From: a virus | Strand: one strand, 5' to 3' | Length of the DNA stretch: 64,000 nucleotides | Virus record (IMG/VR): IMGVR_UViG_3300027791_000007 | Span: 32,001-96,000 of that record | In this document: one piece after another, positions 1 to 64,000 of the stretch | Layout of the letters: the number at the start of each line of letters is the position of its first letter | Position numbering within the stretch: position 1 is the first letter of the stretch | Translations under genes and position numbers: made by a program | Notes under the pieces: model-generated | Seen by the model: only the letters and a program-made list of their open reading frames with translations | Told to the model about the DNA's origin: nothing | The model's database searches: none

Positions 1-409
1 GTGCAACATCAAGAGATGTATTGACAAATATCATAAATGTATCGTATCCTAGAGTCTCTAGTGTCCTTGCCTGTCCAGAGATTTTATCATAATCGTGTCC
101 AGTTCCGTCAATCACAAGTCCTAGTCTACCTTCTACATAGTTATCTTGTCTCTTCTTAGTGATTTCTTTTGATCTATCTCTAATTTTATCTCTAGGTTCT
201 GCTTCTCTATCAGGCATTTTTAGAGAAAGGCCAGCGTCTTTGAGTTTTTTCTCAAAAACCTCGTCTGAATTTACAACCTTTAAACCCATACCACCAGTGG
301 TTCTTTTTACAACATAAGATTTACCACTACCTGGCCCTCCTGCTAAAAAGAATGCTTTAAGTATATTGGGATCGTAAACTCCTTCTTGTAGTTCTTTGTA
401 TGATTTCAT
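1..409 (-). CDS. P-loop kinase (zeta-toxin/AAA_33/PNK-like); runs off the window edge
   Basis: Manual translation MKSYKELQEGVYDPNILKAFFLAGGPGSGKS...VVNSD...LVIDGTG; Walker A GGPGSGKS; absent from the ORF track. Confidence 0.8.
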   Translation of the reverse strand, partial: MKSYKELQEGVYDPNILKAFFLAGGPGSGKSYVVKRTTGGMGLKVVNSDEVFEKKLKDAGLSLKMPDREAEPRDKIRDRSKEITKKRQDNYVEGRLGLVIDGTGHDYDKISGQARTLETLGYDTFMIFVNTSLDVA

Positions 410-530
410 GTTTAACCCTATCAATAGTTTTCAGCTGATATTTATCTTCTTCTGAAAGTGGTTCAAGTGTTCTGTCTCTATTTAAGAATTTGGATCTGTT
501 TCTCATATTGGCTCTTGTCTTTACGTTCAT
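357..530 (-). CDS. small hypothetical protein (57 aa)
   Basis: ATG after GAGGG; MNVKTRANMRNRSKF...; fills the gap between two genes. Confidence 0.4.
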   Translation of the reverse strand: MNVKTRANMRNRSKFLNRDRTLEPLSEEDKYQLKTIDRVKHEIIQRTTRRSLRSQYT

Positions 531-594
531 GAGTATTTCCCTCTTTTTCTATTATGATTGAAGCATAACAAATGTACTATTGAATCCCCCCCTT

Positions 595-2025
595 CTAAGT
601 GTAAAATTGATTATTAGTCAAACCTTGAGTGCCTGTCTCAAAATCATCTACCTCACCTACAATTTTTATAGGTGATTCAAATGAGTCTTTTGCAAGTCTC
701 ATTAGGATTGAGTGACTATTTGACATGTTTGAAAAAGTGTGTCGTAATGTAGTTACTAAGTATCTACCTTTGTAATATGGATTAATCTCTTCGCCTGTAT
801 GGTTTCTACCTTGAATAGGCATGTCAAACTCTACAATATCTCCACACGAAAGGTGGCTTTGTCCAATTATCTGTAAATTGACAGAAGCACCTTGGTTCAG
901 TTCTATAATCTTAGAACGTCTTGCTAAAGTAGAATCGTGAGATCTGTCGTTAGAGTACAAGAAACCCTCTCCATATTTAGCACCCTCTTTAATGTAGGAT
1001 GCATCTATATTTATATCTTTTGGACTCGCTGAAATGGGTGTAAGTTTAATACTTGCCTCTGGAAAATCACTTATTTTATTATCCCCATCAACCAATGAAT
1101 CTGGATATATTGGATTATCATTAGAAGTTGCATCAAAATTAATTCTCTTGTGTTTCTTAAAATCCTCAAGGTAATTGAATGTTTGTTTGTTATATTTTTT
1201 CTGAAATATGTCATGTTGTAGTAGTGTACTTGCCATCATACCATTTCTATAAGCAGTTACAGTATCAGAAATTGCACCTTGTTCAAAACTAGTAACTCTT
1301 TTTAGTTCTTTTTCGATATTAGGTGATTTAGCATTATCATCCTTACTTTGAGTACCGGCCTCAGCAGCAAAAAATGATTGTTTGCTATCTTGAGAATACA
1401 TACTCTGTAGACTTCTAAAATGTATACCTTTAGTATTTTCATAGAACACATAGTGTGGGGAATTACCTTCTTCGGATATTGCTTCAGCAGCAAGTCTCTG
1501 TAGAAATTCATAAGGTCTTTGATTGGGAACTATTACATTTCTATTACCCATAGATGGTTCAATAAAAAGGTCTCTTTTTGTTCTTACTTCATTCCTCAAT
1601 ATTTTTTCTGCAATCTCTGAACATGTTCCAGTGTATGCATTAGATACTCTCATCCTATGGTTTCTTAGTGCATCCTTTGTTATAACAGATATTTCTACAA
1701 GATTTGCCTTACCACCCATCTCTTGTTTAGTACCTATTCTATATACTATAAGTGGTGAGTTCGTAAAGTCAATATTCTGTCCTTTACCATCAAGCCCTGG
1801 CGTAGAGATTTTAAGTGTAATATAGTCATGTCCAGTAATAGGTAGATTTAAGTCTAGAGCATTTGTATCGTTGATTGTGATACTTCCAGACATTTGTTTT
1901 TCAAAAATGTTCTCAAACAAATCTACAGTAATAAGTAACTTACTTATATCAGTTACATTACCACTAGCAGTATGTAACTTAGCCTCTTCAACTTTAAACT
2001 CACCAGCAAAATTAATTCCAGCCAT
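595..2025 (-). CDS. putative baseplate hub (gp27-like) protein
   Basis: 476 aa, coupled to gp53; C-terminal GRYLVTTLRH motif typical of hub proteins. Confidence 0.6.
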   Translation of the reverse strand: MAGINFAGEFKVEEAKLHTASGNVTDISKLLITVDLFENIFEKQMSGSITINDTNALDLNLPITGHDYITLKISTPGLDGKGQNIDFTNSPLIVYRIGTKQEMGGKANLVEISVITKDALRNHRMRVSNAYTGTCSEIAEKILRNEVRTKRDLFIEPSMGNRNVIVPNQRPYEFLQRLAAEAISEEGNSPHYVFYENTKGIHFRSLQSMYSQDSKQSFFAAEAGTQSKDDNAKSPNIEKELKRVTSFEQGAISDTVTAYRNGMMASTLLQHDIFQKKYNKQTFNYLEDFKKHKRINFDATSNDNPIYPDSLVDGDNKISDFPEASIKLTPISASPKDINIDASYIKEGAKYGEGFLYSNDRSHDSTLARRSKIIELNQGASVNLQIIGQSHLSCGDIVEFDMPIQGRNHTGEEINPYYKGRYLVTTLRHTFSNMSNSHSILMRLAKDSFESPIKIVGEVDDFETGTQGLTNNQFYT

Positions 2026-2549
2026 TATATCACCGACTCACTTATTCTTGTTTTAAATTCATCTACAAAGTCTGGAACAAATTTAGGGTCGAGTAATCTA
2101 ATACTACGTTTAGTGTCTTGTTTCTTTTCTTCATATTCAAAGTTAGTTATAGGTGTTGCATTAGGATATGTATCTAAATCATTTACCTCTATGTTTACTG
2201 TTGTTTTGCCAGATGTTTGTGCTATTTCATAATGGTGTATAGAGTTTGGGTTTACATACTTATCTTTTACATATGCTTGGAATTGTGGGGTAGTCATAGG
2301 CCATCCATGATATCTATCTGTAATATTGTTCATCAATAAAATAACCCAATGTAACTCTGGATCATCGTAAAACTTATCAGCAAGAATTTCTGGTGAATCA
2401 CCCTCTTTGATATCATATGTATCAAACATTGCAGAGTTAGTGGATACTTTTGACCTTATGGCAACTCTTCTCAAAAGATTAGTCACATCTTTTAAATTAC
2501 CATTACCTTCATTGTCATAGGGTATTACTGGAAATGAATTAAAATACAT
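2025..2549 (-). CDS. gp53: baseplate wedge subunit gp53
   Basis: MYFNSFP...YDIKEGDSPEILA..FYDDPELHWVILLMN (LysM-like); synteny with gp48. Confidence 0.9.
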   Translation of the reverse strand: MYFNSFPVIPYDNEGNGNLKDVTNLLRRVAIRSKVSTNSAMFDTYDIKEGDSPEILADKFYDDPELHWVILLMNNITDRYHGWPMTTPQFQAYVKDKYVNPNSIHHYEIAQTSGKTTVNIEVNDLDTYPNATPITNFEYEEKKQDTKRSIRLLDPKFVPDFVDEFKTRISESVI

Positions 2550-2557
2550 CTTCTCTC

Positions 2558-2863
2558 CTAAACTGCAAAACTCTCACCACATCCACACGATGCAGTAGCA
2601 TTTGGGTTAATAACTTTTAAATAAGAACCACCTAACTCTTTTACATAATCTACTGTACAACCTATAACATACATTTCTGCTATAGGGTCTAGAACTAGTA
2701 AATCATCAATAGGTTTACCCCATTTGACATCAGGCCAGTTTTTCTTAAAATCCCAGACATATTGAAATCCAGAACAACCACCCCCATTAACACCTAAAGT
2801 GATGTGGTCATTTTCTTTAATACTAGTGAGATATTCTTTTGCATTATCTGTAAGTGTAACCAT
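2558..2863 (-). CDS. iscA: A-type Fe-S cluster carrier (IscA/HesB family)
   Basis: GGGCSGFQY and C-terminal CGCGESF motifs. Confidence 0.93.
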   Translation of the reverse strand: MVTLTDNAKEYLTSIKENDHITLGVNGGGCSGFQYVWDFKKNWPDVKWGKPIDDLLVLDPIAEMYVIGCTVDYVKELGGSYLKVINPNATASCGCGESFAV

Positions 2864-2865
2864 AA

Positions 2866-4083
2866 TTAGAATCCTTCGTGTACTCTTTCTCTGGTGATAA
2901 GTTCTAGTTCTCTAAAACTCAATGTTATGCTGGTCTCCACTGGTGGAGCACCATCTTCTTTTGCAGTAAATGTTTTATATCTACTTCCACCTTGTGATAC
3001 TTGTAAATCTTCTAATACGCATGTAGATATCTTATGTAGGTAATCATTCTCTTTACCATTATACATATACTCTATATCAAATGTATTAGGCATTATCATC
3101 TCTCGCCCATTTCTAACACCATCTTTAAACTCTGGTAACATGTTTGATTTAAAAGCAAATATAATTTTGCGTATTTCTTCTGATTCTTTGTCGTTTCTTG
3201 GTATCATCTTGAATGTATACTGAAAGGCTCTTTTATCAATACCTTTAAATGCAAGTTCCATTCTGTCTGATTGAATAAATCCTTGAGCAATCTCAAATGC
3301 TTCTGTTGCACCACCCATACCAGGCAATGCACCTACCATTGAAAGTATAGTACCCTTTACACCCTCTTTTAATGCTTGTCCACCTCTATTAATCGCCGTT
3401 TTCATAGAACTTTCAGCACCCCTTCCAGCCATAACAGAAGAATATACATCCATTGCGGCTGCAGTTCCACCACCAATTGGAGTATCGGAATACTGTGATT
3501 TATATGATACTTGTACTTGTGGAGGCATGTACAATGCAATTGCTGTATCTAATCTTGTTGTTGGTGGTCTCTTTAAAAATACTGTAGAACCAGAAGTTTT
3601 TTTTGCACCGACACGGCTTGTCGCTGGTTTGATGTTAGTGTTTCGGTTTGGAGGCCCACCAGCAAGTGGGATATCAGCGTGTACTTGTTTCTGTACTTCG
3701 TTTGATTGTTTTGTATCAGTCTTGCCAGAACCATCTGGTAGCATTTCTTTAATGTATTTTGGAATATTTCTACTCTTCTCTTCTCTCTTCATTTGGGCTG
3801 AACCAGATTCTGGCGTTCCAAATTTCAATTTAGCGTTTGACTGTTGATTGACATAAAAGATCATGTAATGTCCATGATTACCCAATCCAGGCGCTGCTGT
3901 AACATCTATCGGAAATGCATACATCTTCGGTGATTTCGCTTTTCGGTTTAGTCCAGCGAAATCAGAGCTATCCCCACCTCTACCAGATATAATACCAGCA
4001 AGGCCTGGTAAGTTGCCAGATACTTTTCTTAATGTTTTTTTGAGCGTTGAAACTGCTCTTGATCTACTAAAATCTATTGCCAT
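2866..4083 (-). CDS. gp48: baseplate tail-tube cap gp48
   Basis: IALYMP...FKGIDKRAFQYTFKMIPRN..ES...ITLSFRELE; divergent from gp4 as in marine T4-like phages. Confidence 0.85.
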   Translation of the reverse strand: MAIDFSRSRAVSTLKKTLRKVSGNLPGLAGIISGRGGDSSDFAGLNRKAKSPKMYAFPIDVTAAPGLGNHGHYMIFYVNQQSNAKLKFGTPESGSAQMKREEKSRNIPKYIKEMLPDGSGKTDTKQSNEVQKQVHADIPLAGGPPNRNTNIKPATSRVGAKKTSGSTVFLKRPPTTRLDTAIALYMPPQVQVSYKSQYSDTPIGGGTAAAMDVYSSVMAGRGAESSMKTAINRGGQALKEGVKGTILSMVGALPGMGGATEAFEIAQGFIQSDRMELAFKGIDKRAFQYTFKMIPRNDKESEEIRKIIFAFKSNMLPEFKDGVRNGREMIMPNTFDIEYMYNGKENDYLHKISTCVLEDLQVSQGGSRYKTFTAKEDGAPPVETSITLSFRELELITRERVHEGF

Positions 4084-4115
4084 GTCTACCCCTAAATAGT
4101 TCGGAAGGTTATAAC

Positions 4116-4123
4116 TATTTATA
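4116..4123 (-). promoter_or_regulatory. T4-type late promoter TATAAATA (gp48 operon)
   Basis: Exact TATAAATA on the minus strand, 32 nt upstream of gp48. Confidence 0.75.
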
Positions 4124-4570
4124 ATGGCTTACAAAGGAAAATACCAACTAAAGAACACTCACAAGTATATTGGCAATCCTATGAATGTGGTATACCGTTC
4201 CCTTTGGGAGCGTAAGTTCATGGTATATGCTGATAATAGTAATAACATTCTAGAATGGGGAAGTGAAGAACACATAATTCCCTATGTATCTCCGTGGGAT
4301 GGAAGGAAACATAGATATTTTCCAGATTTCTACATTAAGGCAAAACAAACAGATGGTTCTATTAAGAAGTTTATTATTGAAATTAAACCAAAAAACCAGT
4401 GTAGTCCACCAGAAAAGAAACCTGCTCGAAAGACAAAAGCATGGTATAATAAGGTAAAAACATGGGGTATTAATCAGGCAAAATGGCGTTATGCAAATGA
4501 GTATTGTCTGGATAGGAATTGGGAATTTAAAATACTAACAGAAGAACATCTAGGAATAAGGTATAAATAG
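4124..4570 (+). CDS. gp4: head completion nuclease gp4 (TnsA-like)
   Basis: MAYKGKY...YRSLWE...WGSEE..IPY...RYFPDF...IEIKP...NQAKW. Confidence 0.92.
   Translation: MAYKGKYQLKNTHKYIGNPMNVVYRSLWERKFMVYADNSNNILEWGSEEHIIPYVSPWDGRKHRYFPDFYIKAKQTDGSIKKFIIEIKPKNQCSPPEKKPARKTKAWYNKVKTWGINQAKWRYANEYCLDRNWEFKILTEEHLGIRYK
4562..4569 (+). promoter_or_regulatory. late promoter TATAAATA
   Basis: Exact motif, 5 nt before the ATG at 4575. Confidence 0.7.
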
Positions 4571-4574
4571 TAGT

Positions 4575-4982
4575 ATGTATGAGTATAAATGTAAAATATT
4601 AAGAGTTGTAGATGGCGACACAGTAGATGTTGACATTGATTTAGGTTTCGGTATGTGGATGCACAAAGAACGAATTAGACTATATGGTATTGATACACCA
4701 GAGTCTAGAACCAGAGATTTAGAAGAAAAAAGGTATGGGAATATAGCAAAAGAAGTAGTCAAGTCTCATATGCCCGTTGGTTCTACACAAACACTAATTA
4801 CAGAAAAAGATAAGTCTGGAAAATATGGTAGAATACTTGGTAAGTTCAGATTAGAAGATGGTAGTATCCTTAACGACTTCATGATTGAAAAACATTATGC
4901 AGTTGCATATCATGGACAATCAAAAGATGACGTTGAATCAGAACACCTTGAAAATAGAAAGAAATTAGATGGCAGTATCTAA
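4575..4982 (+). CDS. thermonuclease (SNase-like)
   Basis: RVVDGDT...RIRLYGIDTPE...GKYGRILG. Confidence 0.9.
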   Translation: MYEYKCKILRVVDGDTVDVDIDLGFGMWMHKERIRLYGIDTPESRTRDLEEKRYGNIAKEVVKSHMPVGSTQTLITEKDKSGKYGRILGKFRLEDGSILNDFMIEKHYAVAYHGQSKDDVESEHLENRKKLDGSI

Positions 4983-5526
4983 GTACATTAAAGCAGTTCA
5001 AGACGCGGCAAAAGGTCGTCCAAAGTCTACTGATTGGTATAGAGAAAAAATAAAAGAGTTTGGCACACCAACCACTATGGACTTAATCAGAGATGGTAAA
5101 AGGTCAACCAGACCACACTTTGGGCGTTTAAATATGTTTATCTATTCACCTAGAGATGCAAAGAAGTTGCCCTACTATGATACATTCCCTTTAGTTCTAC
5201 CGTTAGAACTATATAGTGATGGATTTTTAGGTATCAACTTTCACTATCTACCAATACCACTTAGAATAAGATTGCTTGATAGAATAGTAGACTTTAGTAG
5301 TAATACATTGTTTAATGAAAAAACTATACTAAATGTCACATATAATAAAGTAAAAGGTATTAGATTAGTCAAACCAACTATACATAAATACTTGGCAGGA
5401 TATACAAAAAGTCAATTCAGAAGAATTGATGCAGATGAATTAACTGTAGCAACTCTACTGCCAGTGCAAAGATTTAAGAAAGCCTCTGCAGCAGCAGTCT
5501 GGTCAGATTCAAGAAAGATGGTATAA
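4969..5526 (+). CDS. gp2: DNA end protector gp2
   Basis: LPYYDTFPLV...GFLGINFHYLP. Confidence 0.9.
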   Translation: MAVSKYIKAVQDAAKGRPKSTDWYREKIKEFGTPTTMDLIRDGKRSTRPHFGRLNMFIYSPRDAKKLPYYDTFPLVLPLELYSDGFLGINFHYLPIPLRIRLLDRIVDFSSNTLFNEKTILNVTYNKVKGIRLVKPTIHKYLAGYTKSQFRRIDADELTVATLLPVQRFKKASAAAVWSDSRKMV

Positions 5527-6257
5527 TGAGTATTGCAAAAGATATACTAAGACAATTAGGTGTTGTATCAGATGACATTGAAAGCGCAGCCGCTGGGTTT
5601 CGTAACGATGGTGTTGCACAACCTAACAAGTTTGAAGTAATTCTATCATGTCCAACTGGAACTAGAGGTTCACAGACAGGCGGCAATGCACTAGATAACG
5701 TATTTTCCCTACTTATGGGTAAAGTTAATAGTGATGGAACAGCAAGAGCAACTGGATTGAGATGTTCACAAATATCTTTTCCAGGCAGAACTCTTGATAC
5801 CGAAGCAGACACAAACATATATGGCCCGACAAGAGAAATTGTTCAAGGATATAGTTATCCAGAAGTAACAGGCACTTTTCAGTGTGGCCCAGATATGAAA
5901 GAAAAACAATTATTTGAGAGTTGGCAAAGACTCGCATATAATCCACAGACTTGGTCTATGGGATACTACGATGACTACGTTGGTAGTGTCACTATATACC
6001 AATTAAACAATTTGAACGCCAGAACATATGGCATTGAATTAGTTGATGCATTTCCAAAACAAATTGCAGAACAAGCTTTGGACTATGCAACCAATGACTC
6101 CTTTCACACTGTAGGTGTAACATTCTCCTATAGATATTGGAAGTCTTTAAATTCTGAAAGTTCATTGCCTGCACCAATAGAAGAAATGCTTGAATCAATT
6201 GGTGTTGATACAGTGAGAAGGACGAATTTGAAAAACGTAGCATTTACGAAAAGATAA
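5526..6257 (+). CDS. tail tube-like / baseplate-tube initiator (gp54/gp19 family)
   Basis: PNKFEV...FPGRTL...FESWQ...YYDDYVG...AFPK...VTFSYRYW. Confidence 0.8.
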   Translation: MSIAKDILRQLGVVSDDIESAAAGFRNDGVAQPNKFEVILSCPTGTRGSQTGGNALDNVFSLLMGKVNSDGTARATGLRCSQISFPGRTLDTEADTNIYGPTREIVQGYSYPEVTGTFQCGPDMKEKQLFESWQRLAYNPQTWSMGYYDDYVGSVTIYQLNNLNARTYGIELVDAFPKQIAEQALDYATNDSFHTVGVTFSYRYWKSLNSESSLPAPIEEMLESIGVDTVRRTNLKNVAFTKR

Positions 6258-6277
6258 TTAATAAAGGATGAATAATT

Positions 6278-6982
6278 ATGGCACTACCAAGACTAGATAC
6301 CCCTACCTATGAAATAACAATTCCTAGTTCAGGCGTAATAACAAAATACCGTCCATTCTTAGTCAAAGAACAAAAAGTTCTTATGATGGCACAAGAGAGT
6401 GACGATGTAGGCAATATAGCAAATACAATTACTGAATTAGTTGCATCTTGTACCGATGGTGGTATTGATGCACAGAGACAACCAGTATTTGATATTGAAT
6501 ACTTGTTTATGAAAATTCGTGCAAAATCAGTTGGGGAAACTGCTAAAGTATCTGTACTTTGCCCAGATGATGGAAAGACAAAAGTTTCAATTGATATTAA
6601 ACTAGATGAAATTGAAACTCAAATGTTTGATGAACACACAAATGTTGTTTCTATAACAGATAAAATTAACCTTATTATGAGATACCCTACACTAAAGGAT
6701 TATGCAAAATATTCCACTGGTGGGGATGCAACAATGATGTTTGAGATGATTAATCATTGTATTAATGAAATGCATTTTGATGATAAGATTTACAAAAGAG
6801 TTGATGTATCAGATAAAGAGGTACAAGAATTTGTTGATCAGATGAATACACAACAATTTCAAGCAGTAGTTGGTTTCTTTGAAACTATGCCTAGACTTAG
6901 ACATGAAATTACGGTAGTCAATCCAAAGACTAAAGTAGAATCTACTGTGCTATTGGAGGGGCTGCAAAGTTTTTTAGGGTAA
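6278..6982 (+). CDS. gp26: baseplate hub assembly protein gp26
   Basis: MALPRL..PTYE..PS...YRPFLVKEQK...DIEYLF..IRAKSVGE...FFETMP. Confidence 0.9.
   Translation: MALPRLDTPTYEITIPSSGVITKYRPFLVKEQKVLMMAQESDDVGNIANTITELVASCTDGGIDAQRQPVFDIEYLFMKIRAKSVGETAKVSVLCPDDGKTKVSIDIKLDEIETQMFDEHTNVVSITDKINLIMRYPTLKDYAKYSTGGDATMMFEMINHCINEMHFDDKIYKRVDVSDKEVQEFVDQMNTQQFQAVVGFFETMPRLRHEITVVNPKTKVESTVLLEGLQSFLG
6970..6976 (+). promoter_or_regulatory. putative -1 ribosomal frameshift heptamer T TTT TTA
   Basis: X XXY YYZ pattern in the gp26 frame just before its stop; the -1 frame is the open gp51 frame. Confidence 0.65.
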
Positions 6983-7170
6983 TCCTTTCTCATGAAACAC
7001 TAGAAAACTATTACAAGATGAACTTCTCGTTGATGCAACATCATCAATATAGTTTGAGTGAATTAGAAGATATGATACCTTGGGAAAGGGATATATATAC
7101 TGGATTACTTGCAGAATACATTAAAAAAGAAAATGAAAGAGTAGAGAGAGAAAACAATAAGAATAAATAG
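6976..7170 (+). CDS. gp51: gp51-like hub assembly chaperone; -1 frame of gp26, first in-frame ATG at 7018
   Basis: Manual translation RVILSHETLENYYKMNFSLMQHHQYSLSELEDMIPWERDIYTGLL...; absent from the ORF track. Confidence 0.85.
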   Translation, partial: RVILSHETLENYYKMNFSLMQHHQYSLSELEDMIPWERDIYTGLLAEYIKKENERVERENNKNK

Positions 7171-7212
7171 ATGTAAAGGAAATACTTATGTTAATTAAAT
7201 TAGTAGGGGGAA

Positions 7213-7332
7213 ATGATGAAGACCCCTTTAGTATCAGAAGTAAGGAAATGGGTGTTTAGGGCATATATTGTTTGGAGTATATGTGCTGATATCGCCTTAC
7301 TTAGCGGCCTAATTTATTTGATTGTATTTTAA
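7213..7332 (+). CDS. small membrane peptide (39 aa)
   Basis: AGGGGG SD; MMKTPLVSEVRKWVFRAYIVWSICADIALLSGLIYLIVF. Confidence 0.55.
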   Translation: MMKTPLVSEVRKWVFRAYIVWSICADIALLSGLIYLIVF

Positions 7333-7347
7333 CGAGAGGAAGAATAA

Positions 7348-7677
7348 ATGGCAGAAGAAATTAAAAAGGCTGGATTCCATCCAGCAGATAGTAACGGTGA
7401 TGGCAATGTTAGTCCAGATGAACATCAGATGTATCTGGAATTTAAAAGAAAAGAATTAGAGGATGTAGATGCGAGGCGTGATGCAATGAGATATATGACA
7501 TGGTTTGCTCTAATGGGTATGTTATTCTATCCATCAGGCATTTTGATTACATCACTGTTAGGACAAGAAGTAGCTGCAAAGTTGATTGCTAATATTGCAC
7601 CTACATATTTTGTTGCAATCTCAGCATTAGTTGCTGCTTATTTTGGTGCAAATGCATACGCTGATAAAAAGAAATAG
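7348..7677 (+). CDS. two-TM membrane protein with an EF-hand-like loop
   Basis: DSNGDGNVSPDE loop; two hydrophobic helices; GAGGA SD. Confidence 0.75.
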   Translation: MAEEIKKAGFHPADSNGDGNVSPDEHQMYLEFKRKELEDVDARRDAMRYMTWFALMGMLFYPSGILITSLLGQEVAAKLIANIAPTYFVAISALVAAYFGANAYADKKK

Positions 7678-7686
7678 GAAAAGTAA

Positions 7687-7899
7687 ATGACTCAAGAGAC
7701 AGAACGAACTGCTATAGAGTTTAGTGAAGATGGTAAAGTAGAACAAATTATTGTTGATCCTGCTGGTAAGGGTGATGTTCAAGCAGGTATTGAATTTATA
7801 TATCACATGAGAGAACACATATTAGATGTAGGTGTAGCAACAGCATACTTATTTGGTTGTTATGCATTGTATCTATGGTTAAAGAAGGTAATTAAGTAA
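7687..7899 (+). CDS. small membrane protein
   Basis: C-terminal TM helix; coupled to the next gene. Confidence 0.65.
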   Translation: MTQETERTAIEFSEDGKVEQIIVDPAGKGDVQAGIEFIYHMREHILDVGVATAYLFGCYALYLWLKKVIK

Positions 7900-9800
7900 T
7901 GGCTGATAAATTCGACAGAGATATAATTAATGCCCTAAAAGCAAACAATGCAAAACTTGCTGAATCAATTGAATCAGATAAGAAGAAAGCATTAGATGAC
8001 AAAGTTTACAGTGCTGATCAAGTTGCAGAATTGAGGAAACTCTCAAAGGTTTCTGGCACCGCTGCAAAAGGTGTATCTAAAGAAGCAAGAGCAGCTGCAG
8101 ATAGGGATATCAAAGTCTTAGACAATCAGGCAAAACTCTTAGGTATATCAGCAGAAGAACTTGCAGGCAGACAAGCAGAAAAATCAGATATTGAAGCACA
8201 AAAAGTTGCACTACAAGAAATGAAAGATGCGATAACAAAAGCTGGTGGTAATGCAGAAGAGAATATTGCACTACAAAGAGATGCAGCTGGTATTGCACGA
8301 CAAGAAGCAAGATTAGAAAAAAAGAATAAAATGGGTATCGCTGGTAGAATGAAAGAAGAAGCGAAATCTAGAGCAGCAAATATGGCTGCAACATTTAAAT
8401 CATTAGCGAGTTTAGAAGGTATCAAAAATGGATTAAAAGGTTTAGGTGGTGGTGTTGTAGATGTGGCAAAGAGTGGTGCTGGTGGATTAATTGGTATGAT
8501 TAAGAAAGGTGCTTTAGCACTCTTACTTCCAGCAATCTTTGCATTTGTTAATAGTAAATACTTCGACCAACTAAAAACCTTTTTAATAAACAAAGTAATA
8601 CCAGCAGTTATGGCACTTGTTAAGGTATTCAAAGAAGATATTTTTCCAGTAATTATGAAAATAGTAGATTTCTTTGTAAAAGAGATATACCCAATTATTG
8701 AAGATGTATTCCTTAAACAGTGGGCTAATATTAAAAAGGTATTCAGTGGAATTGGTGATGCATTTAAACTATTTCAAGAGGGTGATATTCTTGGTGGTAT
8801 CACAAAACTATTTGGTTCAATTGGAACATTCCTAATAGATACCTTAGATAATGCTGTCACTGGTATATTTAATGTAATTGGTAAGATATTTGGATTTGAG
8901 GGAACTGATTCTATAGGTGGATCTATCAGTAAATTTTTTAGTGACATATACGGTAATATCACTGGGTTCATATCCAAAACTTGGAATGGTGTAAAAGACG
9001 GCGCAAAAAATGTATTTAAGAGTGTCACTGGTGTTTTTTCATCAGCGTTTAATTTTGCAAAAGATAAGGTAACTGCTGGTTGGAATGGAATTACTAGTTT
9101 TGTTAGTGATAAGTTTGCAAATATCATAGGTTTTTTTAAGGATCTGTTTACATTCAAACCAGGCGATACTTTTGCCACTAAGTTTTTAGATATAATCCTA
9201 CTACCTTATAATCTTGCAATAAACTTCTTTAGAGATATATTTGGTTTTGGTAAAGATGAACAAGGTAAAACAACACCATTTAGTCTGGGTAAGTATATTA
9301 TGAGTGTTGTTGATGATGCTATAGATTTTGTAAAAGGTTTATTTGACTTTAAAGTTCCTAGTATGGGTAAAATAGCTGGTGATGCTGGTAATATGATAGC
9401 TAATCTTCTAAAGTCTATTCTACCACCCCCAGATTTCTTATCTTTTGATTTACCATCTATGACTTTATTTGGTAAAAAGTTTGGTGGTGGTGAAGTGAAC
9501 CTTAACCCTATACCAGATGCAGTTTATAAGTTTGCTGGATTAGATCCAGCAACAGGCTTAGATTTAGTTAATAATGCAAATTCTGTTGAGGCAGGATCAA
9601 TTGATCCAGTTGCAGAGGCAGAAAAGAAAAAGATGATTACTGGTTCAGAACAAATGTCTAATCCAAGAGGTGGTACAACAAACACCACAGTAATTAGGGA
9701 TGAGAGAAAAACTATTGATAATGCGAATAAATCCACAACCTACCAAGGGCAGTCGTTAATGCATAACAACAATGCCCCTGGCTTTGATGGTGTATTTTAG
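7899..9800 (+). CDS. putative tape measure protein (gp29-like)
   Basis: Coiled-coil N-terminus, then Gly/Ile/Phe-rich amphipathic repeats; downstream of gp26/gp51. Confidence 0.7.
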   Translation: MADKFDRDIINALKANNAKLAESIESDKKKALDDKVYSADQVAELRKLSKVSGTAAKGVSKEARAAADRDIKVLDNQAKLLGISAEELAGRQAEKSDIEAQKVALQEMKDAITKAGGNAEENIALQRDAAGIARQEARLEKKNKMGIAGRMKEEAKSRAANMAATFKSLASLEGIKNGLKGLGGGVVDVAKSGAGGLIGMIKKGALALLLPAIFAFVNSKYFDQLKTFLINKVIPAVMALVKVFKEDIFPVIMKIVDFFVKEIYPIIEDVFLKQWANIKKVFSGIGDAFKLFQEGDILGGITKLFGSIGTFLIDTLDNAVTGIFNVIGKIFGFEGTDSIGGSISKFFSDIYGNITGFISKTWNGVKDGAKNVFKSVTGVFSSAFNFAKDKVTAGWNGITSFVSDKFANIIGFFKDLFTFKPGDTFATKFLDIILLPYNLAINFFRDIFGFGKDEQGKTTPFSLGKYIMSVVDDAIDFVKGLFDFKVPSMGKIAGDAGNMIANLLKSILPPPDFLSFDLPSMTLFGKKFGGGEVNLNPIPDAVYKFAGLDPATGLDLVNNANSVEAGSIDPVAEAEKKKMITGSEQMSNPRGGTTNTTVIRDERKTIDNANKSTTYQGQSLMHNNNAPGFDGVF

Positions 9801-10675
9801 TTACTTGCCAACTTCTCAAAGTATGACATAGTATCGTCATCTTCTTCACTGACTTGTACTGGTGCTGATACTTCTGTAGTATCAACAATCGGTGCAATTG
9901 GGTCATCCATAATGGCTTCTGCTGTTTTAGCAACTACCGTTCCAGACAATACAATATCTAGACGAGTTTTAAGTTCGTCATAAGACTTGAAGTTAGTAGG
10001 AGCAAGAAAACTCTGTAAGTCATGTTGACTAGAAAAGATTTCTTCCAACTTATCATCTTCTGCAAGTTTAGTTGGTTCAGCAAACTCTGACTTATCATAG
10101 TTCCAGTAACCGTCTACCTTACGAATCTTTAATTTAAAGTCTGCACCTTCATCCAAATCAAAAGCATTTAAAGGTTTCTCATCTTCAAATGCTGGTGTTG
10201 CAGCTTCGGAAATCTTATCCCAAATCTTCTTACCATATCTGAACAAGAAAACTTTACCTTCGTTCTCTGGATGTTTAGGGTCACTTACCACATAGATGTT
10301 TGAGTAATAAGATAATTTCCTCTTTTGTTTACGGGCAATTTCCTTATCGGACTCTACACCACTATTCCACAATGCAGTATTGTGTTCTGACACTGGGTCT
10401 TTACCACCAGGCAAAGTAGTAAGAGAGTTCTCAATAAACCACTGTCCAGTTGGCCCTTGGAAAGCATGTGAATATAACTTCACCCATGATTTCTCAATTT
10501 GTGCCGCAGGCAAGAAACGAATAACTGCATAACCATTACCAGTTTTATCCAACTCTGGTTTCCACATTCTTTCGTCTACATATGATTTTTTTTGAACTTG
10601 TGGTTCATCAGCTTCCGCCATGGCACCAAGTAATTTGTCCAATGATTTGGACTTTCTATACTCTTCTAAAGACAT
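9797..10675 (-). CDS. gp32: single-stranded DNA-binding protein gp32
   Basis: DERMWKP..DKTGNGYAVIRFLP...IENSLTT...YGKKIWDKI...NYDKSEF; acidic tail. Confidence 0.96.
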   Translation of the reverse strand: MSLEEYRKSKSLDKLLGAMAEADEPQVQKKSYVDERMWKPELDKTGNGYAVIRFLPAAQIEKSWVKLYSHAFQGPTGQWFIENSLTTLPGGKDPVSEHNTALWNSGVESDKEIARKQKRKLSYYSNIYVVSDPKHPENEGKVFLFRYGKKIWDKISEAATPAFEDEKPLNAFDLDEGADFKLKIRKVDGYWNYDKSEFAEPTKLAEDDKLEEIFSSQHDLQSFLAPTNFKSYDELKTRLDIVLSGTVVAKTAEAIMDDPIAPIVDTTEVSAPVQVSEEDDDTMSYFEKLASN

Positions 10676-11439
10676 TATAATACTCCTTTTTCGTATGTTT
10701 CGTATGTCATTGTTTTCTGATTTACGCCTAGAGTTTCATCCTTATCACCAATCTGAATAAACATGACGTTAGGAAATTCCTTGACTATCGTGTTAAACTG
10801 ATTGTTCCAAATTATAGGATTGAAACCTTTGGCACTTTCGGATACATAATTCTTTGTACCCTTATACATGTTATTTATAGGTTTGTCAAACTCATTTCCG
10901 TCAAACCCTACCATGTATAATTCTTTAGCACCTTGTTGACATGCAAGGTGAATAGCAGTATTTCCAGTAGACCATCCTTTTGGATACCCTATGTCATTTA
11001 CCATATCTTCACCTAAATGTGTTATAAACAAGCCCACATTATAAGACATCTTGATTCTTAGATCATTTTCGTCTGCATGTGGATTTTGTGCCATAATCTC
11101 TTTTATGTTTTCTTCTACTGATTCTTTTGTTTTACCTTGAACGACACACCCCCTTTGTTCAGGCATTTCTGTTGTTTGATGTACTCCACCATCACCCCAC
11201 CCCATAATCAAGGATTCATAACCAAACTCTGGTGGTAGTATATCCCAATCTGCAAAGTGGCATTTATTGTTCTTTACATAACCACTTTCATATATCTCTT
11301 GTTGCATATTATAGTCTACTGACACTAAATTGTCAACAGTAAAATCACGATAAATTGCATTACACCCCCAAGTGGTTGTCCACTCGTTGTATCTTACTTC
11401 TCTTCTTGATTCACCGTTACCGTAAACTATGTGTTTCAT
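10675..11439 (-). CDS. putative GT42/Maf (CstII-like) glycosyltransferase-fold protein
   Basis: GNGESR, GCNAIY, STGNTAIHLA, ELYMVGFD follow the same order as CstII/Maf motifs. Confidence 0.55.
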   Translation of the reverse strand: MKHIVYGNGESRREVRYNEWTTTWGCNAIYRDFTVDNLVSVDYNMQQEIYESGYVKNNKCHFADWDILPPEFGYESLIMGWGDGGVHQTTEMPEQRGCVVQGKTKESVEENIKEIMAQNPHADENDLRIKMSYNVGLFITHLGEDMVNDIGYPKGWSTGNTAIHLACQQGAKELYMVGFDGNEFDKPINNMYKGTKNYVSESAKGFNPIIWNNQFNTIVKEFPNVMFIQIGDKDETLGVNQKTMTYETYEKGVL

Positions 11440-12140
11440 TTAGACATCTTTCTGGCAATAGCACTATCTGATGTACTACCTTGTATTTGGTACTCTGATG
11501 TTTCGTTGTTAAAGAATCTCTCTTCCTTTTCAAACTTTAGTTTGTAATGATCTCTATCAGATAAGTTTGCAAGTATATTAAATGCAAGACTTACTCTTTT
11601 ATGATCTGTAGTATTCTTTCCAAATCCATGATACAAATATGAATTAAACATAATCAATGAACCTTTGGTACATGGAAAAGACAATTGATTTGTAAAGTTT
11701 GGATTTGCTCTATTGTAATGTTTTCTCAAAGACATAAATGGGTCGGTATTGAAAGCAACCTTTTCAAAGTTTAGTGGTGGTTGATTAGGATGACTGTCAA
11801 AATAATACACACCACTGATTATAGAATTACCGTGGTTGTGCATATTTTGTGAACTGCCTGGATGTGCTTCGTTAATCCAACTTTCATGTATCCAAAATTC
11901 ATCATATGCAATAGTCATTACGTTATCTAAGTAATCTTTTACACATGATTCAAACCATGTCTTTAATTCGTTCATTTCTGGACGATTTACTATGTTAGGG
12001 AGTTCATCACCAAACTGTGTTGTGTTTGGATTGTTACCACCTTGACCAGTAAACTTAAAGTCACTCTTGTAAACAGGCGGATTAGGATTATTGTAAATCT
12101 GAATCACACCCATTGGAAATATTGGAATACCGTTATCCAT
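11436..12140 (-). CDS. 2OG-Fe(II) oxygenase (TIGR02466-like)
   Basis: ESWIN...HNHGNSIISGVYY...FNSYLYH...RVSLAFN. Confidence 0.85.
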   Translation of the reverse strand: MDNGIPIFPMGVIQIYNNPNPPVYKSDFKFTGQGGNNPNTTQFGDELPNIVNRPEMNELKTWFESCVKDYLDNVMTIAYDEFWIHESWINEAHPGSSQNMHNHGNSIISGVYYFDSHPNQPPLNFEKVAFNTDPFMSLRKHYNRANPNFTNQLSFPCTKGSLIMFNSYLYHGFGKNTTDHKRVSLAFNILANLSDRDHYKLKFEKEERFFNNETSEYQIQGSTSDSAIARKMSK

Positions 12141-12326
12141 CTACTTCTCCATCTTAGATATATATTTGTCTTTTATAATCGAAAATGGAGTCATTATATA
12201 TTTGTCTTTTAGATAAGCATCGACATCCATATCTTTCTTATTAGCACGTTTAGTTATATATGCTTTACGACCTTCACTTAGTGTTTCATAATCTTTTGAA
12301 AGGTCTTTTGAATAATTTAGATTCAT
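12141..12326 (-). CDS. hypothetical protein
   Basis: In operon, coupled to its neighbours. Confidence 0.6.
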   Translation of the reverse strand: MNLNYSKDLSKDYETLSEGRKAYITKRANKKDMDVDAYLKDKYIMTPFSIIKDKYISKMEK

Positions 12327-12601
12327 TATATTACTATTCCACTTACTACTTCTGTATATGCTTTATTTATATCTGGATTAGATAATGTAACTAACACTAT
12401 ACCACCAGCACGAAAGATAGCACTCTTAGTGTTCTCTTCGCCTGTCATACAAACACCCCTTGCAAATCCCATTTTACCTTCTGGTGTATTTACAATCATC
12501 TTAGGATTATCAAGATGAACGCCTGTTTCATCATTGATATTCAATCGACCAACAAACTCACCGGCATTGGTCAATACTGTTACTAGATCACCTTTTTTCA
12601 T
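12326..12601 (-). CDS. hypothetical protein (possible Sm-like fold)
   Basis: KKGDLVTVLTNAGEFVGRL; in operon. Confidence 0.7.
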   Translation of the reverse strand: MKKGDLVTVLTNAGEFVGRLNINDETGVHLDNPKMIVNTPEGKMGFARGVCMTGEENTKSAIFRAGGIVLVTLSNPDINKAYTEVVSGIVI

Positions 12602-12602
12602 A

Positions 12603-12770
12603 TTATTTCCTCTTAGTTGGATATGGTTTACGAACAGAGAGTTCAGAGAGCCTCTCCACTAATTCTTTATTTTTAACAACCAATTCAGCGTTGTTAAATT
12701 CCAAGTTTTTAACACGGGCTCGGAGACCGTCACACCTTGCTTCAAAGAAACCTTCACTTGATTTTGACAT
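12603..12770 (-). CDS. small coiled-coil protein (55 aa)
   Basis: AAGGA SD; MSKSSEGFFEARCDGLRARVKNLEFNNAELVVKNKELVERLSEL... Confidence 0.6.
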   Translation of the reverse strand: MSKSSEGFFEARCDGLRARVKNLEFNNAELVVKNKELVERLSELSVRKPYPTKRK

Positions 12771-12810
12771 AATTTAATCCTTCAATGTCTGTTTTAGTTT
12801 TAATATACTT

Positions 12811-12839
12811 ATATTACCACAAAAGTTACCCTTTGTCAA
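12811..12839 (-). promoter_or_regulatory. sigma70-like early/middle promoter
   Basis: TTGACA-17-TAATAT with extended TG. Confidence 0.7.
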
Positions 12840-12842
12840 CAC

Positions 12843-14036
12843 TTAATTTAATATTTTGTAATATTTTTCCCACTCTGGTACATGATCTAATAGACAAGTT
12901 CCTCTTGCTTTGTCTCTAGATTTAACGTGGCTCATGAGTGCGATTGTACCGTTGTGATCCCACTCAGCCTGTTCTAAAAATCTAATTACTTTTTTTACTT
13001 CATCGTGCTTTCCATTTTGATATAGTGTATCCAGATAACAATCTCTTACCTCTGGTGGTATTGATTCAATTCTGTATACATTGTTAACTACTGGACTAAA
13101 ATTGATATAATGAAACTCTTCACACAACTGATGAACCTTTCCAGCATTTAGTGCATTTATAGTTGCGGCCATGTATGTCTGAATATGTGGAGATTTTTGT
13201 AGTTTCTTTATGTTAACATTTACTACATCCCAATCTGAAAGGTATCTAATATAATTATTAAAGTCACCTACACCATCAACTGAAACATTCACTATAACTC
13301 TACGAAACCTTTTTGTCTCCTCTATAAACCTATCTACATTCTGTGTACCATTTGTGATGACACGAACTATCTTTCTATCAGAAACTACAGACAATATATC
13401 ATAGATATTATTACCTATGAGTGGTTCGCCACCAGTAAACTTAATCTCTTCTGCATTTTCAATTATATGTTTCAAATCTTTATCAAACTGTGGATTAATC
13501 TTTGCTCGTTTAACCCTCTTTTTAGTTTCTCCTAGTTCAATTGCCTCTTTATTAAATTGAGATGAATTACCAGATGAACAAAAGTTACACCGTAAGTTAC
13601 ATATATTTCCTCTTACACCATTCACAATAGCAGTATGCCAAAATGTAGGTTTAGAATCTGTCTCAATTATTTTTTCTAATTCTTCTTTCTTATGGGCAAA
13701 TTCATTTTGATCATTAAACCTAGATAGGTAAAACTGTCTGTGAGAGCGAGAACCAGCTTTTTCTTGTTTCTTACACACTCCACAAATATCGTTAATAAAT
13801 TCTTTATCATCATTATTCTTTAGTGCTGATCTCCATCTTACGTTTTGTGGGGCATTATAGTAGTCATCAAAAGTATCTCTAGAGGAATTAAAGGTTCTAA
13901 GATTGTACTTATCTTGCATATCTTTTTTATTAACAGCAGTCGTAGCACAACAACCTCGTATATCTCCAGGCGCCGAAAACATCAAATTAGTAAACGGTTC
14001 TGGACATATCCAATCGTATTCCTCTAGTTTCTTCAT
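12843..14036 (-). CDS. radical SAM protein with an N-terminal Twitch/SPASM-like Cys motif
   Basis: CNLRCNFC, FTGGEP, ITNGT, VSVDG; N-terminal CPEPF...GCC...CGVC. Confidence 0.88.
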   Translation of the reverse strand: MKKLEEYDWICPEPFTNLMFSAPGDIRGCCATTAVNKKDMQDKYNLRTFNSSRDTFDDYYNAPQNVRWRSALKNNDDKEFINDICGVCKKQEKAGSRSHRQFYLSRFNDQNEFAHKKEELEKIIETDSKPTFWHTAIVNGVRGNICNLRCNFCSSGNSSQFNKEAIELGETKKRVKRAKINPQFDKDLKHIIENAEEIKFTGGEPLIGNNIYDILSVVSDRKIVRVITNGTQNVDRFIEETKRFRRVIVNVSVDGVGDFNNYIRYLSDWDVVNVNIKKLQKSPHIQTYMAATINALNAGKVHQLCEEFHYINFSPVVNNVYRIESIPPEVRDCYLDTLYQNGKHDEVKKVIRFLEQAEWDHNGTIALMSHVKSRDKARGTCLLDHVPEWEKYYKILN

Positions 14037-14257
14037 ATGGGTAATTTTGCATGCTTTGGTAAGAAGTGTAAATCTCTTGCATTTGCTTCAATCTTCTCTT
14101 TCAATCCTTTACTAATTAAACGTCCAACTGTATCGGGCTCAATTTCATTTTTATCACAATAATCTAATACAGCATCCATGTGCGATATCTTCTTTTCTTT
14201 TGCGATTGATTCTATTTTCATTGAAAATGATTTAGAATTTTGTTTGAATTTTATCAC
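14033..14257 (-). CDS. gp33: late-transcription coactivator gp33
   Basis: DAVLDYC...LISKGLKEKIEANA..LHFL..AKLPI. Confidence 0.88.
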   Translation of the reverse strand: MIKFKQNSKSFSMKIESIAKEKKISHMDAVLDYCDKNEIEPDTVGRLISKGLKEKIEANARDLHFLPKHAKLPI

Positions 14258-14283
14258 TTTAGATCCTCATAGTTAATTAAATG

Positions 14284-14470
14284 GAGGCAGGGTTATTTTA
14301 GTTCCCCCAGGCGTCCAGCGCACCCTGCCATTGTGGAATAATACGGCCTTTTATATCGAGTCTACCTTACTTCTTCTTGGTAGTCCATCCCACGGTCGCC
14401 GATACAGTACACCATAGCTACAGATGCACATTCAAATAGTATCGCCTGCGAATCCTCGTTTTACAGAGGA
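14284..14470 (-). ncRNA. unassigned structured RNA downstream of tmRNA
   Basis: GC-rich, no convincing ORF; several hairpins (CGATAC/GTATCG, GTGGGATGG/TTATTCCAC, CTACC/GGTAG, GGCAGGGT/ACCCTGCC). Confidence 0.45.
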
Positions 14471-14473
14471 AAA

Positions 14474-14715
14474 GGTGGTAGGTTTCTGTTGCTAAGTACC
14501 TACCGAACTCCGTGAGATTAAGCAGCTAGTGCATAATCCTCGATTGCAAAATTATCGTTTGCATTTGTAGTCTTGACCAATTACGGAGTCATCCGACAAT
14601 ATTCCTCGCATCTATCCTTGCCTGTCGATCCTATTTCACCCCCATAGATTTTGGTGGAGGTGATGGGTACTGCCCCCATGTCCAGTTCAATCTTCAATTT
14701 GTATCAACACATTGT
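14474..14715 (-). ncRNA. ssrA: circularly permuted (two-piece) tmRNA; tag ANDNFAIEDYALAA*
   Basis: Acceptor piece ...ATGGG-GGCAGTA-CCCAT-CACCTCC-ACCA ends at 14652; 8-nt spacer; GGGGGTG starts at 14643 and gives G3:U; tag at 14562-14518; 3' GCAACAGAA hairpin. Confidence 0.93.
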
Positions 14716-14719
14716 ATTA

Positions 14720-14750
14720 TATTTATACCACACTTAGATACCATTGTCAA
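14720..14750 (-). promoter_or_regulatory. overlapping sigma70-like and late promoters for tmRNA
   Basis: TTGACA-17-TATAAA; the -10 is part of TATAAATA (14727-14720). Confidence 0.7.
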
Positions 14751-15168
14751 GTAAAACTTCTACTTTTGTCTTACTATTTTTTGGTATATGCATTTCCATA
14801 CCCTTACCAGACCCCAAAAGACACGCCATTCCAGTTGTGTAATGTAATTCAATCAGAGTAAATCTACTAGTTTGAGGATTCATTGACCACATAATCTGTA
14901 GAGGTAGAGTTCCACCTTCTCTTGTTATTAAAAATGCATCACCACTAACAAATGGTATTTCACCCAATTCATTTCGTAACCAAGAAACCATTGCATTTAT
15001 TGGTTTACATGTCATTGGCCTCATTATAACAAATTCTGATGGTACTTCTGGTACTATCTCTTTTTTTTCTTCCATATCACAACACGGAGGTTCTTGATTC
15101 GGTTCAATTGCAAATACAGTAGTAGTTAAAGCGATACCGATAAGAACACTAAGCAGTAAGTTTTTCAC
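14734..15168 (-). CDS. hypothetical secreted protein
   Basis: N-terminal signal peptide-like segment. Confidence 0.7.
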   Translation of the reverse strand: MKNLLLSVLIGIALTTTVFAIEPNQEPPCCDMEEKKEIVPEVPSEFVIMRPMTCKPINAMVSWLRNELGEIPFVSGDAFLITREGGTLPLQIMWSMNPQTSRFTLIELHYTTGMACLLGSGKGMEMHIPKNSKTKVEVLLDNGI

Positions 15169-15832
15169 TGTTCTGTTCCTTTGTTCTAAAGACGCTGACT
15201 GCTTCTATTAACAAAGGCAAGTAATCCGTTTTGTCTTTGATAAACTCTTGAACAGTACCATCTTCTGTTACAACAAGTATAACCACTTGACTAATAGGTT
15301 GACTTGTTCGTTCTTCAAACATCTCTGCATATGCAGATCCTTGAATGTAGTAGTTTTCGTTCCAATCATCACTACGTTCTCTTTTTGATGTCTTGAAATC
15401 AATAATAGATAAGACTCCATTGTATTCTGCAATACAATCTACTCTACCGGCTACTTTATATTTATCAGAATAGAGTCCACACTCTTGTGATCTAATATTA
15501 TCAATTTTGCATAACAGTTGTGCAGATAATTCTTTAAATAAACAATATGGAAGAAAATCTTTTTTATGTTTATCTTCATCAAAGTTATTGTTTAAATAAT
15601 CCTCACACATCTGATGAACTTTTGTACCACGACTAGCAGCAGTTCGCATAACATGATTAGCAACATCGTTACCAACCCTCTTACGCCATTCAAATAGACC
15701 TTCTGCTTTTCGTCCATTAAGGACAGTGGTGATAGATGGGTACTTATTGCCCTCTGGTGTAAGATAGAATCTCTTACCATTAATATTTTTCGTTGTAACT
15801 TCTGGTAATACTACCGTTTCATGATTAAACAT
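15149..15832 (-). CDS. PD-(D/E)XK exonuclease (Cas4/Exo-like)
   Basis: YPSITTVL...RGTKVH...AGRVDCIAEY..LSIIDFKTS...YYIQ..AYA. Confidence 0.88.
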   Translation of the reverse strand: MFNHETVVLPEVTTKNINGKRFYLTPEGNKYPSITTVLNGRKAEGLFEWRKRVGNDVANHVMRTAASRGTKVHQMCEDYLNNNFDEDKHKKDFLPYCLFKELSAQLLCKIDNIRSQECGLYSDKYKVAGRVDCIAEYNGVLSIIDFKTSKRERSDDWNENYYIQGSAYAEMFEERTSQPISQVVILVVTEDGTVQEFIKDKTDYLPLLIEAVSVFRTKEQNSEKLTA

Positions 15833-15859
15833 TATATATCCTTCTTAATTATATAACAC

Positions 15860-15888
15860 AGTATAACACAACATTGCCCCATTGTCAA
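15860..15888 (-). promoter_or_regulatory. sigma70-like promoter
   Basis: TTGACA-17-TATACT. Confidence 0.75.
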
Positions 15889-16049
15889 GAGATATTATGA
15901 TTTTCTTTTACTACATACATAGTCCAATGTGGGTGTTTCTTTGATAAATGGACTGCTTCTTCTTCTAGTTTTTCTCTTGATGGACTGTAACTTTTTACCC
16001 ATGTTTTGTATGTGTTTTTTACAACCAACTTGTACTCATCATTCTTCAA
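15885..16049 (-). CDS. small hypothetical protein (54 aa, TTG start)
   Basis: Start overlaps the lysozyme stop (TTGA); MKNDEYKLVVKNTYKTWVKSYSPSREKLEEEA... Confidence 0.45.
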   Translation of the reverse strand: MKNDEYKLVVKNTYKTWVKSYSPSREKLEEEAVHLSKKHPHWTMYVVKENHNIS

Positions 16050-16489
16050 CCAATTTGCCTCATTCTTTCTACTAATCTGTCTGCCCTTTTAGTCACTTGA
16101 CGATACCATCTGCTATCAACCATTTCGTCTGCAGCTGCGTTCCAATCTTTGGCATCCACTCCTCGTTTCATACCCTTAAATTTAGACAATCTTGGTCGGC
16201 CCATATTGAACATCATGTTTGCGACTATTAATTGCACTTCTTCTGGTAAATCATCAAAGTCTGGATATAGTTTGGTACAGTCTGATAAGACATTCTCAAC
16301 ATCTTGGTTGAAGGCTTCAGCAACTCTAACTTTTGTGATAAGCGTTCCAACTTCCCATTTATACTCTGGGTCTGATTCCAAAACAAGGTGGCCAATACCA
16401 AAAGTAGGCAGACCAAGATGGTCAAGATATATCTTTCCTACACTTCCCTCATCATATGCAATTTCCTCTCGTAGTTTATCTATATTCAT
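16046..16489 (-). CDS. T4-type lysozyme (GH24 endolysin)
   Basis: DEG...YLDHLGLPTFGIGH...NMMFNMG...DSRWYRQ; start moved to MNIDKL after AGGAG SD. Confidence 0.92.
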   Translation of the reverse strand: MNIDKLREEIAYDEGSVGKIYLDHLGLPTFGIGHLVLESDPEYKWEVGTLITKVRVAEAFNQDVENVLSDCTKLYPDFDDLPEEVQLIVANMMFNMGRPRLSKFKGMKRGVDAKDWNAAADEMVDSRWYRQVTKRADRLVERMRQIG

Positions 16490-16499
16490 TTTATACTCC

Positions 16500-16719
16500 T
16501 TAAGCTGCAAGTGGTTGTTTTGGATCAACATCTAAATGTTTACCCCACTCTGCATAGTAATGTCTCATACCCACTTCATCGTGGATAGTAGAGTTCTCAT
16601 GTCTACCATGCAATATATTTCTCTTCTCTGTACCTTCTCGCATTGTAGTTCCTTGTCCACTAACCCCAATCAAATCTTCATGAAGGTTACGTCCAATTCA
16701 GATGATTGCGTGGCGGCAT
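16500..16719 (-). pseudogene. internally deleted remnant of a Rieske ring-hydroxylating oxygenase alpha subunit
   Basis: MPPRNHLNWT* joined out of frame to GRNLHEDLIGVSGQG...IHDEVGMRHYYAEWGKHLDVDPKQPLAA*. Confidence 0.55.
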
Positions 16720-16723
16720 TGGT

Positions 16724-17428
16724 TTACTCCATTCCTATCCCTAGTTTAGTTTTTTGTATTAAGTAGTTTCTTACAAATCCACTTCGTACAATATCTCCGA
16801 TTGTAAATTCTGTACAATTAAATTCTTTCATTTCTTCTGCGATTCTTAAAAAATCCCAAAGTCCATTTTTCTCGTTTGTTCTTACCAAATCACTTTGTGA
16901 AAAGTCTCCACAAAATGCTATCTTGGAGTCTTGTCCAAGTCTGGTTGTAATCGTATCCAACTCATGGAAATTTAAGTTCTGACATTCATCAACTATAACA
17001 AGAGCATTGTCAAATGTTAATCCTCTTAGAAAAGATGTTGACAAGAAAAACAATGTTCCTTGTGCTTTTAATCTTTCATACAAAGAAGTAAATGATTGTT
17101 CGTTTGGCATTTCAAACATGAACTGAACCATGTTAGAGTATGGAACTTGATACAATGCTGATTTATCTTCTTCATCGCCTGGTAAGAATCCAATCTCTCT
17201 TGTTGGTATAAGTGATCTGACTATAATAACCTTATCAATCTTTGATGTGTTATCTAGTGCTTCAGATAGTCCATTGAACAATGAAACAAAGGTCTTTCCA
17301 GTTCCTGCTGCTCCATATAGAAACTGACTTGCACCAGTTTTCCAACTTTCAAATACCACTTTTTGGTTATCCGTTGCTGGTTTAATAGCAACCATATTCT
17401 TTTTTGTTATTTCTAATTTCTTACTCAT
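16724..17428 (-). CDS. phoH: PhoH-family ATPase
   Basis: GAAGTGKT, IGFLPGD, FLRGLTF, IVDECQN, FCGDFSQSDL. Confidence 0.95.
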   Translation of the reverse strand: MSKKLEITKKNMVAIKPATDNQKVVFESWKTGASQFLYGAAGTGKTFVSLFNGLSEALDNTSKIDKVIIVRSLIPTREIGFLPGDEEDKSALYQVPYSNMVQFMFEMPNEQSFTSLYERLKAQGTLFFLSTSFLRGLTFDNALVIVDECQNLNFHELDTITTRLGQDSKIAFCGDFSQSDLVRTNEKNGLWDFLRIAEEMKEFNCTEFTIGDIVRSGFVRNYLIQKTKLGIGME

Positions 17429-18000
17429 TTTCTACTCCACTTTACATAGTATCTTTTAGGGCCCTTCTTTCCTTCATTATCTAAAACTGGAACACTGTCA
17501 ACCTTGAACTCTACCAAATCAAACCCATAACGATCTGTAAAGTATTTATTATGTTCTATACTCCAAGGAAAATATTCTACATTACTTGGTGTCAAATTAT
17601 TAACCCCTCTTCTAAGTCTATTGCCAGTATTTTGTCTCCAAAAAATAACATCACCACTCTTAGTTATTTTACTTAAATGTTTTATTTGCATTTCTACATA
17701 TTCTTTATTATAAAAATTTAAACTTCCTAATGCCAGAAAAGTATCAAACTCTTTATGTGGTGTGTAATCTTCAAATTTTATCATCTCGTCTGCAGCTTCA
17801 TTGTATGGATCAATCCCATATAAATCATCAAAGTATGGTTTCCACATATTTATACCACAACCTATATCTAATACTTTTGCATCTCTAGGAATCTTTCTTA
17901 AAAGTTCAAATCCAGTGTGTCTATATTTGTAATATAAACTTCTGATTCTAGCATCTCTTGTGTGTCCATCTTTTCCTAAATGAAAGTTAGATGTATTCAT
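17425..18000 (-). CDS. class I SAM-dependent methyltransferase
   Basis: VLDIGCGINMWKP...GIDPY...LALGSLNF. Confidence 0.8.
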   Translation of the reverse strand: MNTSNFHLGKDGHTRDARIRSLYYKYRHTGFELLRKIPRDAKVLDIGCGINMWKPYFDDLYGIDPYNEAADEMIKFEDYTPHKEFDTFLALGSLNFYNKEYVEMQIKHLSKITKSGDVIFWRQNTGNRLRRGVNNLTPSNVEYFPWSIEHNKYFTDRYGFDLVEFKVDSVPVLDNEGKKGPKRYYVKWSRK

Positions 18001-18011
18001 ATTTTAATCCA

Positions 18012-18377
18012 CTACTTATATGTGTGTCTACCGCCAATAATTTCAGCTTTATTTAGATTGTGTGATGTTCCACCGTCTGTTACTTTTGCACCAGTTCTTT
18101 TCTTTATAACTTGTCTTGCTTTCTTTTTCGCCATGTTCTCATTACTACCGTATCTAGAAGCAAGGGGCGAGTTAGGATGTGCCTCTGCAATCCTAGACAT
18201 GTTCTCTTTGAAACCATCGTCTACTTTGTGTGTTCTTCCTTCAATACCACCCACAATCGCAATTGCTACTGGAACTTGATTGATGTCTGGATTGTTCTCT
18301 AGGAATGTTTCTTTTTCAGACATTCCCATAAACTCATCCCAAACCTCACCGTCTTTATTAAATCTATATGTTGGCAT
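18012..18377 (-). CDS. FmdB-like conserved phage protein
   Basis: MPTYRF...E.FLENNP.I.QV...DDGFKE; usual phoH neighbour in T4-like phages. Confidence 0.7.
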   Translation of the reverse strand: MPTYRFNKDGEVWDEFMGMSEKETFLENNPDINQVPVAIAIVGGIEGRTHKVDDGFKENMSRIAEAHPNSPLASRYGSNENMAKKKARQVIKKRTGAKVTDGGTSHNLNKAEIIGGRHTYK

Positions 18378-18392
18378 AATTTTCTCCCATGT

Positions 18393-19076
18393 TTATATAT
18401 GTGTCCATCGCCAAACGTATCTAGGATTCTTTATCAAATCCTCACCATCTTGATACATCCCCATACTTTCCCTATGTTCTGGCACTTGTTCTTGTATTCT
18501 CCAATGATCTTTTGTCATCAAGTTTGTATCCGTGATACCAATACCATCTATCTGTGTTTTAAATCCAACTTCATCACCTAACATTGTGATGTTCTTTTCA
18601 TTCCATATTGTTCTTTTACTATTTGCATGTAATATAGCAGTTCCATCTTTTTTTAGTAGATACTTTATTACTTTAATGACTCTTCTATTATATTCCCAAT
18701 CTTCTGGCGCATTTAGTTCATAAACTGACCATGGGCCAAAACAAAATACAAAGTCTGCAACATTAGGTTTGAAGATATCAGGCAAAGTATTTACATCTCT
18801 TTGTAAATCTACTTGTGGTAAATGTGTAAGGTCTACACCAATAACATTTCTTACAATCGGTTTGAAATAGTTAGCACCACACCCCAGATCAATAACTAAA
18901 TCTGGTTTATGTGCCGCTATCTCATTTGCTAACTTTTCACCAGAGAGAGTTCTGTATTTCGGTAGGTTTTGTCTAGTGTCAAAATCTACTTCATTTGTGT
19001 ATCTTTCTCTGACATCATCTATTTCTACACCACTAATATTTCTTTTTTCGTGTAGTCTGGAATCATAATCACTCAT
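18393..19076 (-). CDS. class I SAM-dependent methyltransferase
   Basis: VIDLGCGANYFKP...GVDL...VFCFGP. Confidence 0.8.
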   Translation of the reverse strand: MSDYDSRLHEKRNISGVEIDDVRERYTNEVDFDTRQNLPKYRTLSGEKLANEIAAHKPDLVIDLGCGANYFKPIVRNVIGVDLTHLPQVDLQRDVNTLPDIFKPNVADFVFCFGPWSVYELNAPEDWEYNRRVIKVIKYLLKKDGTAILHANSKRTIWNEKNITMLGDEVGFKTQIDGIGITDTNLMTKDHWRIQEQVPEHRESMGMYQDGEDLIKNPRYVWRWTHI

Positions 19077-19870
19077 TTTGCAAACTCATAGTGTAACCTT
19101 GGTCTAACTTTTACGTCTATATGATCTATATAGTGAACTTTGTCAAATCGTCTATTCCATTCATTCATCACTTTACCTTTTAAATCTTCACCAATACCCT
19201 CTGTATCAATATTCTTTAAATCTGCCAAGTCATTTGTATTCATACCAATCATACCATAACCTTTAAATTTAGATGCATCTTTTACAGCATTTTTGTATAG
19301 TTGAATATGTTCATCTGACATCAAAGTTAAATCTGTATGTTCAGTTGCCATATTGACAACATCAAAACCAAACTCATCTGCCCATCTCTGAATCTCTTGT
19401 GTAGTCCAAGGGTAATATGGATATCCAGATTTCACTCCTCTATCCTCATCACTTAAATGTCCAGGCCTTACATGTCCAAATATTCTATTTGACATCTTAC
19501 GAAAAATATCAAAGTTTACATAGATATCTTCCACAGTTCCAAAGTTCATTGGGCCTATGCAATAGATTAAATCGAATGAGGGATGCATTTTAAAATACCA
19601 CTCTCTGATATTATCTATAACATCAGCGCCTGTCTTGTGTCCTAGTTTCCGATAGTCTAATAAGTCTATCCCTACAACACCTTCCAGATGTGGTTTAAAT
19701 AGATTTGCACCACAACCAACGTCTAACACAGAGTTGGGTTTTAGTTTTTCATTAATGTATTTTACACCAGCCTGGCCAGTATGACTTCTATATAAAGAAA
19801 ATGCTCTTAGTTGGGGATTCCCAGCAACTGAAAAGTGTTCTTTAAGTGCTTCCATTTCGCTGTAATTCAT
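19073..19870 (-). CDS. class I SAM-dependent methyltransferase
   Basis: VLDVGCGANLFKP...GIDL...IYCIGPMNF. Confidence 0.8.
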   Translation of the reverse strand: MNYSEMEALKEHFSVAGNPQLRAFSLYRSHTGQAGVKYINEKLKPNSVLDVGCGANLFKPHLEGVVGIDLLDYRKLGHKTGADVIDNIREWYFKMHPSFDLIYCIGPMNFGTVEDIYVNFDIFRKMSNRIFGHVRPGHLSDEDRGVKSGYPYYPWTTQEIQRWADEFGFDVVNMATEHTDLTLMSDEHIQLYKNAVKDASKFKGYGMIGMNTNDLADLKNIDTEGIGEDLKGKVMNEWNRRFDKVHYIDHIDVKVRPRLHYEFAK

Positions 19871-19952
19871 GTATCTCTTCCGTCAATTCTTTGATTCTTT
19901 TAATTAAAATGTACTTCTCTTTTGTAAGTTCGGCAATATCAAGCTGATACAT
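19842..19952 (-). CDS. small coiled-coil peptide (36 aa)
   Basis: MYQLDIAELTKEKYILIKRIKELTEEIHELQRNGST; bridges two genes. Confidence 0.4.
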   Translation of the reverse strand: MYQLDIAELTKEKYILIKRIKELTEEIHELQRNGST

Positions 19953-19953
19953 T

Positions 19954-20508
19954 TCAGCTTGTGACATACCAACTTGGTTTATCTCTTCCATTTATTTTAC
20001 CTTTCCATGTAGCAAAACCCTTCTTCTCATGTATATAGTAAGTATGGTAGGCCTTAATTGGATTGCCTGGTACTTTGCAGTACTCTGGCATACATTGTGG
20101 CATCTCTGTTAACCCATTCTTATCACATAAATTATTAGGTGCTCTTTGTAAGTAAATAGATGGTTTGCTTGCACCGTGTATTTTGCCGTATCTAAAACTG
20201 TATTCTGCAAGTGTTGCCATGTACAAGAAATAGAGGTAATAATAATTACTCCTACTTACTCTTGTCCAAATGGCAGAGGGATGATTTACATGACCTGCTT
20301 TGTATAAAACATTTTCTCTTTTGTCATGTAATTTCCATCGTTTGATTCTATGATTATTTTTAGTCCTACCTTCATAAATTTCCCCATCTATCAACCTATG
20401 GGCTGTAGACAATAGTTGTGCATATTCTGTACACATCTTGACAACATGTTTGTCTAAATGCATAGAAGCACTTACTCTTGGATCTTTATCTAAGTAGAAA
20501 ATATTCAT
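19954..20508 (-). CDS. pyrimidine-dimer glycosylase (DenV)-related family protein
   Basis: MNIFYLD...DKHVVKM..EYAQLLSTAH...HVNHPS..W...PQCMP. Confidence 0.7.
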   Translation of the reverse strand: MNIFYLDKDPRVSASMHLDKHVVKMCTEYAQLLSTAHRLIDGEIYEGRTKNNHRIKRWKLHDKRENVLYKAGHVNHPSAIWTRVSRSNYYYLYFLYMATLAEYSFRYGKIHGASKPSIYLQRAPNNLCDKNGLTEMPQCMPEYCKVPGNPIKAYHTYYIHEKKGFATWKGKINGRDKPSWYVTS

Positions 20509-20637
20509 ATCACCCTCTCACATTAAATAGAACTTGAGGACTCTCAATCCAAATATCTAGTATTCGATATCTCATATTATAACTCTCATCATCATATACC
20601 CCTAACCATACGGTTATCGTCTATTTTAATTGTATTA

Positions 20638-20666
20638 ATCATACCACATGTTTTAGCAAATGTCAA
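20638..20666 (-). promoter_or_regulatory. sigma70-like promoter
   Basis: TTGACA-17-TATGAT with extended TG. Confidence 0.7.
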
Positions 20667-20669
20667 GTA

Positions 20670-20873
20670 CTATTTTTCTTTTAATACCCATATAACTGTT
20701 TCTTTGCCTGTAGACTCATTTATCAATGGAATTGCTGGTACATTTGGATTTCTTTCCTTGTACTCATATTCCCAAACATATCCTTGTTTCATTTGATTCT
20801 TGGATGTGTTAAAAAATTCTAGATTGTCGTAAGCAAAACTGCCCAACATAGATATGATTAATGTCTCAATCAT
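20670..20873 (-). CDS. hypothetical protein
   Basis: GGAG SD; in operon. Confidence 0.6.
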   Translation of the reverse strand: MIETLIISMLGSFAYDNLEFFNTSKNQMKQGYVWEYEYKERNPNVPAIPLINESTGKETVIWVLKEK

Positions 20874-20882
20874 TTTGTACTC

Positions 20883-21356
20883 CTATTTCTCCCATCTATA
20901 AAAGATGTGGGTTTGTATTGTTCTTGTTTTTGTTTTTGCTGCAGCCCAAGCTGGTAGTACATAATCTGCATGGTAGTGAGTTGCACCCTTGACTGTAGGT
21001 TCTAACGTACCAGTGAGGACACCATTCGCAACCCATGTAGCGATTACAAATGCATTGTGTTCTTTTACCTCATCACTTTTTCCGTCACAATACCAACTAA
21101 ATTGGCATCTGTTTTTTACTGGAAAGTATTTTCTTTTGTATTTAGGAAGTGTTGCATCTTTTCTTGTTTTCCAAGATTCTCTAATCGGGCCTTGTTTTAC
21201 AACTTCGCACACTGTATTGGGATATCTTGAATCTGCAACTCTATTCATCGTAACTTCAGCAACTGCAATCTGTCCTTCTATACTTTGGTTTTTTGCCTCG
21301 TGATACACATTAGATGCTAAGCAAATAAGTGCCGTACTAAGTAGTTCTGTTACCAT
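20883..21356 (-). CDS. cell wall hydrolase (SleB/Hydrolase_2)
   Basis: CLASNVYHEA...AVAEVTMNRV...PNTVCEVVKQ...CQFSWYCDG...GATHYHA. Confidence 0.9.
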   Translation of the reverse strand: MVTELLSTALICLASNVYHEAKNQSIEGQIAVAEVTMNRVADSRYPNTVCEVVKQGPIRESWKTRKDATLPKYKRKYFPVKNRCQFSWYCDGKSDEVKEHNAFVIATWVANGVLTGTLEPTVKGATHYHADYVLPAWAAAKTKTRTIQTHIFYRWEK

Positions 21357-21789
21357 TATTTTTACTCCATTGTTTATATTTGATCAAAAGGGTTTCTTGC
21401 ATCCTATATGCCTGTCTTTCCCACGGTTGTTTACTATATGCATAGTTACTATAACAGTAACCTTTCCAATATACCTTTGATCCTGCTGTGTTATTATCTT
21501 TCAGCATTCCTTTAGCGTATTGCATAACATGTACCATTTCGTGAGTGACACAAGTAATTAGGTCATCTCCTTTTAAACTTTTTTCAATATCAATTTCAAA
21601 ATGATTTCTATAATCGCCAGGCGAGCATAGTCCATCACAATTTGTTTCGTCTTTCAATTTTATGAGATTTATTTCAACATCAAGAGTTCTGAACTTGGGG
21701 AGCATTTCGTCTACACAGAAATATGCTATCTCTCTAACAAGTTGTCTCTTGGTTTTTGTACTACCCTCTACTGTAACACAATTATACAT
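21337..21789 (-). CDS. zincin-like metallopeptidase
   Basis: HEMVH..QY...QPWERQAY. Confidence 0.75.
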   Translation of the reverse strand: MYNCVTVEGSTKTKRQLVREIAYFCVDEMLPKFRTLDVEINLIKLKDETNCDGLCSPGDYRNHFEIDIEKSLKGDDLITCVTHEMVHVMQYAKGMLKDNNTAGSKVYWKGYCYSNYAYSKQPWERQAYRMQETLLIKYKQWSKNNGNRTT

Positions 21790-21815
21790 TCATCACCTAT
21801 ATTTAGTCATTATAT

Positions 21816-21850
21816 AAAAAGTGGCAGAGGGGAAATGACGCCCCTCTGCC
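21816..21850 (-). terminator. intrinsic terminator
   Basis: GGCAGAGGGG/CCCCTCTGCC 10-bp stem followed by ACTTTTT. Confidence 0.8.
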
Positions 21851-21940
21851 TGACACAACCTAATCACATTATCATCATATAGTGATTGTGCCTTCTTGAT
21901 GTCCTCTTTTGATGATGAGATTTGAGAGGCGAGGACATAA
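21816..21940 (-). ncRNA. putative three-hairpin small RNA or structured 3' UTR
   Basis: Stems ATGTCCTC/GAGGACAT and AATCAC/GTGATT plus the terminator stem; loop contains CCTCTC. Confidence 0.4.
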
Positions 21941-21951
21941 GAATCCATAAA

Positions 21952-22056
21952 TTAGTCCATACAACCTTGCATCAAACCTTCTGTAGCGCAAGGGTCTTCC
22001 ACATATCCAACTAGTGCGATACATGCCAAAATCATAATAAATATTCCATACTTCAT
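21952..22056 (-). CDS. small membrane peptide (34 aa)
   Basis: AGGAG SD; MKYGIFIMILACIALVGYVEDPCATEGLMQGCMD. Confidence 0.6.
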   Translation of the reverse strand: MKYGIFIMILACIALVGYVEDPCATEGLMQGCMD

Positions 22057-22066
22057 AATAAAACTC

Positions 22067-22282
22067 CTAATAAGGTACATAATCTAAATCTATTCCATAT
22101 TCAAAATGTCCATTGTCCATATCGAATACACACTGATTGACTAACTTGGCCCAAATCTCTGGAACAGCAATACCTTCTTTCTGTCCAACTTTTTCGCACA
22201 ACTCAATCTTTGTAATTTTTGCAGAACCAAACTTTCCGATTACTGCATCACCAATTTTCAATTTAACCATTTTGAACCTCAC
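22067..22282 (-). CDS. hypothetical early protein
   Basis: In the operon downstream of an early promoter. Confidence 0.6.
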   Translation of the reverse strand: MRFKMVKLKIGDAVIGKFGSAKITKIELCEKVGQKEGIAVPEIWAKLVNQCVFDMDNGHFEYGIDLDYVPY

Positions 22283-22502
22283 TGTAAAATTCTTCTAGTT
22301 GTTCTTCCAACCCCATGTCGGAATCAAACCCAACTAAATCTAAACAGATATCACCTTTTCTTTGTGAAACCATTGTCATTGCAACAGCATCTGAAACTGA
22401 AATGGGTGTTCCCATTTTTAGATAGTTAGTCATCTTGTCCATGAATAACTCTGTTAGTGCCCAATAGTAATTTTTAACTTTCATATTATTTCCTCTCATC
22501 AT
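22263..22502 (-). CDS. hypothetical early protein (true start probably MKVKNYY)
   Basis: First gene after the promoter; GAGAGG SD precedes the later ATG. Confidence 0.6.
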   Translation of the reverse strand: MMRGNNMKVKNYYWALTELFMDKMTNYLKMGTPISVSDAVAMTMVSQRKGDICLDLVGFDSDMGLEEQLEEFYSEVQNG

Positions 22503-22515
22503 TGATTATGTATAT

Positions 22516-22544
22516 ACTATAACACGATAAGGAGGCGTTGTCAA
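22516..22544 (-). promoter_or_regulatory. sigma70-like early promoter
   Basis: TTGACA-17-TATAGT. Confidence 0.75.
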
Positions 22545-22576
22545 CCCCTAAAATAAACCCTTGATAATACAGCGTT

Positions 22577-23125
22577 TTATCCTACTCCGTTTGCCGCACC
22601 TTTTAGTTGTGGGTACGAATCACTTGCAACGATTCGGTTTCCTTGTCTATCAAATGTTTCTTTGGGAGCATTAGGGTCTGGAACTACATAACCATCATTC
22701 CAACCAAACGCCTCTTTGACTACAAATTCTGATAAACCTTTGTATATCTTATGCAAGGCTTTGTCTTTAGCACCGTTTAGTACTCTTGCTTCTCCAGCAG
22801 ATAGTCCTTCCAGCATTTGGATATACATATTTTCTCGTTTGTTTTGATTGATATTTTTATCTGCACCTTTAATGAAGTGCCACAACTTTTTTGATTCTGT
22901 AGCAAGTCTAGTATGTTCTGTACCATCTGGAGCATCATTCACTCGAAATGGAACATCACCTTCTGGAACTGCCCAATGTATGTTAGGATCAAAAGATGCT
23001 TTAATAACCATCCTCAAACCATCTGTATTGTATTTTTTCAGAACTTTTACCTTCTGTTCTTTAGTTTTTGCTTTATGCACTTGATCTAAAATTTCGTGAT
23101 AAAGTAATGTGAAATCATCGGCCAT
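22577..23125 (-). CDS. conserved T4-like hypothetical protein (DUF6433-like)
   Basis: FDPNI.W..PEGDVPF...KRENMYIQMLEGL...EA; downstream of rnh. Confidence 0.75.
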   Translation of the reverse strand: MADDFTLLYHEILDQVHKAKTKEQKVKVLKKYNTDGLRMVIKASFDPNIHWAVPEGDVPFRVNDAPDGTEHTRLATESKKLWHFIKGADKNINQNKRENMYIQMLEGLSAGEARVLNGAKDKALHKIYKGLSEFVVKEAFGWNDGYVVPDPNAPKETFDRQGNRIVASDSYPQLKGAANGVG

Positions 23126-23126
23126 T

Positions 23127-23969
23127 TTAAAATTCTCCTATATTTTCTGTTAGTTCTCTTAACCGTTTTGTTGTGAAGTATGTGTAAAGTTTAGAACGGT
23201 CACCACAAGGCGCCTCTGAAAAATCAACCATGATATCTTTTGCAAGATTCTCTGGAATCATTTTTAGGTCTATCAACTTTTGATTTCGGATATAGTTTCG
23301 TCTAATTTCTTCTTCAAAGTCATCTATATTCATATCAATCCATACTTCAATTTTTTTCTTAGTTAAAGGTCTTTGTCTCAACCCTTCCACAAAAGTATGA
23401 TCTGGCGATAGCACATTTGGTACACCGTCACTTGAATCACCCTTCAATATGTGTTGCTTTATATATGTCTTTGGGTCTTCACCATCGACATACTTTTTCA
23501 AGATTGGACTATACTGTTTAACATTAGAATAAGTTTGTAACTGAATGAAATCTTTATCACCACTTATAATCATGATCTTCTCTTCTTGAAAATTCTCTAC
23601 AAGAGTAGCAATTATATCGTCTGCTTCTGCACCATACACTTCAACAAACTTGTATGGTAAGTTCTCTTTAAATTCTGCTTTAATAGCATTAAGACATTCA
23701 AAAATAGCGTTCCAATCATTACTGTCTTTCTCTCTACCCTTTTTCCTATTATGTTTATACTGTTCAAAATAATCTCTACGCCAATAGTGTTTGGAATCAT
23801 ATGTAAGAACAACTTCTCCATACTCTTCATGAAACATATTTCTATACAATCTGATAGAGTTTAGTATCATGTGACGTATCATCTTATCATCAACTTCATC
23901 ACTTTTTGACATTTGCTTTGACATCATAACTGATGCTAAACAAATTTGGTTCATATCTATAATAATCAT
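23127..23969 (-). CDS. rnh: T4-type RNase H (5'-3' exonuclease)
   Basis: IIIDMNQ...YWRRDYF..YK..RK...EADDII...ISGDKDFIQL...GDSSDGVPN. Confidence 0.95.
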   Translation of the reverse strand: MIIIDMNQICLASVMMSKQMSKSDEVDDKMIRHMILNSIRLYRNMFHEEYGEVVLTYDSKHYWRRDYFEQYKHNRKKGREKDSNDWNAIFECLNAIKAEFKENLPYKFVEVYGAEADDIIATLVENFQEEKIMIISGDKDFIQLQTYSNVKQYSPILKKYVDGEDPKTYIKQHILKGDSSDGVPNVLSPDHTFVEGLRQRPLTKKKIEVWIDMNIDDFEEEIRRNYIRNQKLIDLKMIPENLAKDIMVDFSEAPCGDRSKLYTYFTTKRLRELTENIGEF

Positions 23970-24304
23970 TCTTGTGTCGTATCCTTCACATATTTATTAA
24001 TTGCTTCTCGTAATGGATGAACGTAACCCAATTCTCTCATGATTGTTGCCTTTACACATTCTGTAATAAATCTTATGTCACCCAACATCTCTGGTGATTC
24101 AATATTGAATCCTTCTTCCTTCAATGACTCCATAAATTCAATCAAATAATCTTCGGTTAACTGATCCATAAACAACATATCTTTCTGTATCTTAGATATC
24201 TTATTTCGTTTTGCTTTAGATATCTTTTGATAAGAATCGAACCACTTAGTTGGCCCCTTTACGATTTTTGCTGGATCTACCCCTTCGGTACTATCGTCAC
24301 CCAT
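23966..24304 (-). CDS. hypothetical protein
   Basis: In operon. Confidence 0.65.
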   Translation of the reverse strand: MGDDSTEGVDPAKIVKGPTKWFDSYQKISKAKRNKISKIQKDMLFMDQLTEDYLIEFMESLKEEGFNIESPEMLGDIRFITECVKATIMRELGYVHPLREAINKYVKDTTQE

Positions 24305-24651
24305 TTTATTTTTCTCTCTTGTTCACGACCATAAAAATTGTCCATCCACTGACCACCTTTTAAATATGATCTAAGATTTCTAAGATAACCCTCTATATCG
24401 GCAAGTCTAGAGATAGAATGTTTTTCCTTTAACCTCACTTGACGCTTCAATTCTGGCAACTTATCTTGATTCCAAGTAATCCAATCCTTAACATTTTTGG
24501 CACACAAGGGATGTTCCTCATCTAACTCTAAAACATTTGGGTGAATTGATTTGTTCTTTGCTGGTTTTTTAGCAGCACGAACTTTCGCCATTTTATCATG
24601 ATTATTCAAAACTACATCCTCTCTTCTATTTCTCTTTGTTTCTTCTGCCAT
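24277..24651 (-). CDS. hypothetical protein
   Basis: In operon; start uncertain. Confidence 0.65.
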
Positions 24652-24899
24652 CTCTTGACACCTGCCTTTTTGGCAATCCTTCTCTTTTCAGATGGTTTTT
24701 TATAACCTTCTGACCTATCTCTAATCTCTTTCATAATACCTTCTTGAAGCATCTTCTTCTTCAAGATTCTAAGAGCTTTGTTGACATCGTTATTTCTAAC
24801 TGCAACAGTCATACCACTATACTCTTTAGGTTTATCTTCTCTAGGTCTTCGTTGAAAATCGCCTTTGGGTTTCCACCCTCTACTGTTATCTTTTCTCAT
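24612..24899 (-). CDS. rpsU: 30S ribosomal protein bS21
   Basis: [23 protein letters not shown]....[10 protein letters not shown]; N-terminal extension of about 29 aa. Confidence 0.9.
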
Positions 24900-24905
24900 A
24901 TATAC

Positions 24906-25367
24906 CTACTTATTAAAGTTGATTGATTTAATTCTACCATTGTATTCAAATGTAAGAATTGAATGTGAGTAAGAAGTTCTTTCAACTTCATTATACCTAG
25001 TAACATTTGAACAGACGTTTCTAACCTCATGTTCTTTACTACCGATATTTGAACCGATAACAACACCTAGTACTTTACCGATATCATTACCATCACCAAC
25101 TTTGTTACCAATGATACCACCGATAATAGCACCTAGTAGTGCATCACCATTACCTTTTAGAGCATTGGTTGTACCACTCATAATGCCGCCGTTATTAACT
25201 TTGACATCTCTACATACCGTAACTTGGTATGGTACTTGTTGGATGATTGTTTTTTCTACATCTTTGACAGATATAATTTTTGCTCCTGCTGGAATTGATT
25301 GAGCAGTTGCACTCATACTTGTAATTGCAGCCACTATGGCAGCACCTATTATTACTTTTTTTAACAT
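24906..25367 (-). CDS. glycine-zipper 2TM secreted protein
   Basis: Signal peptide; LLGAIIGGIIGNKVG...GVVIGS. Confidence 0.8.
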   Translation of the reverse strand: MLKKVIIGAAIVAAITSMSATAQSIPAGAKIISVKDVEKTIIQQVPYQVTVCRDVKVNNGGIMSGTTNALKGNGDALLGAIIGGIIGNKVGDGNDIGKVLGVVIGSNIGSKEHEVRNVCSNVTRYNEVERTSYSHSILTFEYNGRIKSINFNK

Positions 25368-25398
25368 ATTTAACCTCTTGGTTTGTTATTGTATATAT

Positions 25399-25427
25399 AG
25401 ATTAACACAAACTTTAACCATTGTCAA
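25399..25427 (-). promoter_or_regulatory. sigma70-like promoter (drives the bS21-rnh operon)
   Basis: TTGACA-17-TAATCT. Confidence 0.65.
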
Positions 25428-25761
25428 GTGTTTTTTTATGTAATTCTACAAAATATTCTGCATCTATCAGAACCAGAGGCCTTGATTTGTTACGTTTTAT
25501 TACAACTATAGGCTGATAATCACCAGAGTTTTCATTTGCCTGTTCAAACGCCTTCCAGACGTTAACTGATTCTTGATTCTTACACTCTATTGAATATGGA
25601 AACTTTGCACGAGCAGCACGGGCCATAATCAAGTCCTCACCACCAGCACCCATACTTCTGGATTCTACATCCTCTGGGTGTACCTCTAATTTCTCAATCA
25701 ATTGGTCACGAACCCATTGTTGTAATCTTCTACCTTTAGCTTTCGCTGATTGTGTTTTCAT
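25414..25761 (-). CDS. PD-(D/E)XK nuclease, Holliday junction resolvase-like
   Basis: SAKAKGRRLQ...MGAGGEDL...SIECKNQE. Confidence 0.8.
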   Translation of the reverse strand: MKTQSAKAKGRRLQQWVRDQLIEKLEVHPEDVESRSMGAGGEDLIMARAARAKFPYSIECKNQESVNVWKAFEQANENSGDYQPIVVIKRNKSRPLVLIDAEYFVELHKKTLDNG

Positions 25762-26476
25762 AAAAATACCTTGCTATCAATTCATGTCCTTTTGCATTTG
25801 GATGACTATCTTCTTCGGATATAGTCATACCTTTATTTATATCCCAAAAAGTCATACCCCCAAGGTCACTTATGAAAGGCCAACCTATGATATGAGTATC
25901 ATCTATATTATGTTTTTGTAGTTCCTCGTAAAACTGTTCTATTAATGGTATGTTTGGTTGGCCAGTGCGATATTCCACTAATCCAGTGCCACACCACTGC
26001 AATAGTTTTATATTATAATCATCACATAGTTTTTGCAAGGTAGTTATATTTTTTAAAAAACAATTTATTTGGAACTTTGTTGCTTGATTAGGATATTGTA
26101 ATTCTTTGAGTAAATGTTTATAAACCTCATAGTCCAAAAGTTTTGACCAAGAACTATCAGTAGTAAGGACGTTAACTGGATTAAAATTTTTACCATAAAC
26201 CCAAAATCTCCACATCGCAGACCATAATATCGCTACGGTGTCAATATCATTATGATTATGAACTATCTCATTTACAGCATGGTAGAATATCTGGTCATTA
26301 CCAGAACCACCTACTCCAAAATTCTTATATTCCATACCTAAATGCTGAGATAATAATTTAGGCCATTTGGGAAAGTAATATGTTTTGCCAAGATGATATA
26401 CAACATTATCTTTTAAATGTATTTCACCTTCATCTTCTGTATAACTACATCCAAATGTGTATAACATCAATCCCAC
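25736..26476 (-). CDS. SGNH/GDSL hydrolase-like protein
   Basis: FGCSYT, GGSGN, DSHPN..GH. Confidence 0.75.
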   Translation of the reverse strand: MGLMLYTFGCSYTEDEGEIHLKDNVVYHLGKTYYFPKWPKLLSQHLGMEYKNFGVGGSGNDQIFYHAVNEIVHNHNDIDTVAILWSAMWRFWVYGKNFNPVNVLTTDSSWSKLLDYEVYKHLLKELQYPNQATKFQINCFLKNITTLQKLCDDYNIKLLQWCGTGLVEYRTGQPNIPLIEQFYEELQKHNIDDTHIIGWPFISDLGGMTFWDINKGMTISEEDSHPNAKGHELIARYFYENTISES

Positions 26477-26673
26477 TCATCTTCATCATCCCATGCTTCT
26501 TCACTCTCGATTTCGTCTTGTTGTTCTTCTTCTAGTTTTGACCCACAGAATGTGCAGAATCCTATTTTGTAATGTCTAGTGCTTAATGAGTGTGAGACTT
26601 TAAAATCAGCCTCACACTCTTCACAATTTATTATTTTTGTTGTCATATGTTTAATGTTTCGTTTCGTATGCAT
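26467..26673 (-). CDS. zinc-ribbon protein
   Basis: CEEC...CTFCG with an acidic tail; start probably MTTKII. Confidence 0.65.
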   Translation of the reverse strand: MHTKRNIKHMTTKIINCEECEADFKVSHSLSTRHYKIGFCTFCGSKLEEEQQDEIESEEAWDDEDEWD

Positions 26674-27892
26674 CTTCCCAACTACCAGACAATCCAGCGA
26701 CTTCGTACTCTGTCACTCTATTCTCAAAGAAGTTAGTATGATCTGCAGCGTTAAGTATCCACTCCAACCAAGGAATTGGATTTTCTTTTACCTTAAAGTT
26801 AGTTTTCAATCCTAGTTGCAATAACCTTCTATCGGTAATATACCTTATATATGTCTTTACATCCTCGGCCTTTAAACCCTCTGGTTCACCTAGTGCATAT
26901 GTCATATCTACAAACTTATCTTCTAGTTCAACTATTTTATCAGACATCTTGTAGATTTCTTTTTTAAATTCATCGTTAACAATTTTAGGTTTCTCTGAAC
27001 AAAATGCTCTGAATAGTTTTGCAATACCCTCAACATGCATTGATTCATCTCTTACTGACCACTCAACAATTTTACCACAACCTTTCATCTTACCAAACCT
27101 TTGGAAGTTCAATAACATAATAAACGATGCAAACAAAGATACACCCTCATTGAATACAGATTTTGCAAGAGCAAGTCCTATACCTTTGTGTGTAGATACA
27201 TCTGAGTCCATCATGAAATCTACTTTATCTGCCATTTCTTTATACTCTAAGAAGGCATGGAAGTCACTATCTGGTAAACCTAGTGTCTCATTTAATAATG
27301 CATATGCTCTTTGATGAATACCTTCTCTTGATGCAAAAGAACCAAGCATATTTCGTATTTCATTATTCTTAAACTTAGGTAAGAATTGGTCGAAATAGTT
27401 TTGTCCAACTGCAACATCTGATTGTGTAAACAATCTTAGTACGTTTGTAATATAATCTCTCTCTGAATCAGATAACTTATTACTCTTCCAATCTGAAACA
27501 TCTTCTGATAAGTCTACCTCATCTTCTATCCAATGAACTTTCTCATGTCTTACGACCATTTCAACTGCCCACGGATAATAGAATGGTTTATACGCCTCTG
27601 AAAATGCCAAAAGACTTCCCCCACGGATTTTTAGAATTTCATCTGATTTTTCTAATAGTTGCGAAAAACCACCAATCCTAGAACCGTTAACAAAAATCTG
27701 TGGCACACTTTGGATGTTACCTTCTTTTCTATTTAATCTTTCTTCTGTATTATTCACTCTTTGATAAAACTGTAACCTTTCATCATCATTTGACATGCTA
27801 TGTTCTGTATATTCAATATTATGTTCATTAAACCAGTTCTTAGCATTGACACAATATCCACATGTTGGACTTGTATATATTTGTACATCCAT
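26651..27892 (-). CDS. nrdB: ribonucleotide reductase beta subunit with N-terminal glutaredoxin
   Basis: Grx: CGYC...SVPQIF..RIGGF; R2: FTQSD, EGIHQRAY, EGVSLF, RDESMH, NFFENRVTEY. Confidence 0.95.
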   Translation of the reverse strand: MDVQIYTSPTCGYCVNAKNWFNEHNIEYTEHSMSNDDERLQFYQRVNNTEERLNRKEGNIQSVPQIFVNGSRIGGFSQLLEKSDEILKIRGGSLLAFSEAYKPFYYPWAVEMVVRHEKVHWIEDEVDLSEDVSDWKSNKLSDSERDYITNVLRLFTQSDVAVGQNYFDQFLPKFKNNEIRNMLGSFASREGIHQRAYALLNETLGLPDSDFHAFLEYKEMADKVDFMMDSDVSTHKGIGLALAKSVFNEGVSLFASFIMLLNFQRFGKMKGCGKIVEWSVRDESMHVEGIAKLFRAFCSEKPKIVNDEFKKEIYKMSDKIVELEDKFVDMTYALGEPEGLKAEDVKTYIRYITDRRLLQLGLKTNFKVKENPIPWLEWILNAADHTNFFENRVTEYEVAGLSGSWEDAYETKH

Positions 27893-27913
27893 TTATCTTC
27901 TCCTATTTCTTTT

Positions 27914-29683
27914 TTAACCTTGACAGGCGATACATTCTTCTTCTTCTTGTTTTAATTCTGAATAATCTCTCAATTTATCTAGTGCGACTTTATCTGAAAC
28001 CTTCTCTGTTTTTGATGTTGTTTCAGTCCTTAAATAATATAATCCTTTACACTCATCTTTCCATGCTTTAAAATGGGTCTGATGTATGTACTTCTTGGAT
28101 GCACCAGCAGGAAAGAATAGATTAAGTGATTGTCCTTGACACAAAAACTTTTGTCTATCGCCTGCAAGTTCTACTACAAACTCTTGTCTCAATTCTGTAG
28201 CAGTCTTATAAACTTTCTTTAACTCATCTGATAAGAATGTCAGATGTTGGACACTACCATTGTTTGTAACGATTGAAGTCCAAACTTCGGAAGTGTTCAT
28301 ATTTAGTCTATTCAATTCTTCTTCTAAAAATCCATTCTTAATTAGGTGTGAACCAGCCCTAGTTCTGTGAGTATAAGCATTTGCTTTATTTGGTTCGATT
28401 GACGGTGAAGTGCCCACAATCATTGAAGAATTTGCATTGGGGGCAATCGCAAGTAAGTGAGCGTTACGCCTTCCAGTGCCCTCCATATCTGGAGCTACGC
28501 CCCGTTCAGCACCAAGTTTCAAGGTTTCCTCTACTGCTTTCTCTTTGATATCTTTAAAGATTTTGACGTTCAACTCTTTTGCTGTCACACTTTCAAGTGC
28601 AATGTTATTCTTCTGCAAATATGAATGAAACCCCATCGCTCCAAGACCAAGAGACCTTTCTTGTTCTGCTGAATATTTCGCCTTTGGTAAAGTATCTGGG
28701 CAGTTGTCAATAAAGAATTGTAATACATTATCTAAGAAACGAATCAAATCATTAACAAGATTTGTATCTTTCCACTCGTCATATTTCTCTAGGTTCACAG
28801 ATGATAGACAACACACAGCAGTTCTTTCCTCGTTAGTAGGTAAGTGTATTTCATTACACAAGTTAGAACCATGTATCTTTAAACCTTTATCTTTCTGTGT
28901 TTGAGGCATATATCTGTTTGCAGTATCAATAAAATTAATATATGGTTCACCAGTTCTAAATCTAGTTTCTAGTAACTCTTCCCATAACTTTCTTGCATCT
29001 ACGGTTTTCCTTGCAACCTTTTCATTTGGATCAATCAAATCCCAACCCAATCCTTCTTCGACTGCTTTCATAAATGCATCTGGTACATTTACAGCGTTAT
29101 GTAGATTCAATGCTTTTCTTCCAACATCACCAGTTGGAATACGAAGCTTTAAAAACTCTTCGATGTCTGGATGTGAAATATCAATATAAGCTGCATACGA
29201 ACCTTTTCTGGTTTTACCTTGTCGGTAGGCAATCATATCAGCATCTACTGTGTGTAGAAATGGAATTGGGCCTGGAGCAATATTTGATACTGAACGAACA
29301 GCATTCCAGTGACCACCAACCCCACCACCTTTTACTGATAACCATCTTAATTCAGCAGTGTGTTCAATAAGTCCTTCTAGACTATCTGGAACATATGATA
29401 GGAAACATGAAATGGGTAATGCTTTAATCTTTTCTTTTGGTAATACTGCATTTGATAAAACTGGCGATGCATACATAAACCAATTTTTACTAGCAGCATC
29501 ATAAATTCTTTGTGCAAGTTTTTTATCTCCGAATGAATAACATGCAGCCGCTCTTGCAAATGCATGTTGAGGTGATGGTTCATCATCTCTACAATAATAA
29601 TCTAATAATAGTTTTGATGATTGGTCTGATAAATTATCATCTCTTGATAGATCAATGTTGATCCCTTGATAAACTTTAGACAT
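27914..29683 (-). CDS. nrdA: ribonucleotide reductase class Ia alpha subunit (no ATP cone)
   Basis: PISCF, GSNLCNE, IAPNANSS, KGLYYLR, C-terminal CIACQG. Confidence 0.96.
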   Translation of the reverse strand: MSKVYQGINIDLSRDDNLSDQSSKLLLDYYCRDDEPSPQHAFARAAACYSFGDKKLAQRIYDAASKNWFMYASPVLSNAVLPKEKIKALPISCFLSYVPDSLEGLIEHTAELRWLSVKGGGVGGHWNAVRSVSNIAPGPIPFLHTVDADMIAYRQGKTRKGSYAAYIDISHPDIEEFLKLRIPTGDVGRKALNLHNAVNVPDAFMKAVEEGLGWDLIDPNEKVARKTVDARKLWEELLETRFRTGEPYINFIDTANRYMPQTQKDKGLKIHGSNLCNEIHLPTNEERTAVCCLSSVNLEKYDEWKDTNLVNDLIRFLDNVLQFFIDNCPDTLPKAKYSAEQERSLGLGAMGFHSYLQKNNIALESVTAKELNVKIFKDIKEKAVEETLKLGAERGVAPDMEGTGRRNAHLLAIAPNANSSMIVGTSPSIEPNKANAYTHRTRAGSHLIKNGFLEEELNRLNMNTSEVWTSIVTNNGSVQHLTFLSDELKKVYKTATELRQEFVVELAGDRQKFLCQGQSLNLFFPAGASKKYIHQTHFKAWKDECKGLYYLRTETTSKTEKVSDKVALDKLRDYSELKQEEEECIACQG

Positions 29684-30686
29684 TTTGTTTACTCCATTGA
29701 GAAAATTTGATCTTAGCGGTCAAACCTTGATATGTGTTATCCTTAATTATTTTCGTGATTTCTTCTTTTGTCCGTCCTGCTAGTATCATATCGTTTATAT
29801 CCTTCTCTCGTACATTATCTGGCCACAAAACAACTTTGTAATCCAAATCTATTATCTTTCTAATTCTTTTTAGTATCTCAATGCCTCGTCTTTCATTATC
29901 AAATATAATTACTTTATTGTCTTTGTCTAACTTCGTAAAATCAGCACCAGCAACAGCAATACAGTTATCTAAGAACAAACTATCTATGGGGCCTTCAACT
30001 ACATAAGTTAATTTATTTTTTTGTAGTTGGTGCAGTCCATATATATTATCCTTATCTTCATTCAAACTGATAGTGATATACTTAGGTGTCTCATTACCAA
30101 ATGCTCTTCCTTGTAGAGCAAACATATTATTTTCTTCATCAAAGAATGGAATGACCAACCGTGGGTGGTCTCCACCTAAAGATGAAAACTTATTAGGAAT
30201 TAAAGTATTAACCCATGTAAAAAACTTAGGTGCATAAAACAATTCAAAATGTTTATTAGTGGGTATCTTACGACTTTCTACCCATCTCTTAACTGGATGA
30301 TTAAATCCAAGTTGAGAAATCTTTTTAAGTTTAGTCAGAGGAGGCATACCCTCTTTAGTTCTCCTCATAAACTTAGGTTTTTGGAACTTACCTATATCAT
30401 ACTCTTCTTTGTCTGGAGTCTTTTTGTAAGTCTCTAGTATATAGTCTTTATGAACGCTCTCATCGACAAAAGATAGGAAATTTTTTAAACTTTTTCCAAC
30501 CCCACAGTTGTGACACTTGTACACAAGGTTTTGTTCCTTACGGAATATGAAACCTCTTGCTTTAGTTGTAGATTTATGAGAATCGCCACAATATGGACAT
30601 CTAAAATTCCAGAGAAAATCCCCCTTCTTTTTAAACTGTGATAATTGGCTAGATATAATATTGACGTATTTAATTTCATTGAACAT
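29676..30686 (-). CDS. gp61: DNA primase gp61 (start revised to MFNEIKY)
   Basis: FRCPYCGDS...YKCHNCG, QGRA, VEGPIDSLF, DNERR, KDINDM. Confidence 0.95.
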   Translation of the reverse strand: MFNEIKYVNIISSQLSQFKKKGDFLWNFRCPYCGDSHKSTTKARGFIFRKEQNLVYKCHNCGVGKSLKNFLSFVDESVHKDYILETYKKTPDKEEYDIGKFQKPKFMRRTKEGMPPLTKLKKISQLGFNHPVKRWVESRKIPTNKHFELFYAPKFFTWVNTLIPNKFSSLGGDHPRLVIPFFDEENNMFALQGRAFGNETPKYITISLNEDKDNIYGLHQLQKNKLTYVVEGPIDSLFLDNCIAVAGADFTKLDKDNKVIIFDNERRGIEILKRIRKIIDLDYKVVLWPDNVREKDINDMILAGRTKEEITKIIKDNTYQGLTAKIKFSQWSKQNV

Positions 30687-30692
30687 AGTATG

Positions 30693-30721
30693 ACTATACA
30701 CCAAAAACTATGCAGAGTCAA
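30693..30721 (-). promoter_or_regulatory. sigma70-like promoter; leaderless primase mRNA
   Basis: TTGACT-17-TATAGT, then 6 nt, then ATG. Confidence 0.6.
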
Positions 30722-30724
30722 GTA

Positions 30725-30883
30725 CTATTTTGAATTTTGTTGATTAAAAAGTTCAAACAGTGTCTTAACCTTCTCACCAAGTACAATTATAGCGTAATGC
30801 ATCTTTGCAAGTACTATTACCAATGTAACAAACCCAACTAATATGGGCCATAGTTTGATGAGCAACTCGAAAGAATCTGCCAT
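30725..30883 (-). CDS. small membrane protein (52 aa)
   Basis: MADSFELLIKLWPILVGFVTLVIVLAKMH...EKVKTLFELFN. Confidence 0.6.
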   Translation of the reverse strand: MADSFELLIKLWPILVGFVTLVIVLAKMHYAIIVLGEKVKTLFELFNQQNSK

Positions 30884-30890
30884 GTTTTTC

Positions 30891-31322
30891 CTATAAATTT
30901 AAATTTATTAACTTATGTAAAATAAAACCAGCAACAATAGAACCACCAATTAGTACATGTCTCCACTTCTCCAGAACACCCACTCTGTCGTTAATATCAC
31001 TCTTTAATGTATTAATCTTCTCTGTTTGTTCTGTATGTTGTTTAGACATTAAATCCATTGTTTCTCTACTCTGATCAGATATCCTCTTATGTAAAAGTTG
31101 TATCTGTTCTGAAAAGTCATTTCTTCTGGATTCTATCGCTTTATTTAATTCTGTCTGTTCTTCTTCTTGTCTGGATAATTTCTCTTCGTGTACAGCAAGC
31201 ATACGATTTATGCTGTTAGAAACATCTGAAATTTTGTTTATTGCTGTATCTAATCTCAAATGTATTTGTTTGATATCAGATATCTCTTTTTTTAGGATTT
31301 CAACCTCTGTTTCTAAGCTCAT
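30891..31322 (-). CDS. coiled-coil protein with C-terminal TM
   Basis: MLAVHEEKL...LEKWR.VLIGG. Confidence 0.75.
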   Translation of the reverse strand: MSLETEVEILKKEISDIKQIHLRLDTAINKISDVSNSINRMLAVHEEKLSRQEEEQTELNKAIESRRNDFSEQIQLLHKRISDQSRETMDLMSKQHTEQTEKINTLKSDINDRVGVLEKWRHVLIGGSIVAGFILHKLINLNL

Positions 31323-31548
31323 TTAATTCTCTCTCTAATCTATTTAACCTCTTTGTGAGATTGGGGAATTTTTTCATCTGTTTCTCTTCAACTGTCGCTA
31401 TCTTAATATCATATCGTTTCGCTGCCCAATTATATACTCTTTCTACTTTAGCATAAAACCACAATCCAAATTTAGTTTTCTTAAACCATTCGGCAGATGC
31501 ATCTCCAATAACTGCACCAGCAATCGCTTTGAATAGGAAAAACCACAC
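31300..31548 (-). CDS. hypothetical protein
   Basis: In late operon. Confidence 0.6.
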   Translation of the reverse strand: MWFFLFKAIAGAVIGDASAEWFKKTKFGLWFYAKVERVYNWAAKRYDIKIATVEEKQMKKFPNLTKRLNRLERELNELRNRG

Positions 31549-31772
31549 TATTCAATCTCCAATATCTTAATTGGGTGTATGTCATCACCCACTCTTTCTA
31601 TTTGTAACTTACCTTGTTTACACACCCACCTAGGCCCATTCGCACCTTGGTTTCTTTTTATTATTCTTTTTACTTTCAAACACTCACCTAGTGTTTCTCT
31701 AGGTGTGAACTCTGTTGGTTTTATATCACCAGACATGAACATCATCAATACAAATCCACTGAAAATTTCCAT
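31548..31772 (-). CDS. hypothetical protein
   Basis: In late operon; CLKVKR...WVC. Confidence 0.6.
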   Translation of the reverse strand: MEIFSGFVLMMFMSGDIKPTEFTPRETLGECLKVKRIIKRNQGANGPRWVCKQGKLQIERVGDDIHPIKILEIE

Positions 31773-31782
31773 CTCTTTCTTC

Positions 31783-32187
31783 CTATTTTATTTGTCCAAT
31801 CTTGTCTTTTAATTTATCAAGATTTCCTTCTAGTTTTTTAATTCTTGTTTCATAAAAATCTAGAGTTAGTTTTTGTTGTTGATCATAAGGGGCCTTGCCG
31901 GTTTCTATATTTTGTGTAAGTTTTTCCAACTGTCCAGCAATATGCTCAATTAACATAAATTGTTCTGCATCAGCAGGTAAAGAACCCATATCACCTCTAG
32001 GCCATTTAATACGAAACTCTGTATTCTTTTCTAAATCAGATGTCATCAAGGTCTGTTCCGTTTCAATAGAATTTAGTCTTTCTATGATACCGAAATAAGC
32101 CCAAGTTGCTACTGCAACTGCTATGATGATTGACACCATATTTCTAATGGGCATTGCTACATTAGTATTATCTGAAATCTCTGCCAT
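31783..32187 (-). CDS. membrane-anchored hypothetical protein
   Basis: N-terminal TM; EFRIKWPRG...LPAD.EQFMLIE. Confidence 0.7.
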   Translation of the reverse strand: MAEISDNTNVAMPIRNMVSIIIAVAVATWAYFGIIERLNSIETEQTLMTSDLEKNTEFRIKWPRGDMGSLPADAEQFMLIEHIAGQLEKLTQNIETGKAPYDQQQKLTLDFYETRIKKLEGNLDKLKDKIGQIK

Positions 32188-32207
32188 TTACAATCGCCTC
32201 TCCATAC

Positions 32208-32215
32208 TATTTATA
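32208..32215 (-). promoter_or_regulatory. late promoter TATAAATA
   Basis: Exact motif upstream of a GGAGAGG SD. Confidence 0.75.
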
Positions 32216-32218
32216 AGT

Positions 32219-32275
32219 TGTCAATCTTTTGACAGTCACTTAAATTTGACATAAACCAAAATATGAATTTTGACA
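32219..32275. repeat. TGTCAA/TTGACA inverted and direct repeat cluster
   Basis: TGTCAA at 32219; TTGACA at 32229, 32246, 32270. Confidence 0.6.
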
Positions 32276-32752
32276 CTACTCTTTTGCAGAGGCAGGCCAT
32301 CTTCCAAACATTCTTACTGCATAATACGAGGCATAGATTTTCAAACTAGATACCTCTGGTTCAGCAGATTTCATACCATCTAAGAATACACGATCTGAAA
32401 GATACCTTGCTCTTTTCCATGTTTTCTTATCTACCTTACCACCACCATGCCACCAGAAATGTCTAAGTTTTGCATATAGATGATCGTGGATTACAGCTGC
32501 TCTTGCAACATCCCACGGTGAAATAAAGGCCCAGATTGCTCTTGGAACAGAGGCAAGGTCAGTTTTCATACCTTTACCACATGATACTCTGCCTGTACCT
32601 TTACCAGTATCGACTACACTTGCGCCACACTGTGACAAAATTGCAACATCAGCATCGTTTAGTTCTTCGCTTTCAAATGATAATTGTTTTTCTAAAACCC
32701 AACTTTTAGGGGGTGTAAATTCAGCAACTAATTTACCATTAAACTTTCCCAT
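32276..32752 (-). CDS. DUF1353-family protein
   Basis: TDLASVPR...AAVIHDHLY...SDRVFLDGM...YYAVRMFG. Confidence 0.8.
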   Translation of the reverse strand: MGKFNGKLVAEFTPPKSWVLEKQLSFESEELNDADVAILSQCGASVVDTGKGTGRVSCGKGMKTDLASVPRAIWAFISPWDVARAAVIHDHLYAKLRHFWWHGGGKVDKKTWKRARYLSDRVFLDGMKSAEPEVSSLKIYASYYAVRMFGRWPASAKE

Positions 32753-32754
32753 AG

Positions 32755-33126
32755 TTAGTCCTTTCCCTTTGGTTCATCCGTTACAGCTTTCTGATAATAG
32801 ATGATTATTTCTTTTTGTTGTTCAATATATCTTCTCAACTCTGCCATGTCTAATGCCAAGTTCTCATATGATGGAACAGACACAGCGTAAAAAACGTAAT
32901 CACCATTTTCTTTCGTAAACTTCTCTTTAAACTCTTCGTAGTTTTTTTCCGTAACCACATAGAATTTAACTGGAAGCATTTTAACTGGTTTAGGCATAGG
33001 TTTTACATCTATTACTGGTTTAACAACCTTAGTAATAGTTACTATTTCCTTTTCAGGCATCCAACTACAACTACTTAGTAGTAGTAATAGACTCAAACAT
33101 GTCAAGAACCTTTTGAGATGCATCAT
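32755..33126 (-). CDS. lipoprotein, probable o-spanin
   Basis: Lipobox LLLSSC; Pro-rich segment; overlaps the upstream TM/coiled-coil gene. Confidence 0.7.
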   Translation of the reverse strand: MMHLKRFLTCLSLLLLLSSCSWMPEKEIVTITKVVKPVIDVKPMPKPVKMLPVKFYVVTEKNYEEFKEKFTKENGDYVFYAVSVPSYENLALDMAELRRYIEQQKEIIIYYQKAVTDEPKGKD

Positions 33127-33451
33127 TTATCCTTTTTTGTGTTTCTTCTGGTTTGTTAAGAGATGCGGCTGGTAAATCTATTTTACTTAGTTTTTTCCTA
33201 AGTGTATTACCATATTTCTCTGCATCTATTAACTTTGAAGATAATTCTTTATTCAATTTACTTTGTTTTTCAAAGTTGTCTGTCATTGCTTTTATAGTCT
33301 CTTGGTTCTGTTGGTTTGCTACTTCTAGTTTTGCATTACTATCACGCAATACACCAAGTCTCTGTTGTGTGTCATTGTAGTAATAATATGCACCATAACC
33401 CACACCAGCGAGTAAACCCATAACTATTAACAATCCATATACTTTTATCAT
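33071..33451 (-). CDS. probable i-spanin
   Basis: N-terminal TM followed by coiled coil; late promoter upstream. Confidence 0.7.
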   Translation of the reverse strand: MIKVYGLLIVMGLLAGVGYGAYYYYNDTQQRLGVLRDSNAKLEVANQQNQETIKAMTDNFEKQSKLNKELSSKLIDAEKYGNTLRKKLSKIDLPAASLNKPEETQKRINDASQKVLDMFESITTTK

Positions 33452-33467
33452 ATTTTACCTCTCGTAC

Positions 33468-33475
33468 TATTTATA
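33468..33475 (-). promoter_or_regulatory. late promoter TATAAATA
   Basis: Exact motif upstream of a GAGG SD. Confidence 0.75.
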
Positions 33476-34535
33476 AAGTTTCTTTTCTTCTGGCGGTCAA
33501 GTTTTTTTGTGTACCACACTGTGAATAACATTGTCTTATATTATTTTTTGGGTCATTACTCCATAGTAATTCTATATAATCTCCTTGTTTTTTATATTCA
33601 TTTATTATCTCATCCCAATCATATTTTCTTAAATCTATTTTCATGTTTTTTAAAATTTGTACATGTTTAGCTTTATGCCCAACATGGTTTGGATTGTATT
33701 TAGATGCAAATTGATAATTACCCCACCAACAACAAGGTAAAACATCTCCATCACATGATACAAATAATTCCTCTTTTTTTTGTGATTGGCACAATATTCC
33801 AGATCCAGATGCATCCCAAGTTGATTCTGTCCATTTCTTTAATTCATTATTTTGTGGAACATAACTTGGTGTTCCACCAAATTTATCTAACATTTGTTGT
33901 TGAATCTTTTTTACTGGTGGTACTCTTGGTTCTCTTATTATACCATCTTCTAAAACGGTACGATTATTTCTTCTAAGTTCAAATTTTTTAAACCCCATCT
34001 TTTTTGCAAGTTCTCTTGCCTCATCTATTTGATGTTCGTTATGTTGAAATGCTATAAATACCCACTCTGCTCTACCACCATTATCTATAAATGTTTGTGC
34101 ATTTTTAATAATCGCATCAAAATTAGTATTTCTTCTATATAAATGATTTGTATCTCTCAACCCATCTATACTAAATCTTACATGACTCTTTCTTCTTGTC
34201 ATGGTTTTTGCAAGTTTTGTCCACCACTCTGTATTTCGCAAAGAACCATTTGTTACGACATGTATCTTACATTCAAATTGTTCTATGTATTCTACTATAT
34301 CTATGAGTTTGGGATGAATTGCTGGATCACCATAATTACCACAAAAATTAACACGCTCCATAGTTTCCCAAGGGATCTTTTTAAGAGTCTCTAATTGCAA
34401 ATCTATCCAACCAGAGTTCTCTATAAATTCTGTAACACCACTAGGTCTACTAGATGTTCTTCCACAAAGAGGACATCCAGCATTACACCTATTAGTAAGT
34501 TCTATATGAAGTTTTTTAATATCACTTTTTATCAT
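33471..34535 (-). CDS. radical SAM protein with C-terminal SPASM/Twitch domain
   Basis: CNAGCPLC, FCGNYGDP, TNGS, FSIDG; C...GDVLPCC...CYSQC. Confidence 0.88.
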   Translation of the reverse strand: MIKSDIKKLHIELTNRCNAGCPLCGRTSSRPSGVTEFIENSGWIDLQLETLKKIPWETMERVNFCGNYGDPAIHPKLIDIVEYIEQFECKIHVVTNGSLRNTEWWTKLAKTMTRRKSHVRFSIDGLRDTNHLYRRNTNFDAIIKNAQTFIDNGGRAEWVFIAFQHNEHQIDEARELAKKMGFKKFELRRNNRTVLEDGIIREPRVPPVKKIQQQMLDKFGGTPSYVPQNNELKKWTESTWDASGSGILCQSQKKEELFVSCDGDVLPCCWWGNYQFASKYNPNHVGHKAKHVQILKNMKIDLRKYDWDEIINEYKKQGDYIELLWSNDPKNNIRQCYSQCGTQKNLTARRKETL

Positions 34536-35580
34536 TCTCTAAACCATAATCGCTTCTATTCATTATCATATACATTTTTTCTGCAAGTAAATTACCGACA
34601 ACATAATCTTGTAAATAATGAAATCCAGCTAAAACTCTACCATATCCACATTCTTTTGCAGCTTCAATGATACCTTTTCTATGTTCTGGAAATTTATTAG
34701 ATATATACAATGCAACTAACATAGATTGTGTTGCATGTCCACTAGGATAACTCTTAGTTTTATTAGTTGTACTTGCCATTGGTTTAATTTCGTTATCATG
34801 ATCAAAAGGTCTTTTTAAGTCAAAAATTTCTTTAAAATATTTGATTGTTGGTCTTGCCTGCTGAACTATATCTATCATCTCATTTTCGTGAAATGACATA
34901 CCGTGTTCAAGTAAATATTGCTCAATCGCATAATAAGTCTGTTCATCATGGTTAGCAATAGACTCTTCATCTTTGTCTGTTCTTTTTGCCATAAGGGATT
35001 TTAATTTTAATACTTCCTCATCCAGATCAGTGTTGGGTTCTGGTAATGTTATTTGAAGGTGTAAGTCTTTTGGAAAAAACTCCATTGCTTCATTAAAACT
35101 TTCAAACTTTAACTTAGGCCCAGAGGTTTTAAAATCTTTCTTTCTCATTACTGTCTTTGCAACAAGTTCTAACTCTCCACCCTTTAGGTTTAATACAAAC
35201 GGCATATTGATATCAGTTTTCATATCATTGATAACTGCTTCTGCATCAGGCCCTAGTTGTGCGATAGTCTTACCAAATTTCTTGTGTGACTGTTTGAATA
35301 GTCTAGTAAGTTCTGCTGGTGTGATTTGTTTATTGTTTCTCGCATCATTTACTCTGTCTAAGAAATGTCGTGTAAACTCTACGTCAATACCAAGAGATGC
35401 AAATATTCTATCTGCATACTTCTCTATTTGATCTAAATCGGATTTCTTTAATGGTTTTTCTGATTGTGCATTTAAATTAATGATTGGAACATAGGTATCT
35501 AACCCAGGCCCAAGGCTACCATCTTTATAAGATACACCAGACAAAGACTCTTTAATATGTGTTCTAAAATCACGAGGCAT
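34522..35580 (-). CDS. fusion of a RegB/BECR-like domain and a PAP2 phosphatase
   Basis: PAP2 motifs K.IFDLKRP, SYPSGH, RVLAGFHY.QD; N-domain FTRHFLDRV; start revised to MPRDF after a GAGG SD. Confidence 0.7.
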   Translation of the reverse strand: MPRDFRTHIKESLSGVSYKDGSLGPGLDTYVPIINLNAQSEKPLKKSDLDQIEKYADRIFASLGIDVEFTRHFLDRVNDARNNKQITPAELTRLFKQSHKKFGKTIAQLGPDAEAVINDMKTDINMPFVLNLKGGELELVAKTVMRKKDFKTSGPKLKFESFNEAMEFFPKDLHLQITLPEPNTDLDEEVLKLKSLMAKRTDKDEESIANHDEQTYYAIEQYLLEHGMSFHENEMIDIVQQARPTIKYFKEIFDLKRPFDHDNEIKPMASTTNKTKSYPSGHATQSMLVALYISNKFPEHRKGIIEAAKECGYGRVLAGFHYLQDYVVGNLLAEKMYMIMNRSDYGLENDKK

Positions 35581-35596
35581 TGTAAATCCTCTACTG

Positions 35597-36103
35597 TTAC
35601 TTTGCAACTTTAAAAGCGATATTTTGTAGTTTCAGAAAATCACCTTTCTTACCGTTCATCATAGGTTTTAACTTTGCTTTATTAACATCATTAACCTTAT
35701 CATAAACTTGTGTAATTACGGATGCTGTCATCAAGTCGCATTTCATAGTTCCATCTTTGAACTTTAAATTTTTAGCCTGTTTACTCTTTACGATTGATCT
35801 CATCACATCAAGATTTTCTTCTGCAAGAAGAGACTCGATACCAAACTCTTGAACACTTGCAATAACACTACTTTGAAAAGAACCCTCTCTCATGGATTTC
35901 TTTTCTCTTTTCATTTGCAATTGTTTTGCATGAGCTCTATATGCTTTTGTTCTTGCATCTAAAAGACTTTTCTTTTTCTTTTTCTTCATCATAGCATCAG
36001 GCGGCATAGCAACTCCACCAGCAGCATTACTGTTAGTTGGAGCATCTTCTTCTATGTTGTTGCCTGTGTATGGATCTACTTCTGTATATATTTTATTTGG
36101 CAT
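35597..36103 (-). CDS. hypothetical late protein
   Basis: IEEDAPTNS motif; charged sequence. Confidence 0.7.
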   Translation of the reverse strand: MPNKIYTEVDPYTGNNIEEDAPTNSNAAGGVAMPPDAMMKKKKKKSLLDARTKAYRAHAKQLQMKREKKSMREGSFQSSVIASVQEFGIESLLAEENLDVMRSIVKSKQAKNLKFKDGTMKCDLMTASVITQVYDKVNDVNKAKLKPMMNGKKGDFLKLQNIAFKVAK

Positions 36104-36710
36104 TTTTAATATCCTCTACACTTACATATATTTTTTCTTGGGTTCTAATATGAATAACTGGAAATATCTCAACACCCAAAACTGTATCAATAGGTGGTTC
36201 GTCATCATATGTGATAACCTTATCACCTTTTTTAGCAGTTAATTCTTCTTCTTCTTTATTTAGTATATCGTTGATTAGCACATATTCACCTTTGGGTAAA
36301 ACCTCACCAAAACCGGCAATCTCTTCTGAAATTGTATCGTCCAACTGTATTTCGTTCTCATGTAAAAATTTGATAAACTCTTTTTCAAACATATCTTTAT
36401 CATCAACAGATTCTTTGAATGTATCTTTTAGTAGAAACAACGCTGCAGCATATGTACCAACCTTACTTCTAAGTCCAGGCACTTTGTTAAAAATCTTTTT
36501 GATGTTGAATACAAGTTTGTGTAGAATAGTATATGCATTTTTTTCTTGTGATGAAACCAAGGGAACTTGTGGTTTCTTTGCTTTATCTTGCATAATACGA
36601 TTGCCCTTTTCGTCAATGATACCCAACTTATAAGCATCAGTGTCCTCAAAGGGTGTTGTTAGTAACCGTAAAAATCTATACGTTACAAATAGGTCTATCG
36701 CTCTTCCCAT
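36093..36710 (-). CDS. conserved T4-like hypothetical protein
   Basis: DLFVTYRFLRLLTTPF...AYKLGIIDEKG...LVFNIKK. Confidence 0.75.
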   Translation of the reverse strand: MGRAIDLFVTYRFLRLLTTPFEDTDAYKLGIIDEKGNRIMQDKAKKPQVPLVSSQEKNAYTILHKLVFNIKKIFNKVPGLRSKVGTYAAALFLLKDTFKESVDDKDMFEKEFIKFLHENEIQLDDTISEEIAGFGEVLPKGEYVLINDILNKEEEELTAKKGDKVITYDDEPPIDTVLGVEIFPVIHIRTQEKIYVSVEDIKNAK

Positions 36711-37072
36711 TATAGTTCCTCTAGTTTTTCTAGAACAAAAGAATCTGTTTCTATAATCTTTAGTTCATCTTCTCTAATTATATTTAGGTAAATACAAAAC
36801 GCCTTTAGTGCAGATAAGTGTTCGTGTTGTATTTTGTGTATAAGAAGAGTTGCACAGGCTTCTGGGCCAAATACATTTGATAAGACTATAATGTGATTGA
36901 TTAGTAGACGTTCTTTTAAAATACCACTTTCATAGTATTTTCTTAGAAGCCTTTTAATATATTTAAATCTTTTCAGATCGTCTTGAAATTCTTTTTCACC
37001 TTCGCAATGTGGGTTGTTGTAATGCCTTATGGCATACATCATTACATTTTCAGGCGTTATCTTTTCATACAT
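36710..37072 (-). CDS. conserved T4-like hypothetical protein
   Basis: YAIRHYNNP.C...EF.DDLKRFKYIKRLLRKY...ERLLINH. Confidence 0.75.
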   Translation of the reverse strand: MYEKITPENVMMYAIRHYNNPHCEGEKEFQDDLKRFKYIKRLLRKYYESGILKERLLINHIIVLSNVFGPEACATLLIHKIQHEHLSALKAFCIYLNIIREDELKIIETDSFVLEKLEEL

Positions 37073-37075
37073 GTA

Positions 37076-37507
37076 CTATACAATGGAAGCGTATAGTTTA
37101 CATGAATTATTTCTTCCTACCATTTCATAATCCACTTTCAACTTCAATCCACCCTCTACCATGTGAGAAATCCCATCATCGTCTAAAAACTCATCAAATG
37201 GTGTATTCTCATCTTTACCAAATCTTCCACCCATCTTATTAAGTTGAAGTTCAAATGAACCACTCTGTTCACTCATACTTGGTGTTGCTTCCATACCAAG
37301 ACCAACAGCTGCTAATCTATTTCTTAAAGTATTAAGAGCGTGTTCTGGTAAAATAAATTCTTGATTTCCTATCAGTCCAACAAATGCATTAAGTCTTTTT
37401 ACGACTTCTGGATTTCCTAGTTCGGCAGGATTAATATCTAAATCCACAGCAACATTATGGTGCATATTATTGTGAACTTCTTTTATGTGTTGTTTAAAAC
37501 TTTTCAT
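37076..37507 (-). CDS. putative internal virion protein
   Basis: N-terminus MKSFKQHIKE resembles the T4 capsid-targeting sequence. Confidence 0.65.
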   Translation of the reverse strand: MKSFKQHIKEVHNNMHHNVAVDLDINPAELGNPEVVKRLNAFVGLIGNQEFILPEHALNTLRNRLAAVGLGMEATPSMSEQSGSFELQLNKMGGRFGKDENTPFDEFLDDDGISHMVEGGLKLKVDYEMVGRNNSCKLYASIV

Positions 37508-37635
37508 GAGTTACAACCTTCGCAGTTACAGTTATCATCACATTGTCCTTTACAAGCACACGAACTATCGCACCCACAAGGATTAGGAGTTTCATCTGAA
37601 CCATCGTATATTTCTTTCAACTCTTTTCGTTCCAT
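37504..37635 (-). CDS. Cys-rich metallothionein-like peptide (43 aa)
   Basis: AAAGGAG SD; MERKELKEIYDGSDETPNPCGCDSSCACKGQCDDNCNCEGCNS; ATGA overlap with the next gene. Confidence 0.75.
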   Translation of the reverse strand: MERKELKEIYDGSDETPNPCGCDSSCACKGQCDDNCNCEGCNS

Positions 37636-37654
37636 TTTTAACTCCTTTAATAGT

Positions 37655-37687
37655 ATATAGTAGGGGAGCAGAACCCCCCTACTATAT
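37655..37687. terminator. 12-bp stem-loop
   Basis: ATATAGTAGGGG/CCCCTACTATAT inverted repeat. Confidence 0.55.
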
Positions 37688-37693
37688 TTAATA

Positions 37694-37813
37694 TTACTTC
37701 TTTGCAGCCCTCTTGACTACCTTTTTAACTGCCTGAACTGCTTTAGGAGCAGTTGTACGAGCTACTGGAGGCACCATCATTTTGCCTGCTTTTGACATGA
37801 ATCTTAATCCCAT
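37694..37813 (-). CDS. small basic (histone-tail-like) peptide (39 aa)
   Basis: AAAGGAG SD; MGLRFMSKAGKMMVPPVARTTAPKAVQAVKKVVKRAAKK. Confidence 0.65.
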   Translation of the reverse strand: MGLRFMSKAGKMMVPPVARTTAPKAVQAVKKVVKRAAKK

Positions 37814-37842
37814 TGTAATCTCCTTTATCTAATATGGGAAAT

Positions 37843-37860
37843 GGGGAGGCGAACCCCCCC
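37843..37860 (-). terminator. UUCG-capped hairpin after the fibre gene
   Basis: GGGGGGG-TTCG-CCTCCCC. Confidence 0.55.
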
Positions 37861-37871
37861 AAATCTAATTA

Positions 37872-38345
37872 TTAGTTAGCGATATCAACAAGTCCACTAT
37901 CAGCACCAGCATCATGCTGTCCGATAACGGCCCATGAAGAACCAGTCCACATTAGTATAACAGCATCACCGTCATCAACAAAGTTGATGTCTGCATAACC
38001 CAATGGGTCAGCAGGTGTACATACAGATGTACCACCATCAGTGTCGTTAATGATAACTTTCAACTGACCTACGATAGTTCCATCAGCAATAGTAGTAGCG
38101 TTAGAACCAGCAGTCTGAAGCAAAGTAACAGCAGTTGTTACAGACAATGCAGCCTGTGTACCATCAGAAATATCTTCTACAGAATTTGAAAATCCGATAA
38201 AAGAAGGAAGGTTGTTAATAAAGTTAGTTACACTAACCTTTTTGTTAATAGGTGTTCCAGTTGGATCATCTACAACGTGTAGCAAGTCTGCGCCTGCGAT
38301 GCCTGTTGAAAGGTCAGTCAGTGCAGTAATTTTCTTATCAGCCAT
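37872..38345 (-). CDS. virion structural / fibre-like protein
   Basis: MADKKITALT..L...DLL.VVD fibre N-terminal motif; C-terminal G...L.WTGSSW. Confidence 0.75.
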   Translation of the reverse strand: MADKKITALTDLSTGIAGADLLHVVDDPTGTPINKKVSVTNFINNLPSFIGFSNSVEDISDGTQAALSVTTAVTLLQTAGSNATTIADGTIVGQLKVIINDTDGGTSVCTPADPLGYADINFVDDGDAVILMWTGSSWAVIGQHDAGADSGLVDIAN

Positions 38346-38435
38346 TTTTATTCTCCTTAAATAGCGTTATTAAATACCTAGACAATTCTAGGAATATTAC
38401 TGTAGGTACACACTCGGCGTCCTACATCACCCATG

Positions 38436-38735
38436 TTATTCTTTTTTGGAGACTGTAGATAAATCTTTATCTATCGACTCTTGACTAACATCAATTATAT
38501 AACCGTCTAGAAGATCTTGGGTTACTTGTTTTGCACCAGTAAGTGCATTTATCAACCCAACATATTCTAATCTCTTCTTGTCATGCAAATCTAGTTGGGA
38601 TTTAACCTTTTCTAAATCTGCATCTAGTACCGTATCCTTTTGCAACAACTTGTTAAACAATGCAGCTGCTTTGGTGCCAGGCACTAGTACAATTTCTTCT
38701 CGTTCAGTGTTATCCACTCTCTGTTTCATTACCAT
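38436..38735 (-). CDS. hypothetical coiled-coil protein
   Basis: Downstream of a late promoter. Confidence 0.6.
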   Translation of the reverse strand: MVMKQRVDNTEREEIVLVPGTKAAALFNKLLQKDTVLDADLEKVKSQLDLHDKKRLEYVGLINALTGAKQVTQDLLDGYIIDVSQESIDKDLSTVSKKE

Positions 38736-38762
38736 ATTATATTCACCTTTAATTTATAATAT

Positions 38763-38770
38763 TATTTATA
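38763..38770 (-). promoter_or_regulatory. late promoter TATAAATA
   Basis: Exact motif. Confidence 0.7.
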
Positions 38771-38798
38771 AGACTTTTTGGCCCTATTTTTTCACTTA

Positions 38799-39989
38799 TT
38801 ATGTAGTAGTAACTCCGTTTAGGATAGAACCAGTTCCACTTGTAGAACCTACTTGTGAGTGTAATACAATATCAGAAGTCTTATCTTCTGCAAGTATAGC
38901 ATCAAACTCATCAGCACTTGAACCGTTTGTAGCATCAAAGATGATTGTACCACTAGTATCTCTACCTTCTGTACCATCTTCAAGCAATCCAATTTTGACA
39001 GCAGTATCTTCACCAGTTCTTGTAATACCAGTAATATCTGTAGTTCCACTATCTCCTTGAACAACTAAGTCTAATCCCTCATCACACAAACTGTCGTGTC
39101 CATCAGCAGAGAAGTTTAGAACTATGTCGTTTGCAACTGTAACTGGTCTTGAAAGTGTGACACTTGTTGAACCATTTGTTGCAGTAACAGTTAATGAACC
39201 ATCTTGTGATAAGTCAGTTGAACCATTTTCGTCTGTCAATGGTGTTGCATTTGCCTGTCCGTAAACTTTCATACCTACTGCAATTGTACCAGAGTTACCA
39301 TCTAGAACCAAAGCAGTTGTTGCTGTTGTAATTGCACCATTTACCGTTCCAACAATAGCAGCAACGGAGTCAAGAACAATTCTACCAGCAGGAACAGCGT
39401 CAGTACCACCTTCTTGTCTTATTGCAAGGATAGATGTTCCATCTTCTTCTGTAGCATCAGCAGAACCGTTGAAAACGATTGCTTTTGTGTTAAATCCAAT
39501 AAAACCAGCAGCGGCCGCTTGTAGTGAACCTCTGAATGTAATTTGGTTTGTTCCAGAACCAGAGAGATATTGGGCAGCAATTGTGTTGTCCTCTACCATG
39601 TCTGTCGCACCAAGTCTATTTAATAGAATGTATGCTTTGTTTGTTACTGTTTGGTTCGCTGTTACAGCGGCACTTGTCATGTCTACTGCTTCATCGAATG
39701 TTAGTGTTATATCAAATGTTGCACTATCGGCATATATACCGTCTGTCCAATCAATTGAGCGTACCGTAGCCGAACCAGCAATTGCCGCAAGGTTTCTAAT
39801 GCATACTAGGATTTCTGGTTGAGCATCTTTATTGTCGTTACCAGAAGCCGCAAGGCCAGAGGCAAGCGCCCATCCACCACTTGTTGCAATGGCGTTTTGT
39901 CTCGAACCCATTGATCCAGAAGCATTATCGTCCTCAGGCAAGAATTTTGGTCGGTTAGCTGAACTTGTATTTGATCCCCATAAACCCAT
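38799..39989 (-). CDS. virion structural protein
   Basis: MGLWG start; Thr/Gly/Asp/Ala-rich beta-type sequence; late promoter. Confidence 0.75.
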   Translation of the reverse strand: MGLWGSNTSSANRPKFLPEDDNASGSMGSRQNAIATSGGWALASGLAASGNDNKDAQPEILVCIRNLAAIAGSATVRSIDWTDGIYADSATFDITLTFDEAVDMTSAAVTANQTVTNKAYILLNRLGATDMVEDNTIAAQYLSGSGTNQITFRGSLQAAAAGFIGFNTKAIVFNGSADATEEDGTSILAIRQEGGTDAVPAGRIVLDSVAAIVGTVNGAITTATTALVLDGNSGTIAVGMKVYGQANATPLTDENGSTDLSQDGSLTVTATNGSTSVTLSRPVTVANDIVLNFSADGHDSLCDEGLDLVVQGDSGTTDITGITRTGEDTAVKIGLLEDGTEGRDTSGTIIFDATNGSSADEFDAILAEDKTSDIVLHSQVGSTSGTGSILNGVTTT

Positions 39990-40024
39990 TTTAATCTCCT
40001 TTAGATCTTTAATCTATTTCCTTT

Positions 40025-40032
40025 TATTTATA
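40025..40032 (-). promoter_or_regulatory. late promoter TATAAATA
   Basis: Exact motif. Confidence 0.7.
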
Positions 40033-40033
40033 A

Positions 40034-40546
40034 TTATCTATATCCCAAAGACTTCAATCTTGTAATAGTTTTATTGACATTCGTGTGATGAACCCCAATT
40101 CCACCTCTTTGTTCCCATTCCTTAATGTTCTTTATGTAATCATCAACTAAAACGGATGGTTTCCCATCAATTGTGGCATATGCCTGTTTCTGATCTCTTT
40201 GTACCAAATGAATATTACCTCGTTTAACATTCGTATTTTTGGCCAACCATTTCATCTTACCTGGCCTAGAATTTGAATCCTTCTTTGAAAAAGCAGAAAG
40301 AATATGTGCATCATATTTAGCAATAAATTGCCATAACTTTTTAGAACCAGGCATCCATTCTAACTCTGCCCAGAAACCTTTAGTATCACTAATCTTCTGC
40401 CATCGTTCTCCCTTATCAGCAGTAACAAATGAACCCCCAGCAGCTTTATCAGCACCAGCCATAAAGTTACATAGAACTTGATCCATGTCACAATATATAA
40501 TAGGCAAATCTTCTTTTGCCGTCATTAACTCCGAAAGAGTTTTCAT
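40034..40546 (-). CDS. HAD-family 5'(3')-nucleotidase-like phosphatase
   Basis: IYCDMDQVL, ILSA, K..W, VLVDDY..NI.EW...GG.G. Confidence 0.85.
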   Translation of the reverse strand: MKTLSELMTAKEDLPIIYCDMDQVLCNFMAGADKAAGGSFVTADKGERWQKISDTKGFWAELEWMPGSKKLWQFIAKYDAHILSAFSKKDSNSRPGKMKWLAKNTNVKRGNIHLVQRDQKQAYATIDGKPSVLVDDYIKNIKEWEQRGGIGVHHTNVNKTITRLKSLGYR

Positions 40547-40549
40547 ACT

Positions 40550-41074
40550 TTAATCCTTTATTTTAGGATCAATTTCAACCTTTGCAGCTGGTTCACCAGT
40601 TGCGGCTTTTGAACCTTTTGCAAAATCTTTTTTCTCTTTCATCTTCTTTTTGTTCTCATCTTCAAAAGGATTCTTACCCTCTTGTCCACTCCAAACTTTC
40701 TTTAGAGCTTCCCTCATAGATAATGACTTACCATTCATTGCAGAGAGTTGTTCTTCAACTTCTTTTTTAGATTTTTCATCTACACCAAGTGGAGCCTTTT
40801 TTTCTTCTACTGGTTTAGCAGAGGAAAACGACCACTCTTTAAGTTTACCAATTAGTTGATTAACTGCTTCAGATTTCTCACCAGTGTAGTTCTTATCAAT
40901 ATAATCAAAAAACTTTTTCTTTGCTTTATCATCTTTTAATTCAGCAGGCGATTTAATATTAAACTTTTTCAATGCACCGTTAAAGAATTTTTGGTACTCT
41001 GCTTTAGTTCCGTCTGTTAGACTAGCCTTAATCGCCTCTTCAAGACTACCCTCTTTTTTATCAAAATATGCCAT
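40550..41074 (-). CDS. putative prohead core / internal protein
   Basis: Lys/Glu-rich; SLEEAI; EYQKFF...LKKF...SPA.L...KKKFF..IDK. Confidence 0.6.
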   Translation of the reverse strand: MAYFDKKEGSLEEAIKASLTDGTKAEYQKFFNGALKKFNIKSPAELKDDKAKKKFFDYIDKNYTGEKSEAVNQLIGKLKEWSFSSAKPVEEKKAPLGVDEKSKKEVEEQLSAMNGKSLSMREALKKVWSGQEGKNPFEDENKKKMKEKKDFAKGSKAATGEPAAKVEIDPKIKD

Positions 41075-41083
41075 TTTAGTCTC

Positions 41084-42433
41084 CTACTTTTTTAGCGCAT
41101 TAAGCAAGTCTTTGTATGACTTCGCTATTTGGTTTGAAAATTTTGCTTTGTCGATTGATGTTCGTATTGATGCAAATTTGTTCAGTGCTGCTTGTGCAAT
41201 CTTATCGTTAACCTTGACTTTTTTATTATCATTGAACTTGACATCTTTTAGTCCTCTTAGACTAACTGATTTTCTAAGTTGCATAAGAATATTATTATCA
41301 GCGGTTTTAATATCATCGTCTGTAGCAAAATCATCAATATCAGCAGGGTCGACTTTTCGTGCCTCTACTGTTTCTTCTTCTTCTTTAAGTTGCGACTTAT
41401 CTACTTTATCACCAATACTCTGTGCAGTCTTTAATCTTGCAATTTTAAGTGGTGAAACATCTTTTAACCTTTTCTCTAAAGAACCTCTTTCTATCTTCAA
41501 ATCTTTTTCATCACTATCTATTGCATAGATTTTCATATCTGTACCAACAAGAGCATATGTTATTTTTGGTGCTTCATCTAAATCTAATTCAGGCCTGTAG
41601 GGTTCAACGATTCTAGAAGCGTTACCTTCTGGAATAACTCTTAGTTTACCAGCAATGTATAGTGGATGCATCTTCATTGCTTTTTGTGCATCTTCCTCAT
41701 CATTACTGTCTACTTTAACTACGAACTTTCCACCTTTAGTGTCTAACTTGTATGCAATATTACCCATTGCATCGTCTACATCAATAGCGATGTTCTTCAT
41801 TTTACCTTCTTTGACATATGCCAACAGTTCTTCATTTTGTCTCCTCAAAACAGCTGCAACTTGTGTCTGTTTTGATAAACCTTTTTTAATTTTTTCTATT
41901 GCATTTACAGCGCCAGTCATGTTTCCTTGTTTATATCTAGGATCGGATGCGACTCCAATTGCCATTTTTACCTCTTTCGGTGTGTAGTTCTCATCAAGGT
42001 CTAATGTAACACACTCCTCGGCCAATGTCAAGTCTTTTTTTTCATTAATTCCTTCTAATTTGATAGTTTTCATTGATGCAGCCATATCACCAAGTGCTAG
42101 ACTTACATTACCGTCTGGCCTCTTGTATAAGAAGTACTTCATACCACCCTTACCACCATCCTTTTTCAGAGTGATTTTCTCACCCATACCAGCAGAACCC
42201 ATCTTTACTTTGTTTTTAGATGTTACTATGAAAGTACTAGACATGTTTTGTGCAACAGACGAGTCGTAACCAATTGTAACTTTTTGTTTTGATTTTAATT
42301 TATCAAATGCAGTTACAGCATCTTTTTTGATATCTTCGGTTACAGAGTATGCTTTTCTACTAGCAATGGAATCAGCATTGTCCATGACTTTGGCGTAAAG
42401 TTCGTATATATTTGTATATTTGTTCATGGTCAT
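41084..42433 (-). CDS. putative multi-domain internal virion protein
   Basis: Late promoter; small domains separated by xxE sites (VTE, INE, LDE, VKE, LKE). Confidence 0.6.
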   Translation of the reverse strand: MTMNKYTNIYELYAKVMDNADSIASRKAYSVTEDIKKDAVTAFDKLKSKQKVTIGYDSSVAQNMSSTFIVTSKNKVKMGSAGMGEKITLKKDGGKGGMKYFLYKRPDGNVSLALGDMAASMKTIKLEGINEKKDLTLAEECVTLDLDENYTPKEVKMAIGVASDPRYKQGNMTGAVNAIEKIKKGLSKQTQVAAVLRRQNEELLAYVKEGKMKNIAIDVDDAMGNIAYKLDTKGGKFVVKVDSNDEEDAQKAMKMHPLYIAGKLRVIPEGNASRIVEPYRPELDLDEAPKITYALVGTDMKIYAIDSDEKDLKIERGSLEKRLKDVSPLKIARLKTAQSIGDKVDKSQLKEEEETVEARKVDPADIDDFATDDDIKTADNNILMQLRKSVSLRGLKDVKFNDNKKVKVNDKIAQAALNKFASIRTSIDKAKFSNQIAKSYKDLLNALKK

Positions 42434-42446
42434 TCCTTTATAGTAT

Positions 42447-42454
42447 TATTTATA
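42447..42454 (-). promoter_or_regulatory. late promoter TATAAATA
   Basis: Exact motif. Confidence 0.7.
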
Positions 42455-42457
42455 AAA

Positions 42458-44149
42458 TTAAGCGCCTGCTCCGTGTACAGTTTTTAAAGTAGTTCCACCA
42501 GAGTTCTTAATCAATAGTGTGGATAGTGTTTTTAGTTGTGTTGAACCAATAGCATCGTCTGCCATCATTGTCTCTGTCACACTGTCATCCGTAATTCCTA
42601 TTGCGATTTGATTATTTGTCACTGTCGTAGTAATACCATCTCCACCAGCAAAGTTCAATGTGTCTGTTCCTACAGCAACAGCATCATCACTACCACTGTC
42701 GGCACCAACTGTTAGTGTACTGGATATATTAGCAGTTGTCATTGATGTAATCAAACCTTGACTATTAAATGTAACCACTGGAATTGAAGTAGTTGAACCT
42801 ACAGTTGCACCAGTAACAATATCTGCAAGGACATTATTTCTTGTGAAATCTTCTTGAAGTATACTTTGACCTTCATCAGAACCAGAAGTATTTGTAGCAT
42901 CGAGAATAACTTCATCTCCACTATCATCTTCTAATGCGATACCATCATTTAAATCATCATCAACATGGATGTACTTCTTTGCAAAATCATCATAACGAAG
43001 CATTGCACCGTGGAATCTAGAACCAGCATCTATATCGTCCAAACCAAATAGTTTGATTTCTCCACCACCACCACCAGAGATTTCTCCTTGTGCAGTAGCT
43101 TTTGCATTTTCAGTAATAATTGGTGAAAGATTTTTAATAGTCTGTCCAAACATTTCCTTAAACTTGGAAAGGTCGGCACGTACTTTTTCTACTTCTGTTC
43201 TTTCGTCTATGACTTCTGGATCATTCTTATCATAAGCAACTGTATCAAGTTGTCTAAGAACATCATCAACATAGTTTTGAGCATCGTCAATCTTACTTGT
43301 AAATACTGTCTTATTATCTTTATATGCCTGTATAACTGGATTGAGTTTCTCGTTCTCCATCCTTTCAACTTGTGCTTGATGCATGTCAGCAATTCTTGAT
43401 TTCTTTTCATCAATTGCTGATTGTCTATCTTTTTCAAGTGCTTTCATCTCTTTCTTATAAACTTGTGAATTAACATCACCTCTCTTTAAGGCTTCATATA
43501 ATTCTTTTCTTTTCTCTAAATTTATGAATGTATCAGCATCTTCTTGGAATTGGGAAGTTACCGATTGTTTACCTAGTTTTCTAGTTGGTTGTATGGGTTG
43601 AATTGGTGTAATTGGTTTTACAGATTCACTAACAACTTTCTTATGAATAATTGGTTTTTTCTTTTCTTCGACAATCGGTTCAGGCTTAACACTTACCTTA
43701 ATATCATCGGCATTAAACCCAATCTTACTATTCTCTTTTAAACCAAAAGCCCTTGCAACGGATGCTGATGGTTTTTTAATTTCTTTTATTTCTTCTGTGA
43801 CTTGTTCTTTCTTTACTTTAAAATCAGTTATGTTACCAAAAATACTAACTAGTTCTTGTAAACTCTCTTTTGCTTTTTCAATAGAAGGTTTTACTTCTTC
43901 AAGACTTCTAACCTCTTCTTCAAGATGTTTCTGACCTTTGTTATTAAAACTATCAACTGAAATAATAGATGTTTTCATATCCTCATTAATGAAATTCATC
44001 TTCTCTTCTATTCTTTTTTCTTCAGCAAGTTGGGCTTCAATCTTTGCCTCTAAAACCTTTGTCTGTTTAGATTTCTTATCTTTACGAACCTCATCTATGG
44101 ATAAACCAGCGAGTTTTCGTAATTTTTGTTTTGGTTTTAAATCATCCAT
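42458..44149 (-). CDS. late protein with charged N-terminus, GGGGGE linker and fibre-like C-terminus
   Basis: Coiled-coil N half; Thr/Gly/Asp-rich C half. Confidence 0.65.
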   Translation of the reverse strand: MDDLKPKQKLRKLAGLSIDEVRKDKKSKQTKVLEAKIEAQLAEEKRIEEKMNFINEDMKTSIISVDSFNNKGQKHLEEEVRSLEEVKPSIEKAKESLQELVSIFGNITDFKVKKEQVTEEIKEIKKPSASVARAFGLKENSKIGFNADDIKVSVKPEPIVEEKKKPIIHKKVVSESVKPITPIQPIQPTRKLGKQSVTSQFQEDADTFINLEKRKELYEALKRGDVNSQVYKKEMKALEKDRQSAIDEKKSRIADMHQAQVERMENEKLNPVIQAYKDNKTVFTSKIDDAQNYVDDVLRQLDTVAYDKNDPEVIDERTEVEKVRADLSKFKEMFGQTIKNLSPIITENAKATAQGEISGGGGGEIKLFGLDDIDAGSRFHGAMLRYDDFAKKYIHVDDDLNDGIALEDDSGDEVILDATNTSGSDEGQSILQEDFTRNNVLADIVTGATVGSTTSIPVVTFNSQGLITSMTTANISSTLTVGADSGSDDAVAVGTDTLNFAGGDGITTTVTNNQIAIGITDDSVTETMMADDAIGSTQLKTLSTLLIKNSGGTTLKTVHGAGA

Positions 44150-44156
44150 ATTCCTA

Positions 44157-46577
44157 TTAACCTTTCATCAAGTCTGTGACGGATTTGGTACTCCAAAACT
44201 TACACGACCAATATCCTGCTGTAGTCTTATCTTTTTTCTGATCGCAATTGTGTCTTGCACGAAAATTCTTTCTCGCTTGTGGGTCATCTCGTTTGATTGA
44301 CATATTTGGGTCACCAAACTCTACCTTCACAACATTGCCCTTATCGTTCTTTACATAAACTTTGTACTTTTTGACATCACCCTTTGTTGGATTATTTAGT
44401 TCTTTGCCTTCAGCATCTTCTGTATATTCACCCCAATCATTCATTTTCTTAAATTCAGTAAATGATGCGGCAAGTTTAGTTATTGCTTTTCTTCTTGAGA
44501 ATTTTGTTTGGCCTGATTTACCCTTTTTGGGGATTAGTAAATTAGGTAATTTTTTGTCTTTCTTTAGAGTTGATTTCTCTTCCATATCTGTTGATTCTGG
44601 TACACAGTTAGGAACTTGTTTTCCACCCTTATTCTTCATACCAACTTGTTTGTAACCATCCCAACATGGGCCTGTATCAGACTTTAATGATTCCTCATCA
44701 AAGTTATCAGCACAATCATCACAACAACCAACCTTTTCTAACATTGATTCCTTGACTTCTTGTAGTTTCCACCACCAATCTTCACCATGTCTTAATTGAT
44801 AGTTTGCACGAACAACTTGACTTTCAAACCACTCATTAACTTGGCCTGGTGTTACTTTCTTAGTATGATCTGCATAGTCTTTACCAATTTCATATGATTC
44901 TGCTTTTTTCTTCTTCTTATATCCACCTTGTGAAATGTCTTTTTGTAAATCTGGGTCTGCTTTACCACCAGTTAACATAGAATTAACTCTTGCAAATGCC
45001 CACTGTTGTGGGGTTGTGCCTGGGCGATGTCCACCTTTCCATGCAGCCAGTCCTCTGTCATATGACTTTTTAAGAATACCATATGGAACACCACTCTGTT
45101 TTGATTTGTTTACAAGTCCTTCAATCTTTTCGTCTAACTGTACTGATTCAGTATATGGGATTTGTTTAAGACCTCGTTCTTTTTCTACTTGTTTATTTGC
45201 TTTGTCAAGTATAGATGATATATCAGAACCATCAAATGCAATAGGTTTTGTTGGGTCACCAGTTATCCACCCCTTTTCCTTTGACTTTTTATCATCTACT
45301 TGGCCTGGATAATGTTTGAAATCTTCTTTTTTATCTCCAAACATCTGTTTAAACTTTTTAGTATACTGTGATGGTTTGGTATCAGCATCTTTATCGCCTG
45401 GAGCATTGTCTCTACTTCCACCTTTTGCAAAATGTCTTGCACGAGCAAGTTTAGTAGATTTTGACATTTCATCTCCTTCGGAATCTTTTGAGTAATACTT
45501 TGCTGGTTGTGTACCCTTTACATCTTTAACATCACCCTTGACTTGTTTTGTCTTTGTAATCTTCTTAGGTTCTTCTCTAAGTCTTGGTTCTCTACGATTA
45601 ACAGATGGGTCTTCCATTTTAAGATTTGATGGGTCATTGTTCATAGGATCATTATCTTTGTGTCCTACGTCCATACCCTTAATTACCTTATCACCCATAA
45701 CTCTGCGAGCCTTGTTCCTAGAAGAACGTCTTGCAATCTGTTCTGGTGTACCTTGATAATTTGCATACTCTTGTTTATAGTTTCTAACTTCTGTTAACCA
45801 TGCCTTATGTACTTTACCAGATGCATCGTTAAATGATATGTAATTAGTTCCTCTTGATATAATTTTACCATCAATACCATTTGCACTAATCATTTCTCCA
45901 ACTAACCAGATTTTTCCAGTAAGATACTTATCTCTTAGAGTTTCATAGTCATCCATGTCACCCATGTCTTTTTCTTCTCTGATACCCATATATTTACGAA
46001 CATCATTGAATAATTTTCTTGCAGTTGTTTCATCAGAAGCAACTCCTTGTTTGAAGATATCAAAACTATTTGCAGTTGCAGCAGCTCTCATCTTAGATGC
46101 CGACATACCCTCAACACCCTCTGCATCTGGATCTCTTTCTCCAGCAGAAATAACTTTGATTTCGTCAAAACCGTAATAACCGTGTTTCTTACCTTCTACA
46201 CCATTGTACTGATTTAGTAGTCTTTCAAACTCTTTTACTCTATCAGAACCAGCAATCATAGTGATTGACTTATATCCTAGTCCATGCAATCTAACAGCAA
46301 TGTCAAATACATTTCTTATTTTTGGATCTGCAACAATATTCTTAGAATGTTTTTTGAATATCTTTCTCATATATGCAATCTTTAGTGCATACGGTAAAGG
46401 GTCTTTAGCAGGACTTTGAGACTGTGAAGCGAAAATAGAATACTCTCTAGAACCAGAAGAGGTCTTTGCAACCTTTAGTATTAGTTTCTCATGCCCAACC
46501 GTTGGTGGATTGAATCTACCGAAAGTAAACGTATGATTAAACTTAGCTTCGTTAAGTATTTGTTTAAATTTTTTCAT
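44157..46577 (-). CDS. multi-domain protein: HIGH-family cytidylyltransferase-like domain, HNH-like domain and several small domains
   Basis: FTFGRFNPPTVGH, AGSDRV, SASKMR; DVGHKD.DP.NN..SNL; later QQWAFARVN, PCWDGY and FRARHNC...GYWSC modules. Confidence 0.8.
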   Translation of the reverse strand: MKKFKQILNEAKFNHTFTFGRFNPPTVGHEKLILKVAKTSSGSREYSIFASQSQSPAKDPLPYALKIAYMRKIFKKHSKNIVADPKIRNVFDIAVRLHGLGYKSITMIAGSDRVKEFERLLNQYNGVEGKKHGYYGFDEIKVISAGERDPDAEGVEGMSASKMRAAATANSFDIFKQGVASDETTARKLFNDVRKYMGIREEKDMGDMDDYETLRDKYLTGKIWLVGEMISANGIDGKIISRGTNYISFNDASGKVHKAWLTEVRNYKQEYANYQGTPEQIARRSSRNKARRVMGDKVIKGMDVGHKDNDPMNNDPSNLKMEDPSVNRREPRLREEPKKITKTKQVKGDVKDVKGTQPAKYYSKDSEGDEMSKSTKLARARHFAKGGSRDNAPGDKDADTKPSQYTKKFKQMFGDKKEDFKHYPGQVDDKKSKEKGWITGDPTKPIAFDGSDISSILDKANKQVEKERGLKQIPYTESVQLDEKIEGLVNKSKQSGVPYGILKKSYDRGLAAWKGGHRPGTTPQQWAFARVNSMLTGGKADPDLQKDISQGGYKKKKKAESYEIGKDYADHTKKVTPGQVNEWFESQVVRANYQLRHGEDWWWKLQEVKESMLEKVGCCDDCADNFDEESLKSDTGPCWDGYKQVGMKNKGGKQVPNCVPESTDMEEKSTLKKDKKLPNLLIPKKGKSGQTKFSRRKAITKLAASFTEFKKMNDWGEYTEDAEGKELNNPTKGDVKKYKVYVKNDKGNVVKVEFGDPNMSIKRDDPQARKNFRARHNCDQKKDKTTAGYWSCKFWSTKSVTDLMKG

Positions 46578-47821
46578 TTATCCCATGCCTTTATAGCGGT
46601 AAAGTTGTTAAACGAGAACTCCATTCTGTCCACTAATTTAACTGCATTTCCACTAACTCTATCAATAGCAACATAACCTTCTGGGTTAGTTACTTTAAAT
46701 CCATTACTAGTCTTAATAAAGGTATTTGTTAATCCCTTTACACTATTTAGTTTATTCACAATTTCTGCTTTAGCATCAACTAGATAGTTCTGAAACTCTA
46801 GAGTTAAGGTTAATACGTTTGTAAATTTCTTGACTTCTCGTACATATTCTTTTTGCAAATTCTTGTATTTTTCTTTACCAGCAACCGACTTTACTTTATC
46901 AATATTCTTCTGCAATGCCATCTCTACATGTTTTGCATATCCTATAGCATGTTGTCTGGGGTTAGATATTGTCTCTCCAGCCCTAACTTTAGTATTATTA
47001 TATGTTTTTAATCCAGCACTAGCAAGTTGTCCAGTAAACAACTCTTGTAGTTTTAAAAACGATTTCAACTGGTTTGAATTAATCTTTTGAAAAGTCTTTC
47101 CAGTTTGTGACAGTAGAGCAGTTACTTTTTCTGTCTCTTTTGAATTAAATGTCGCACTTCCAGACACATCCTTATAGGTTGCATCATCCATCCACACAGA
47201 GGACGGTTTATTTAAACTTGATATGTTCGCACCAAATGATGCTTTCATTGATTGTAAATCACTTCCAGTATAAGTTGTATGCCAAACTACACCGATTTTT
47301 GATTTGTTTATTGTATTTCCTATGTCACTATCCACTGGTACTGCATATACAATAGTATTAGGCTGAAAAGTATAACACTTTTCGCCACCAATTGTTGTGG
47401 TGTCAACATCATCGGTGAACATGAGGTCTCCTTGAAGAACTCCTTTGATACCCAATTTAGAAAATTCTGTAAATGCAATCTTAAACTTAGAATTAAGAGC
47501 TCCAGATAATTTATCATCATCTATCTCCTTTATTGATTTGTATAGTTTTGGTTCAGCATTAAATACAGACTTCTTTGCAACAAAGAACTTATTATCAGAA
47601 GGGTCGATGCCAGAAAAGATTGCAGGCGCACCATCCCACTTAACAGTCATTGAAATAGATGAACGAGAGTTACCAGCAAGCATATCTCTTAATGAACGTA
47701 GGAAGTTAATTGCAGCTCTACCACCGTCAACTCCGTAGTTGAGAATTTCATCCTCTAGATGTTCTAGGTGTAAATTCTTACCACCCTTATCTTCTGTAAG
47801 TAGTTGATTAAATGTTTTCAT
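46574..47821 (-). CDS. DUF6267-like protein with ATP-dependent ligase motifs
   Basis: TVKWDG (motif I), QGDLMF (III), EGYV (IV), VKLVDR (V). Confidence 0.7.
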   Translation of the reverse strand: MKTFNQLLTEDKGGKNLHLEHLEDEILNYGVDGGRAAINFLRSLRDMLAGNSRSSISMTVKWDGAPAIFSGIDPSDNKFFVAKKSVFNAEPKLYKSIKEIDDDKLSGALNSKFKIAFTEFSKLGIKGVLQGDLMFTDDVDTTTIGGEKCYTFQPNTIVYAVPVDSDIGNTINKSKIGVVWHTTYTGSDLQSMKASFGANISSLNKPSSVWMDDATYKDVSGSATFNSKETEKVTALLSQTGKTFQKINSNQLKSFLKLQELFTGQLASAGLKTYNNTKVRAGETISNPRQHAIGYAKHVEMALQKNIDKVKSVAGKEKYKNLQKEYVREVKKFTNVLTLTLEFQNYLVDAKAEIVNKLNSVKGLTNTFIKTSNGFKVTNPEGYVAIDRVSGNAVKLVDRMEFSFNNFTAIKAWDK

Positions 47822-47957
47822 TTGGTATACGCCTTATAGCCTGTGCCAGTTTCTCTATTGTGCCACCTTTTATGCCAGGCCCAATTACTAATTCTACCAC
47901 ACTTAGTTTCTACCATACGATAGAATTTGTCAAGTACTTTTATTTTTAAACTTATCT

Positions 47958-49313
47958 TCATTTTTGTAATCCATTGTATTTTACAGCAAGACTGAATTGC
48001 CCCAACTTCTTCTGTCCAGCATTTCCAGACTTATTTGTTCTAATTGACATATTCATAGTTAACTTGTCTTGTCCAGATTTCAACTCTATAAACCAACTTT
48101 GTTTAGATGATTTACTAGAATATGCTTTAACAAACTGTACTTGTGGTAAAAATACTCCAAGGGCATCTTTGTCTGTTACTTCCTCATACTTGTCACCAAT
48201 TGCTTTGATAACTAAAGTAGGAACATCTGGAGCATCCCTCAATACTTCATGTCGAATATAATCTACGGTTTTCTCTTTATTCTTATTAAATAAGTCAATA
48301 ACACCATTTCTCATAATTTCTAGATACTGATTGTAATACAACTCATATTCTTTATTATTCTTTTGGTCAAATTTTCTTAAAGCATTAACAGTTTTAAGTG
48401 TGCCTGATCTTTGTCTATATTGATTTTCTGCTGGGAAATCTGGTATTTTTGAATATATTTGAGAATACACCGTTTTCATTAATGTATCATGTATTCTTTT
48501 TTCTTTGAATACATCAAAAATCTTTGTAGTATATGTGTTAAGTTGTGGTTCAGAAGTTTTCTTTCCACCAGCTTTTAAACTCACACCTAATATACTTTTA
48601 TCGGCATACATTAAAAACATATCGCCTGGGTGTCCACTTGGAACACCAGAAGGTTTTTGACGATATCCCCAAAATACACTTTGAATAGGTTTGTCGTTAT
48701 GTTGATCTGTTAAGAATTTTGTTATTGCAATTGCATTAGTCATCTTATCTTCAAACTTAGATGATGTATCTGCTTTATTAATTGTCTCTTGAGCGGCTTG
48801 TAAGTCTTTACTACCAATACATTTAAGACTTTTGATATCCATGTCTAATAGATATTTATGAAATGCTTGTGTGTCTCTAGGTGTATATTTTGTTTCAAAT
48901 GCAATACAAGGAAATAGTTCTGTTATACTTGCATTAAGGGTAGTTTCTGCCATACCACCAGAAATAGGTTTCACAAAGATACGAAACTTCTTACCTTCAT
49001 GTTCACCATCAATTGGGTCAACACTTGATTGAGCAGTTCCTAACTGTGCCTGAATACCAGCTTGATTAAGATTCCTTAGAATCTCATCTCTATCCGTTTC
49101 TCTATCTTTTGAACGAACAATTATTACATCTCTAGAAGTAGAAGATTGTCTCTCATTCTTCTCGAAATCAAGTCCTCTAAAAATATCTACTGGTAATGTT
49201 GTTTGTTCTGATAAGAAATACTCCTCCACCAAATCAAGTTTAGGTTTATATGTAGATGCTCTACGCCTAACTTGTTGAACGGATTTCTTTAGTAATGACA
49301 TCAGTTTCCCCAT
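47958..49313 (-). CDS. putative PD-(D/E)XK restriction-endonuclease-like protein
   Basis: E...HPGDMFL...GVSLK; late promoter directly upstream. Confidence 0.55.
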   Translation of the reverse strand: MGKLMSLLKKSVQQVRRRASTYKPKLDLVEEYFLSEQTTLPVDIFRGLDFEKNERQSSTSRDVIIVRSKDRETDRDEILRNLNQAGIQAQLGTAQSSVDPIDGEHEGKKFRIFVKPISGGMAETTLNASITELFPCIAFETKYTPRDTQAFHKYLLDMDIKSLKCIGSKDLQAAQETINKADTSSKFEDKMTNAIAITKFLTDQHNDKPIQSVFWGYRQKPSGVPSGHPGDMFLMYADKSILGVSLKAGGKKTSEPQLNTYTTKIFDVFKEKRIHDTLMKTVYSQIYSKIPDFPAENQYRQRSGTLKTVNALRKFDQKNNKEYELYYNQYLEIMRNGVIDLFNKNKEKTVDYIRHEVLRDAPDVPTLVIKAIGDKYEEVTDKDALGVFLPQVQFVKAYSSKSSKQSWFIELKSGQDKLTMNMSIRTNKSGNAGQKKLGQFSLAVKYNGLQK

Positions 49314-49332
49314 TTAAATATAGTTACATTGT

Positions 49333-49340
49333 TATTTATA
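49333..49340 (-). promoter_or_regulatory. late promoter TATAAATA
   Basis: Exact motif at the head of the late block. Confidence 0.75.
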
Positions 49341-49354
49341 AGAAACATTTAGTT

Positions 49355-49431
49355 TGGCCTGCTCGGTAGGAGTCGAACCTACGACCTATTGCTTAGAAGG
49401 CAATTGCTCTATCCAGCTGAGCTACGAGCAG
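49355..49431 (-). tRNA. tRNA-Arg(UCU) with encoded CCA
   Basis: CTGCTCG TAGCTCAGCTGGATAGAGC ATTGC-CTTCTAA-GCAAT ... GTAGG-TTCGACT-CCTAC CGAGCAG GCCA. Confidence 0.96.
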
Positions 49432-49440
49432 ATAACAAAC

Positions 49441-50865
49441 TTAAACTTTAAAGGTAGAAAATTTATCGTATTTTTGGTTCTGTCCTTTATCAAATATAGG
49501 TGTATCCTCGTCAATTTCTTGACCACTTTCCACTATGTCTTTCTGTTCGTTTAGATCAACATCACTTAGTTTCATCCTTGACCTATCAACACCTATCACA
49601 AACCTCTTGTTCATTGTAGGATCGTTGTATCGGTTCTTCAATTGTTTGACTACGATTTGGTTTAGTTCTTCAAGTTCTTCTGTAGAAATAAGCGCAAACA
49701 TGAAATCTGCTGTTGCAGGCAACCCAAACGATTCAGATGTATCCTCAAGCCCGACATCTGTTGAGGAGAATCCACTTCTTGTTGTCTGTGTTGCCGACAT
49801 GATTGGTAAATTATTCTCAACGGCAAGTCCTCTAAGTTCTTCTGCAACTGCTTTGATATACATGTAAGAATTGACATTCTGGGCTCCTTTAAACCTTGAC
49901 GATGCACATATATTTAGATAGTCTATAAATATAATATCTGGATTGAATGATTTCTTAATTGCAAGTTCTTTAATCAATCCTCTGAAATGAGCACTATTTG
50001 CACTTGCAGTAGGATATTCTTTAATAATTAACTTACCCTCTGTTTTACTTCGTATCTGTTCTACCTTATCCGTGAACATTGTCTTAGGTAAATCATGTAG
50101 TTCTTCCATAGTAACATTCATTAGGTTTGCATCAATACGTTCTGCAATACGTTCCTCTGCCATCTCTAAGGTGATGTATAATACATTCTTACCTTGTGAT
50201 AAACAGTTTGCAGCCATATGACACATAAACAAAGATTTACCAACACCAGTTCCAGCAAGACATATATTCAAAGTCTTTTGTGGTAAACCACCCTTTGTAA
50301 TCTTGTTAAAGAAGTCTAGGTCAAAAGGAATCTTAATTTCCTTCTTATGGTAAAACTCATATCTTGTTTCTCCATCGTCAAGATAATCGTGTCCTACAGA
50401 TTGGTCAAAACTTACAGCAAGAGCATCTCTCATTATTTCTGGAATTGCTTCTTGTGTTCTATCTCCATCTTTACCATCAATAATTGCAATACCGTCTACG
50501 ATTGCATTATATACTGCTTTATCTTTACAGAACTTTTCTGTAGTATTTACTAACCACTCTAAGTCCACTTCTGTTTCATTTAGATTCTGAATAAGAGCAA
50601 CAACTGATTTGTGTTCTGTATCAGTTAAGTCTCTTCTGTTTTCTAATTCAACTTCTAGAGAAACCTTAGTAGGGCGTTTTTTGTATTTGTCAACAAATTT
50701 GACAATTTCTTCAAATACAACTCTATCTTCTTTTAACTCAAAGTATTTTGGTTTGATGAAAGGAATAACCTTTCTACAAAAATCATCATTCGTTATTAGA
50801 TTCGATAATGTCGTTTTCTCGATTGTGTTGGTCAATTGTTCCATTATTATTTCCTGCTTGTTCAT
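49441..50865 (-). CDS. gp41: replicative helicase gp41
   Basis: LAGTGVGKS, ITLEMAEE, IDYLNIC, SATQTTR, SESFGLPATAD, KQLKNRY. Confidence 0.96.
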   Translation of the reverse strand: MNKQEIIMEQLTNTIEKTTLSNLITNDDFCRKVIPFIKPKYFELKEDRVVFEEIVKFVDKYKKRPTKVSLEVELENRRDLTDTEHKSVVALIQNLNETEVDLEWLVNTTEKFCKDKAVYNAIVDGIAIIDGKDGDRTQEAIPEIMRDALAVSFDQSVGHDYLDDGETRYEFYHKKEIKIPFDLDFFNKITKGGLPQKTLNICLAGTGVGKSLFMCHMAANCLSQGKNVLYITLEMAEERIAERIDANLMNVTMEELHDLPKTMFTDKVEQIRSKTEGKLIIKEYPTASANSAHFRGLIKELAIKKSFNPDIIFIDYLNICASSRFKGAQNVNSYMYIKAVAEELRGLAVENNLPIMSATQTTRSGFSSTDVGLEDTSESFGLPATADFMFALISTEELEELNQIVVKQLKNRYNDPTMNKRFVIGVDRSRMKLSDVDLNEQKDIVESGQEIDEDTPIFDKGQNQKYDKFSTFKV

Positions 50866-51148
50866 CTATAATTTCTACCAGTATGTCACCGATTTGTTTA
50901 AAAAACACTTCGTCAAACTGGGATTTGTCTAAACCATTATTATCTAATATATCATACTCGAAGCGAAAAGTCAAGTCTTTTTTTTCATCTGGTTCTCCTA
51001 AAGTCACTTTTCCGTATTTGTAAACTACACCTTTATACATTCCAGTATTAATACCAATACAAGTTGTGTCTGGATACTTTGGTGAGTTTAAGTAAACATA
51101 TCTCTTTTGATCAATTTTTATTTTTGCAGTTTCTTGTATATCAGACAT
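50786..51148 (-). CDS. hypothetical protein (gp40-like position)
   Basis: Between uvsX and gp41; GVVYKYGKV...F.YDI. Confidence 0.55.
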   Translation of the reverse strand: MSDIQETAKIKIDQKRYVYLNSPKYPDTTCIGINTGMYKGVVYKYGKVTLGEPDEKKDLTFRFEYDILDNNGLDKSQFDEVFFKQIGDILVEIIDEQAGNNNGTIDQHNRENDIIESNNE

Positions 51149-51689
51149 AATGTAAATAACTCCCCACGATATATTTTGGTGTGTCTATTGGTTTTTGTCC
51201 AGCATGTAACCAAGGCCACATTGGTGGAAATATAAGTAAAGAACCTTTCTTACATGGCGAACCTTTATTCATTAGGGGGAATGTTGTCATACCACCTACA
51301 TTGTCATCTAAGTACAAGAAGAATACTAAAAACCTTCTTGCATTTTCATAGTTGTTTACATCTACATGTGCTCTAAATTCATCTTTATCGTTTGGTAGAT
51401 ATCTTTTCATCCTCAAACCTTCAAGTCCATATTTATTAGGCCACATTTCTTTAGTAATACCAGCTTGCATTTTATAATCAGCAACTCTAGATAGAAGTAT
51501 TTTTTGAAGTTTTTCACTATCTTCTTTCCACTCATCATGCTCGTAAAGATGAATTTGTGTAAAGTCAGCAGTGCTTTGTTTAATATCTTCATAACAATTA
51601 CTACTCTTATCAAACTTTTCTTTTAGATAATTACAGTATTCTTCATCAATGACATTATCATGTCGTTTCACAAAACTCATCAAGTCCAT
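51141..51689 (-). CDS. 2OG-Fe(II) oxygenase (prolyl-4-hydroxylase-like)
   Basis: RMKRY, HVD, RFLVFFLYL, GG.T.F, FPP.WPWLH, KYI. Confidence 0.88.
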   Translation of the reverse strand: MDLMSFVKRHDNVIDEEYCNYLKEKFDKSSNCYEDIKQSTADFTQIHLYEHDEWKEDSEKLQKILLSRVADYKMQAGITKEMWPNKYGLEGLRMKRYLPNDKDEFRAHVDVNNYENARRFLVFFLYLDDNVGGMTTFPLMNKGSPCKKGSLLIFPPMWPWLHAGQKPIDTPKYIVGSYLHYV

Positions 51690-52204
51690 TATATCTTCCT
51701 AACTGTAAAATCTATAGCCATTCTTTTGTGGTCTGTTAGTATATCAGAAGCCGCATGTGGAATTGTAGAATCAAATAATGCAAAAGATGTTGGTTTGATA
51801 TAGTTAGAAACACCATCATGTGTAAAACCACCACCCCAACTTTCTTTCCAATCACTATTCACCACACCCAAGATTTTAATTACATTATCTTGTTTATTAT
51901 GGTCAGTGTGGATATTATCTTTTCGATTTTTATCCTTTATAGACAATCCACAAAAATATATTTCAGGCACAAAGAAATCTTTTCCTCCTGCTTCATATAT
52001 TTGTATTAACAACCCCATTGCAATACCAGCAAGTAGTGGATGTTTAGTGTCATCATTATCTATAATATCTAACTTTAGATGTTTTTCATCCAGCGATTTG
52101 CCCATTGGATATTTTAGATTCCAACTGTCATCGTTAGATGCAACATGTTTAATCATATCTAAGTAGAATGGACTACAACAATTATCTAAAATTTTAACCG
52201 CCAT
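51689..52204 (-). CDS. 2OG-Fe(II) oxygenase
   Basis: IHTD, W..SWGG, FDSTIPH, R. Confidence 0.8.
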
Positions 52205-53210
52205 ATTTAAACTCCTTTGAAGCAGCTTCTTCTAGTTTCTCCATAACTTCTTCTGTGAAATATTTCTCTGGATCACCTAAAACAGCTTTACCATATTGTT
52301 TTGTACCATCAGGCATTAAATACCTTGGCCCTTCTTTCTTGAAAACTTCATACTTTTCTGCAAGTTCAATCAATCCGTAATATTTATCTAGTCCAGTACT
52401 ATAACTCAATCTAACATCAACCATTTTGTTTTCAATAGTCAATCTTGATTTGTGATTCTTACAGTGAATAATATTACCGACAACATCTGTACCTTCTTTA
52501 TCTTTTCTTTTAGATAAGAAGATAATTGATGAGGCTGCATACTTCAATCCAGAACCACCACCCATTTCCTTAGTAGGAAACATAGAACCCATAGAGTCAT
52601 ATGTGTGATTTGTTACAATCATTGGGATACCAGCTTTACCAAGTTTCAAAGTCAACACTCTAAATGCAGCCTTAAGAACTTGTGCTCGTGTCATGTCTCT
52701 AGTTTCTTTTCCTGCTTCTGTATCCTCTACTTCCTTTGTAGTAGATAACATACCAAGTGAATCTAAACACATCATCATAGGACGTTTTACATCCACATCT
52801 TGCTGAGAAAATCTATCTGCAATTTTAATCGCTTGTGTTCTAAACTCTTGTACAGTAGTAACTGGCATCATAACCATCCTAGTTGGGTCAATACCCCTAT
52901 CAACTACCATCTGTTTAGTAATAGCACTTTCTGATTCAAAGTAAACTACACCACCATCTGGATTTGCATCCAAAAAGTTCTTTACCATTCCCATCAAAAA
53001 GAATGTCTTACCAGTTGCACTTTCACCAGCAAGAGCAGTAATTTTGTTTGCAGGCAATCCACCATACAAACTACCACTCAATAGTGCATTGAAAATGTAA
53101 CTACCAGTATCTACAAAGTTTTCTACGTCACCAGCGGCAACACCATCGGATACTAAATCAGCATACTCATTTCCAGTTATTTTAATTATGTCTTTTAAAA
53201 AATCATTCAT
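52194..53210 (-). CDS. uvsX: RecA-like recombinase UvsX
   Basis: [37 protein letters not shown]. Confidence 0.96.
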
Positions 53211-53583
53211 AAATCACTCCTTCTAAATTAGGTTCTTCATAATTTGGGCCTTTCATGACCTTACCATCTTTTCGATACATGGGTTGACCATCTTCACCTA
53301 ATTTTGTCATATTAGATCGTTGAACCTCATCAAAACATTTGTCTAAGTCTAATCCAAATGTATGTCCAGCACCATAAACGACATATAAAATATCAGTTAA
53401 TGCATCTGCCACATCTACAAGTGTACCACTTTCGCAAGCTTCTTCTAGTTCATTCAGTTCTTCTCGTATTAAATCAATCCTCAAATCCACTTCTTCATCT
53501 GTTGGCCATTGAGGATTTTCTCGTATTTTCTGCTTGAAAGCAGACATAAAGTTTTCGACTTTGTTAAAGTTTGTTTGATTCAT
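53203..53583 (-). CDS. MazG-like NTP pyrophosphohydrolase
   Basis: [10 protein letters not shown]...[13 protein letters not shown]...SNMTK...[10 protein letters not shown]. Confidence 0.88.
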
Positions 53584-53589
53584 TTGTAG

Positions 53590-53618
53590 ATCCTATCATA
53601 ATTAGCGTTGTTTGTCAA
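53590..53618 (-). promoter_or_regulatory. sigma70-like promoter; leaderless mRNA
   Basis: TTGACA-17-TAGGAT, then 6 nt, then ATG. Confidence 0.6.
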
Positions 53619-54421
53619 GTAAAAAATTCACTTAATGTTGCAACTCCGTGTTTGTCTGCAACTTTATTTACATTACTAGAGTTGTGGTTTGTTACAGTAC
53701 CATCTATAAATGGTAGTGTCTTTGTGAGAGTATATTTTTCTTCGCCTGGTTTCTTTATTTTCCATTGTAAATCAACATCTTTGGGATAATTGATATTCCA
53801 ATCCATAGTGGACTGTTTAAGATACTTCTTAGCCTTTTTATTTAGTGGGTAAATATATCTAAATTGTTTACCCCATACTCTACTAAATCCTAATTCACCC
53901 ATCTTCTTATCACTTGGTCTTGGGCCATACTTAGTATCCATACGATTCATTTCTTTTTTCATCTTTCTTTGGATAGTTCTGAAATGTACCTTTTCACCAG
54001 TTTCACTCAAATATATATCTGTCCAGATGAACCCACCAAATAAGAAGTTAGCGGCCTGATAAACATATCCTGGCTTACCAACAATTCCATCTGCCCATGT
54101 GTAAAGATATTTTATATTAGGTTTATTTTCTTTCAACCATTTAATAGTTAAACTCTGCATTTGTGATTCTGAATTTCTGGGCATCTTATCATCCATACAC
54201 ATCTTACCTATTTCAAAATAATCAGCAGTTGTTAACTCTGGAAACATCTTTCTTATTGTTCCCATAGGGTTCGTACCCCAACCCAAAGTTAGAACACCAA
54301 CCAATTCTTCATCTACATATGTACCAAGATAATGTTTAGTTAGTTTGGGCATCACAGCACTATAGTGTCGTTCTTGAACGAATAGTGTTGCAACTCTCCA
54401 ATCTATAGGTTTAATTATCAC
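53615..54421 (-). CDS. Mom-family (GNAT-fold) DNA modification protein
   Basis: ERHYS...LVGVLTLG...EIGKMC...NSES...TWADG..G.VYQAANF. Confidence 0.75.
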   Translation of the reverse strand: MIIKPIDWRVATLFVQERHYSAVMPKLTKHYLGTYVDEELVGVLTLGWGTNPMGTIRKMFPELTTADYFEIGKMCMDDKMPRNSESQMQSLTIKWLKENKPNIKYLYTWADGIVGKPGYVYQAANFLFGGFIWTDIYLSETGEKVHFRTIQRKMKKEMNRMDTKYGPRPSDKKMGELGFSRVWGKQFRYIYPLNKKAKKYLKQSTMDWNINYPKDVDLQWKIKKPGEEKYTLTKTLPFIDGTVTNHNSSNVNKVADKHGVATLSEFFT

Positions 54422-54861
54422 CCCTTATGTCTCCTCAAATAAGCGGCTCCCGCTTCTAAAACTTCTGGACGATCTAGTGAACGTCCTATCATAATATTAC
54501 AATAGTCACAGATATATTCTCTTGGTGTTTCAGTTTCATGGTCATGATCTAACACCCAAACAGTTTTTGATGTTGCAGACGATAATCCTTGAAATGCACC
54601 TCTACCTCTGATATATTCTTCATTGTCATTACAAATACCACACTTATGATCCGACTCTGGTTTAGCTATTTCTTTTCTAACTTTATTAAGAATTTTTGTT
54701 TGGTGATTATTACACACTTTACAAATATTCTTAGTTTCTCTTGAACCATCTTTTCTGTGTCCTCTGTTTGCAAAGAGGTCTAAATGTTTTACCTCTTTAC
54801 AAGAATAACACATCTTTGTATGCTCAACTTCTTCTGGGCCCCATAATGTTTGAATAATCAT
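54418..54861 (-). CDS. endonuclease VII-like (beta-beta-alpha-metal) nuclease
   Basis: CYSC...CKVC, CGIC, VLDHDHET...R.YICDYCN..IG. Confidence 0.8.
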   Translation of the reverse strand: MIIQTLWGPEEVEHTKMCYSCKEVKHLDLFANRGHRKDGSRETKNICKVCNNHQTKILNKVRKEIAKPESDHKCGICNDNEEYIRGRGAFQGLSSATSKTVWVLDHDHETETPREYICDYCNIMIGRSLDRPEVLEAGAAYLRRHKG

Positions 54862-55625
54862 ATTGGTAACTTTCCAACTTGACTATCTGTATACATTTTC
54901 TTCCACTTGATTTTAATCTTCTTGAAATCTCCACCCATAACATTCTCTTTAATGCCATTCCATGATACATGGTTAGGATACATCTCAATAAGTTTTGCAT
55001 GAGTATCATTAATTAAATCTAAAGTTCTCCATTCGTTACATCCACCCTCAACTAGAATCTTAGAAATATAACCAAACTCATCCCATATACGATTTGTATG
55101 TCCTTTTTCAAACAACTGTAATACCATATGAATATCTTCACATACTGGTAATGACCAATCTAGTTTTGTCTCATCAGGCATTTTATTACCATTGAAAAAG
55201 AAACCACAGTTTACAGCAGCGATATCAATAAATGGTTTTCCTGCTGGTGGTAGATTACCTTGACGAAAACCAGCGAAATCAACTTCATCTAACCATCGAC
55301 TAGTTTCTGATAACATATAATCCCAATCCTTAGCGTCCATAAATCTTTTAGATTTTTCTTTACCAGGCGTTCTACGAATGAATTTTAAGTCATCGTCAAA
55401 CACTCCGTATTTGATATTCATAGATTTCATATATATCCAGCGCCTAGTCTCCGTGATCCCAATATCATCATCAGGCAAAACCATTATGGGATAATTTGGG
55501 TATAAATGTTTTTCCTTCGGTTGCACTACAAGAGTAGTAATAGATTGTGTAGGGCCTGACAAATTATCAAAAGTAATTTGGTTGTGAGATCGGCCTAAGG
55601 TCGGTATATAAATCTGATCTATCAT
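54858..55625 (-). CDS. GT-A glycosyltransferase (TAGT/GREB1-like)
   Basis: IYIPTLGRS, GITETR.WI, VFDDDL, CEDIH, GGC...R. Confidence 0.8.
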   Translation of the reverse strand: MIDQIYIPTLGRSHNQITFDNLSGPTQSITTLVVQPKEKHLYPNYPIMVLPDDDIGITETRRWIYMKSMNIKYGVFDDDLKFIRRTPGKEKSKRFMDAKDWDYMLSETSRWLDEVDFAGFRQGNLPPAGKPFIDIAAVNCGFFFNGNKMPDETKLDWSLPVCEDIHMVLQLFEKGHTNRIWDEFGYISKILVEGGCNEWRTLDLINDTHAKLIEMYPNHVSWNGIKENVMGGDFKKIKIKWKKMYTDSQVGKLPI

Positions 55626-56608
55626 ATCGCAGTGTCCATTCTATTTGTAAATTCGTGATAGTAAGCGTCCAGAGATAACAATACTTGTTTGTAGTTGTTT
55701 CTATATTCTTCTAACTTACTGTTAAAGAAATCTTCATCTCTTAATTGTAAAATCTTTTCTTCTAGTTCTTCAAACTCTTGTACTCGTTGCCATTCATCAA
55801 TTCTGTATGTATTATTCTTATCATAGTCTCTCCATACAAATGGCACCATTCCAATTGAAAGTGCTTCTGGATACCTACTAGTTGTGGCATATGGGTCAAT
55901 CCAGTTAAAACAAAGTGTACTTCTTGCTGGTTCTAACATTGGATATAATTGTTTCCAATCTTTAATCCATGCGGCTTGTCGTTTTACCCCACTAGGAAAA
56001 CCACCCACCATTACAGTAGATAGTTGTGAACGATAGATTTTACGAATTGTTTTCTCTCTATCGTTACCATGTTTCATACGACCCCAGTAGGCCCAATCAA
56101 CAGTTTTACCTTCACTCATCATATCATAAAGAGGATTTTTTAAAGTCTGAATAAAATGATATTTCATACCGTGGATATTTCCACTAAAATCTATTTCATC
56201 TATCGTAGTAAATCTTGTAATTGTAGTACCCTTTAAAGTATGCACTCTATACAACTCTTCTGTGTCACCCCTATCTGAACGAAACATAATCACCTTTTTA
56301 TCTCTAAAGAACGGGCGAATAGTTTCCATATGACTTTCAGACTTTGCAAGGTCTTTTGGATTCATCTGTAACTCACCATGATACCTAAACTCTGAATCAC
56401 TAGGTATGACAATTACATCGGCCCACTCAATATTCTCTGGTGTTCGTTTGGGTCTACTTTCATCAAACGATACGTTATATGTTCTGTATTCATGTTGTGG
56501 GTTTGCTTTCATCCACTTGACATAGTTTTCAAAGAAACTATCTAGGACAGTTTCTAATGGGCCATTATACTTTACGTTACTTCGTAATCTTGCAATTGTT
56601 ATTTTCAT
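55622..56608 (-). CDS. DNA beta-glucosyltransferase-like (GT-B)
   Basis: DWAYWG...GNDRE, TTSRYPEAL....FVWRDYD and RVQEFEELEEKILQL parallel the T4 BGT C-terminal domain as I recall it. Confidence 0.65.
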   Translation of the reverse strand: MKITIARLRSNVKYNGPLETVLDSFFENYVKWMKANPQHEYRTYNVSFDESRPKRTPENIEWADVIVIPSDSEFRYHGELQMNPKDLAKSESHMETIRPFFRDKKVIMFRSDRGDTEELYRVHTLKGTTITRFTTIDEIDFSGNIHGMKYHFIQTLKNPLYDMMSEGKTVDWAYWGRMKHGNDREKTIRKIYRSQLSTVMVGGFPSGVKRQAAWIKDWKQLYPMLEPARSTLCFNWIDPYATTSRYPEALSIGMVPFVWRDYDKNNTYRIDEWQRVQEFEELEEKILQLRDEDFFNSKLEEYRNNYKQVLLSLDAYYHEFTNRMDTAI

Positions 56609-57819
56609 TACATATCTTCTAAAGAGTTTTTGATCTTATATTCTAATGAAATCACCTCTACATTAAAACCCTTAGGCGCAATCCAAAACTCAATGTCATC
56701 CATCACCTTAGGCAACCACTTCTTGTTCCACTCTTGCATGGTCTTCCAATTGGGATGGGTGATGTAAATAGTTGCATACTTCTTCTTTGACTTTGCCTTT
56801 ACAAGTAACTTTAACTCATCTTGTAACGAATGTAAGTTAAACTTTCCAGATGAAGCGTGCATTGAAATTGAATCCTTATCAGTAGCATTTTCAAGAATAG
56901 TAGCTAATTCAGACTTGTATAGTGACCACTTCTTCCAAATCCAACCATCAGGCAACTTATCATTTAGAGTAATCGTTGTCTGTGCCTTATTGATAATCCA
57001 GTTGATTTGTCTTGTGCTCCAATTCATATCTTCCAAGTATTTAATATTATCTGTTGAGTCGGCCGGAACACCTTTCTTATTAAATGCAGCAACAATCCAT
57101 GCTACTTGGTCGTCTGGATGACCAACCTTTGTAGCCTTTTTCTGCTGAGGATTTAACAGATTAGCAAGAATTTGTAACTGTGTGACATCAAACTGATTCC
57201 AAATCTTCTTTGAGATATACATAACTGGCACCTTAATTACATGAGAAACCCTCTTTGCGGCCGCAGTAGTGTGATTACCATCAAGAATGATATCATCACC
57301 ATTCTTTCCATATCCCTTTAATACAATAATTGGATCAAAACTATCAATCTTTCCATGTAAGTCAATCATAGCATCTGCAAGAACTCCAACATGATTAGTG
57401 TCAGTATTTTCTACCCTTGTCTGATACCTCGCAAGTTCAGTAATTATTGACTTCTCAATCAACTCAATAGGTAATTCCTTAGTCTTAATCATTTGAGATA
57501 ATTCCCTCAATTCTAAATTCTTACCTACTGTCTTGAGGTACTTACCACCACCATTTGACTTGTTGTAGTATTCTTCATTGTTGTTCGCATCTACTTCTAA
57601 TAACATATTTCTCTCCAATGTCGCCATATTAATTTTAGTTCCTTGTTTCACAATCTTGTATTCATTATCACCCTCAGCAAAATCTTCCATGAAAATAGGA
57701 CACTTACTTGAATGAATATAATTAGAAATAGTTTCTCCTTTTTTTAAAACATGATAACCAATATACTTCTTTCCAGTTCCATTAACTGTGATTTCGTAAA
57801 CATAAGCTTCTTGATTCAT
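56608..57819 (-). CDS. GIY-YIG-like plus ParB-like domain protein
   Basis: AYVY...KYIGYH...LE...YYN; YQTR...PIIV...ILDGNHT; own promoter. Confidence 0.6.
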   Translation of the reverse strand: MNQEAYVYEITVNGTGKKYIGYHVLKKGETISNYIHSSKCPIFMEDFAEGDNEYKIVKQGTKINMATLERNMLLEVDANNNEEYYNKSNGGGKYLKTVGKNLELRELSQMIKTKELPIELIEKSIITELARYQTRVENTDTNHVGVLADAMIDLHGKIDSFDPIIVLKGYGKNGDDIILDGNHTTAAAKRVSHVIKVPVMYISKKIWNQFDVTQLQILANLLNPQQKKATKVGHPDDQVAWIVAAFNKKGVPADSTDNIKYLEDMNWSTRQINWIINKAQTTITLNDKLPDGWIWKKWSLYKSELATILENATDKDSISMHASSGKFNLHSLQDELKLLVKAKSKKKYATIYITHPNWKTMQEWNKKWLPKVMDDIEFWIAPKGFNVEVISLEYKIKNSLEDM

Positions 57820-57851
57820 ATTTTTTCTTTCTCTTGATTGTTTATACTAAT

Positions 57852-57880
57852 AGTATAACAGCCAAAAGTGCATTTGTCAA
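57852..57880 (-). promoter_or_regulatory. sigma70-like early promoter
   Basis: TTGACA-17-TATACT. Confidence 0.75.
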
Positions 57881-57953
57881 GTAGGGCAAAAATCTCCAGT
57901 AAAAACAAAGACTTAAATTTAACGTAAAATTTGTGTTTTAGCACAACTGCGAA

Positions 57954-59066
57954 TCACCTTATTATATCAATCTTATCCATAGTATCTTTATTCCAGACTT
58001 CAAGTTCTTTTCTTAACTTGTCCTCTCTAATCATTTTAGTGTATCTTTTAGTAGAAAGCTTCTTCCACCACTGTACTACATTTTCAAGTTCAAATCTATC
58101 ATAGTTTTCTGCTTTTGTCAAGGTATTTGTTTCACCTAGTAAAACATTTCTTGCATTTTCATATCCATATGTTGACATATAAAATCTTTTCTGTGTGGTC
58201 ACTTCTCCTGCTTTATTCATTGCATCTGTAAATAACTGATAGGCCTTTGAGTCATGTTGTTTTAATGATGCCTTAACCGTTCCCACCATCTTGGTCTGCA
58301 TCTTTAACTTTCTTGAACTTGCACCTTTATGTATTAGGTCTTCACCACCGTTTCTTTCAGTAAACCAATCTCTCATCTCCATATAGATTTCTTCTCCAAG
58401 TGTCAATAGAAACTTAGATTGAGTATCACCTTTGTATCTTAGATATGGGCGCATACCATCATACATACTACCACCTTTGATATTACCATAAAGACTTGTA
58501 GTTTCAAATAGACAGAACTTTGTATTATACTTCTTATTCAACATACGTCTAGTTGCATGAGAACAACAAATAGCTGCAAGTAACTTACCACCAAGATAAT
58601 TATACCCAAATGGTTGTGCAGGCACAATATTAAATCCCATGATAGCACGTTTGTTAAAGATATCTAAATCTGGAACACCACCAAGAAAATCATTTCTAGG
58701 TTTAGAGTTAATTAGTGGACTACCATAACGTATAAATCCTACAATAGTATTTGTAGTTGTTTCCTTAACAACTAGTTTCAAAGTCTTGCCTGGGTTTTCA
58801 TCTGGACTGAATGATGCAGTCTTTTCTAATAGTGTATCATATACCTTGTTTGGTATTTCTACAACTTGAAAGTTCATATCCTCTGGATGCATATCAAAGT
58901 CTTGAAACAAATCATCTTCAATTGACATGCCAGGCAGTGGTGACGGAATATCTTTAACTCTTTCAATCTTTCTTACACGAAAGTAATCATCAATGCGATT
59001 AAAATCTTTGAAGTATTTCATCAATTTTGTAGCAGCGTATATTGAGTCTTGTCTGTCTAGTATCAT
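57954..59066 (-). CDS. DUF4338/DruA-like GNAT-related protein
   Basis: IVGFIRYGSP..NSKPRN...GFNIVPAQPFGYNYLGGKLLA...FETTSLYG...SMYDG. Confidence 0.7.
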   Translation of the reverse strand: MILDRQDSIYAATKLMKYFKDFNRIDDYFRVRKIERVKDIPSPLPGMSIEDDLFQDFDMHPEDMNFQVVEIPNKVYDTLLEKTASFSPDENPGKTLKLVVKETTTNTIVGFIRYGSPLINSKPRNDFLGGVPDLDIFNKRAIMGFNIVPAQPFGYNYLGGKLLAAICCSHATRRMLNKKYNTKFCLFETTSLYGNIKGGSMYDGMRPYLRYKGDTQSKFLLTLGEEIYMEMRDWFTERNGGEDLIHKGASSRKLKMQTKMVGTVKASLKQHDSKAYQLFTDAMNKAGEVTTQKRFYMSTYGYENARNVLLGETNTLTKAENYDRFELENVVQWWKKLSTKRYTKMIREDKLRKELEVWNKDTMDKIDIIR

Positions 59067-61549
59067 AGAAAATCCATTAAGTTACCTTGTTGGCCATATG
59101 TGCGATCCACTGTCCATTTAAGTTTGGACACAATAAAGTTTAGTGGTTCAACAAATGACTTTTCAAATTGTTGTTCATAATCAATCATACTCTGTAATCC
59201 AAACTCATCAGGCATTTTTGTAATGAATGAAATAGAACTTGATTGGTGAGCATTTGGTATTCGTAAGTGCAAGAATTTAATCTTATCCCCTTCTTGAATG
59301 TATGGGTATTTGTTTACTAGTTTCTTTTGTTTGAGAAGATGGTTGTATAGAATTGCTCCCTTACAATGAATAGGGGCTCCTTTAGCAAATAGGGAACTAG
59401 GATCACTCCATTTCGTCAAACCGTTTACACTTCTAGGATATGCAATCATCTCTGCTGGCATGTTCATAAACTCTTCTCTAAAGTCTCGTATAAACTTATT
59501 TAGCATTTTCTCATCACCACTCATGATGATTTTCAAACCTTCTTTAATTTTGTTTCTACAAGGTTCTGGCGTAGAAGATTTTACTGCTTCAATACCCATA
59601 ATCTTTAGTTTAGGTTCTTGATAACGAACACCCTCATTATCCCACACATTAAGAATATATCGTTTCTTAGCAGTCCATATACCCTTGTCAGCGATGACTT
59701 CTCTTGACATCTCCATCTTCTGTTGGTATGCTTTCATGTAAGTAGCGAGTTCTTCATAACATGAACTGATATATGGTTCTATCTTATCCTTTGCAATGCT
59801 GTCTAGAAAATCAATTGGACTAGATGGATTAAACTTTTCTACCAAAGAACCGAATGTAACATAGATGGAATCTGTATCAGAAGCAACCACATAATCTTGA
59901 TTATCAGTTTTGAGTAAATTGTTCATATAACTATTAATCTTGTTTTCAATCCAACGAATAGATAATTGTCCAGAAGTTGTAACAGCCTCTGCCATTGCAA
60001 GGGAGTAGTATCTGAAATACTGATTACCGATAGCACCATAAGCACTGTTCAATGCAATCTTTCTTGCCATCTGAATATTATCATACTTAGAAATCTTTTT
60101 AAGTAGTTTTGGTTCTTTGGTATCTTCATATTCTTGTTTTGCCTGTAACATCTTCTTCTTGAATACGACACGATCATTGTACATGTTTTCCATCAACTCT
60201 GGAAGAAAACCTTTTGTATCTGTTCTGAACAATGCACCGTTTGGTGTCATAGTGGTATCTTTGAAAATAGATGTATCAACTTCCTTGTTTAGAAGTTTGT
60301 CCACCTTCATACCTTTTACCGTATCCAGAGATTTTAATGTTTCTGGGGAAATATTATATTGCATCATTAAGTGTGGATACAAAGAGTTCAAGTCAAAAGA
60401 CATAATCCATTTATGTTCACCGACTATAGGGTCTTTGACATATGCACCCTCAAACTTCTCTGCCTTTTCTGAATGACGTTTCTGTGGAATTACAATATTC
60501 TTTTTCTTTAGATAATTGTAAATCAGAACATCCCAATATTTAACCGAACCAAGAACATCCATGTAATTAACTTTGGCTTCATATGCCATAGTCAAACACA
60601 ATTCAATAAGTCTCATCTTATCTTCAATACGATCAACTAGTTCCACATCAAGAATGTTATAGTCAATAAAAGATTGAAAGTCTTTTGTATACCACTCACT
60701 GAAAGTTTCATATGGATTTGTATCTTTCTTTTGTCCAAGTTCTACATATGCGATATGAGTAAGTGCATATGACTCTTGACTTGTGTATGTAAACTTGTGA
60801 TATAAGTCCAAGTAATCCAAGTGAGCAACACCTCTAATATCGTAGAGTTGATGATTCCTACCATTTCTGAAAACTTCTTTATCTTGAACCATACGCCATG
60901 GTGATAATCTTTTTAGTTCATCCTCACCAAACAAGTTCTTCATACGATTACATAGATAAGGAATATCAAAAAATTCTGTATTCCAACCAGTGATAATATC
61001 TGGTGGGCTGTTTTCCCAAAAGATAAGAAACTCTTTAAGTAAATGTATTTCACTCTCACATTCAATGTAAGTTACATCGTCACGACTATTAGTATATTTA
61101 CCAACACCCCAAACAATAATTTGTTTGTTAGAATGGTTCTTTAAAGTAATTGATAGAAAAGGTTCTGCAGCCTCTTGTGGATTAGGAAACCCATTCTCAC
61201 ATTTAACCTCAATGTCAATAGTGTATATTAGAATCTGATCTAAATCCCAATTGACATCATTAGGATATTCTTCTGAAAGATAAGTATATGGATATTGGTT
61301 TAACCCCAATACCAACGATTTTTGATTCTCGTATGATTTTTGCCACTCTTTCGCATCTTTGATATTATCAAATTTGATTGGGGCAGCATTCTTGCCAGTA
61401 AGAGTTTTGAAACCGCTTACCTTTTCGCAGGGCGTGTACAAAGTTGGTTGGTATTTAACCTTACGAACTTGTCGTTTGCCGTTTACAACTTCTCTTAGAA
61501 AAAGTTGGTTTCCCCACTGTAAAATATTTGTGTAAAAGTTTATCATCAT
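59063..61549 (-). CDS. gp43: family B DNA polymerase gp43
   Basis: DIEV, GWNTEFFDIPY, SFDLNSLYP, KIALNSAYG, ASDTDS, KKRY. Confidence 0.97.
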   Translation of the reverse strand: MMINFYTNILQWGNQLFLREVVNGKRQVRKVKYQPTLYTPCEKVSGFKTLTGKNAAPIKFDNIKDAKEWQKSYENQKSLVLGLNQYPYTYLSEEYPNDVNWDLDQILIYTIDIEVKCENGFPNPQEAAEPFLSITLKNHSNKQIIVWGVGKYTNSRDDVTYIECESEIHLLKEFLIFWENSPPDIITGWNTEFFDIPYLCNRMKNLFGEDELKRLSPWRMVQDKEVFRNGRNHQLYDIRGVAHLDYLDLYHKFTYTSQESYALTHIAYVELGQKKDTNPYETFSEWYTKDFQSFIDYNILDVELVDRIEDKMRLIELCLTMAYEAKVNYMDVLGSVKYWDVLIYNYLKKKNIVIPQKRHSEKAEKFEGAYVKDPIVGEHKWIMSFDLNSLYPHLMMQYNISPETLKSLDTVKGMKVDKLLNKEVDTSIFKDTTMTPNGALFRTDTKGFLPELMENMYNDRVVFKKKMLQAKQEYEDTKEPKLLKKISKYDNIQMARKIALNSAYGAIGNQYFRYYSLAMAEAVTTSGQLSIRWIENKINSYMNNLLKTDNQDYVVASDTDSIYVTFGSLVEKFNPSSPIDFLDSIAKDKIEPYISSCYEELATYMKAYQQKMEMSREVIADKGIWTAKKRYILNVWDNEGVRYQEPKLKIMGIEAVKSSTPEPCRNKIKEGLKIIMSGDEKMLNKFIRDFREEFMNMPAEMIAYPRSVNGLTKWSDPSSLFAKGAPIHCKGAILYNHLLKQKKLVNKYPYIQEGDKIKFLHLRIPNAHQSSSISFITKMPDEFGLQSMIDYEQQFEKSFVEPLNFIVSKLKWTVDRTYGQQGNLMDFL

Positions 61550-61554
61550 GTTCC

Positions 61555-61583
61555 ATTGTATAGTAAATTGTTGGCATTGTCAA
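61555..61583 (-). promoter_or_regulatory. sigma70-like promoter; leaderless gp43 mRNA
   Basis: TTGACA-17-TACAAT, then GGAAC-ATG-ATG. Confidence 0.65.
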
Positions 61584-61588
61584 GTCTT

Positions 61589-61837
61589 TTATTCAAATAA
61601 TTCTATTTGTTTTTTCTTGTTAACTGGTTTCATTGGGAAATAAATATTAATCATTTCTAGTCTATCATGTGCGGCAGATAGTTTATCTAGTTCAGCCATA
61701 ACTGCTTCTGTTACATCTGAATGCTCTCCAATTCCTGCCGGCATTGTTTGATACACTGCAATATTTGCCTTGTGAACTTCAATTTGTCCTTCTGCATGTT
61801 TTTTTGCAGCAAAAATAATTTGTTCGCCTACTTTCAT
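61589..61837 (-). CDS. conserved hypothetical protein
   Basis: HKANI.VY...PAGIGEHSDV.EA...EL. Confidence 0.75.
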   Translation of the reverse strand: MKVGEQIIFAAKKHAEGQIEVHKANIAVYQTMPAGIGEHSDVTEAVMAELDKLSAAHDRLEMINIYFPMKPVNKKKQIELFE

Positions 61838-63306
61838 TTTGTACTCCTTTTATTGAGTTTTTGGGGTAAATCGTCCTCATCTGTTTTATCGCCTCTTTCA
61901 ATCCAATCGGATAGAACGAATCTCCTATTTGGATTGACACTTACTTGAAACAAAGTCATAATATCTCTGTTAGCAAGAAAAGTACTTCTTGAATCTTTTT
62001 CAGTAAGTCCTATTGGTACATCTAAATATTTTCTATTATTAAATGTTATGTTTACGTTAACAATAGGTCTTTCATCTATTTTTCCAACATGTTCTGGTTT
62101 GGAAACACCTTGTAAGGCACTTGTAAATTTCTTTCCGTCTTTTTCCCACTTAACTGTTCTGCCGTTAATATCTACTTTGTCAACAACAAACATTGATGCA
62201 TGTGTTCCATTTCCAGTATCGAACTTTGCTCTTAGTGGGCCGTAACCATCTATTTCAATTCTTTCTACATATCCAGATTCAGTAGGAAATGAATGTCTAC
62301 GATTATTTGGTATCATAATAAACTCTAATAACTTTTCTACAATCTTAGATGGATTTGCATCACCAATATATGCATTGTTGTCTGATTCTGTATCAGTAGC
62401 ATCATACAATGCAAAATTAGAACCAATACCAGCAGAACCATTACACTCTAAAACGTAAACATCTCCACTTACAATAGCATGGTCAACACCAACAACATAT
62501 GCACCAACTGAACGAGATGCCCTTAGAATCACTTCTCTTTCTCTATCATTCAATTTATATGGTTCTGTTGTAGCACCTCTATGTCTATTAGACCTAAAAT
62601 CTTTCTTTGCAGAAATCCTCTTTGTTGATGCTAGTATTTTACCACCAACTACAATTGTTCTTATATCACTATCGAATTTAAAATATTCTTGAATTAAAAG
62701 TTCAGCACCAAATTTCCATAATGACTGAACATTAGAAACTAAACTCTCGTAATCTTTAGCAATAGAAACACCAATACCTTGTGTACCAGTAATTGTTTTA
62801 ATGATAACTGGAAACTTACCACCAATTCTTTTTAATCCATCTTCTAGAGACTTTTCATTTGAAACTATTGATGTTCTAGGAGTCGGTATACTGTTTCTTT
62901 CAAAAGATAAGAACGCTGACATTTTATTATCACATGTCAACATACCTTCTCTATTGTTAATCATAAACGAACCAGACTTCTCAAAAGATGTTAGTAGTGC
63001 GAGTCCGATTTCATCTTCTAAAACTCCAGCACGAACAAAACACACAGTCTTTCTAGTGTTAAATTCTACATCATTATCGTTACCATCAAAATTAGATACT
63101 GTTATTATTCCAGTTTCTAAATCATTAGCAGCGATCCATGCATCTCTAACATTAATGATGTGACATTTAATATTACGTTTTTCGCAAGCTTTCTGTAAAA
63201 GATTGCTTACTAGTTCTGGTTTTTTAGATTTAACTTTGGTTAGAATTGCTACTTCAATATCAGTGTCAACTTTGGCCTCAGTAAAAAAATCGGCAAATTT
63301 TTCCAT
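61834..63306 (-). CDS. rimK: RimK-family ATP-grasp ligase fused to a retropepsin-like aspartic protease
   Basis: CDNK, FPVIIK..GTQGIGV, LIQEY, DIR, DFRSN, GVD, VLECN; C-terminal AKFDTGN...FLANR. Confidence 0.85.
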   Translation of the reverse strand: MEKFADFFTEAKVDTDIEVAILTKVKSKKPELVSNLLQKACEKRNIKCHIINVRDAWIAANDLETGIITVSNFDGNDNDVEFNTRKTVCFVRAGVLEDEIGLALLTSFEKSGSFMINNREGMLTCDNKMSAFLSFERNSIPTPRTSIVSNEKSLEDGLKRIGGKFPVIIKTITGTQGIGVSIAKDYESLVSNVQSLWKFGAELLIQEYFKFDSDIRTIVVGGKILASTKRISAKKDFRSNRHRGATTEPYKLNDREREVILRASRSVGAYVVGVDHAIVSGDVYVLECNGSAGIGSNFALYDATDTESDNNAYIGDANPSKIVEKLLEFIMIPNNRRHSFPTESGYVERIEIDGYGPLRAKFDTGNGTHASMFVVDKVDINGRTVKWEKDGKKFTSALQGVSKPEHVGKIDERPIVNVNITFNNRKYLDVPIGLTEKDSRSTFLANRDIMTLFQVSVNPNRRFVLSDWIERGDKTDEDDLPQKLNKRSTK

Positions 63307-63323
63307 ACACCATCTCCAAGGCT

Positions 63324-63755
63324 TTATATTTCTTTAGTTTCTTCTTTTTTCTTTCCAATATTATATTTTGTCTCTAAAACCCACTCATTCTTTTCTTTGA
63401 ATGAAATGATTTTGATTTGACTCAATGGTGTTATTGGTTCAGCCTCACCCTTTAGTGTTACCAGACCCCAATCACTTAATAGTTTACCGATTGTATTACG
63501 TCTTGCAACATCATTCTCACTTAAATTAGTTTCCTTACCATCTAGGGCAAAGAGTTCTTTAAAGTGAACTAAGTAATATTTACCTTGTTTATGTAGTATG
63601 TGGCAAGATTGATAGAGTTTCCTATCTTTTCTACTTGCAACACCAATTCTGGATAATGTCTCTCTCACTTTTAGAAAATCATCCGGCTCTTTTAAGACGA
63701 TTTCTAACATATCGTCTTGCTTCCAATTCAGTTTAACCTCTTCCATTTTTTCCAC
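63324..63755 (-). CDS. regA: translational repressor RegA
   Basis: DDFLKVRETLSRIGVAS...LYQSCHILHKQG.YY.VHFKELF.LDG. Confidence 0.96.
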   Translation of the reverse strand: MEKMEEVKLNWKQDDMLEIVLKEPDDFLKVRETLSRIGVASRKDRKLYQSCHILHKQGKYYLVHFKELFALDGKETNLSENDVARRNTIGKLLSDWGLVTLKGEAEPITPLSQIKIISFKEKNEWVLETKYNIGKKKEETKEI

Positions 63756-64000
63756 CTTTATTCAAACTATCTTTAATAGTCTTTATCTGTTCATCATTAA
63801 GTATACTTAGAGCGGACTTTGCCTTTTCATTACTATATCCATAATACTCTTTTACATACTCTAGATCTTTAAGTTTACTTGCTTTCAACCAAGGATTAAA
63901 TCGTTTCCTTGGTCTTAGACTATTTAGTAAAAAGTCAAACTGCAACTTATTGTCTAGGTGATGTTGACGGTTCATCTCATTTGCGAGATGTATGGTTTCT
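63733..64000 (-). CDS. gp62: clamp loader small subunit gp62 (5' part outside the window)
   Basis: ANEMN...LQFDFLLNSLRPRKRF..W...VKEYYGYS.EKA...L. Confidence 0.9.
   Translation of the reverse strand, partial: ETIHLANEMNRQHHLDNKLQFDFLLNSLRPRKRFNPWLKASKLKDLEYVKEYYGYSNEKAKSALSILNDEQIKTIKDSLNKGGKNGRG

Follow-up and report, generated by a model that had tools for sequence, protein, structure and literature searches.

Unrelated, mostly enzymatic genes of a T4-like phage open with peptides resembling the T4 head-loading signal

Leader-bearing genes and their arrangement

The DNA analysed (the window, 64,000 nucleotides) belongs to a marine T4-like phage, probably one with SAR11-type hosts. Judged from sequence, about nine of its unrelated genes, mostly coding for enzymes, open with a peptide of the type that loads proteins into the head of T4, where it is later cut off. 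The original prediction listed seven such N-termini, and all seven are real (minus strand, starts 409, 35580, 37507, 40546, 46577, 47821, and 63306). A shared leader resembling a capsid-targeting sequence (CTS) can be recognized on six of them, those of a P-loop kinase, a PAP2 fusion, a 143-aa protein, a HIGH-type nucleotidyltransferase, a DUF6267 protein, and a RimK-type ligase, whereas the seventh, on a HAD nucleotidase, is only weakly CTS-like. The enzyme labels proposed at the same time also stand, except the label 'RegB-like' for the PAP2 fusion, which is unsupported by BLASTP and profile comparison.

The genes of the kinase and the RimK protein lie outside the late block with no TATAAATA box ahead, the latter in the replication-gene region. 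The P-loop kinase (1–409, minus strand; 220 aa) extends past the window start, has a 9-residue CTS-like leader encoded at 383–409, and has Pfam matches to AAA_33 and Zeta_toxin (E about 1e-10). A conserved G-[VL]-x-D-P is immediately preceded by a Glu in every one of 37 related loci, 26 of which contain the strict motif. The RimK-family alpha-L-glutamate ligase (61834–63306, minus strand; leader encoded at 63277–63306) reaches 150.5 bits with TIGR00768 (cut-off 143.4) and matches RimK entries of the PDB (E = 2e-27), while ESM Atlas features (score 0.91) offer a lead towards a RimB-like C-terminal domain. Nearly all of 80 related RimK loci open with F-x-x-F-[IL]-[ST]-E; in the leader found here, P3 is Phe and not L/I.

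The other five of the seven genes belong, as predicted, to a late-promoter block, since TATAAATA sites at 49340, 42454, 40032, 38770, and 33475 stand 14–36 nt ahead of gene starts. The first of these T4-type late promoter boxes (49333–49340, minus strand), 20 nt upstream of the start of a 451-aa protein, precedes the run coding for that protein, the DUF6267 protein, the nucleotidyltransferase, and a 563-aa protein. The next three, also on the minus strand, precede the run of a 447-aa protein, a 174-aa protein, and the HAD enzyme (42447–42454), the gene of a 396-aa acidic protein (40025–40032), and a run ending with the 143-aa protein and the PAP2 fusion (38763–38770). The 396-aa protein occupies the position of cyanophage virion proteins (T4-GC425/537), a correspondence that is positional only, with no significant BLAST match. 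All remaining genes described below are on the minus strand.

The 451-aa basic protein (phrog_2496; 47958–49313) is a probable additional carrier, with a possible 36-residue propeptide ending in F-L-S-E (encoded at 49206–49313); its PHROG match begins at residue 58, and its relatives display [FL]-[LFM]-[SE]-E around residue 30–36. The syntenic gene of Melnitz opens with a 10-residue leader also ending in F-L-S-E, with no significant tblastn similarity. Next comes the 415-aa DUF6267 protein (46574–47821; leader encoded at 47792–47821; PF19782, E = 3e-103), a predicted RNA-ligase-like nucleotidyltransferase. In its AlphaFold2 model (mean pLDDT 92.4), residues 1–11 fall below 50 and the leader is predicted to be disordered; the top structural matches of the model are RNA ligases (Z 8.5–6.6), and K61, D63, and G64 (KxDG), E381, G382, and K395 are conserved. 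The 806-aa HIGH-type nucleotidyltransferase (44157–46577; leader encoded at 46548–46577), a 'cytidylyltransferase' of the T4-GC190 family, matches phrog_3041 (E = 4e-71) and phrog_395 (E = 7e-66). Its C-terminal region, which contains DUF5824, is long and rich in Lys. Of its 31 orthologues, 30 share M-[KR]-x-F-x-x-[ILM]-x-E.

The 447-aa basic protein (41084–42427), likewise a probable carrier, has a 9-residue leader (encoded at 42401–42427) if the second ATG (42427) is used, which Shine-Dalgarno spacing favours; the late promoter lies 27 nt upstream of this ATG and 14 nt upstream of the first (42433). Its relatives open with M-T-x-Y-x-K-T-M-x-E followed by A-L. The 174-aa Lys-rich protein (40550–41074; pI 9.2) is perhaps a further carrier by inspection only, the regex not being matched: it displays an aromatic residue at 3–4 and S-L-E-[ES] at residues 10–13, and its orthologues have Y/F and then S-L-E at the N-terminus. 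Neither the two probable carriers (447 and 451 aa) nor the possible one (174 aa) had been noticed in the original prediction.

The HAD enzyme (40034–40546), an NT5C-type 5'(3')-deoxyribonucleotidase (Pfam NT5C 27.2 bits, cut-off 24.8; phrog_2643, E = 3e-23), is a doubtful carrier. Its leader has Leu at position 4 instead of an aromatic residue; among 13 orthologues, Leu4 and L/M7 are constant and Glu occurs at 9/10 in only about four. The 143-aa protein (37076–37507) carries a canonical 10-residue leader (encoded at 37478–37507) and is a candidate non-enzymatic internal protein; it has no match in Pfam, PHROG, or NCBIfam. Of nine family members, eight retain the motif, which ends in, for example, FITE, YIAE, VIAE, or HLRE. 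In the fusion protein (34522–35580), a conserved N-domain (phrog_23027) is joined to a PAP2 phosphatase (45 bits, cut-off 27.2) behind an 11-residue leader (encoded at 35548–35580) that exceeds the T4 register by one residue. Metagenome proteins in which either domain stands alone both open with a CTS-like leader.

Conservation and modularity of the leaders

The T4 sequence invoked by the original prediction, MKTYQEFIAE, is confirmed in ipII/ipIII of NC_000866. In the T4 leader, targeting was mapped to residues 4 and 7 and processing to residues 8 and 10 (PMC9026906). The motif used here was drawn from that mapping: it required an aromatic residue 4, a hydrophobic residue 7, L/I as residue 8, and E as residue 10, with a version shorter by one residue also accepted. 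After the candidates had been seen, it was loosened to permit H/T/Q at 7 and M/F at 8, so that the enrichment test is partly post hoc. Within the 148-kb genome, the relaxed motif occurs at 6/181 N-termini and 4/1008 internal Met positions (Fisher p = 0.0014), a modest enrichment whose p ranges from about 0.001 to 0.06 with the motif definition, for four to six matching proteins. In 80 related contigs, the counts are 101/771 N-termini against 2/4989 internal Met positions for the relaxed motif and 36/771 against 0/4989 for the unrelaxed T4-register motif, counts that are not phylogenetically independent because the orthologues are related. The families of the replication proteins gp41 helicase (41 members) and UvsX (25 members) gave zero matches.

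In three sets of related viral contigs (80, 80, and 37), leader sequences vary freely except for three features: residue 4 is aromatic, P3 is L/I/M, and P1, after which the conserved domain follows at once, is Glu. In T4, head targeting and gp21 cleavage were mapped to these same positions. For DUF6267, 43 different leaders exist among 73 orthologues. Among 55 distinct sequences, Phe4 is kept in 54 (codons TTT 33, TTC 21), L/I at P3 in all 55 with six Leu codons in use, and Glu at P1 in 54, the lone exception being a parsing slip. Since these residues stay fixed despite synonymous codon changes, the leaders are under selection at the level of the protein and not of the DNA.

The tag also behaves as a module and is facultative; many DUF6267 relatives lack it. 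Among DUF6267 representatives at <=50% identity, [LIVMF]-x-E stands just ahead of the domain in 79 of the 83 with an 11–40-residue extension and at the junction in 14 of the 15 with a fused upstream domain (11% in control windows); 17 of 20 near-extensionless forms are without the site.

Head machinery and virion evidence from a relative

The genome encodes T4-type head machinery, namely Portal_T4, a gp21-type protease (Peptidase_S77), a T4_CASP scaffold, and the Gp23 capsid protein. T4 gp21 cuts after L/I-x-E (PMC9026906). In NC_000866, the propeptides of gp24 and Alt are also 10 residues long with a final E, and gp23 is cut at F-L-T-E|A; the phage's own gp23 has F-M-T-E|A-A where expected.

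Virion mass spectrometry of cyanophage S-SM1 detected the T4-GC190 cytidylyltransferase with 25 peptide counts, more than gp21 or gp25, and GC1455 with 7 (PMC3037559). Of the 223 S-SM1 ORFs, no others match the motif, and the probability of both falling by chance among the ~41 virion proteins is about 0.03; the DUF6267 homologue of S-SM1 is untagged and missing from the virion table. Such data establish presence in virions, not head location, cleavage, or ejection. GC190 was undetected in the virion proteomes of S-PM2 and Syn9, studies that missed bona fide structural proteins too.

Interpretation and alternatives

The 9–11-residue N-terminal peptides thus likely combine a T4-type capsid-targeting sequence with a cleavage site for the prohead protease. 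We infer that the leader, through its aromatic residue 4 and hydrophobic residue 7, would dock the protein on the gp22-type scaffolding core while the head assembles, and that the gp21-type protease would cleave [L/I/M/F]-x-E sites behind the Glu. Once matured, the protein, basic in most cases (pI >9 in 7/10 probable or possible carriers, the doubtful HAD counted, against 24% of the genome's proteins), would be retained within the DNA-filled head and would probably exit with the DNA at infection. On this reading, already put forward in the original prediction, catalytic proteins would enter the head by way of a T4-type targeting leader with a gp21-type site. This is well supported by sequence and by the S-SM1 virion proteome, and packaging may be considered likely in the present phage. 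By analogy, the head-loading peptide on enzymes suggests that ready-made enzymes are probably delivered to the cell together with the DNA. The further proposal, that the tagged set would serve RNA/nucleotide repair or counter-defence as a kit working ahead of any phage gene expression, is a speculative reading of the family names.

Two other explanations are each unlikely, and to a similar degree. According to one, the tag targets the prohead core and the proteins act only in assembly, as accessory scaffold or core components or as enzymes working on the head or its enclosed DNA, later being degraded, expelled, or kept without delivery to the host, so that there is no injected kit. Indeed, T4 gp22, gp67, and gp68 share the protease sites and are largely lost from the head (PMC9026906), and the 174-, 447-, and 563-aa proteins of the block are Lys/Glu-rich with no enzyme fold. 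However, the 25 peptide counts of the S-SM1 cytidylyltransferase in mature virions indicate that this cargo at least is retained, and the catalytic motifs of the tagged enzymes are intact. Moreover, in T4 the internal proteins and Alt, whose single site is N-terminal, are kept in the head and then ejected.

According to the other, the N-terminal peptide has a function unrelated to the capsid, for instance as a docking or activating signal for another phage or host factor (a chaperone, another protease, or a membrane or replisome site). The shortness of the peptide and the location of the RimK and kinase genes, which lack late promoters and have early or replication-type neighbours, would fit such a role, whereas the match to the T4 sequence at all four mapped positions with a gp21 consensus end, the presence of both tagged S-SM1 proteins in virions, the retention of [LIVMF]-x-E at fusion junctions in the manner of a protease site, and the lack of a signal-peptide-like hydrophobic core argue for the capsid.

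Finally, a resemblance arising by chance, or from a preference of translation initiation for Lys/Phe codons behind the ATG where the genome is AT-rich, is very improbable: M-K starts are common in such genomes, few proteins match within this one, and its 35 TATAAATA boxes equal the count expected from composition, but the codon pattern (conserved positions varying synonymously, neighbours in amino acid) and the junction data, where the motif is kept although no initiation happens, largely refute it, alongside its near absence at internal Met positions, its absence from replication families, and the many otherwise conserved homologues without it.

Comparison with known systems

One close counterpart of the capsid-targeting leaders proposed here is S-SM1 T4-GC190 (Sullivan et al. 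2010, PMC3037559, Table S8), which shares 43% identity over 267 residues with the 806-aa protein, the same syntenic block beside DUF6267, and the same leader type. It was found in purified virions by experiment; it differs in its length (387 aa, without the long C-terminal region) and in the untagged state of the adjacent DUF6267 protein. Sullivan et al. listed it as an unexplained structural protein, with no mention of a targeting tag (PMC3037559). In the giant phages phiKZ, 201phi2-1, and SPN3US, many head proteins, including virion RNA polymerase subunits, are cut after Glu by a gp21-related protease and ejected (PMC5694885, PMC9026906), but their propeptides usually exceed 100 residues, with an S/A-x-E site and no short T4-register tag.

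The tagged set resembles T4 Pnkp and Rnl1 healing/sealing and fungal Trl1 in combining an RNA-ligase-fold nucleotidyltransferase, a P-loop kinase, and HAD or other phosphatases. T4 Pnkp and Rnl1 are early products and unpackaged, and the kinase has no detectable sequence similarity to T4 PseT outside the P-loop; a pathway link to this type of RNA repair is conceivable from the enzyme classes.

T4 IPI, IPII, and IPIII (Mullaney and Black 1996, reviewed in PMC9026906 and PMC3012670) have the same 10-residue leader (aromatic 4, hydrophobic 7, L/I 8, Glu 10), and in both phages a gp21-type protease and a gp22-type scaffold are encoded and the cargo is mostly basic and mutually unrelated but for the tag. 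The T4 proteins are small (about 10–20 kDa), whereas the cargo here consists mostly of large predicted enzymes (220–806 aa), the leaders often have 9 residues with position 2 free (I, K, M, L, D, N, R), and the carriers, known from sequence, lie at several loci and have no sequence homology to IPI–IPIII. Another head-carried T4 protein, the 682-aa ADP-ribosyltransferase Alt, has a 10-residue propeptide ending in Glu (NC_000866), with Ile at position 4. T4 has one such enzyme, whereas five or six tagged enzyme families are found here, with ligase, nucleotidyltransferase, kinase, phosphatase, and ATP-grasp chemistries in place of ADP-ribosylation. Alt, which is injected with the DNA, provides the precedent for catalytic head cargo.

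Probable capsid-targeting leaders on unrelated proteins

The T4 internal proteins IPII and IPIII start with MKTYQEFIAE, as the original prediction stated and as can be read from NC_000866, where the comparison covered the ip, head and alt regions. In the same record, the propeptides of gp24 and Alt consist of ten residues with a final Glu, and the gp23 cut site is F-L-T-E/A. Residues 4 and 7 of the T4 leader are the main targeting determinants and residues 8 and 10 govern processing; gp21 cleavage follows L/I-x-E, and an Asp at position 10 leaves loading unaffected but blocks cutting (PMC9026906).

All seven N-termini proposed to resemble this leader were found at the predicted minus-strand starts, namely those of a P-loop kinase (409), a PAP2 phosphatase fusion (35580), a 143-aa protein (37507), a HAD protein (40546), an 806-aa nucleotidyltransferase (46577), a DUF6267 protein (47821) and a RimK protein (63306). 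Agreement with the T4 register is uneven. Targeting residue 4 is Phe or Tyr in the kinase, 143-aa, nucleotidyltransferase, DUF6267 and RimK proteins, the families of which also carry the L/I-x-E ending, whereas the HAD protein has Leu at position 4. The HAD leader also lacks the gp21-type L/I-x-E ending, and this protein is the least convincing carrier in the kinase, phosphatase and ligase set. The PAP2 leader is offset by one residue.

A motif built on the four mapped T4 positions (aromatic at 4, hydrophobic at 7, L/I at 8 and Glu at 10, or one residue shorter), relaxed after the candidates had been seen, finds 6 matches among the 181 N-termini of the whole genome and 4 among 1008 internal Met positions (p = 0.0014). 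On 80 related IMG/VR contigs, where orthologues share ancestry, it matches 101 of 771 N-termini versus 2 of 4989 internal Met positions. Replication genes from the same contigs served as a control and gave no match, either among 41 gp41 helicase members or among 25 UvsX members. Because shared ancestry inflates the counts in relatives, the evolution of the leaders themselves was examined.

Leader evolution and constraint

In the DUF6267 family, 73 orthologues (72-95% identity) carry 43 distinct leaders of 9 or 10 residues, immediately followed by a near-invariant D-K-G-G-K-N-L-H-L-E-H. Position 2 of the leader may be I, K, M, L, D, N or R. Among 55 distinct DNA versions, Phe4 is kept in 54 (TTT in 33, TTC in 21), L/I at P3, the third residue before the predicted cut, in all 55 with six Leu codons in use, and Glu at P1 in 54, the lone exception being a parsing slip. 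The synonymous codons at the kept positions indicate that the constraint acts on the peptide rather than on the mRNA. The leader pattern is likewise kept in 30 of 31 nucleotidyltransferase orthologues and in 8 of 9 orthologues of the 143-aa protein. In the kinase family, a Glu immediately precedes G-[VL]-x-D-P at all 37 loci, and F-x-x-F-[IL]-[ST]-E is found at nearly all of 80 RimK loci, where the start is often two residues longer.

The leader as a separable module

The leader comes and goes independently of the domain that it precedes. The Syn1 homologues of the DUF6267 protein and the nucleotidyltransferase start at the conserved domain without a tag, and in cyanophages Syn19 and S-SM1 the nucleotidyltransferase is tagged and the DUF6267 protein is not. 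The tag is also found at the start of PAP2 proteins that stand alone and of separately encoded copies of the N-domain from the PAP2 fusion.

A survey of junctions in 150 DUF6267 representatives sharing at most 50% pairwise identity located [LIVMF]-x-E within the ten residues before the domain in 79 of 83 forms with an 11-40-residue extension, and exactly at the junction in 14 of 15 forms carrying an upstream fused domain. The site is missing in 17 of 20 forms that have hardly any N-terminal extension and occurs in 11% of random ten-residue windows of the same proteins. Translation initiation, a conceivable reason for a conserved N-terminus, cannot explain a site that is kept at internal junctions, and the appearance is that of a protease site. 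In the AlphaFold2 model of the DUF6267 protein (mean pLDDT 92.4, pTM 0.88), residues 1-11 alone fall below pLDDT 50, so that the leader is predicted to be disordered. Taken as a whole, the leaders are almost certainly real, selected and modular peptides.

Four relatives (L021, L028, L030 and L033; e.g., L021:1199-2782) have the N-domain of the PAP2 fusion joined in frame to DUF6267, and an L-A-E site is kept at the junction. In the present genome, the segment that links the N-domain to PAP2 (window 35056-35100) reads F-E-S-F-N-E and lines up with the leader of PAP2 proteins that stand alone. Both kinds of fusion may be polyproteins from which two cargo proteins are cut. Between the DUF6267 and nucleotidyltransferase genes, Melnitz (L001:13273-13665) encodes a member of a family of about 129 aa that often has a CTS-like start and is represented by 41 ORFs in the relatives L006-L085; this genome lacks the family and has only an ORF of 47 aa (47818-47961) close by. 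The Syn19 cytidylyltransferase (L086:6950-8110) and the gene two downstream (L086:9908-10954) have CTS-like leaders, as in S-SM1. The cytidylyltransferase of Syn1 is short (189 aa) and leaderless, and short forms of 570 and 552 nt are listed for P-HM1 and P-HM2 (PMC3037559 Table S8).

Identity of the tagged proteins

In a set of 105 diverse sequences of the DUF6267 family, K61, D63 and G64 of a KxDG motif I are kept in 90% or more; further on, E381 of an EG motif IV is nearly invariant, and G382 of the same motif and K395 of a motif V are invariant. The top VIA-align matches of its model at 160-200 aligned residues, with middling Z scores, are all RNA ligases; Naegleria Rnl, an editosome ligase, fungal Trl1 and T4 Rnl2 (5cot, Z 8.5; 1xdn, 8.3; 6n0t, 8.0; 2hvq, 7.6) align over 168-202 residues. 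Conversely, Foldseek against the PDB returned no match better than E = 0.1 for this model, and PDB sequence searches with the DUF6267 protein and the nucleotidyltransferase gave nothing significant. The label "ligase-like" is reasonable, not proven.

Most other assignments held. The 806-aa protein belongs with phage "cytidyltransferase" PHROGs (E = 4e-71), and its G-R-F-N-P-P-T-x-G-H region bears a weak likeness to NadR-type NMN adenylyltransferases. PAP2 is recognized at residues 248-333 of the fusion (PF01569, 45.0 bits versus a cut-off of 27.2), and NT5C passes the Pfam threshold in the HAD protein. The kinase is a generic AAA_33/Zeta-type P-loop kinase; a relationship to T4 PseT was considered and rejected, the P-loop being the sole shared element. 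For the predicted RimK-protease, the RimK part scores above the curated family cut-off (TIGR00768, 150.5 bits versus a cut-off of 143.4; Pfam RimK, E = 3e-35; PDB RimK matches, 2e-27), whereas the protease part is seen by language-model features only: the C-terminal 190 residues (window 61834-62409, minus strand), for which Pfam gave no match, resemble a viral RimB-like retropepsin-type endopeptidase with an ESM Atlas score of 0.91. The protein would be a RimK-RimB fusion if this likeness holds.

The N-domain of the PAP2 fusion was predicted to be RegB-like, and this did not survive. The best BLASTP match had E = 0.67 over 10 residues, hhalign gave a probability of 0.5% over 14 columns, Pfam yielded no RegB match at E <= 5, and ESM Atlas returned unnamed viral clusters only. 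The AlphaFold2 model of the domain (pLDDT 47) is unusable, and a short H-x-L-D-R resemblance is all that remains.

The late block and further carriers

Late-type TATAAATA boxes are located at 49340, 42454, 40032, 38770 and 33475, 14-36 nt upstream of gene starts. Their total equals the expectation from composition and their placement before start codons is non-random, on which grounds the 33.4-49.3 kb block looks late. By these box positions, five of the seven proposed genes do lie in the late block, as predicted; the RimK and kinase genes are located elsewhere, without a late box. T4 internal proteins are likewise not known as strictly late. A scan of 33-50 kb for sigma-70 promoters and terminators found 57 sites versus 67 expected, with no enrichment over shuffles.

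Two other elements were observed in this region. The late promoter at 49340, with which the block of tagged genes opens, has a tRNA-Arg gene (anticodon TCT; window 49355-49431, minus strand) directly on its upstream side. A TTGACA ... TAGAAT-like sequence (47840-47925, minus strand) occurs within the 47-aa ORF just upstream of the DUF6267 gene; it is not among the best sites of the consensus promoter scan and is a possible additional, non-late promoter.

The late block includes three probable or possible carriers beyond those originally listed. A 447-aa protein has a nine-residue leader if the second ATG, whose distance from the Shine-Dalgarno sequence is more suitable, is used, and its relatives begin with M-T-x-Y-x-K-T-M-x-E. 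In a 451-aa protein, F-L-S-E closes the first 36 residues; the syntenic Melnitz gene, with no significant sequence similarity, opens with a ten-residue leader ending in F-L-S-E. A 174-aa protein is, by inspection only, a possible carrier. The pI exceeds 9 in 7 of the 10 probable or possible carriers, counting the doubtful HAD protein, versus 24% of the proteins of the genome, which fits proteins packed with DNA and also nucleic-acid enzymes in general.

Phage, host and head machinery

The window, bases 32001-96000 of one contig of 148,443 bp, has a GC content of about 34% and nearly all genes on the minus strand. Within the phage collection, the genomes of Methylophilales phage Melnitz (Kyanoviridae) are the nearest relatives, their DUF6267 protein being 71% identical, and cyanomyoviruses are more distant; a 179-bp match to Melnitz is the sole megablast match to phage records. 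A permuted tmRNA of alphaproteobacterial type lies at window 14474-14754 on the minus strand (Rfam RF01849, 126.6 bits; RF04321, 115.3 bits) and was not reported by ARAGORN. It suggests an alphaproteobacterial, SAR11-like host and so points to a pelagimyophage-type relative of T4. Such phages are among the most abundant viruses of the sea.

A gp21-type prohead protease and a gp22-type scaffolding core, both expected alongside T4-type leaders, are encoded by the same genome outside the window (Peptidase_S77, E = 6e-33; T4_CASP, E = 9e-65), together with Portal_T4 and Gp23. Near its own N-terminus, the gp21 homologue (genome 115579-116223; L003:3580-4224) has L-I-T-E spanning residues 6-9 and F-I-A-E spanning 16-19, early sites that recall the L-I-E-9 site near the N-terminus of T4 gp21.

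Tagged proteins in S-SM1 virions

The 41 proteins detected in purified S-SM1 virions include a "putative citidylyltransferase (T4-GC190)" (Sullivan et al. 2010, PMC3037559), with 25 peptide counts, and GC1453, GC1454, GC1455, GC425 and GC426 (PMC3037559 Table S8). In the S-SM1 record, these six clusters correspond to SSM1_188, 190, 191, 192, 195 and 197; the block SSM1_188-197 surrounds the S-SM1 DUF6267 gene and is syntenic with the late block described here. On the whole S-SM1 sequence, assembled from fetched pieces, the motif occurs at the N-terminus of exactly 2 of 223 ORFs, SSM1_190 (the nucleotidyltransferase) and SSM1_192 (GC1455), and at none of 815 internal Met positions. The two are both among the proteins detected in virions (chance about 0.03, given about 41 of 223 detected), and the untagged DUF6267 homologue (GC71) is not in Table S8. 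S-SM1 is the sole measured link between tag and particle and speaks to presence in the virion rather than to a place inside the head, to cleavage or to ejection.

Implications and relation to T4

The leader probably acts as in T4: it would load the protein into the prohead core, and a gp21-type protease would then remove it. For one family, the S-SM1 data support retention in the mature head; ejection with the DNA and a concerted function of the cargo are inferred. It is conceivable, although rather doubtful, that the heads of pelagimyophage-type phages come preloaded with a working enzyme set, jointly an RNA-ligase-like sealer, a P-loop kinase, phosphatases, a nucleotidyltransferase and a RimK/RimB-type module for glutamylation of ribosomal protein S6, which would be injected with the DNA and would repair or remodel host RNA, nucleotide pools or ribosomes before phage expression. 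The combination of kinase, phosphatase and ligase recalls healing-and-sealing RNA repair, and this specific reading is less probable still. If preloading is true, the cargo of any such phage could be read directly from its genomic N-terminal tags.

Should the tags function as they do in T4, sequence alone would allow prediction of which proteins uncultured marine T4-like phages package and probably inject, and the metabolic-looking cytidylyltransferase found in purified cyanophage virions in 2010 would be explained. The head cargo of this clade would then be mostly enzymes rather than small inhibitor proteins, which would point to host takeover or counter-defence reactions starting as soon as the DNA enters the cell, in phages that infect SAR11, OM43 and picocyanobacteria.

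The literature search found no paper on a capsid targeting sequence in cyanophages, pelagiphages, HTVC008M or Melnitz, and none mentioning DUF6267; neither internal proteins nor virion proteomics are treated in the papers on pelagimyophages and Melnitz. The principle of the tag dates back to T4 work of the 1990s, and a review (PMC9026906) has already proposed that T4-like phages package varied proteins by means of the tag. What is new here is the extension of the tag to pelagimyophage- and cyanophage-type genomes with a predominantly enzymatic cargo, the junction sites in fused forms and an account of the virion cytidylyltransferase.

Follow-up and report, generated by a model that had tools for sequence, protein, structure and literature searches.

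Among described phage systems, phages of the SP-15-like group carry glycosylated thymidine hypermodifications (PMC13697223), the Mom protein of phage Mu marks adenine N6 using glycyl-tRNA (PMC13219725), and T4 possesses two DNA glucosyltransferases, the beta-glucosyltransferase (BGT) and AGT. We analysed a 64,000-nucleotide window from the genome of an uncultured marine T4-like phage, in which a module between the gp43 and uvsX genes combines BGT-like, TAGT, Mom and DruA-type proteins. Because these proteins occur together and no hydroxymethyl-base enzyme was found with them, the DNA of this phage is probably decorated by an undescribed route. Judged from sequences and structural models, the locus appears to be a credible variant of phage DNA hypermodification, which partly supports an earlier note that had read the interval as a candidate new pathway.

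Organization of the gp43-uvsX interval

The gene order given in the earlier note is real, and all genes are on the minus strand. In the direction of transcription, the features are as follows.

61583-61555, minus: sigma70-like site TTGACA-17-TACAAT by gp43 (consensus match)
59063-61549, minus: gp43, family-B DNA polymerase (PF00136, E 9e-31; PF03104; phrog_262, E 0); upstream anchor, outside the module
57954-59066, minus: DruA/DUF4338-like GNAT, 370 aa (PF14236, E 1e-4; phrog_19197, E 6e-155)
57852-57880, minus: sigma70-like early promoter candidate TTGACA-17-TATACT (11/12 consensus positions; consensus match only)
56608-57819, minus: putative GIY-YIG and ParB-like nuclease, 403 aa (no family passes)
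55622-56608, minus: BGT-like GT-B glycosyltransferase, 328 aa (structure and family profile)
54858-55625, minus: TAGT-family glycosyltransferase, 255 aa (PF20691, E 5e-15; phrog_842, E 1e-20)
54418-54861, minus: EndoVII/HNH-type nuclease, 147 aa (PF02945, E 8.5e-11, 42 bits)
53615-54421, minus: Mom-family GNAT, 268 aa (PF25680, E 8e-51; PDB 8bv8, E 2e-19)
53203-53583, minus: MazG/HisE-type all-alpha NTP pyrophosphohydrolase, 126 aa (PF01503, E 2e-22; phrog_671, E 2e-41)
52194-53210, minus: UvsX recombinase (phrog_97, E 2e-93); downstream anchor
51689-52204, minus: 2OG-Fe(II) oxygenase-like protein (weak, 16.9 bits)
51141-51689, minus: 2OG-Fe(II) oxygenase-like protein (PF13640, 28.8 bits, passes)

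The DruA-like gene is coupled to gp43 as had been noticed, its ATG overlapping the gp43 stop codon as ATGA. Neighbouring genes overlap by 1 to 11 nt throughout the stretch that starts with the 403-aa gene and ends with the second oxygenase gene, as with the GTG start of Mom and the EndoVII stop; the one exception is a 31-nt gap between Mom and MazG. The promoter candidate lies within the 134-bp gap preceding the 403-aa gene; the count of sigma70-like sites across the region shows no excess over shuffles. The late motif TATAAATA is absent from 50000-64000. The sigma70-like sites, the tight coupling with replication genes and the lack of TATAAATA suggest that the island might be transcribed early. 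Compared with Pelagibacter phage HTVC008M, the island is inserted between the DruA-like gene, which follows gp43, and uvsX; only a 73-codon ORF separates these two genes in HTVC008M.

TAGT, Mom, EndoVII and MazG all exceed curated cut-offs, and the previous calls of TAGT and Mom hold. TAGT scores 56 bits against PF20691 (cut-off 27.5), its translation contains the acidic motif FDDD, and the matched phrog_842 is annotated as 'beta-glucosyl-HMC-alpha-glucosyltransferase'. The EndoVII-like protein has a Cys-rich N-terminal stretch and, being the sole PF02945 gene product of the contig, may simply be a gp49-type resolvase; the roles once proposed for it in discriminating unmodified DNA, and for MazG in sanitising the nucleotide pool, gained no support. 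As for the two 2OG-Fe(II) oxygenases reported after uvsX, the assignment stands for 51141-51689 and is only weak for 51689-52204. The pair gave no informative match in the PDB and none to TET/JBP, and the two genes, coupled to uvsX, possibly encode hydroxylases.

The 403-aa protein contains a DGNHT motif, and its family has the invariant residues Y6, Y8, Y19, G21, E69, N81 and G181-N182-H183. SegE_GIY-YIG was matched weakly by 9 of 21 members (best E 0.002), and the named language-model clusters nearest to residues 105-300 are ParB_N (score 0.91). We treat the GIY-YIG and ParB-like nuclease assignment as a lead only.

A remote homologue of T4 beta-glucosyltransferase

Pfam, PF09198 included, and PHROG gave no match for the 328-aa protein. 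Its AF2 model (pLDDT 93.7) retrieved T4 BGT and AGT as the top matches in Foldseek. With VIA, the model aligned to T4 BGT (1qkj) with a Z-score of 19.2 over 296 residues (rmsd 3.6), to T4 AGT with Z 16.1 and to other GT-B enzymes with Z of at most 15.2, so that BGT leads generic GT-B enzymes by about 4 Z units. BGT was also the sole PDB match of the family profile (E 6.6e-4), in which T243/R245/E248 align with T267/R269/E272 of BGT and the R-x-x-E motif is kept. In the ESM Atlas, the nearest named clusters carry PF09198 (TM 0.72). Fold and profile identify the protein as a true remote homologue of BGT, and the structural comparison proposed in the earlier note supports its beta-glucosyltransferase-like call.

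Among its homologues, one (P0208) is a fusion of the BGT-like domain with ParB_N and an N6_N4 DNA methylase (41.8 bits), and another, in locus L107, lies beside a PolA-UDG fusion, an AP endonuclease and a methylase-like gene, the PolA-UDG fusion being the architecture that defines SP-15-like polymerases. Both the fusion and the SP-15-like locus suggest that the enzyme acts on DNA. The HTVC008M homologue is coupled to gp46. Some distant homologues adjoin PALP-type or radical-SAM enzymes with no GNAT.

Both glycosyltransferases might instead have a target other than DNA, be it glycans of the host envelope, a protein of virion or host, or a small molecule. A survey of pelagimyophages read phage glycosyltransferases as modifiers of the host surface (O-chain) and notes that restriction systems are rare in SAR11 (PMC7029224). 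Moreover, lipid, teichoic-acid and protein glycosyltransferases are among the GT-B enzymes at Z 13-15 to our model, in 21 loci the gene is preceded by one for a TagD-like cytidylyltransferase, an enzyme characteristic of polyol-phosphate and heptose pathways, and the genome carries a gene for an NAD-dependent sugar epimerase/dehydratase. We nevertheless consider a non-DNA target distinctly improbable, because the closest structures are the two T4 DNA glucosyltransferases, which include the only PDB match at the sequence level, because family members are fused to the ParB-DNA-methylase and embedded in replication and repair loci, and because all lineages examined have the gene among gp43, uvsX, gp41 or gp46. 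Most pelagimyophage glycosyltransferases, unlike the BGT-like gene, are found in the tail-fibre hypervariable region (PMC7029224).

A conserved core with variable companions

In pelagimyophage-type contigs, the DruA-like and BGT-like genes are conserved as a pair. Wherever gp43 lies, fewer than 700 bp separate the end of the DruA-like gene from the BGT-like gene downstream of it in 65 of 77 loci; in L004-L007 the pair is far from gp43, between the tail-tube and gp23 genes. Wherever a contig extends far enough upstream, TAGT is found downstream of the BGT-like gene, namely in 18 of the 19 loci with a whole TAGT gene. Only the closest relatives have Mom, MazG and EndoVII, and in them MazG travels with Mom; in L064, gp43 and the DruA-like gene flank MazG, and EndoVII is not at this position in L032, L111, L112 and L117. 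The 403-aa protein often accompanies the pair but is divergent, its identity to proteins encoded beside the BGT-like gene in other contigs being 26-67%. The carriers are nested: HTVC008M (gp122) and Synechococcus phages also have the DruA-like gene (the Phold preprint is one source for this), a subset of its carriers has the BGT-like gene, and a subset of those has TAGT. In the phage collection, HTVC008M is the only record, and the only cultured phage, with the BGT-like gene, although Synechococcus phages have the DruA-like gene, and the pair is not obligate.

A variable slot within or beside the pair holds the TagD-like gene (directly upstream of the BGT-like gene; PF01467, E 2e-18), a GT1-family transferase, or a GmrSD_N-like protein with a C-terminal His-rich stretch (HNH-like by eye), a pattern of a tailoring cluster. 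The cassette is composite, with the DruA-like and BGT-like genes as the conserved core and TAGT as an optional add-on, and the eight genes do not form the single co-inherited pathway that had been envisaged.

This variability could also mean that no pathway exists and that the interval is an accessory-gene hot spot, in which Mom alone modifies DNA, each glycosyltransferase serves a target of its own, perhaps unrelated to the other's, the nuclease genes encode homing endonucleases or a resolvase, and the DruA-like protein is an anti-defence or protein-acylating factor. The interval content indeed differs widely among relatives, down to the short ORF of HTVC008M, Mom occurs alone in Melnitz, and EndoVII comes and goes among near-identical cassettes. 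GIY-YIG proteins of T4-type phages are, in addition, typically mobile Seg enzymes. However, the DruA-like and BGT-like genes stay adjacent even far from gp43 and also, in HTVC008M, when the partner is another DruA paralogue; TAGT depends on a BGT-like gene being present, and ATGA-type coupling joins the genes. These points make this combined account rather improbable in our view.

The DruA-like protein is 54% identical to HTVC008M gp122 and scores 22 bits against PF14236, under the 27-bit cut-off. The paralogue in HTVC008M matches PF14236 with E 5.5e-18 and has a BGT-like copy two genes away. The AF2 model of the DruA-like protein (pLDDT 77.7) has a GNAT fold and aligns to 5ix3 with Z 8.2 and to Mom (8bv8) with Z 8.1 over 160 residues. 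Comparison with Mom thus revealed a shared fold and no specific similarity, as hhalign gave a probability of 0.2% and Mom ranked 32nd among viral models; we rejected a Mom-like assignment in favour of a generic GNAT.

Source of the acceptor

The absence of a thymidylate-synthase-like hydroxymethylase from the window was confirmed, with no match to PF00303. Extending the search to the 148,443-bp contig revealed no match to PF00303 (ThyA/gp42), PF12851 (TET/JBP) or PF00145 (C5-methylase). In HTVC008M (complete genome) and four or five relatives, among them G001 (95% complete), neither PF00303 nor PF12851 was found, and forty other proteins that were scanned included no such acceptor-making enzyme. 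Since the contig is 84% complete according to CheckV and ends inside a gene, the enzyme might be missing from the assembly here, and it is excluded only for HTVC008M. Mom, restricted to the closest relatives, cannot make the glycosyltransferase acceptor in most carriers. The candidate acceptors are a side chain made by a GNAT and a hydroxyl made by an oxygenase, GNAT-type proteins and an oxygenase being the sources that the earlier note had named.

The oxygenase could act without the DruA-like protein, if a 2OG-Fe(II)/cupin enzyme made a hydroxymethyl-pyrimidine-type hydroxyl (5-hmU or 5-hmC, as in base J) after replication. TAGT by definition belongs to the TET-associated glycosyltransferase family (PF20691), in HTVC008M the glycosyltransferase and the second DruA gene flank a JmjC/cupin gene (E 1.8e-7), an Asp/Arg hydroxylase directly follows the glycosyltransferase-ParB-methylase fusion, an oxygenase follows TAGT in L024-L028, and the contig carries at least six 2OG-type genes, the two coupled to uvsX among them. 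Yet Tet_JBP has no match in the contig or six relatives, the local oxygenases fall in PF13640 (2OG-FeII_Oxy_3) and not in PF12851, and the contig has no C5-methylase to supply 5mC. Such oxygenases are also scattered through this genome, as they are through cyanophage genomes without the glycosyltransferase, so that their adjacency to it is weak evidence. We regard this route as unlikely.

Proposed pathway and comparison with known systems

The explanation that we favour, with about an even chance of being correct, is a composite early DNA-modification island with the DruA-like GNAT and the BGT-homologous GT-B enzyme as its core, placing sugar onto DNA at an acceptor formed without a ThyA-type enzyme. 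The GT-B enzyme would transfer the sugar from a nucleotide-activated donor to phage DNA after replication. Its acceptor would not be a ThyA-type hydroxymethyl-pyrimidine; the likeliest candidate is a side chain or hydroxyl that the adjacent GNAT, perhaps helped by a hydroxylase, would add to a canonical base. The GIY-YIG/ParB-like protein could be a nuclease that either spares modified DNA or is mobile, and the EndoVII-like protein may be another.

Restriction-type palindromes are strongly avoided in the genome (GATC, 213 versus 608 expected; GAATTC, 0 versus 36; GGWCC, 2 versus 56), which speaks against wholesale base replacement as in T4. Mom in this lineage might mark adenine N6 independently; compared with Mu Mom, Ser124 is kept as S86, whereas Arg111 is replaced by Lys73, invariant across the marine Mom clade, and Arg151 by Ile113. 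The succession of a BGT-like and a TAGT enzyme parallels the two-sugar logic of T2 and T6, and TAGT might, like the T2/T6 enzyme, then attach the second sugar.

A replication-linked gene cassette

The contig from which the window is drawn (bases 32001–96000) is 148,443 bp long with a G+C content of 34.8%, and is 84% complete by CheckV, its end falling within a long open reading frame. DNA similarity places it among T4-like Kyanoviridae that infect marine heterotrophs; its closest isolates are Pelagibacter phage HTVC008M and OM43 phage Melnitz. All genes named in the earlier note were recovered on the minus strand of the same sequence and in the order given there, beginning with gp43 and with uvsX lying between the MazG-like and oxygenase genes (window coordinates):

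57954–59066, minus strand: DruA-like protein, 370 aa
56608–57819, minus strand: 403-aa protein
55622–56608, minus strand: 328-aa protein, BGT-like
54858–55625, minus strand: TAGT, 255 aa
54418–54861, minus strand: EndoVII-like protein
53615–54421, minus strand: Mom
53203–53583, minus strand: MazG-like protein
51689–52204, minus strand: oxygenase
51141–51689, minus strand: oxygenase

Curated thresholds were passed by gp43, TAGT, EndoVII, Mom, MazG/HisE, UvsX and the second oxygenase (PF13640, 28.8 bits), the first oxygenase being a weak match (16.9 bits). NCBIfam matched none of the cassette proteins, and PDB sequence searches were empty for TAGT, for the profiles of the 403-aa family and the DruA-like protein, and for both oxygenases.

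The DruA-like gene is joined to gp43 by an ATGA overlap, and overlaps of the ATGA, GTGA or TAATG type occur at the junctions from the 403-aa gene through the second oxygenase, with the exception of a 31-nt gap before MazG. The 134-bp gap upstream of the 403-aa gene contains a TTGACA-17-TATACT site (consensus match only), and a motif scan of the window found no late motif TATAAATA between positions 50000 and 64000. Judged from these consensus matches, the cassette looks like an early operon. Over the entire window, the same T4 late-promoter motif is enriched, with 16 sites against 8.7 expected, a number reached in no shuffle. We also observed a RimK-type ATP-grasp ligase of 490 aa (window 61834–63306; PF08443, E 3e-35) between regA and gp43, its gene being separated from gp43 by an 82-codon ORF.

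The 328-aa protein is a remote homologue of T4 beta-glucosyltransferase

The 328-aa protein had no match in Pfam, PHROG or NCBIfam, and PF09198 had no match anywhere in the contig at E-values up to 10. Its AlphaFold model (pLDDT 93.7, from a 42-sequence alignment) nevertheless shows a compact two-domain GT-B fold with T4 beta-glucosyltransferase (BGT) as the nearest structure. Foldseek ranked BGT top and T4 alpha-glucosyltransferase (AGT) second, and VIA-align superposed the model on BGT (1qkj) with a Z-score of 19.2 and an r.m.s.d. of 3.6 for 296 residues at 15% identity, compared with Z-scores of 16.1 for AGT and at most 15.2 for the remaining GT-B enzymes. When the family profile was searched against all PDB sequences, BGT was the sole match (E 6.6e-4), and T243-x-R245-x-x-E248 was aligned to BGT T267, R269 and E272, which we take to be the residues holding UDP in the BGT structures. 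With E248 invariant and R245 conserved in at least 90% of the family, the nucleotide-sugar-binding R-x-x-E motif (BGT Arg269/Glu272) is retained. The nearly invariant D115 is only a candidate for the equivalent of the catalytic base, BGT Asp100. In the ESM Atlas, the named clusters nearest to the protein carry PF09198 (TM 0.72). The BGT-like assignment made from the sequence alone is thus borne out by both fold and profile: the protein is a genuine but remote BGT homologue, outside the family in the Pfam sense.

Among the 918 homologues found by our search, some lie in contexts linked to DNA. An 808-aa fusion protein (P0208, locus L105:5651–9932) joins the BGT-like domain to ParB_N and an N6/N4 DNA methylase, and is followed downstream by an Asp/Arg beta-hydroxylase and a short PALP-type enzyme. 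In locus L104, too, the BGT-like gene is followed by a PALP gene, which is homologous to that of L105 (34% identity); the present contig has no homologue of this partner. Another homologue, in locus L107, has a methylase-like gene on one side and a 2-hydroxyacid-dehydrogenase/radical-SAM fusion on the other; adjoining are a fused PolA-UDG gene and a gene for an AP endonuclease. The PolA-UDG architecture is a mark of the SP-15/YerA41 group, phages with glycosylated thymidine hypermodifications in their DNA (PMC13697223). A further homologue, P0140, sits on a 1.7-kb contig that offers no gene context. The ParB-DNA methylase fusion and the replication-locus contexts suggest, indirectly, that this family might transfer sugars to DNA. 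The glycosyltransferases could instead have non-DNA targets, as those of pelagimyophages have been read as host-surface enzymes (PMC7029224); we regard this explanation as very unlikely.

The DruA-like protein has a GNAT fold

We know of no biochemical function for DruA, and the name therefore predicts nothing for the phage protein. The DUF4338-like call of the earlier note holds in that the match to PF14236 is real and the fold is that of a GNAT, although the score remains below the gathering cut-off (22 versus 27 bits, E 1e-4). When the AlphaFold model (pLDDT 77.7) was compared with the PDB, the best 50 matches were nearly all GNAT-superfamily acyltransferases (Z-scores 6.6–8.2), with Foldseek probabilities of up to 0.98 for GNAT matches. 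Mu Mom (8bv8) shares first place among them and has the longest alignment, a tie that reflects the common GNAT fold. Comparison of the DruA-like profile with the marine Mom profile by hhalign indicated no relation (probability 0.2%), and among viral models the top matches were uncharacterised giant-virus proteins, with Mom in 32nd place. We therefore dropped the label "Mom-like" for this protein, which is a GNAT but not specifically similar to Mom. DUF4338, as found in DruA of Druantia type I, has independently been termed a GNAT domain (PMC10853773), and the Phold preprint spotted the DruA-like family in Synechococcus phages by structure (10.1101/2025.08.05.668817). Complex prediction for the DruA-like and 328-aa proteins gave a score of 0.01, which is uninformative either way.

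Mom, TAGT and the accessory proteins

Database searches upheld the Mom, TAGT, EndoVII-like and MazG calls. Mom matched PF25680 with 173 bits (cut-off 27.1, E 8e-51) and Mu Mom (8bv8) with an E-value of 2e-19. The catalytic Ser124 of Mu Mom corresponds to S86 of the phage protein, where 17 marine homologues have Ser or Thr; Mu numbering was inferred through the S124A crystal chain of 8bv8 (offset +9). The equivalents of His58 and Tyr59 are also retained, and Lys116 aligns with Mu Arg154. At two other positions, the marine proteins depart from Mu: Arg111 is replaced by Lys73, a Lys invariant across the 17 homologues, and Arg151 by Ile113, with Ile or Leu fixed in the clade. Mu Mom transfers glycine from Gly-tRNA(Gly) to adenine N6, producing N6-carbamoylmethyl-adenine, and its R111K variant is drastically impaired and R151A dead (PMC13219725). 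Because of the fixed replacements at these two positions, the marine clade may differ from Mu Mom in donor or target. Marine metagenomes contain approximately 1,700 homologues of the phage Mom, on contigs of up to 218 kb.

TAGT, a family name that reportedly comes from Iyer et al. 2013, scored 56.4 bits against PF20691 (cut-off 27.5) and 56.7 bits in the genome search. The TET/JBP association typical of TAGT was not found, the search with PF12851 having come back empty for the contig and for six relatives, among them the complete HTVC008M, a 95%-complete genome and partial ones. In 21 loci, the gene immediately ahead of the BGT-like gene encodes a TagD-like cytidylyltransferase (PF01467, E 2e-18) and mostly lies between the DruA-like and BGT-like genes, a hint that those lineages use a donor other than a UDP-sugar. 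TagD has no homologue in this contig, and the donor here is therefore likely a host nucleotide-sugar. The TagD/RfaE-type protein is about 130 aa long with an HxGH motif (L019:7615–8004, L067:7609–8004, L072:7594–8004 and 18 more loci), and its gene is ATGA-coupled to the BGT-like gene in L019, L067, L072, L079 and L080, the five loci read through. An NAD-dependent sugar epimerase/dehydratase (PF01370, E 7e-26) lies at 18405–19181 of the contig (G000:C1; L093:2405–3181) and could tailor a nucleotide-sugar donor.

The 403-aa protein had no match in Pfam, PHROG or NCBIfam. Its GIY-YIG assignment rests on repeated SegE_GIY-YIG matches in 9 of 21 family members (best E 0.002, all below cut-off) and on conserved motif positions (YxY...YIG, E69 and N81, with no invariant Arg). 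The ParB-like assignment is a lead only, from a DGNHT motif and from language-model neighbours (23 of the 30 nearest named clusters are ParB_N, score 0.91); Pfam and PDB profile searches gave no hit to ParB_N or GmrSD_N (PF02195, DUF262). The same slot is occupied in two other loci (L010:6526–8004 and L019:9233–10528) by a GmrSD_N (DUF262)-like protein (492 aa; E 2e-5, below threshold) with a His-rich C-terminal stretch that appears HNH-like by eye. The EndoVII-like protein (PF02945, 42.1 versus 23.6 bits) is the sole PF02945 member in the contig, and close relatives do without it at this position; it may serve as a resolvase, a homing enzyme or a discriminating nuclease. MazG/HisE scored 79.9 bits against PF01503 (cut-off 21.3), with the acidic motif EELNELEE in its translation.

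The cassette is composite

The earlier note read the cassette as a candidate DNA hypermodification pathway. Its BGT-like, TAGT and Mom components and the lack of gp42 stand, but the genes are not co-inherited as one unit. In HTVC008M, only a 73-codon ORF lies between the DruA-like gp122 and uvsX, and positions 53203–57819 are therefore an insertion relative to that phage. Mom, MazG and EndoVII are confined to the nearest relatives, with Mom alone in Melnitz. The distribution is nested, from DruA-like (HTVC008M, Synechococcus phages) through BGT-like and TAGT to Mom and MazG. This nesting fits a stepwise pathway for the DruA-like, BGT-like and TAGT enzymes, and shows Mom to be an independent addition.

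Of 97 related IMG/VR loci, 77 have enough flank, and in 65 of these fewer than 700 bp separate the end of the DruA-like gene from the BGT-like gene downstream. Our locus sets were seeded with a single protein and so favour close relatives; some contigs in them are duplicates, and the counts 65/77 and 28/66 are approximate. The two genes stay adjacent even when relocated between the tail-tube and gp23 genes, yet the pair is not obligate, since Synechococcus phages carry only the DruA-like gene. HTVC008M, the one cultured carrier in the phage collection, encodes a BGT-like protein with 40% identity (gp104, coupled to gp46), and two genes further a second DruA paralogue, gp106, which passes the PF14236 threshold (65.6 bits, E 5.5e-18; L097:7028–8711). 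Between them lies the 175-aa JmjC/cupin-like gp105, of which this contig has no homologue. Two DruA paralogues also occur in the contig of locus L067 (G002). Close TAGT relatives have a BGT-like gene upstream in 18 of 19 whole-gene loci, wherever the upstream DNA suffices, and a GT1-family transferase lies near the pair in 9 loci. We read the surroundings of the pair as a hot spot of tailoring genes. Unrelated genes might have simply collected in this hot spot, an explanation that we consider decidedly unlikely alongside the conserved adjacency of the pair.

The acceptor of the sugar

No match to PF00303 (ThyA/gp42), PF12851 (TET/JBP) or PF00145 (C5-methylase) was found in the 84%-complete contig, so that the lack of gp42 noted for the window extends to the contig; PF00303 was also not found in the complete HTVC008M or in four relatives. 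With no gp42/ThyA-type enzyme detected in the contig, and no gp1-type kinase among 40 other proteins scanned, the acceptor cannot, on this evidence, be 5-hydroxymethylcytosine made before replication. Since the known acceptor routes were not detected, any modification must be post-replicative on canonical bases, or be made by a type of enzyme not yet linked to DNA.

The contig encodes ThyX, ribonucleotide reductase, several radical-SAM enzymes and at least six 2OG-type oxygenases. One of the oxygenases could make the acceptor hydroxyl; with the TET/JBP family not found, we judge this route unlikely. ThyX, commonly encoded by cyanophages, was considered as a hidden hydroxymethylase and rejected, being an ordinary strong PF02511 match (162 bits) with no supporting evidence. 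Just ahead of the window, in locus L093 (G000:C1:20760–28660), three radical-SAM and three pentapeptide-repeat genes surround thyX, and further radical-SAM genes lie at C1:14344–15408 and at window 12843–14036.

Restriction-type palindromes are strongly avoided in the contig compared with the maximal-order Markov expectation: GATC occurs 213 times (608 expected), TCGA 124 (263), GAATTC 0 (36), GGTACC 0 (17) and GGWCC 2 (56), with GGCC over-represented. T4-style complete base replacement is unlikely for this reason, and a partial or motif-specific mark fits better.

A possible new route to glycosylated DNA

All well-understood phage DNA glycosylation, to our knowledge, starts from a hydroxymethyl-pyrimidine, formed either before replication by ThyA-type enzymes or after replication by TET/JBP enzymes. 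Here, a BGT relative and TAGT are present without a detected enzyme of either type, and the complete HTVC008M genome likewise has a BGT relative without either route. Either the acceptor chemistry is new, or the BGT-like and TAGT enzymes have left DNA. Our preferred reading, to which we give an even chance, is a post-replicative DNA-glycosylation module with a DruA-type GNAT and a BGT-derived transferase at its core; TAGT would extend this core, and Mom would be an independent companion.

A more specific proposal, which we hold to be doubtful, is that SAR11-type myophages, including the cultured HTVC008M, make a new class of DNA base by GNAT, hydroxylase and BGT-derived steps. Following replication, the DruA-type GNAT would act as Mom does and place an acyl or aminoacyl side chain on an exocyclic amine of a canonical base. 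A cupin/2OG hydroxylase might add a hydroxyl to this side chain, and the BGT-derived enzyme would O-glycosylate the chain. In particular lineages, the pathway might be extended by TAGT, by a GT1-family enzyme or through a donor that the TagD-like enzyme activates with CDP. If true, the proposal would assign a biochemical function to the DruA family of Druantia defence for the first time, and would offer a handle on the role of DruA-type GNATs in Druantia. The carriers rank with the most abundant of the large marine phages, and given the abundance of the 328-aa and Mom homologues, the modification could affect marine virome sequencing, enzymatic cutting and the defence of SAR11-type hosts.

Comparison with known systems

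In the T4 gene 42 and BGT/AGT system (BGT being CAZy GT63, PF09198), BGT has the same compact GT-B fold as the 328-aa protein, and the 328-aa gene likewise lies among replication and recombination genes and is apparently early. The two proteins are only about 15% identical, however, PF09198 gives no match, and unlike T4, this phage has neither a detected gp42/ThyA-type enzyme nor a gp1-type dNMP kinase among 40 other proteins. The 255-aa TAGT matches phrog_842, the beta-glucosyl-HMC-alpha-glucosyltransferase of T2/T6, and its gene here also follows the BGT-like gene, as expected of a second-sugar enzyme; only some of the phages with the BGT-like gene have it, and it differs from T2/T6 and TAGT systems by the lack of a detected TET/JBP partner or hydroxymethylcytosine route.

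With Mu Mom, the phage protein shares strong family membership (PF25680, 8bv8) and the Ser124 equivalent, whereas its gene is found among apparently early rather than late genes and adjoins glycosyltransferases. Druantia type I DruA (DUF4338, PF14236) and the phage protein have in common a weak PF14236 match and the GNAT fold, but the phage score is below the gathering threshold, and the phage gene is coupled to a DNA polymerase and flanked by replication genes. Proteins of the accessory slot may pair a putative ParB-superfamily domain with a putative nuclease, an arrangement known from type IV restriction enzymes of the GmrSD kind (DUF262/ParB-like N domain and nuclease); the domain calls in the slot are sub-threshold, and its proteins are phage-encoded and adjoin modifying enzymes. 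In SP-15-type phages, modification begins with 5-hmdU and the polymerase belongs to family A, whereas this phage is T4-like, with a polymerase of family B and no detected ThyA-type hydroxymethylase; what it might share with SP-15, YerA41 and Carin-5 is the concept of a linker placed on the base and then glycosylated (PMC13697223).
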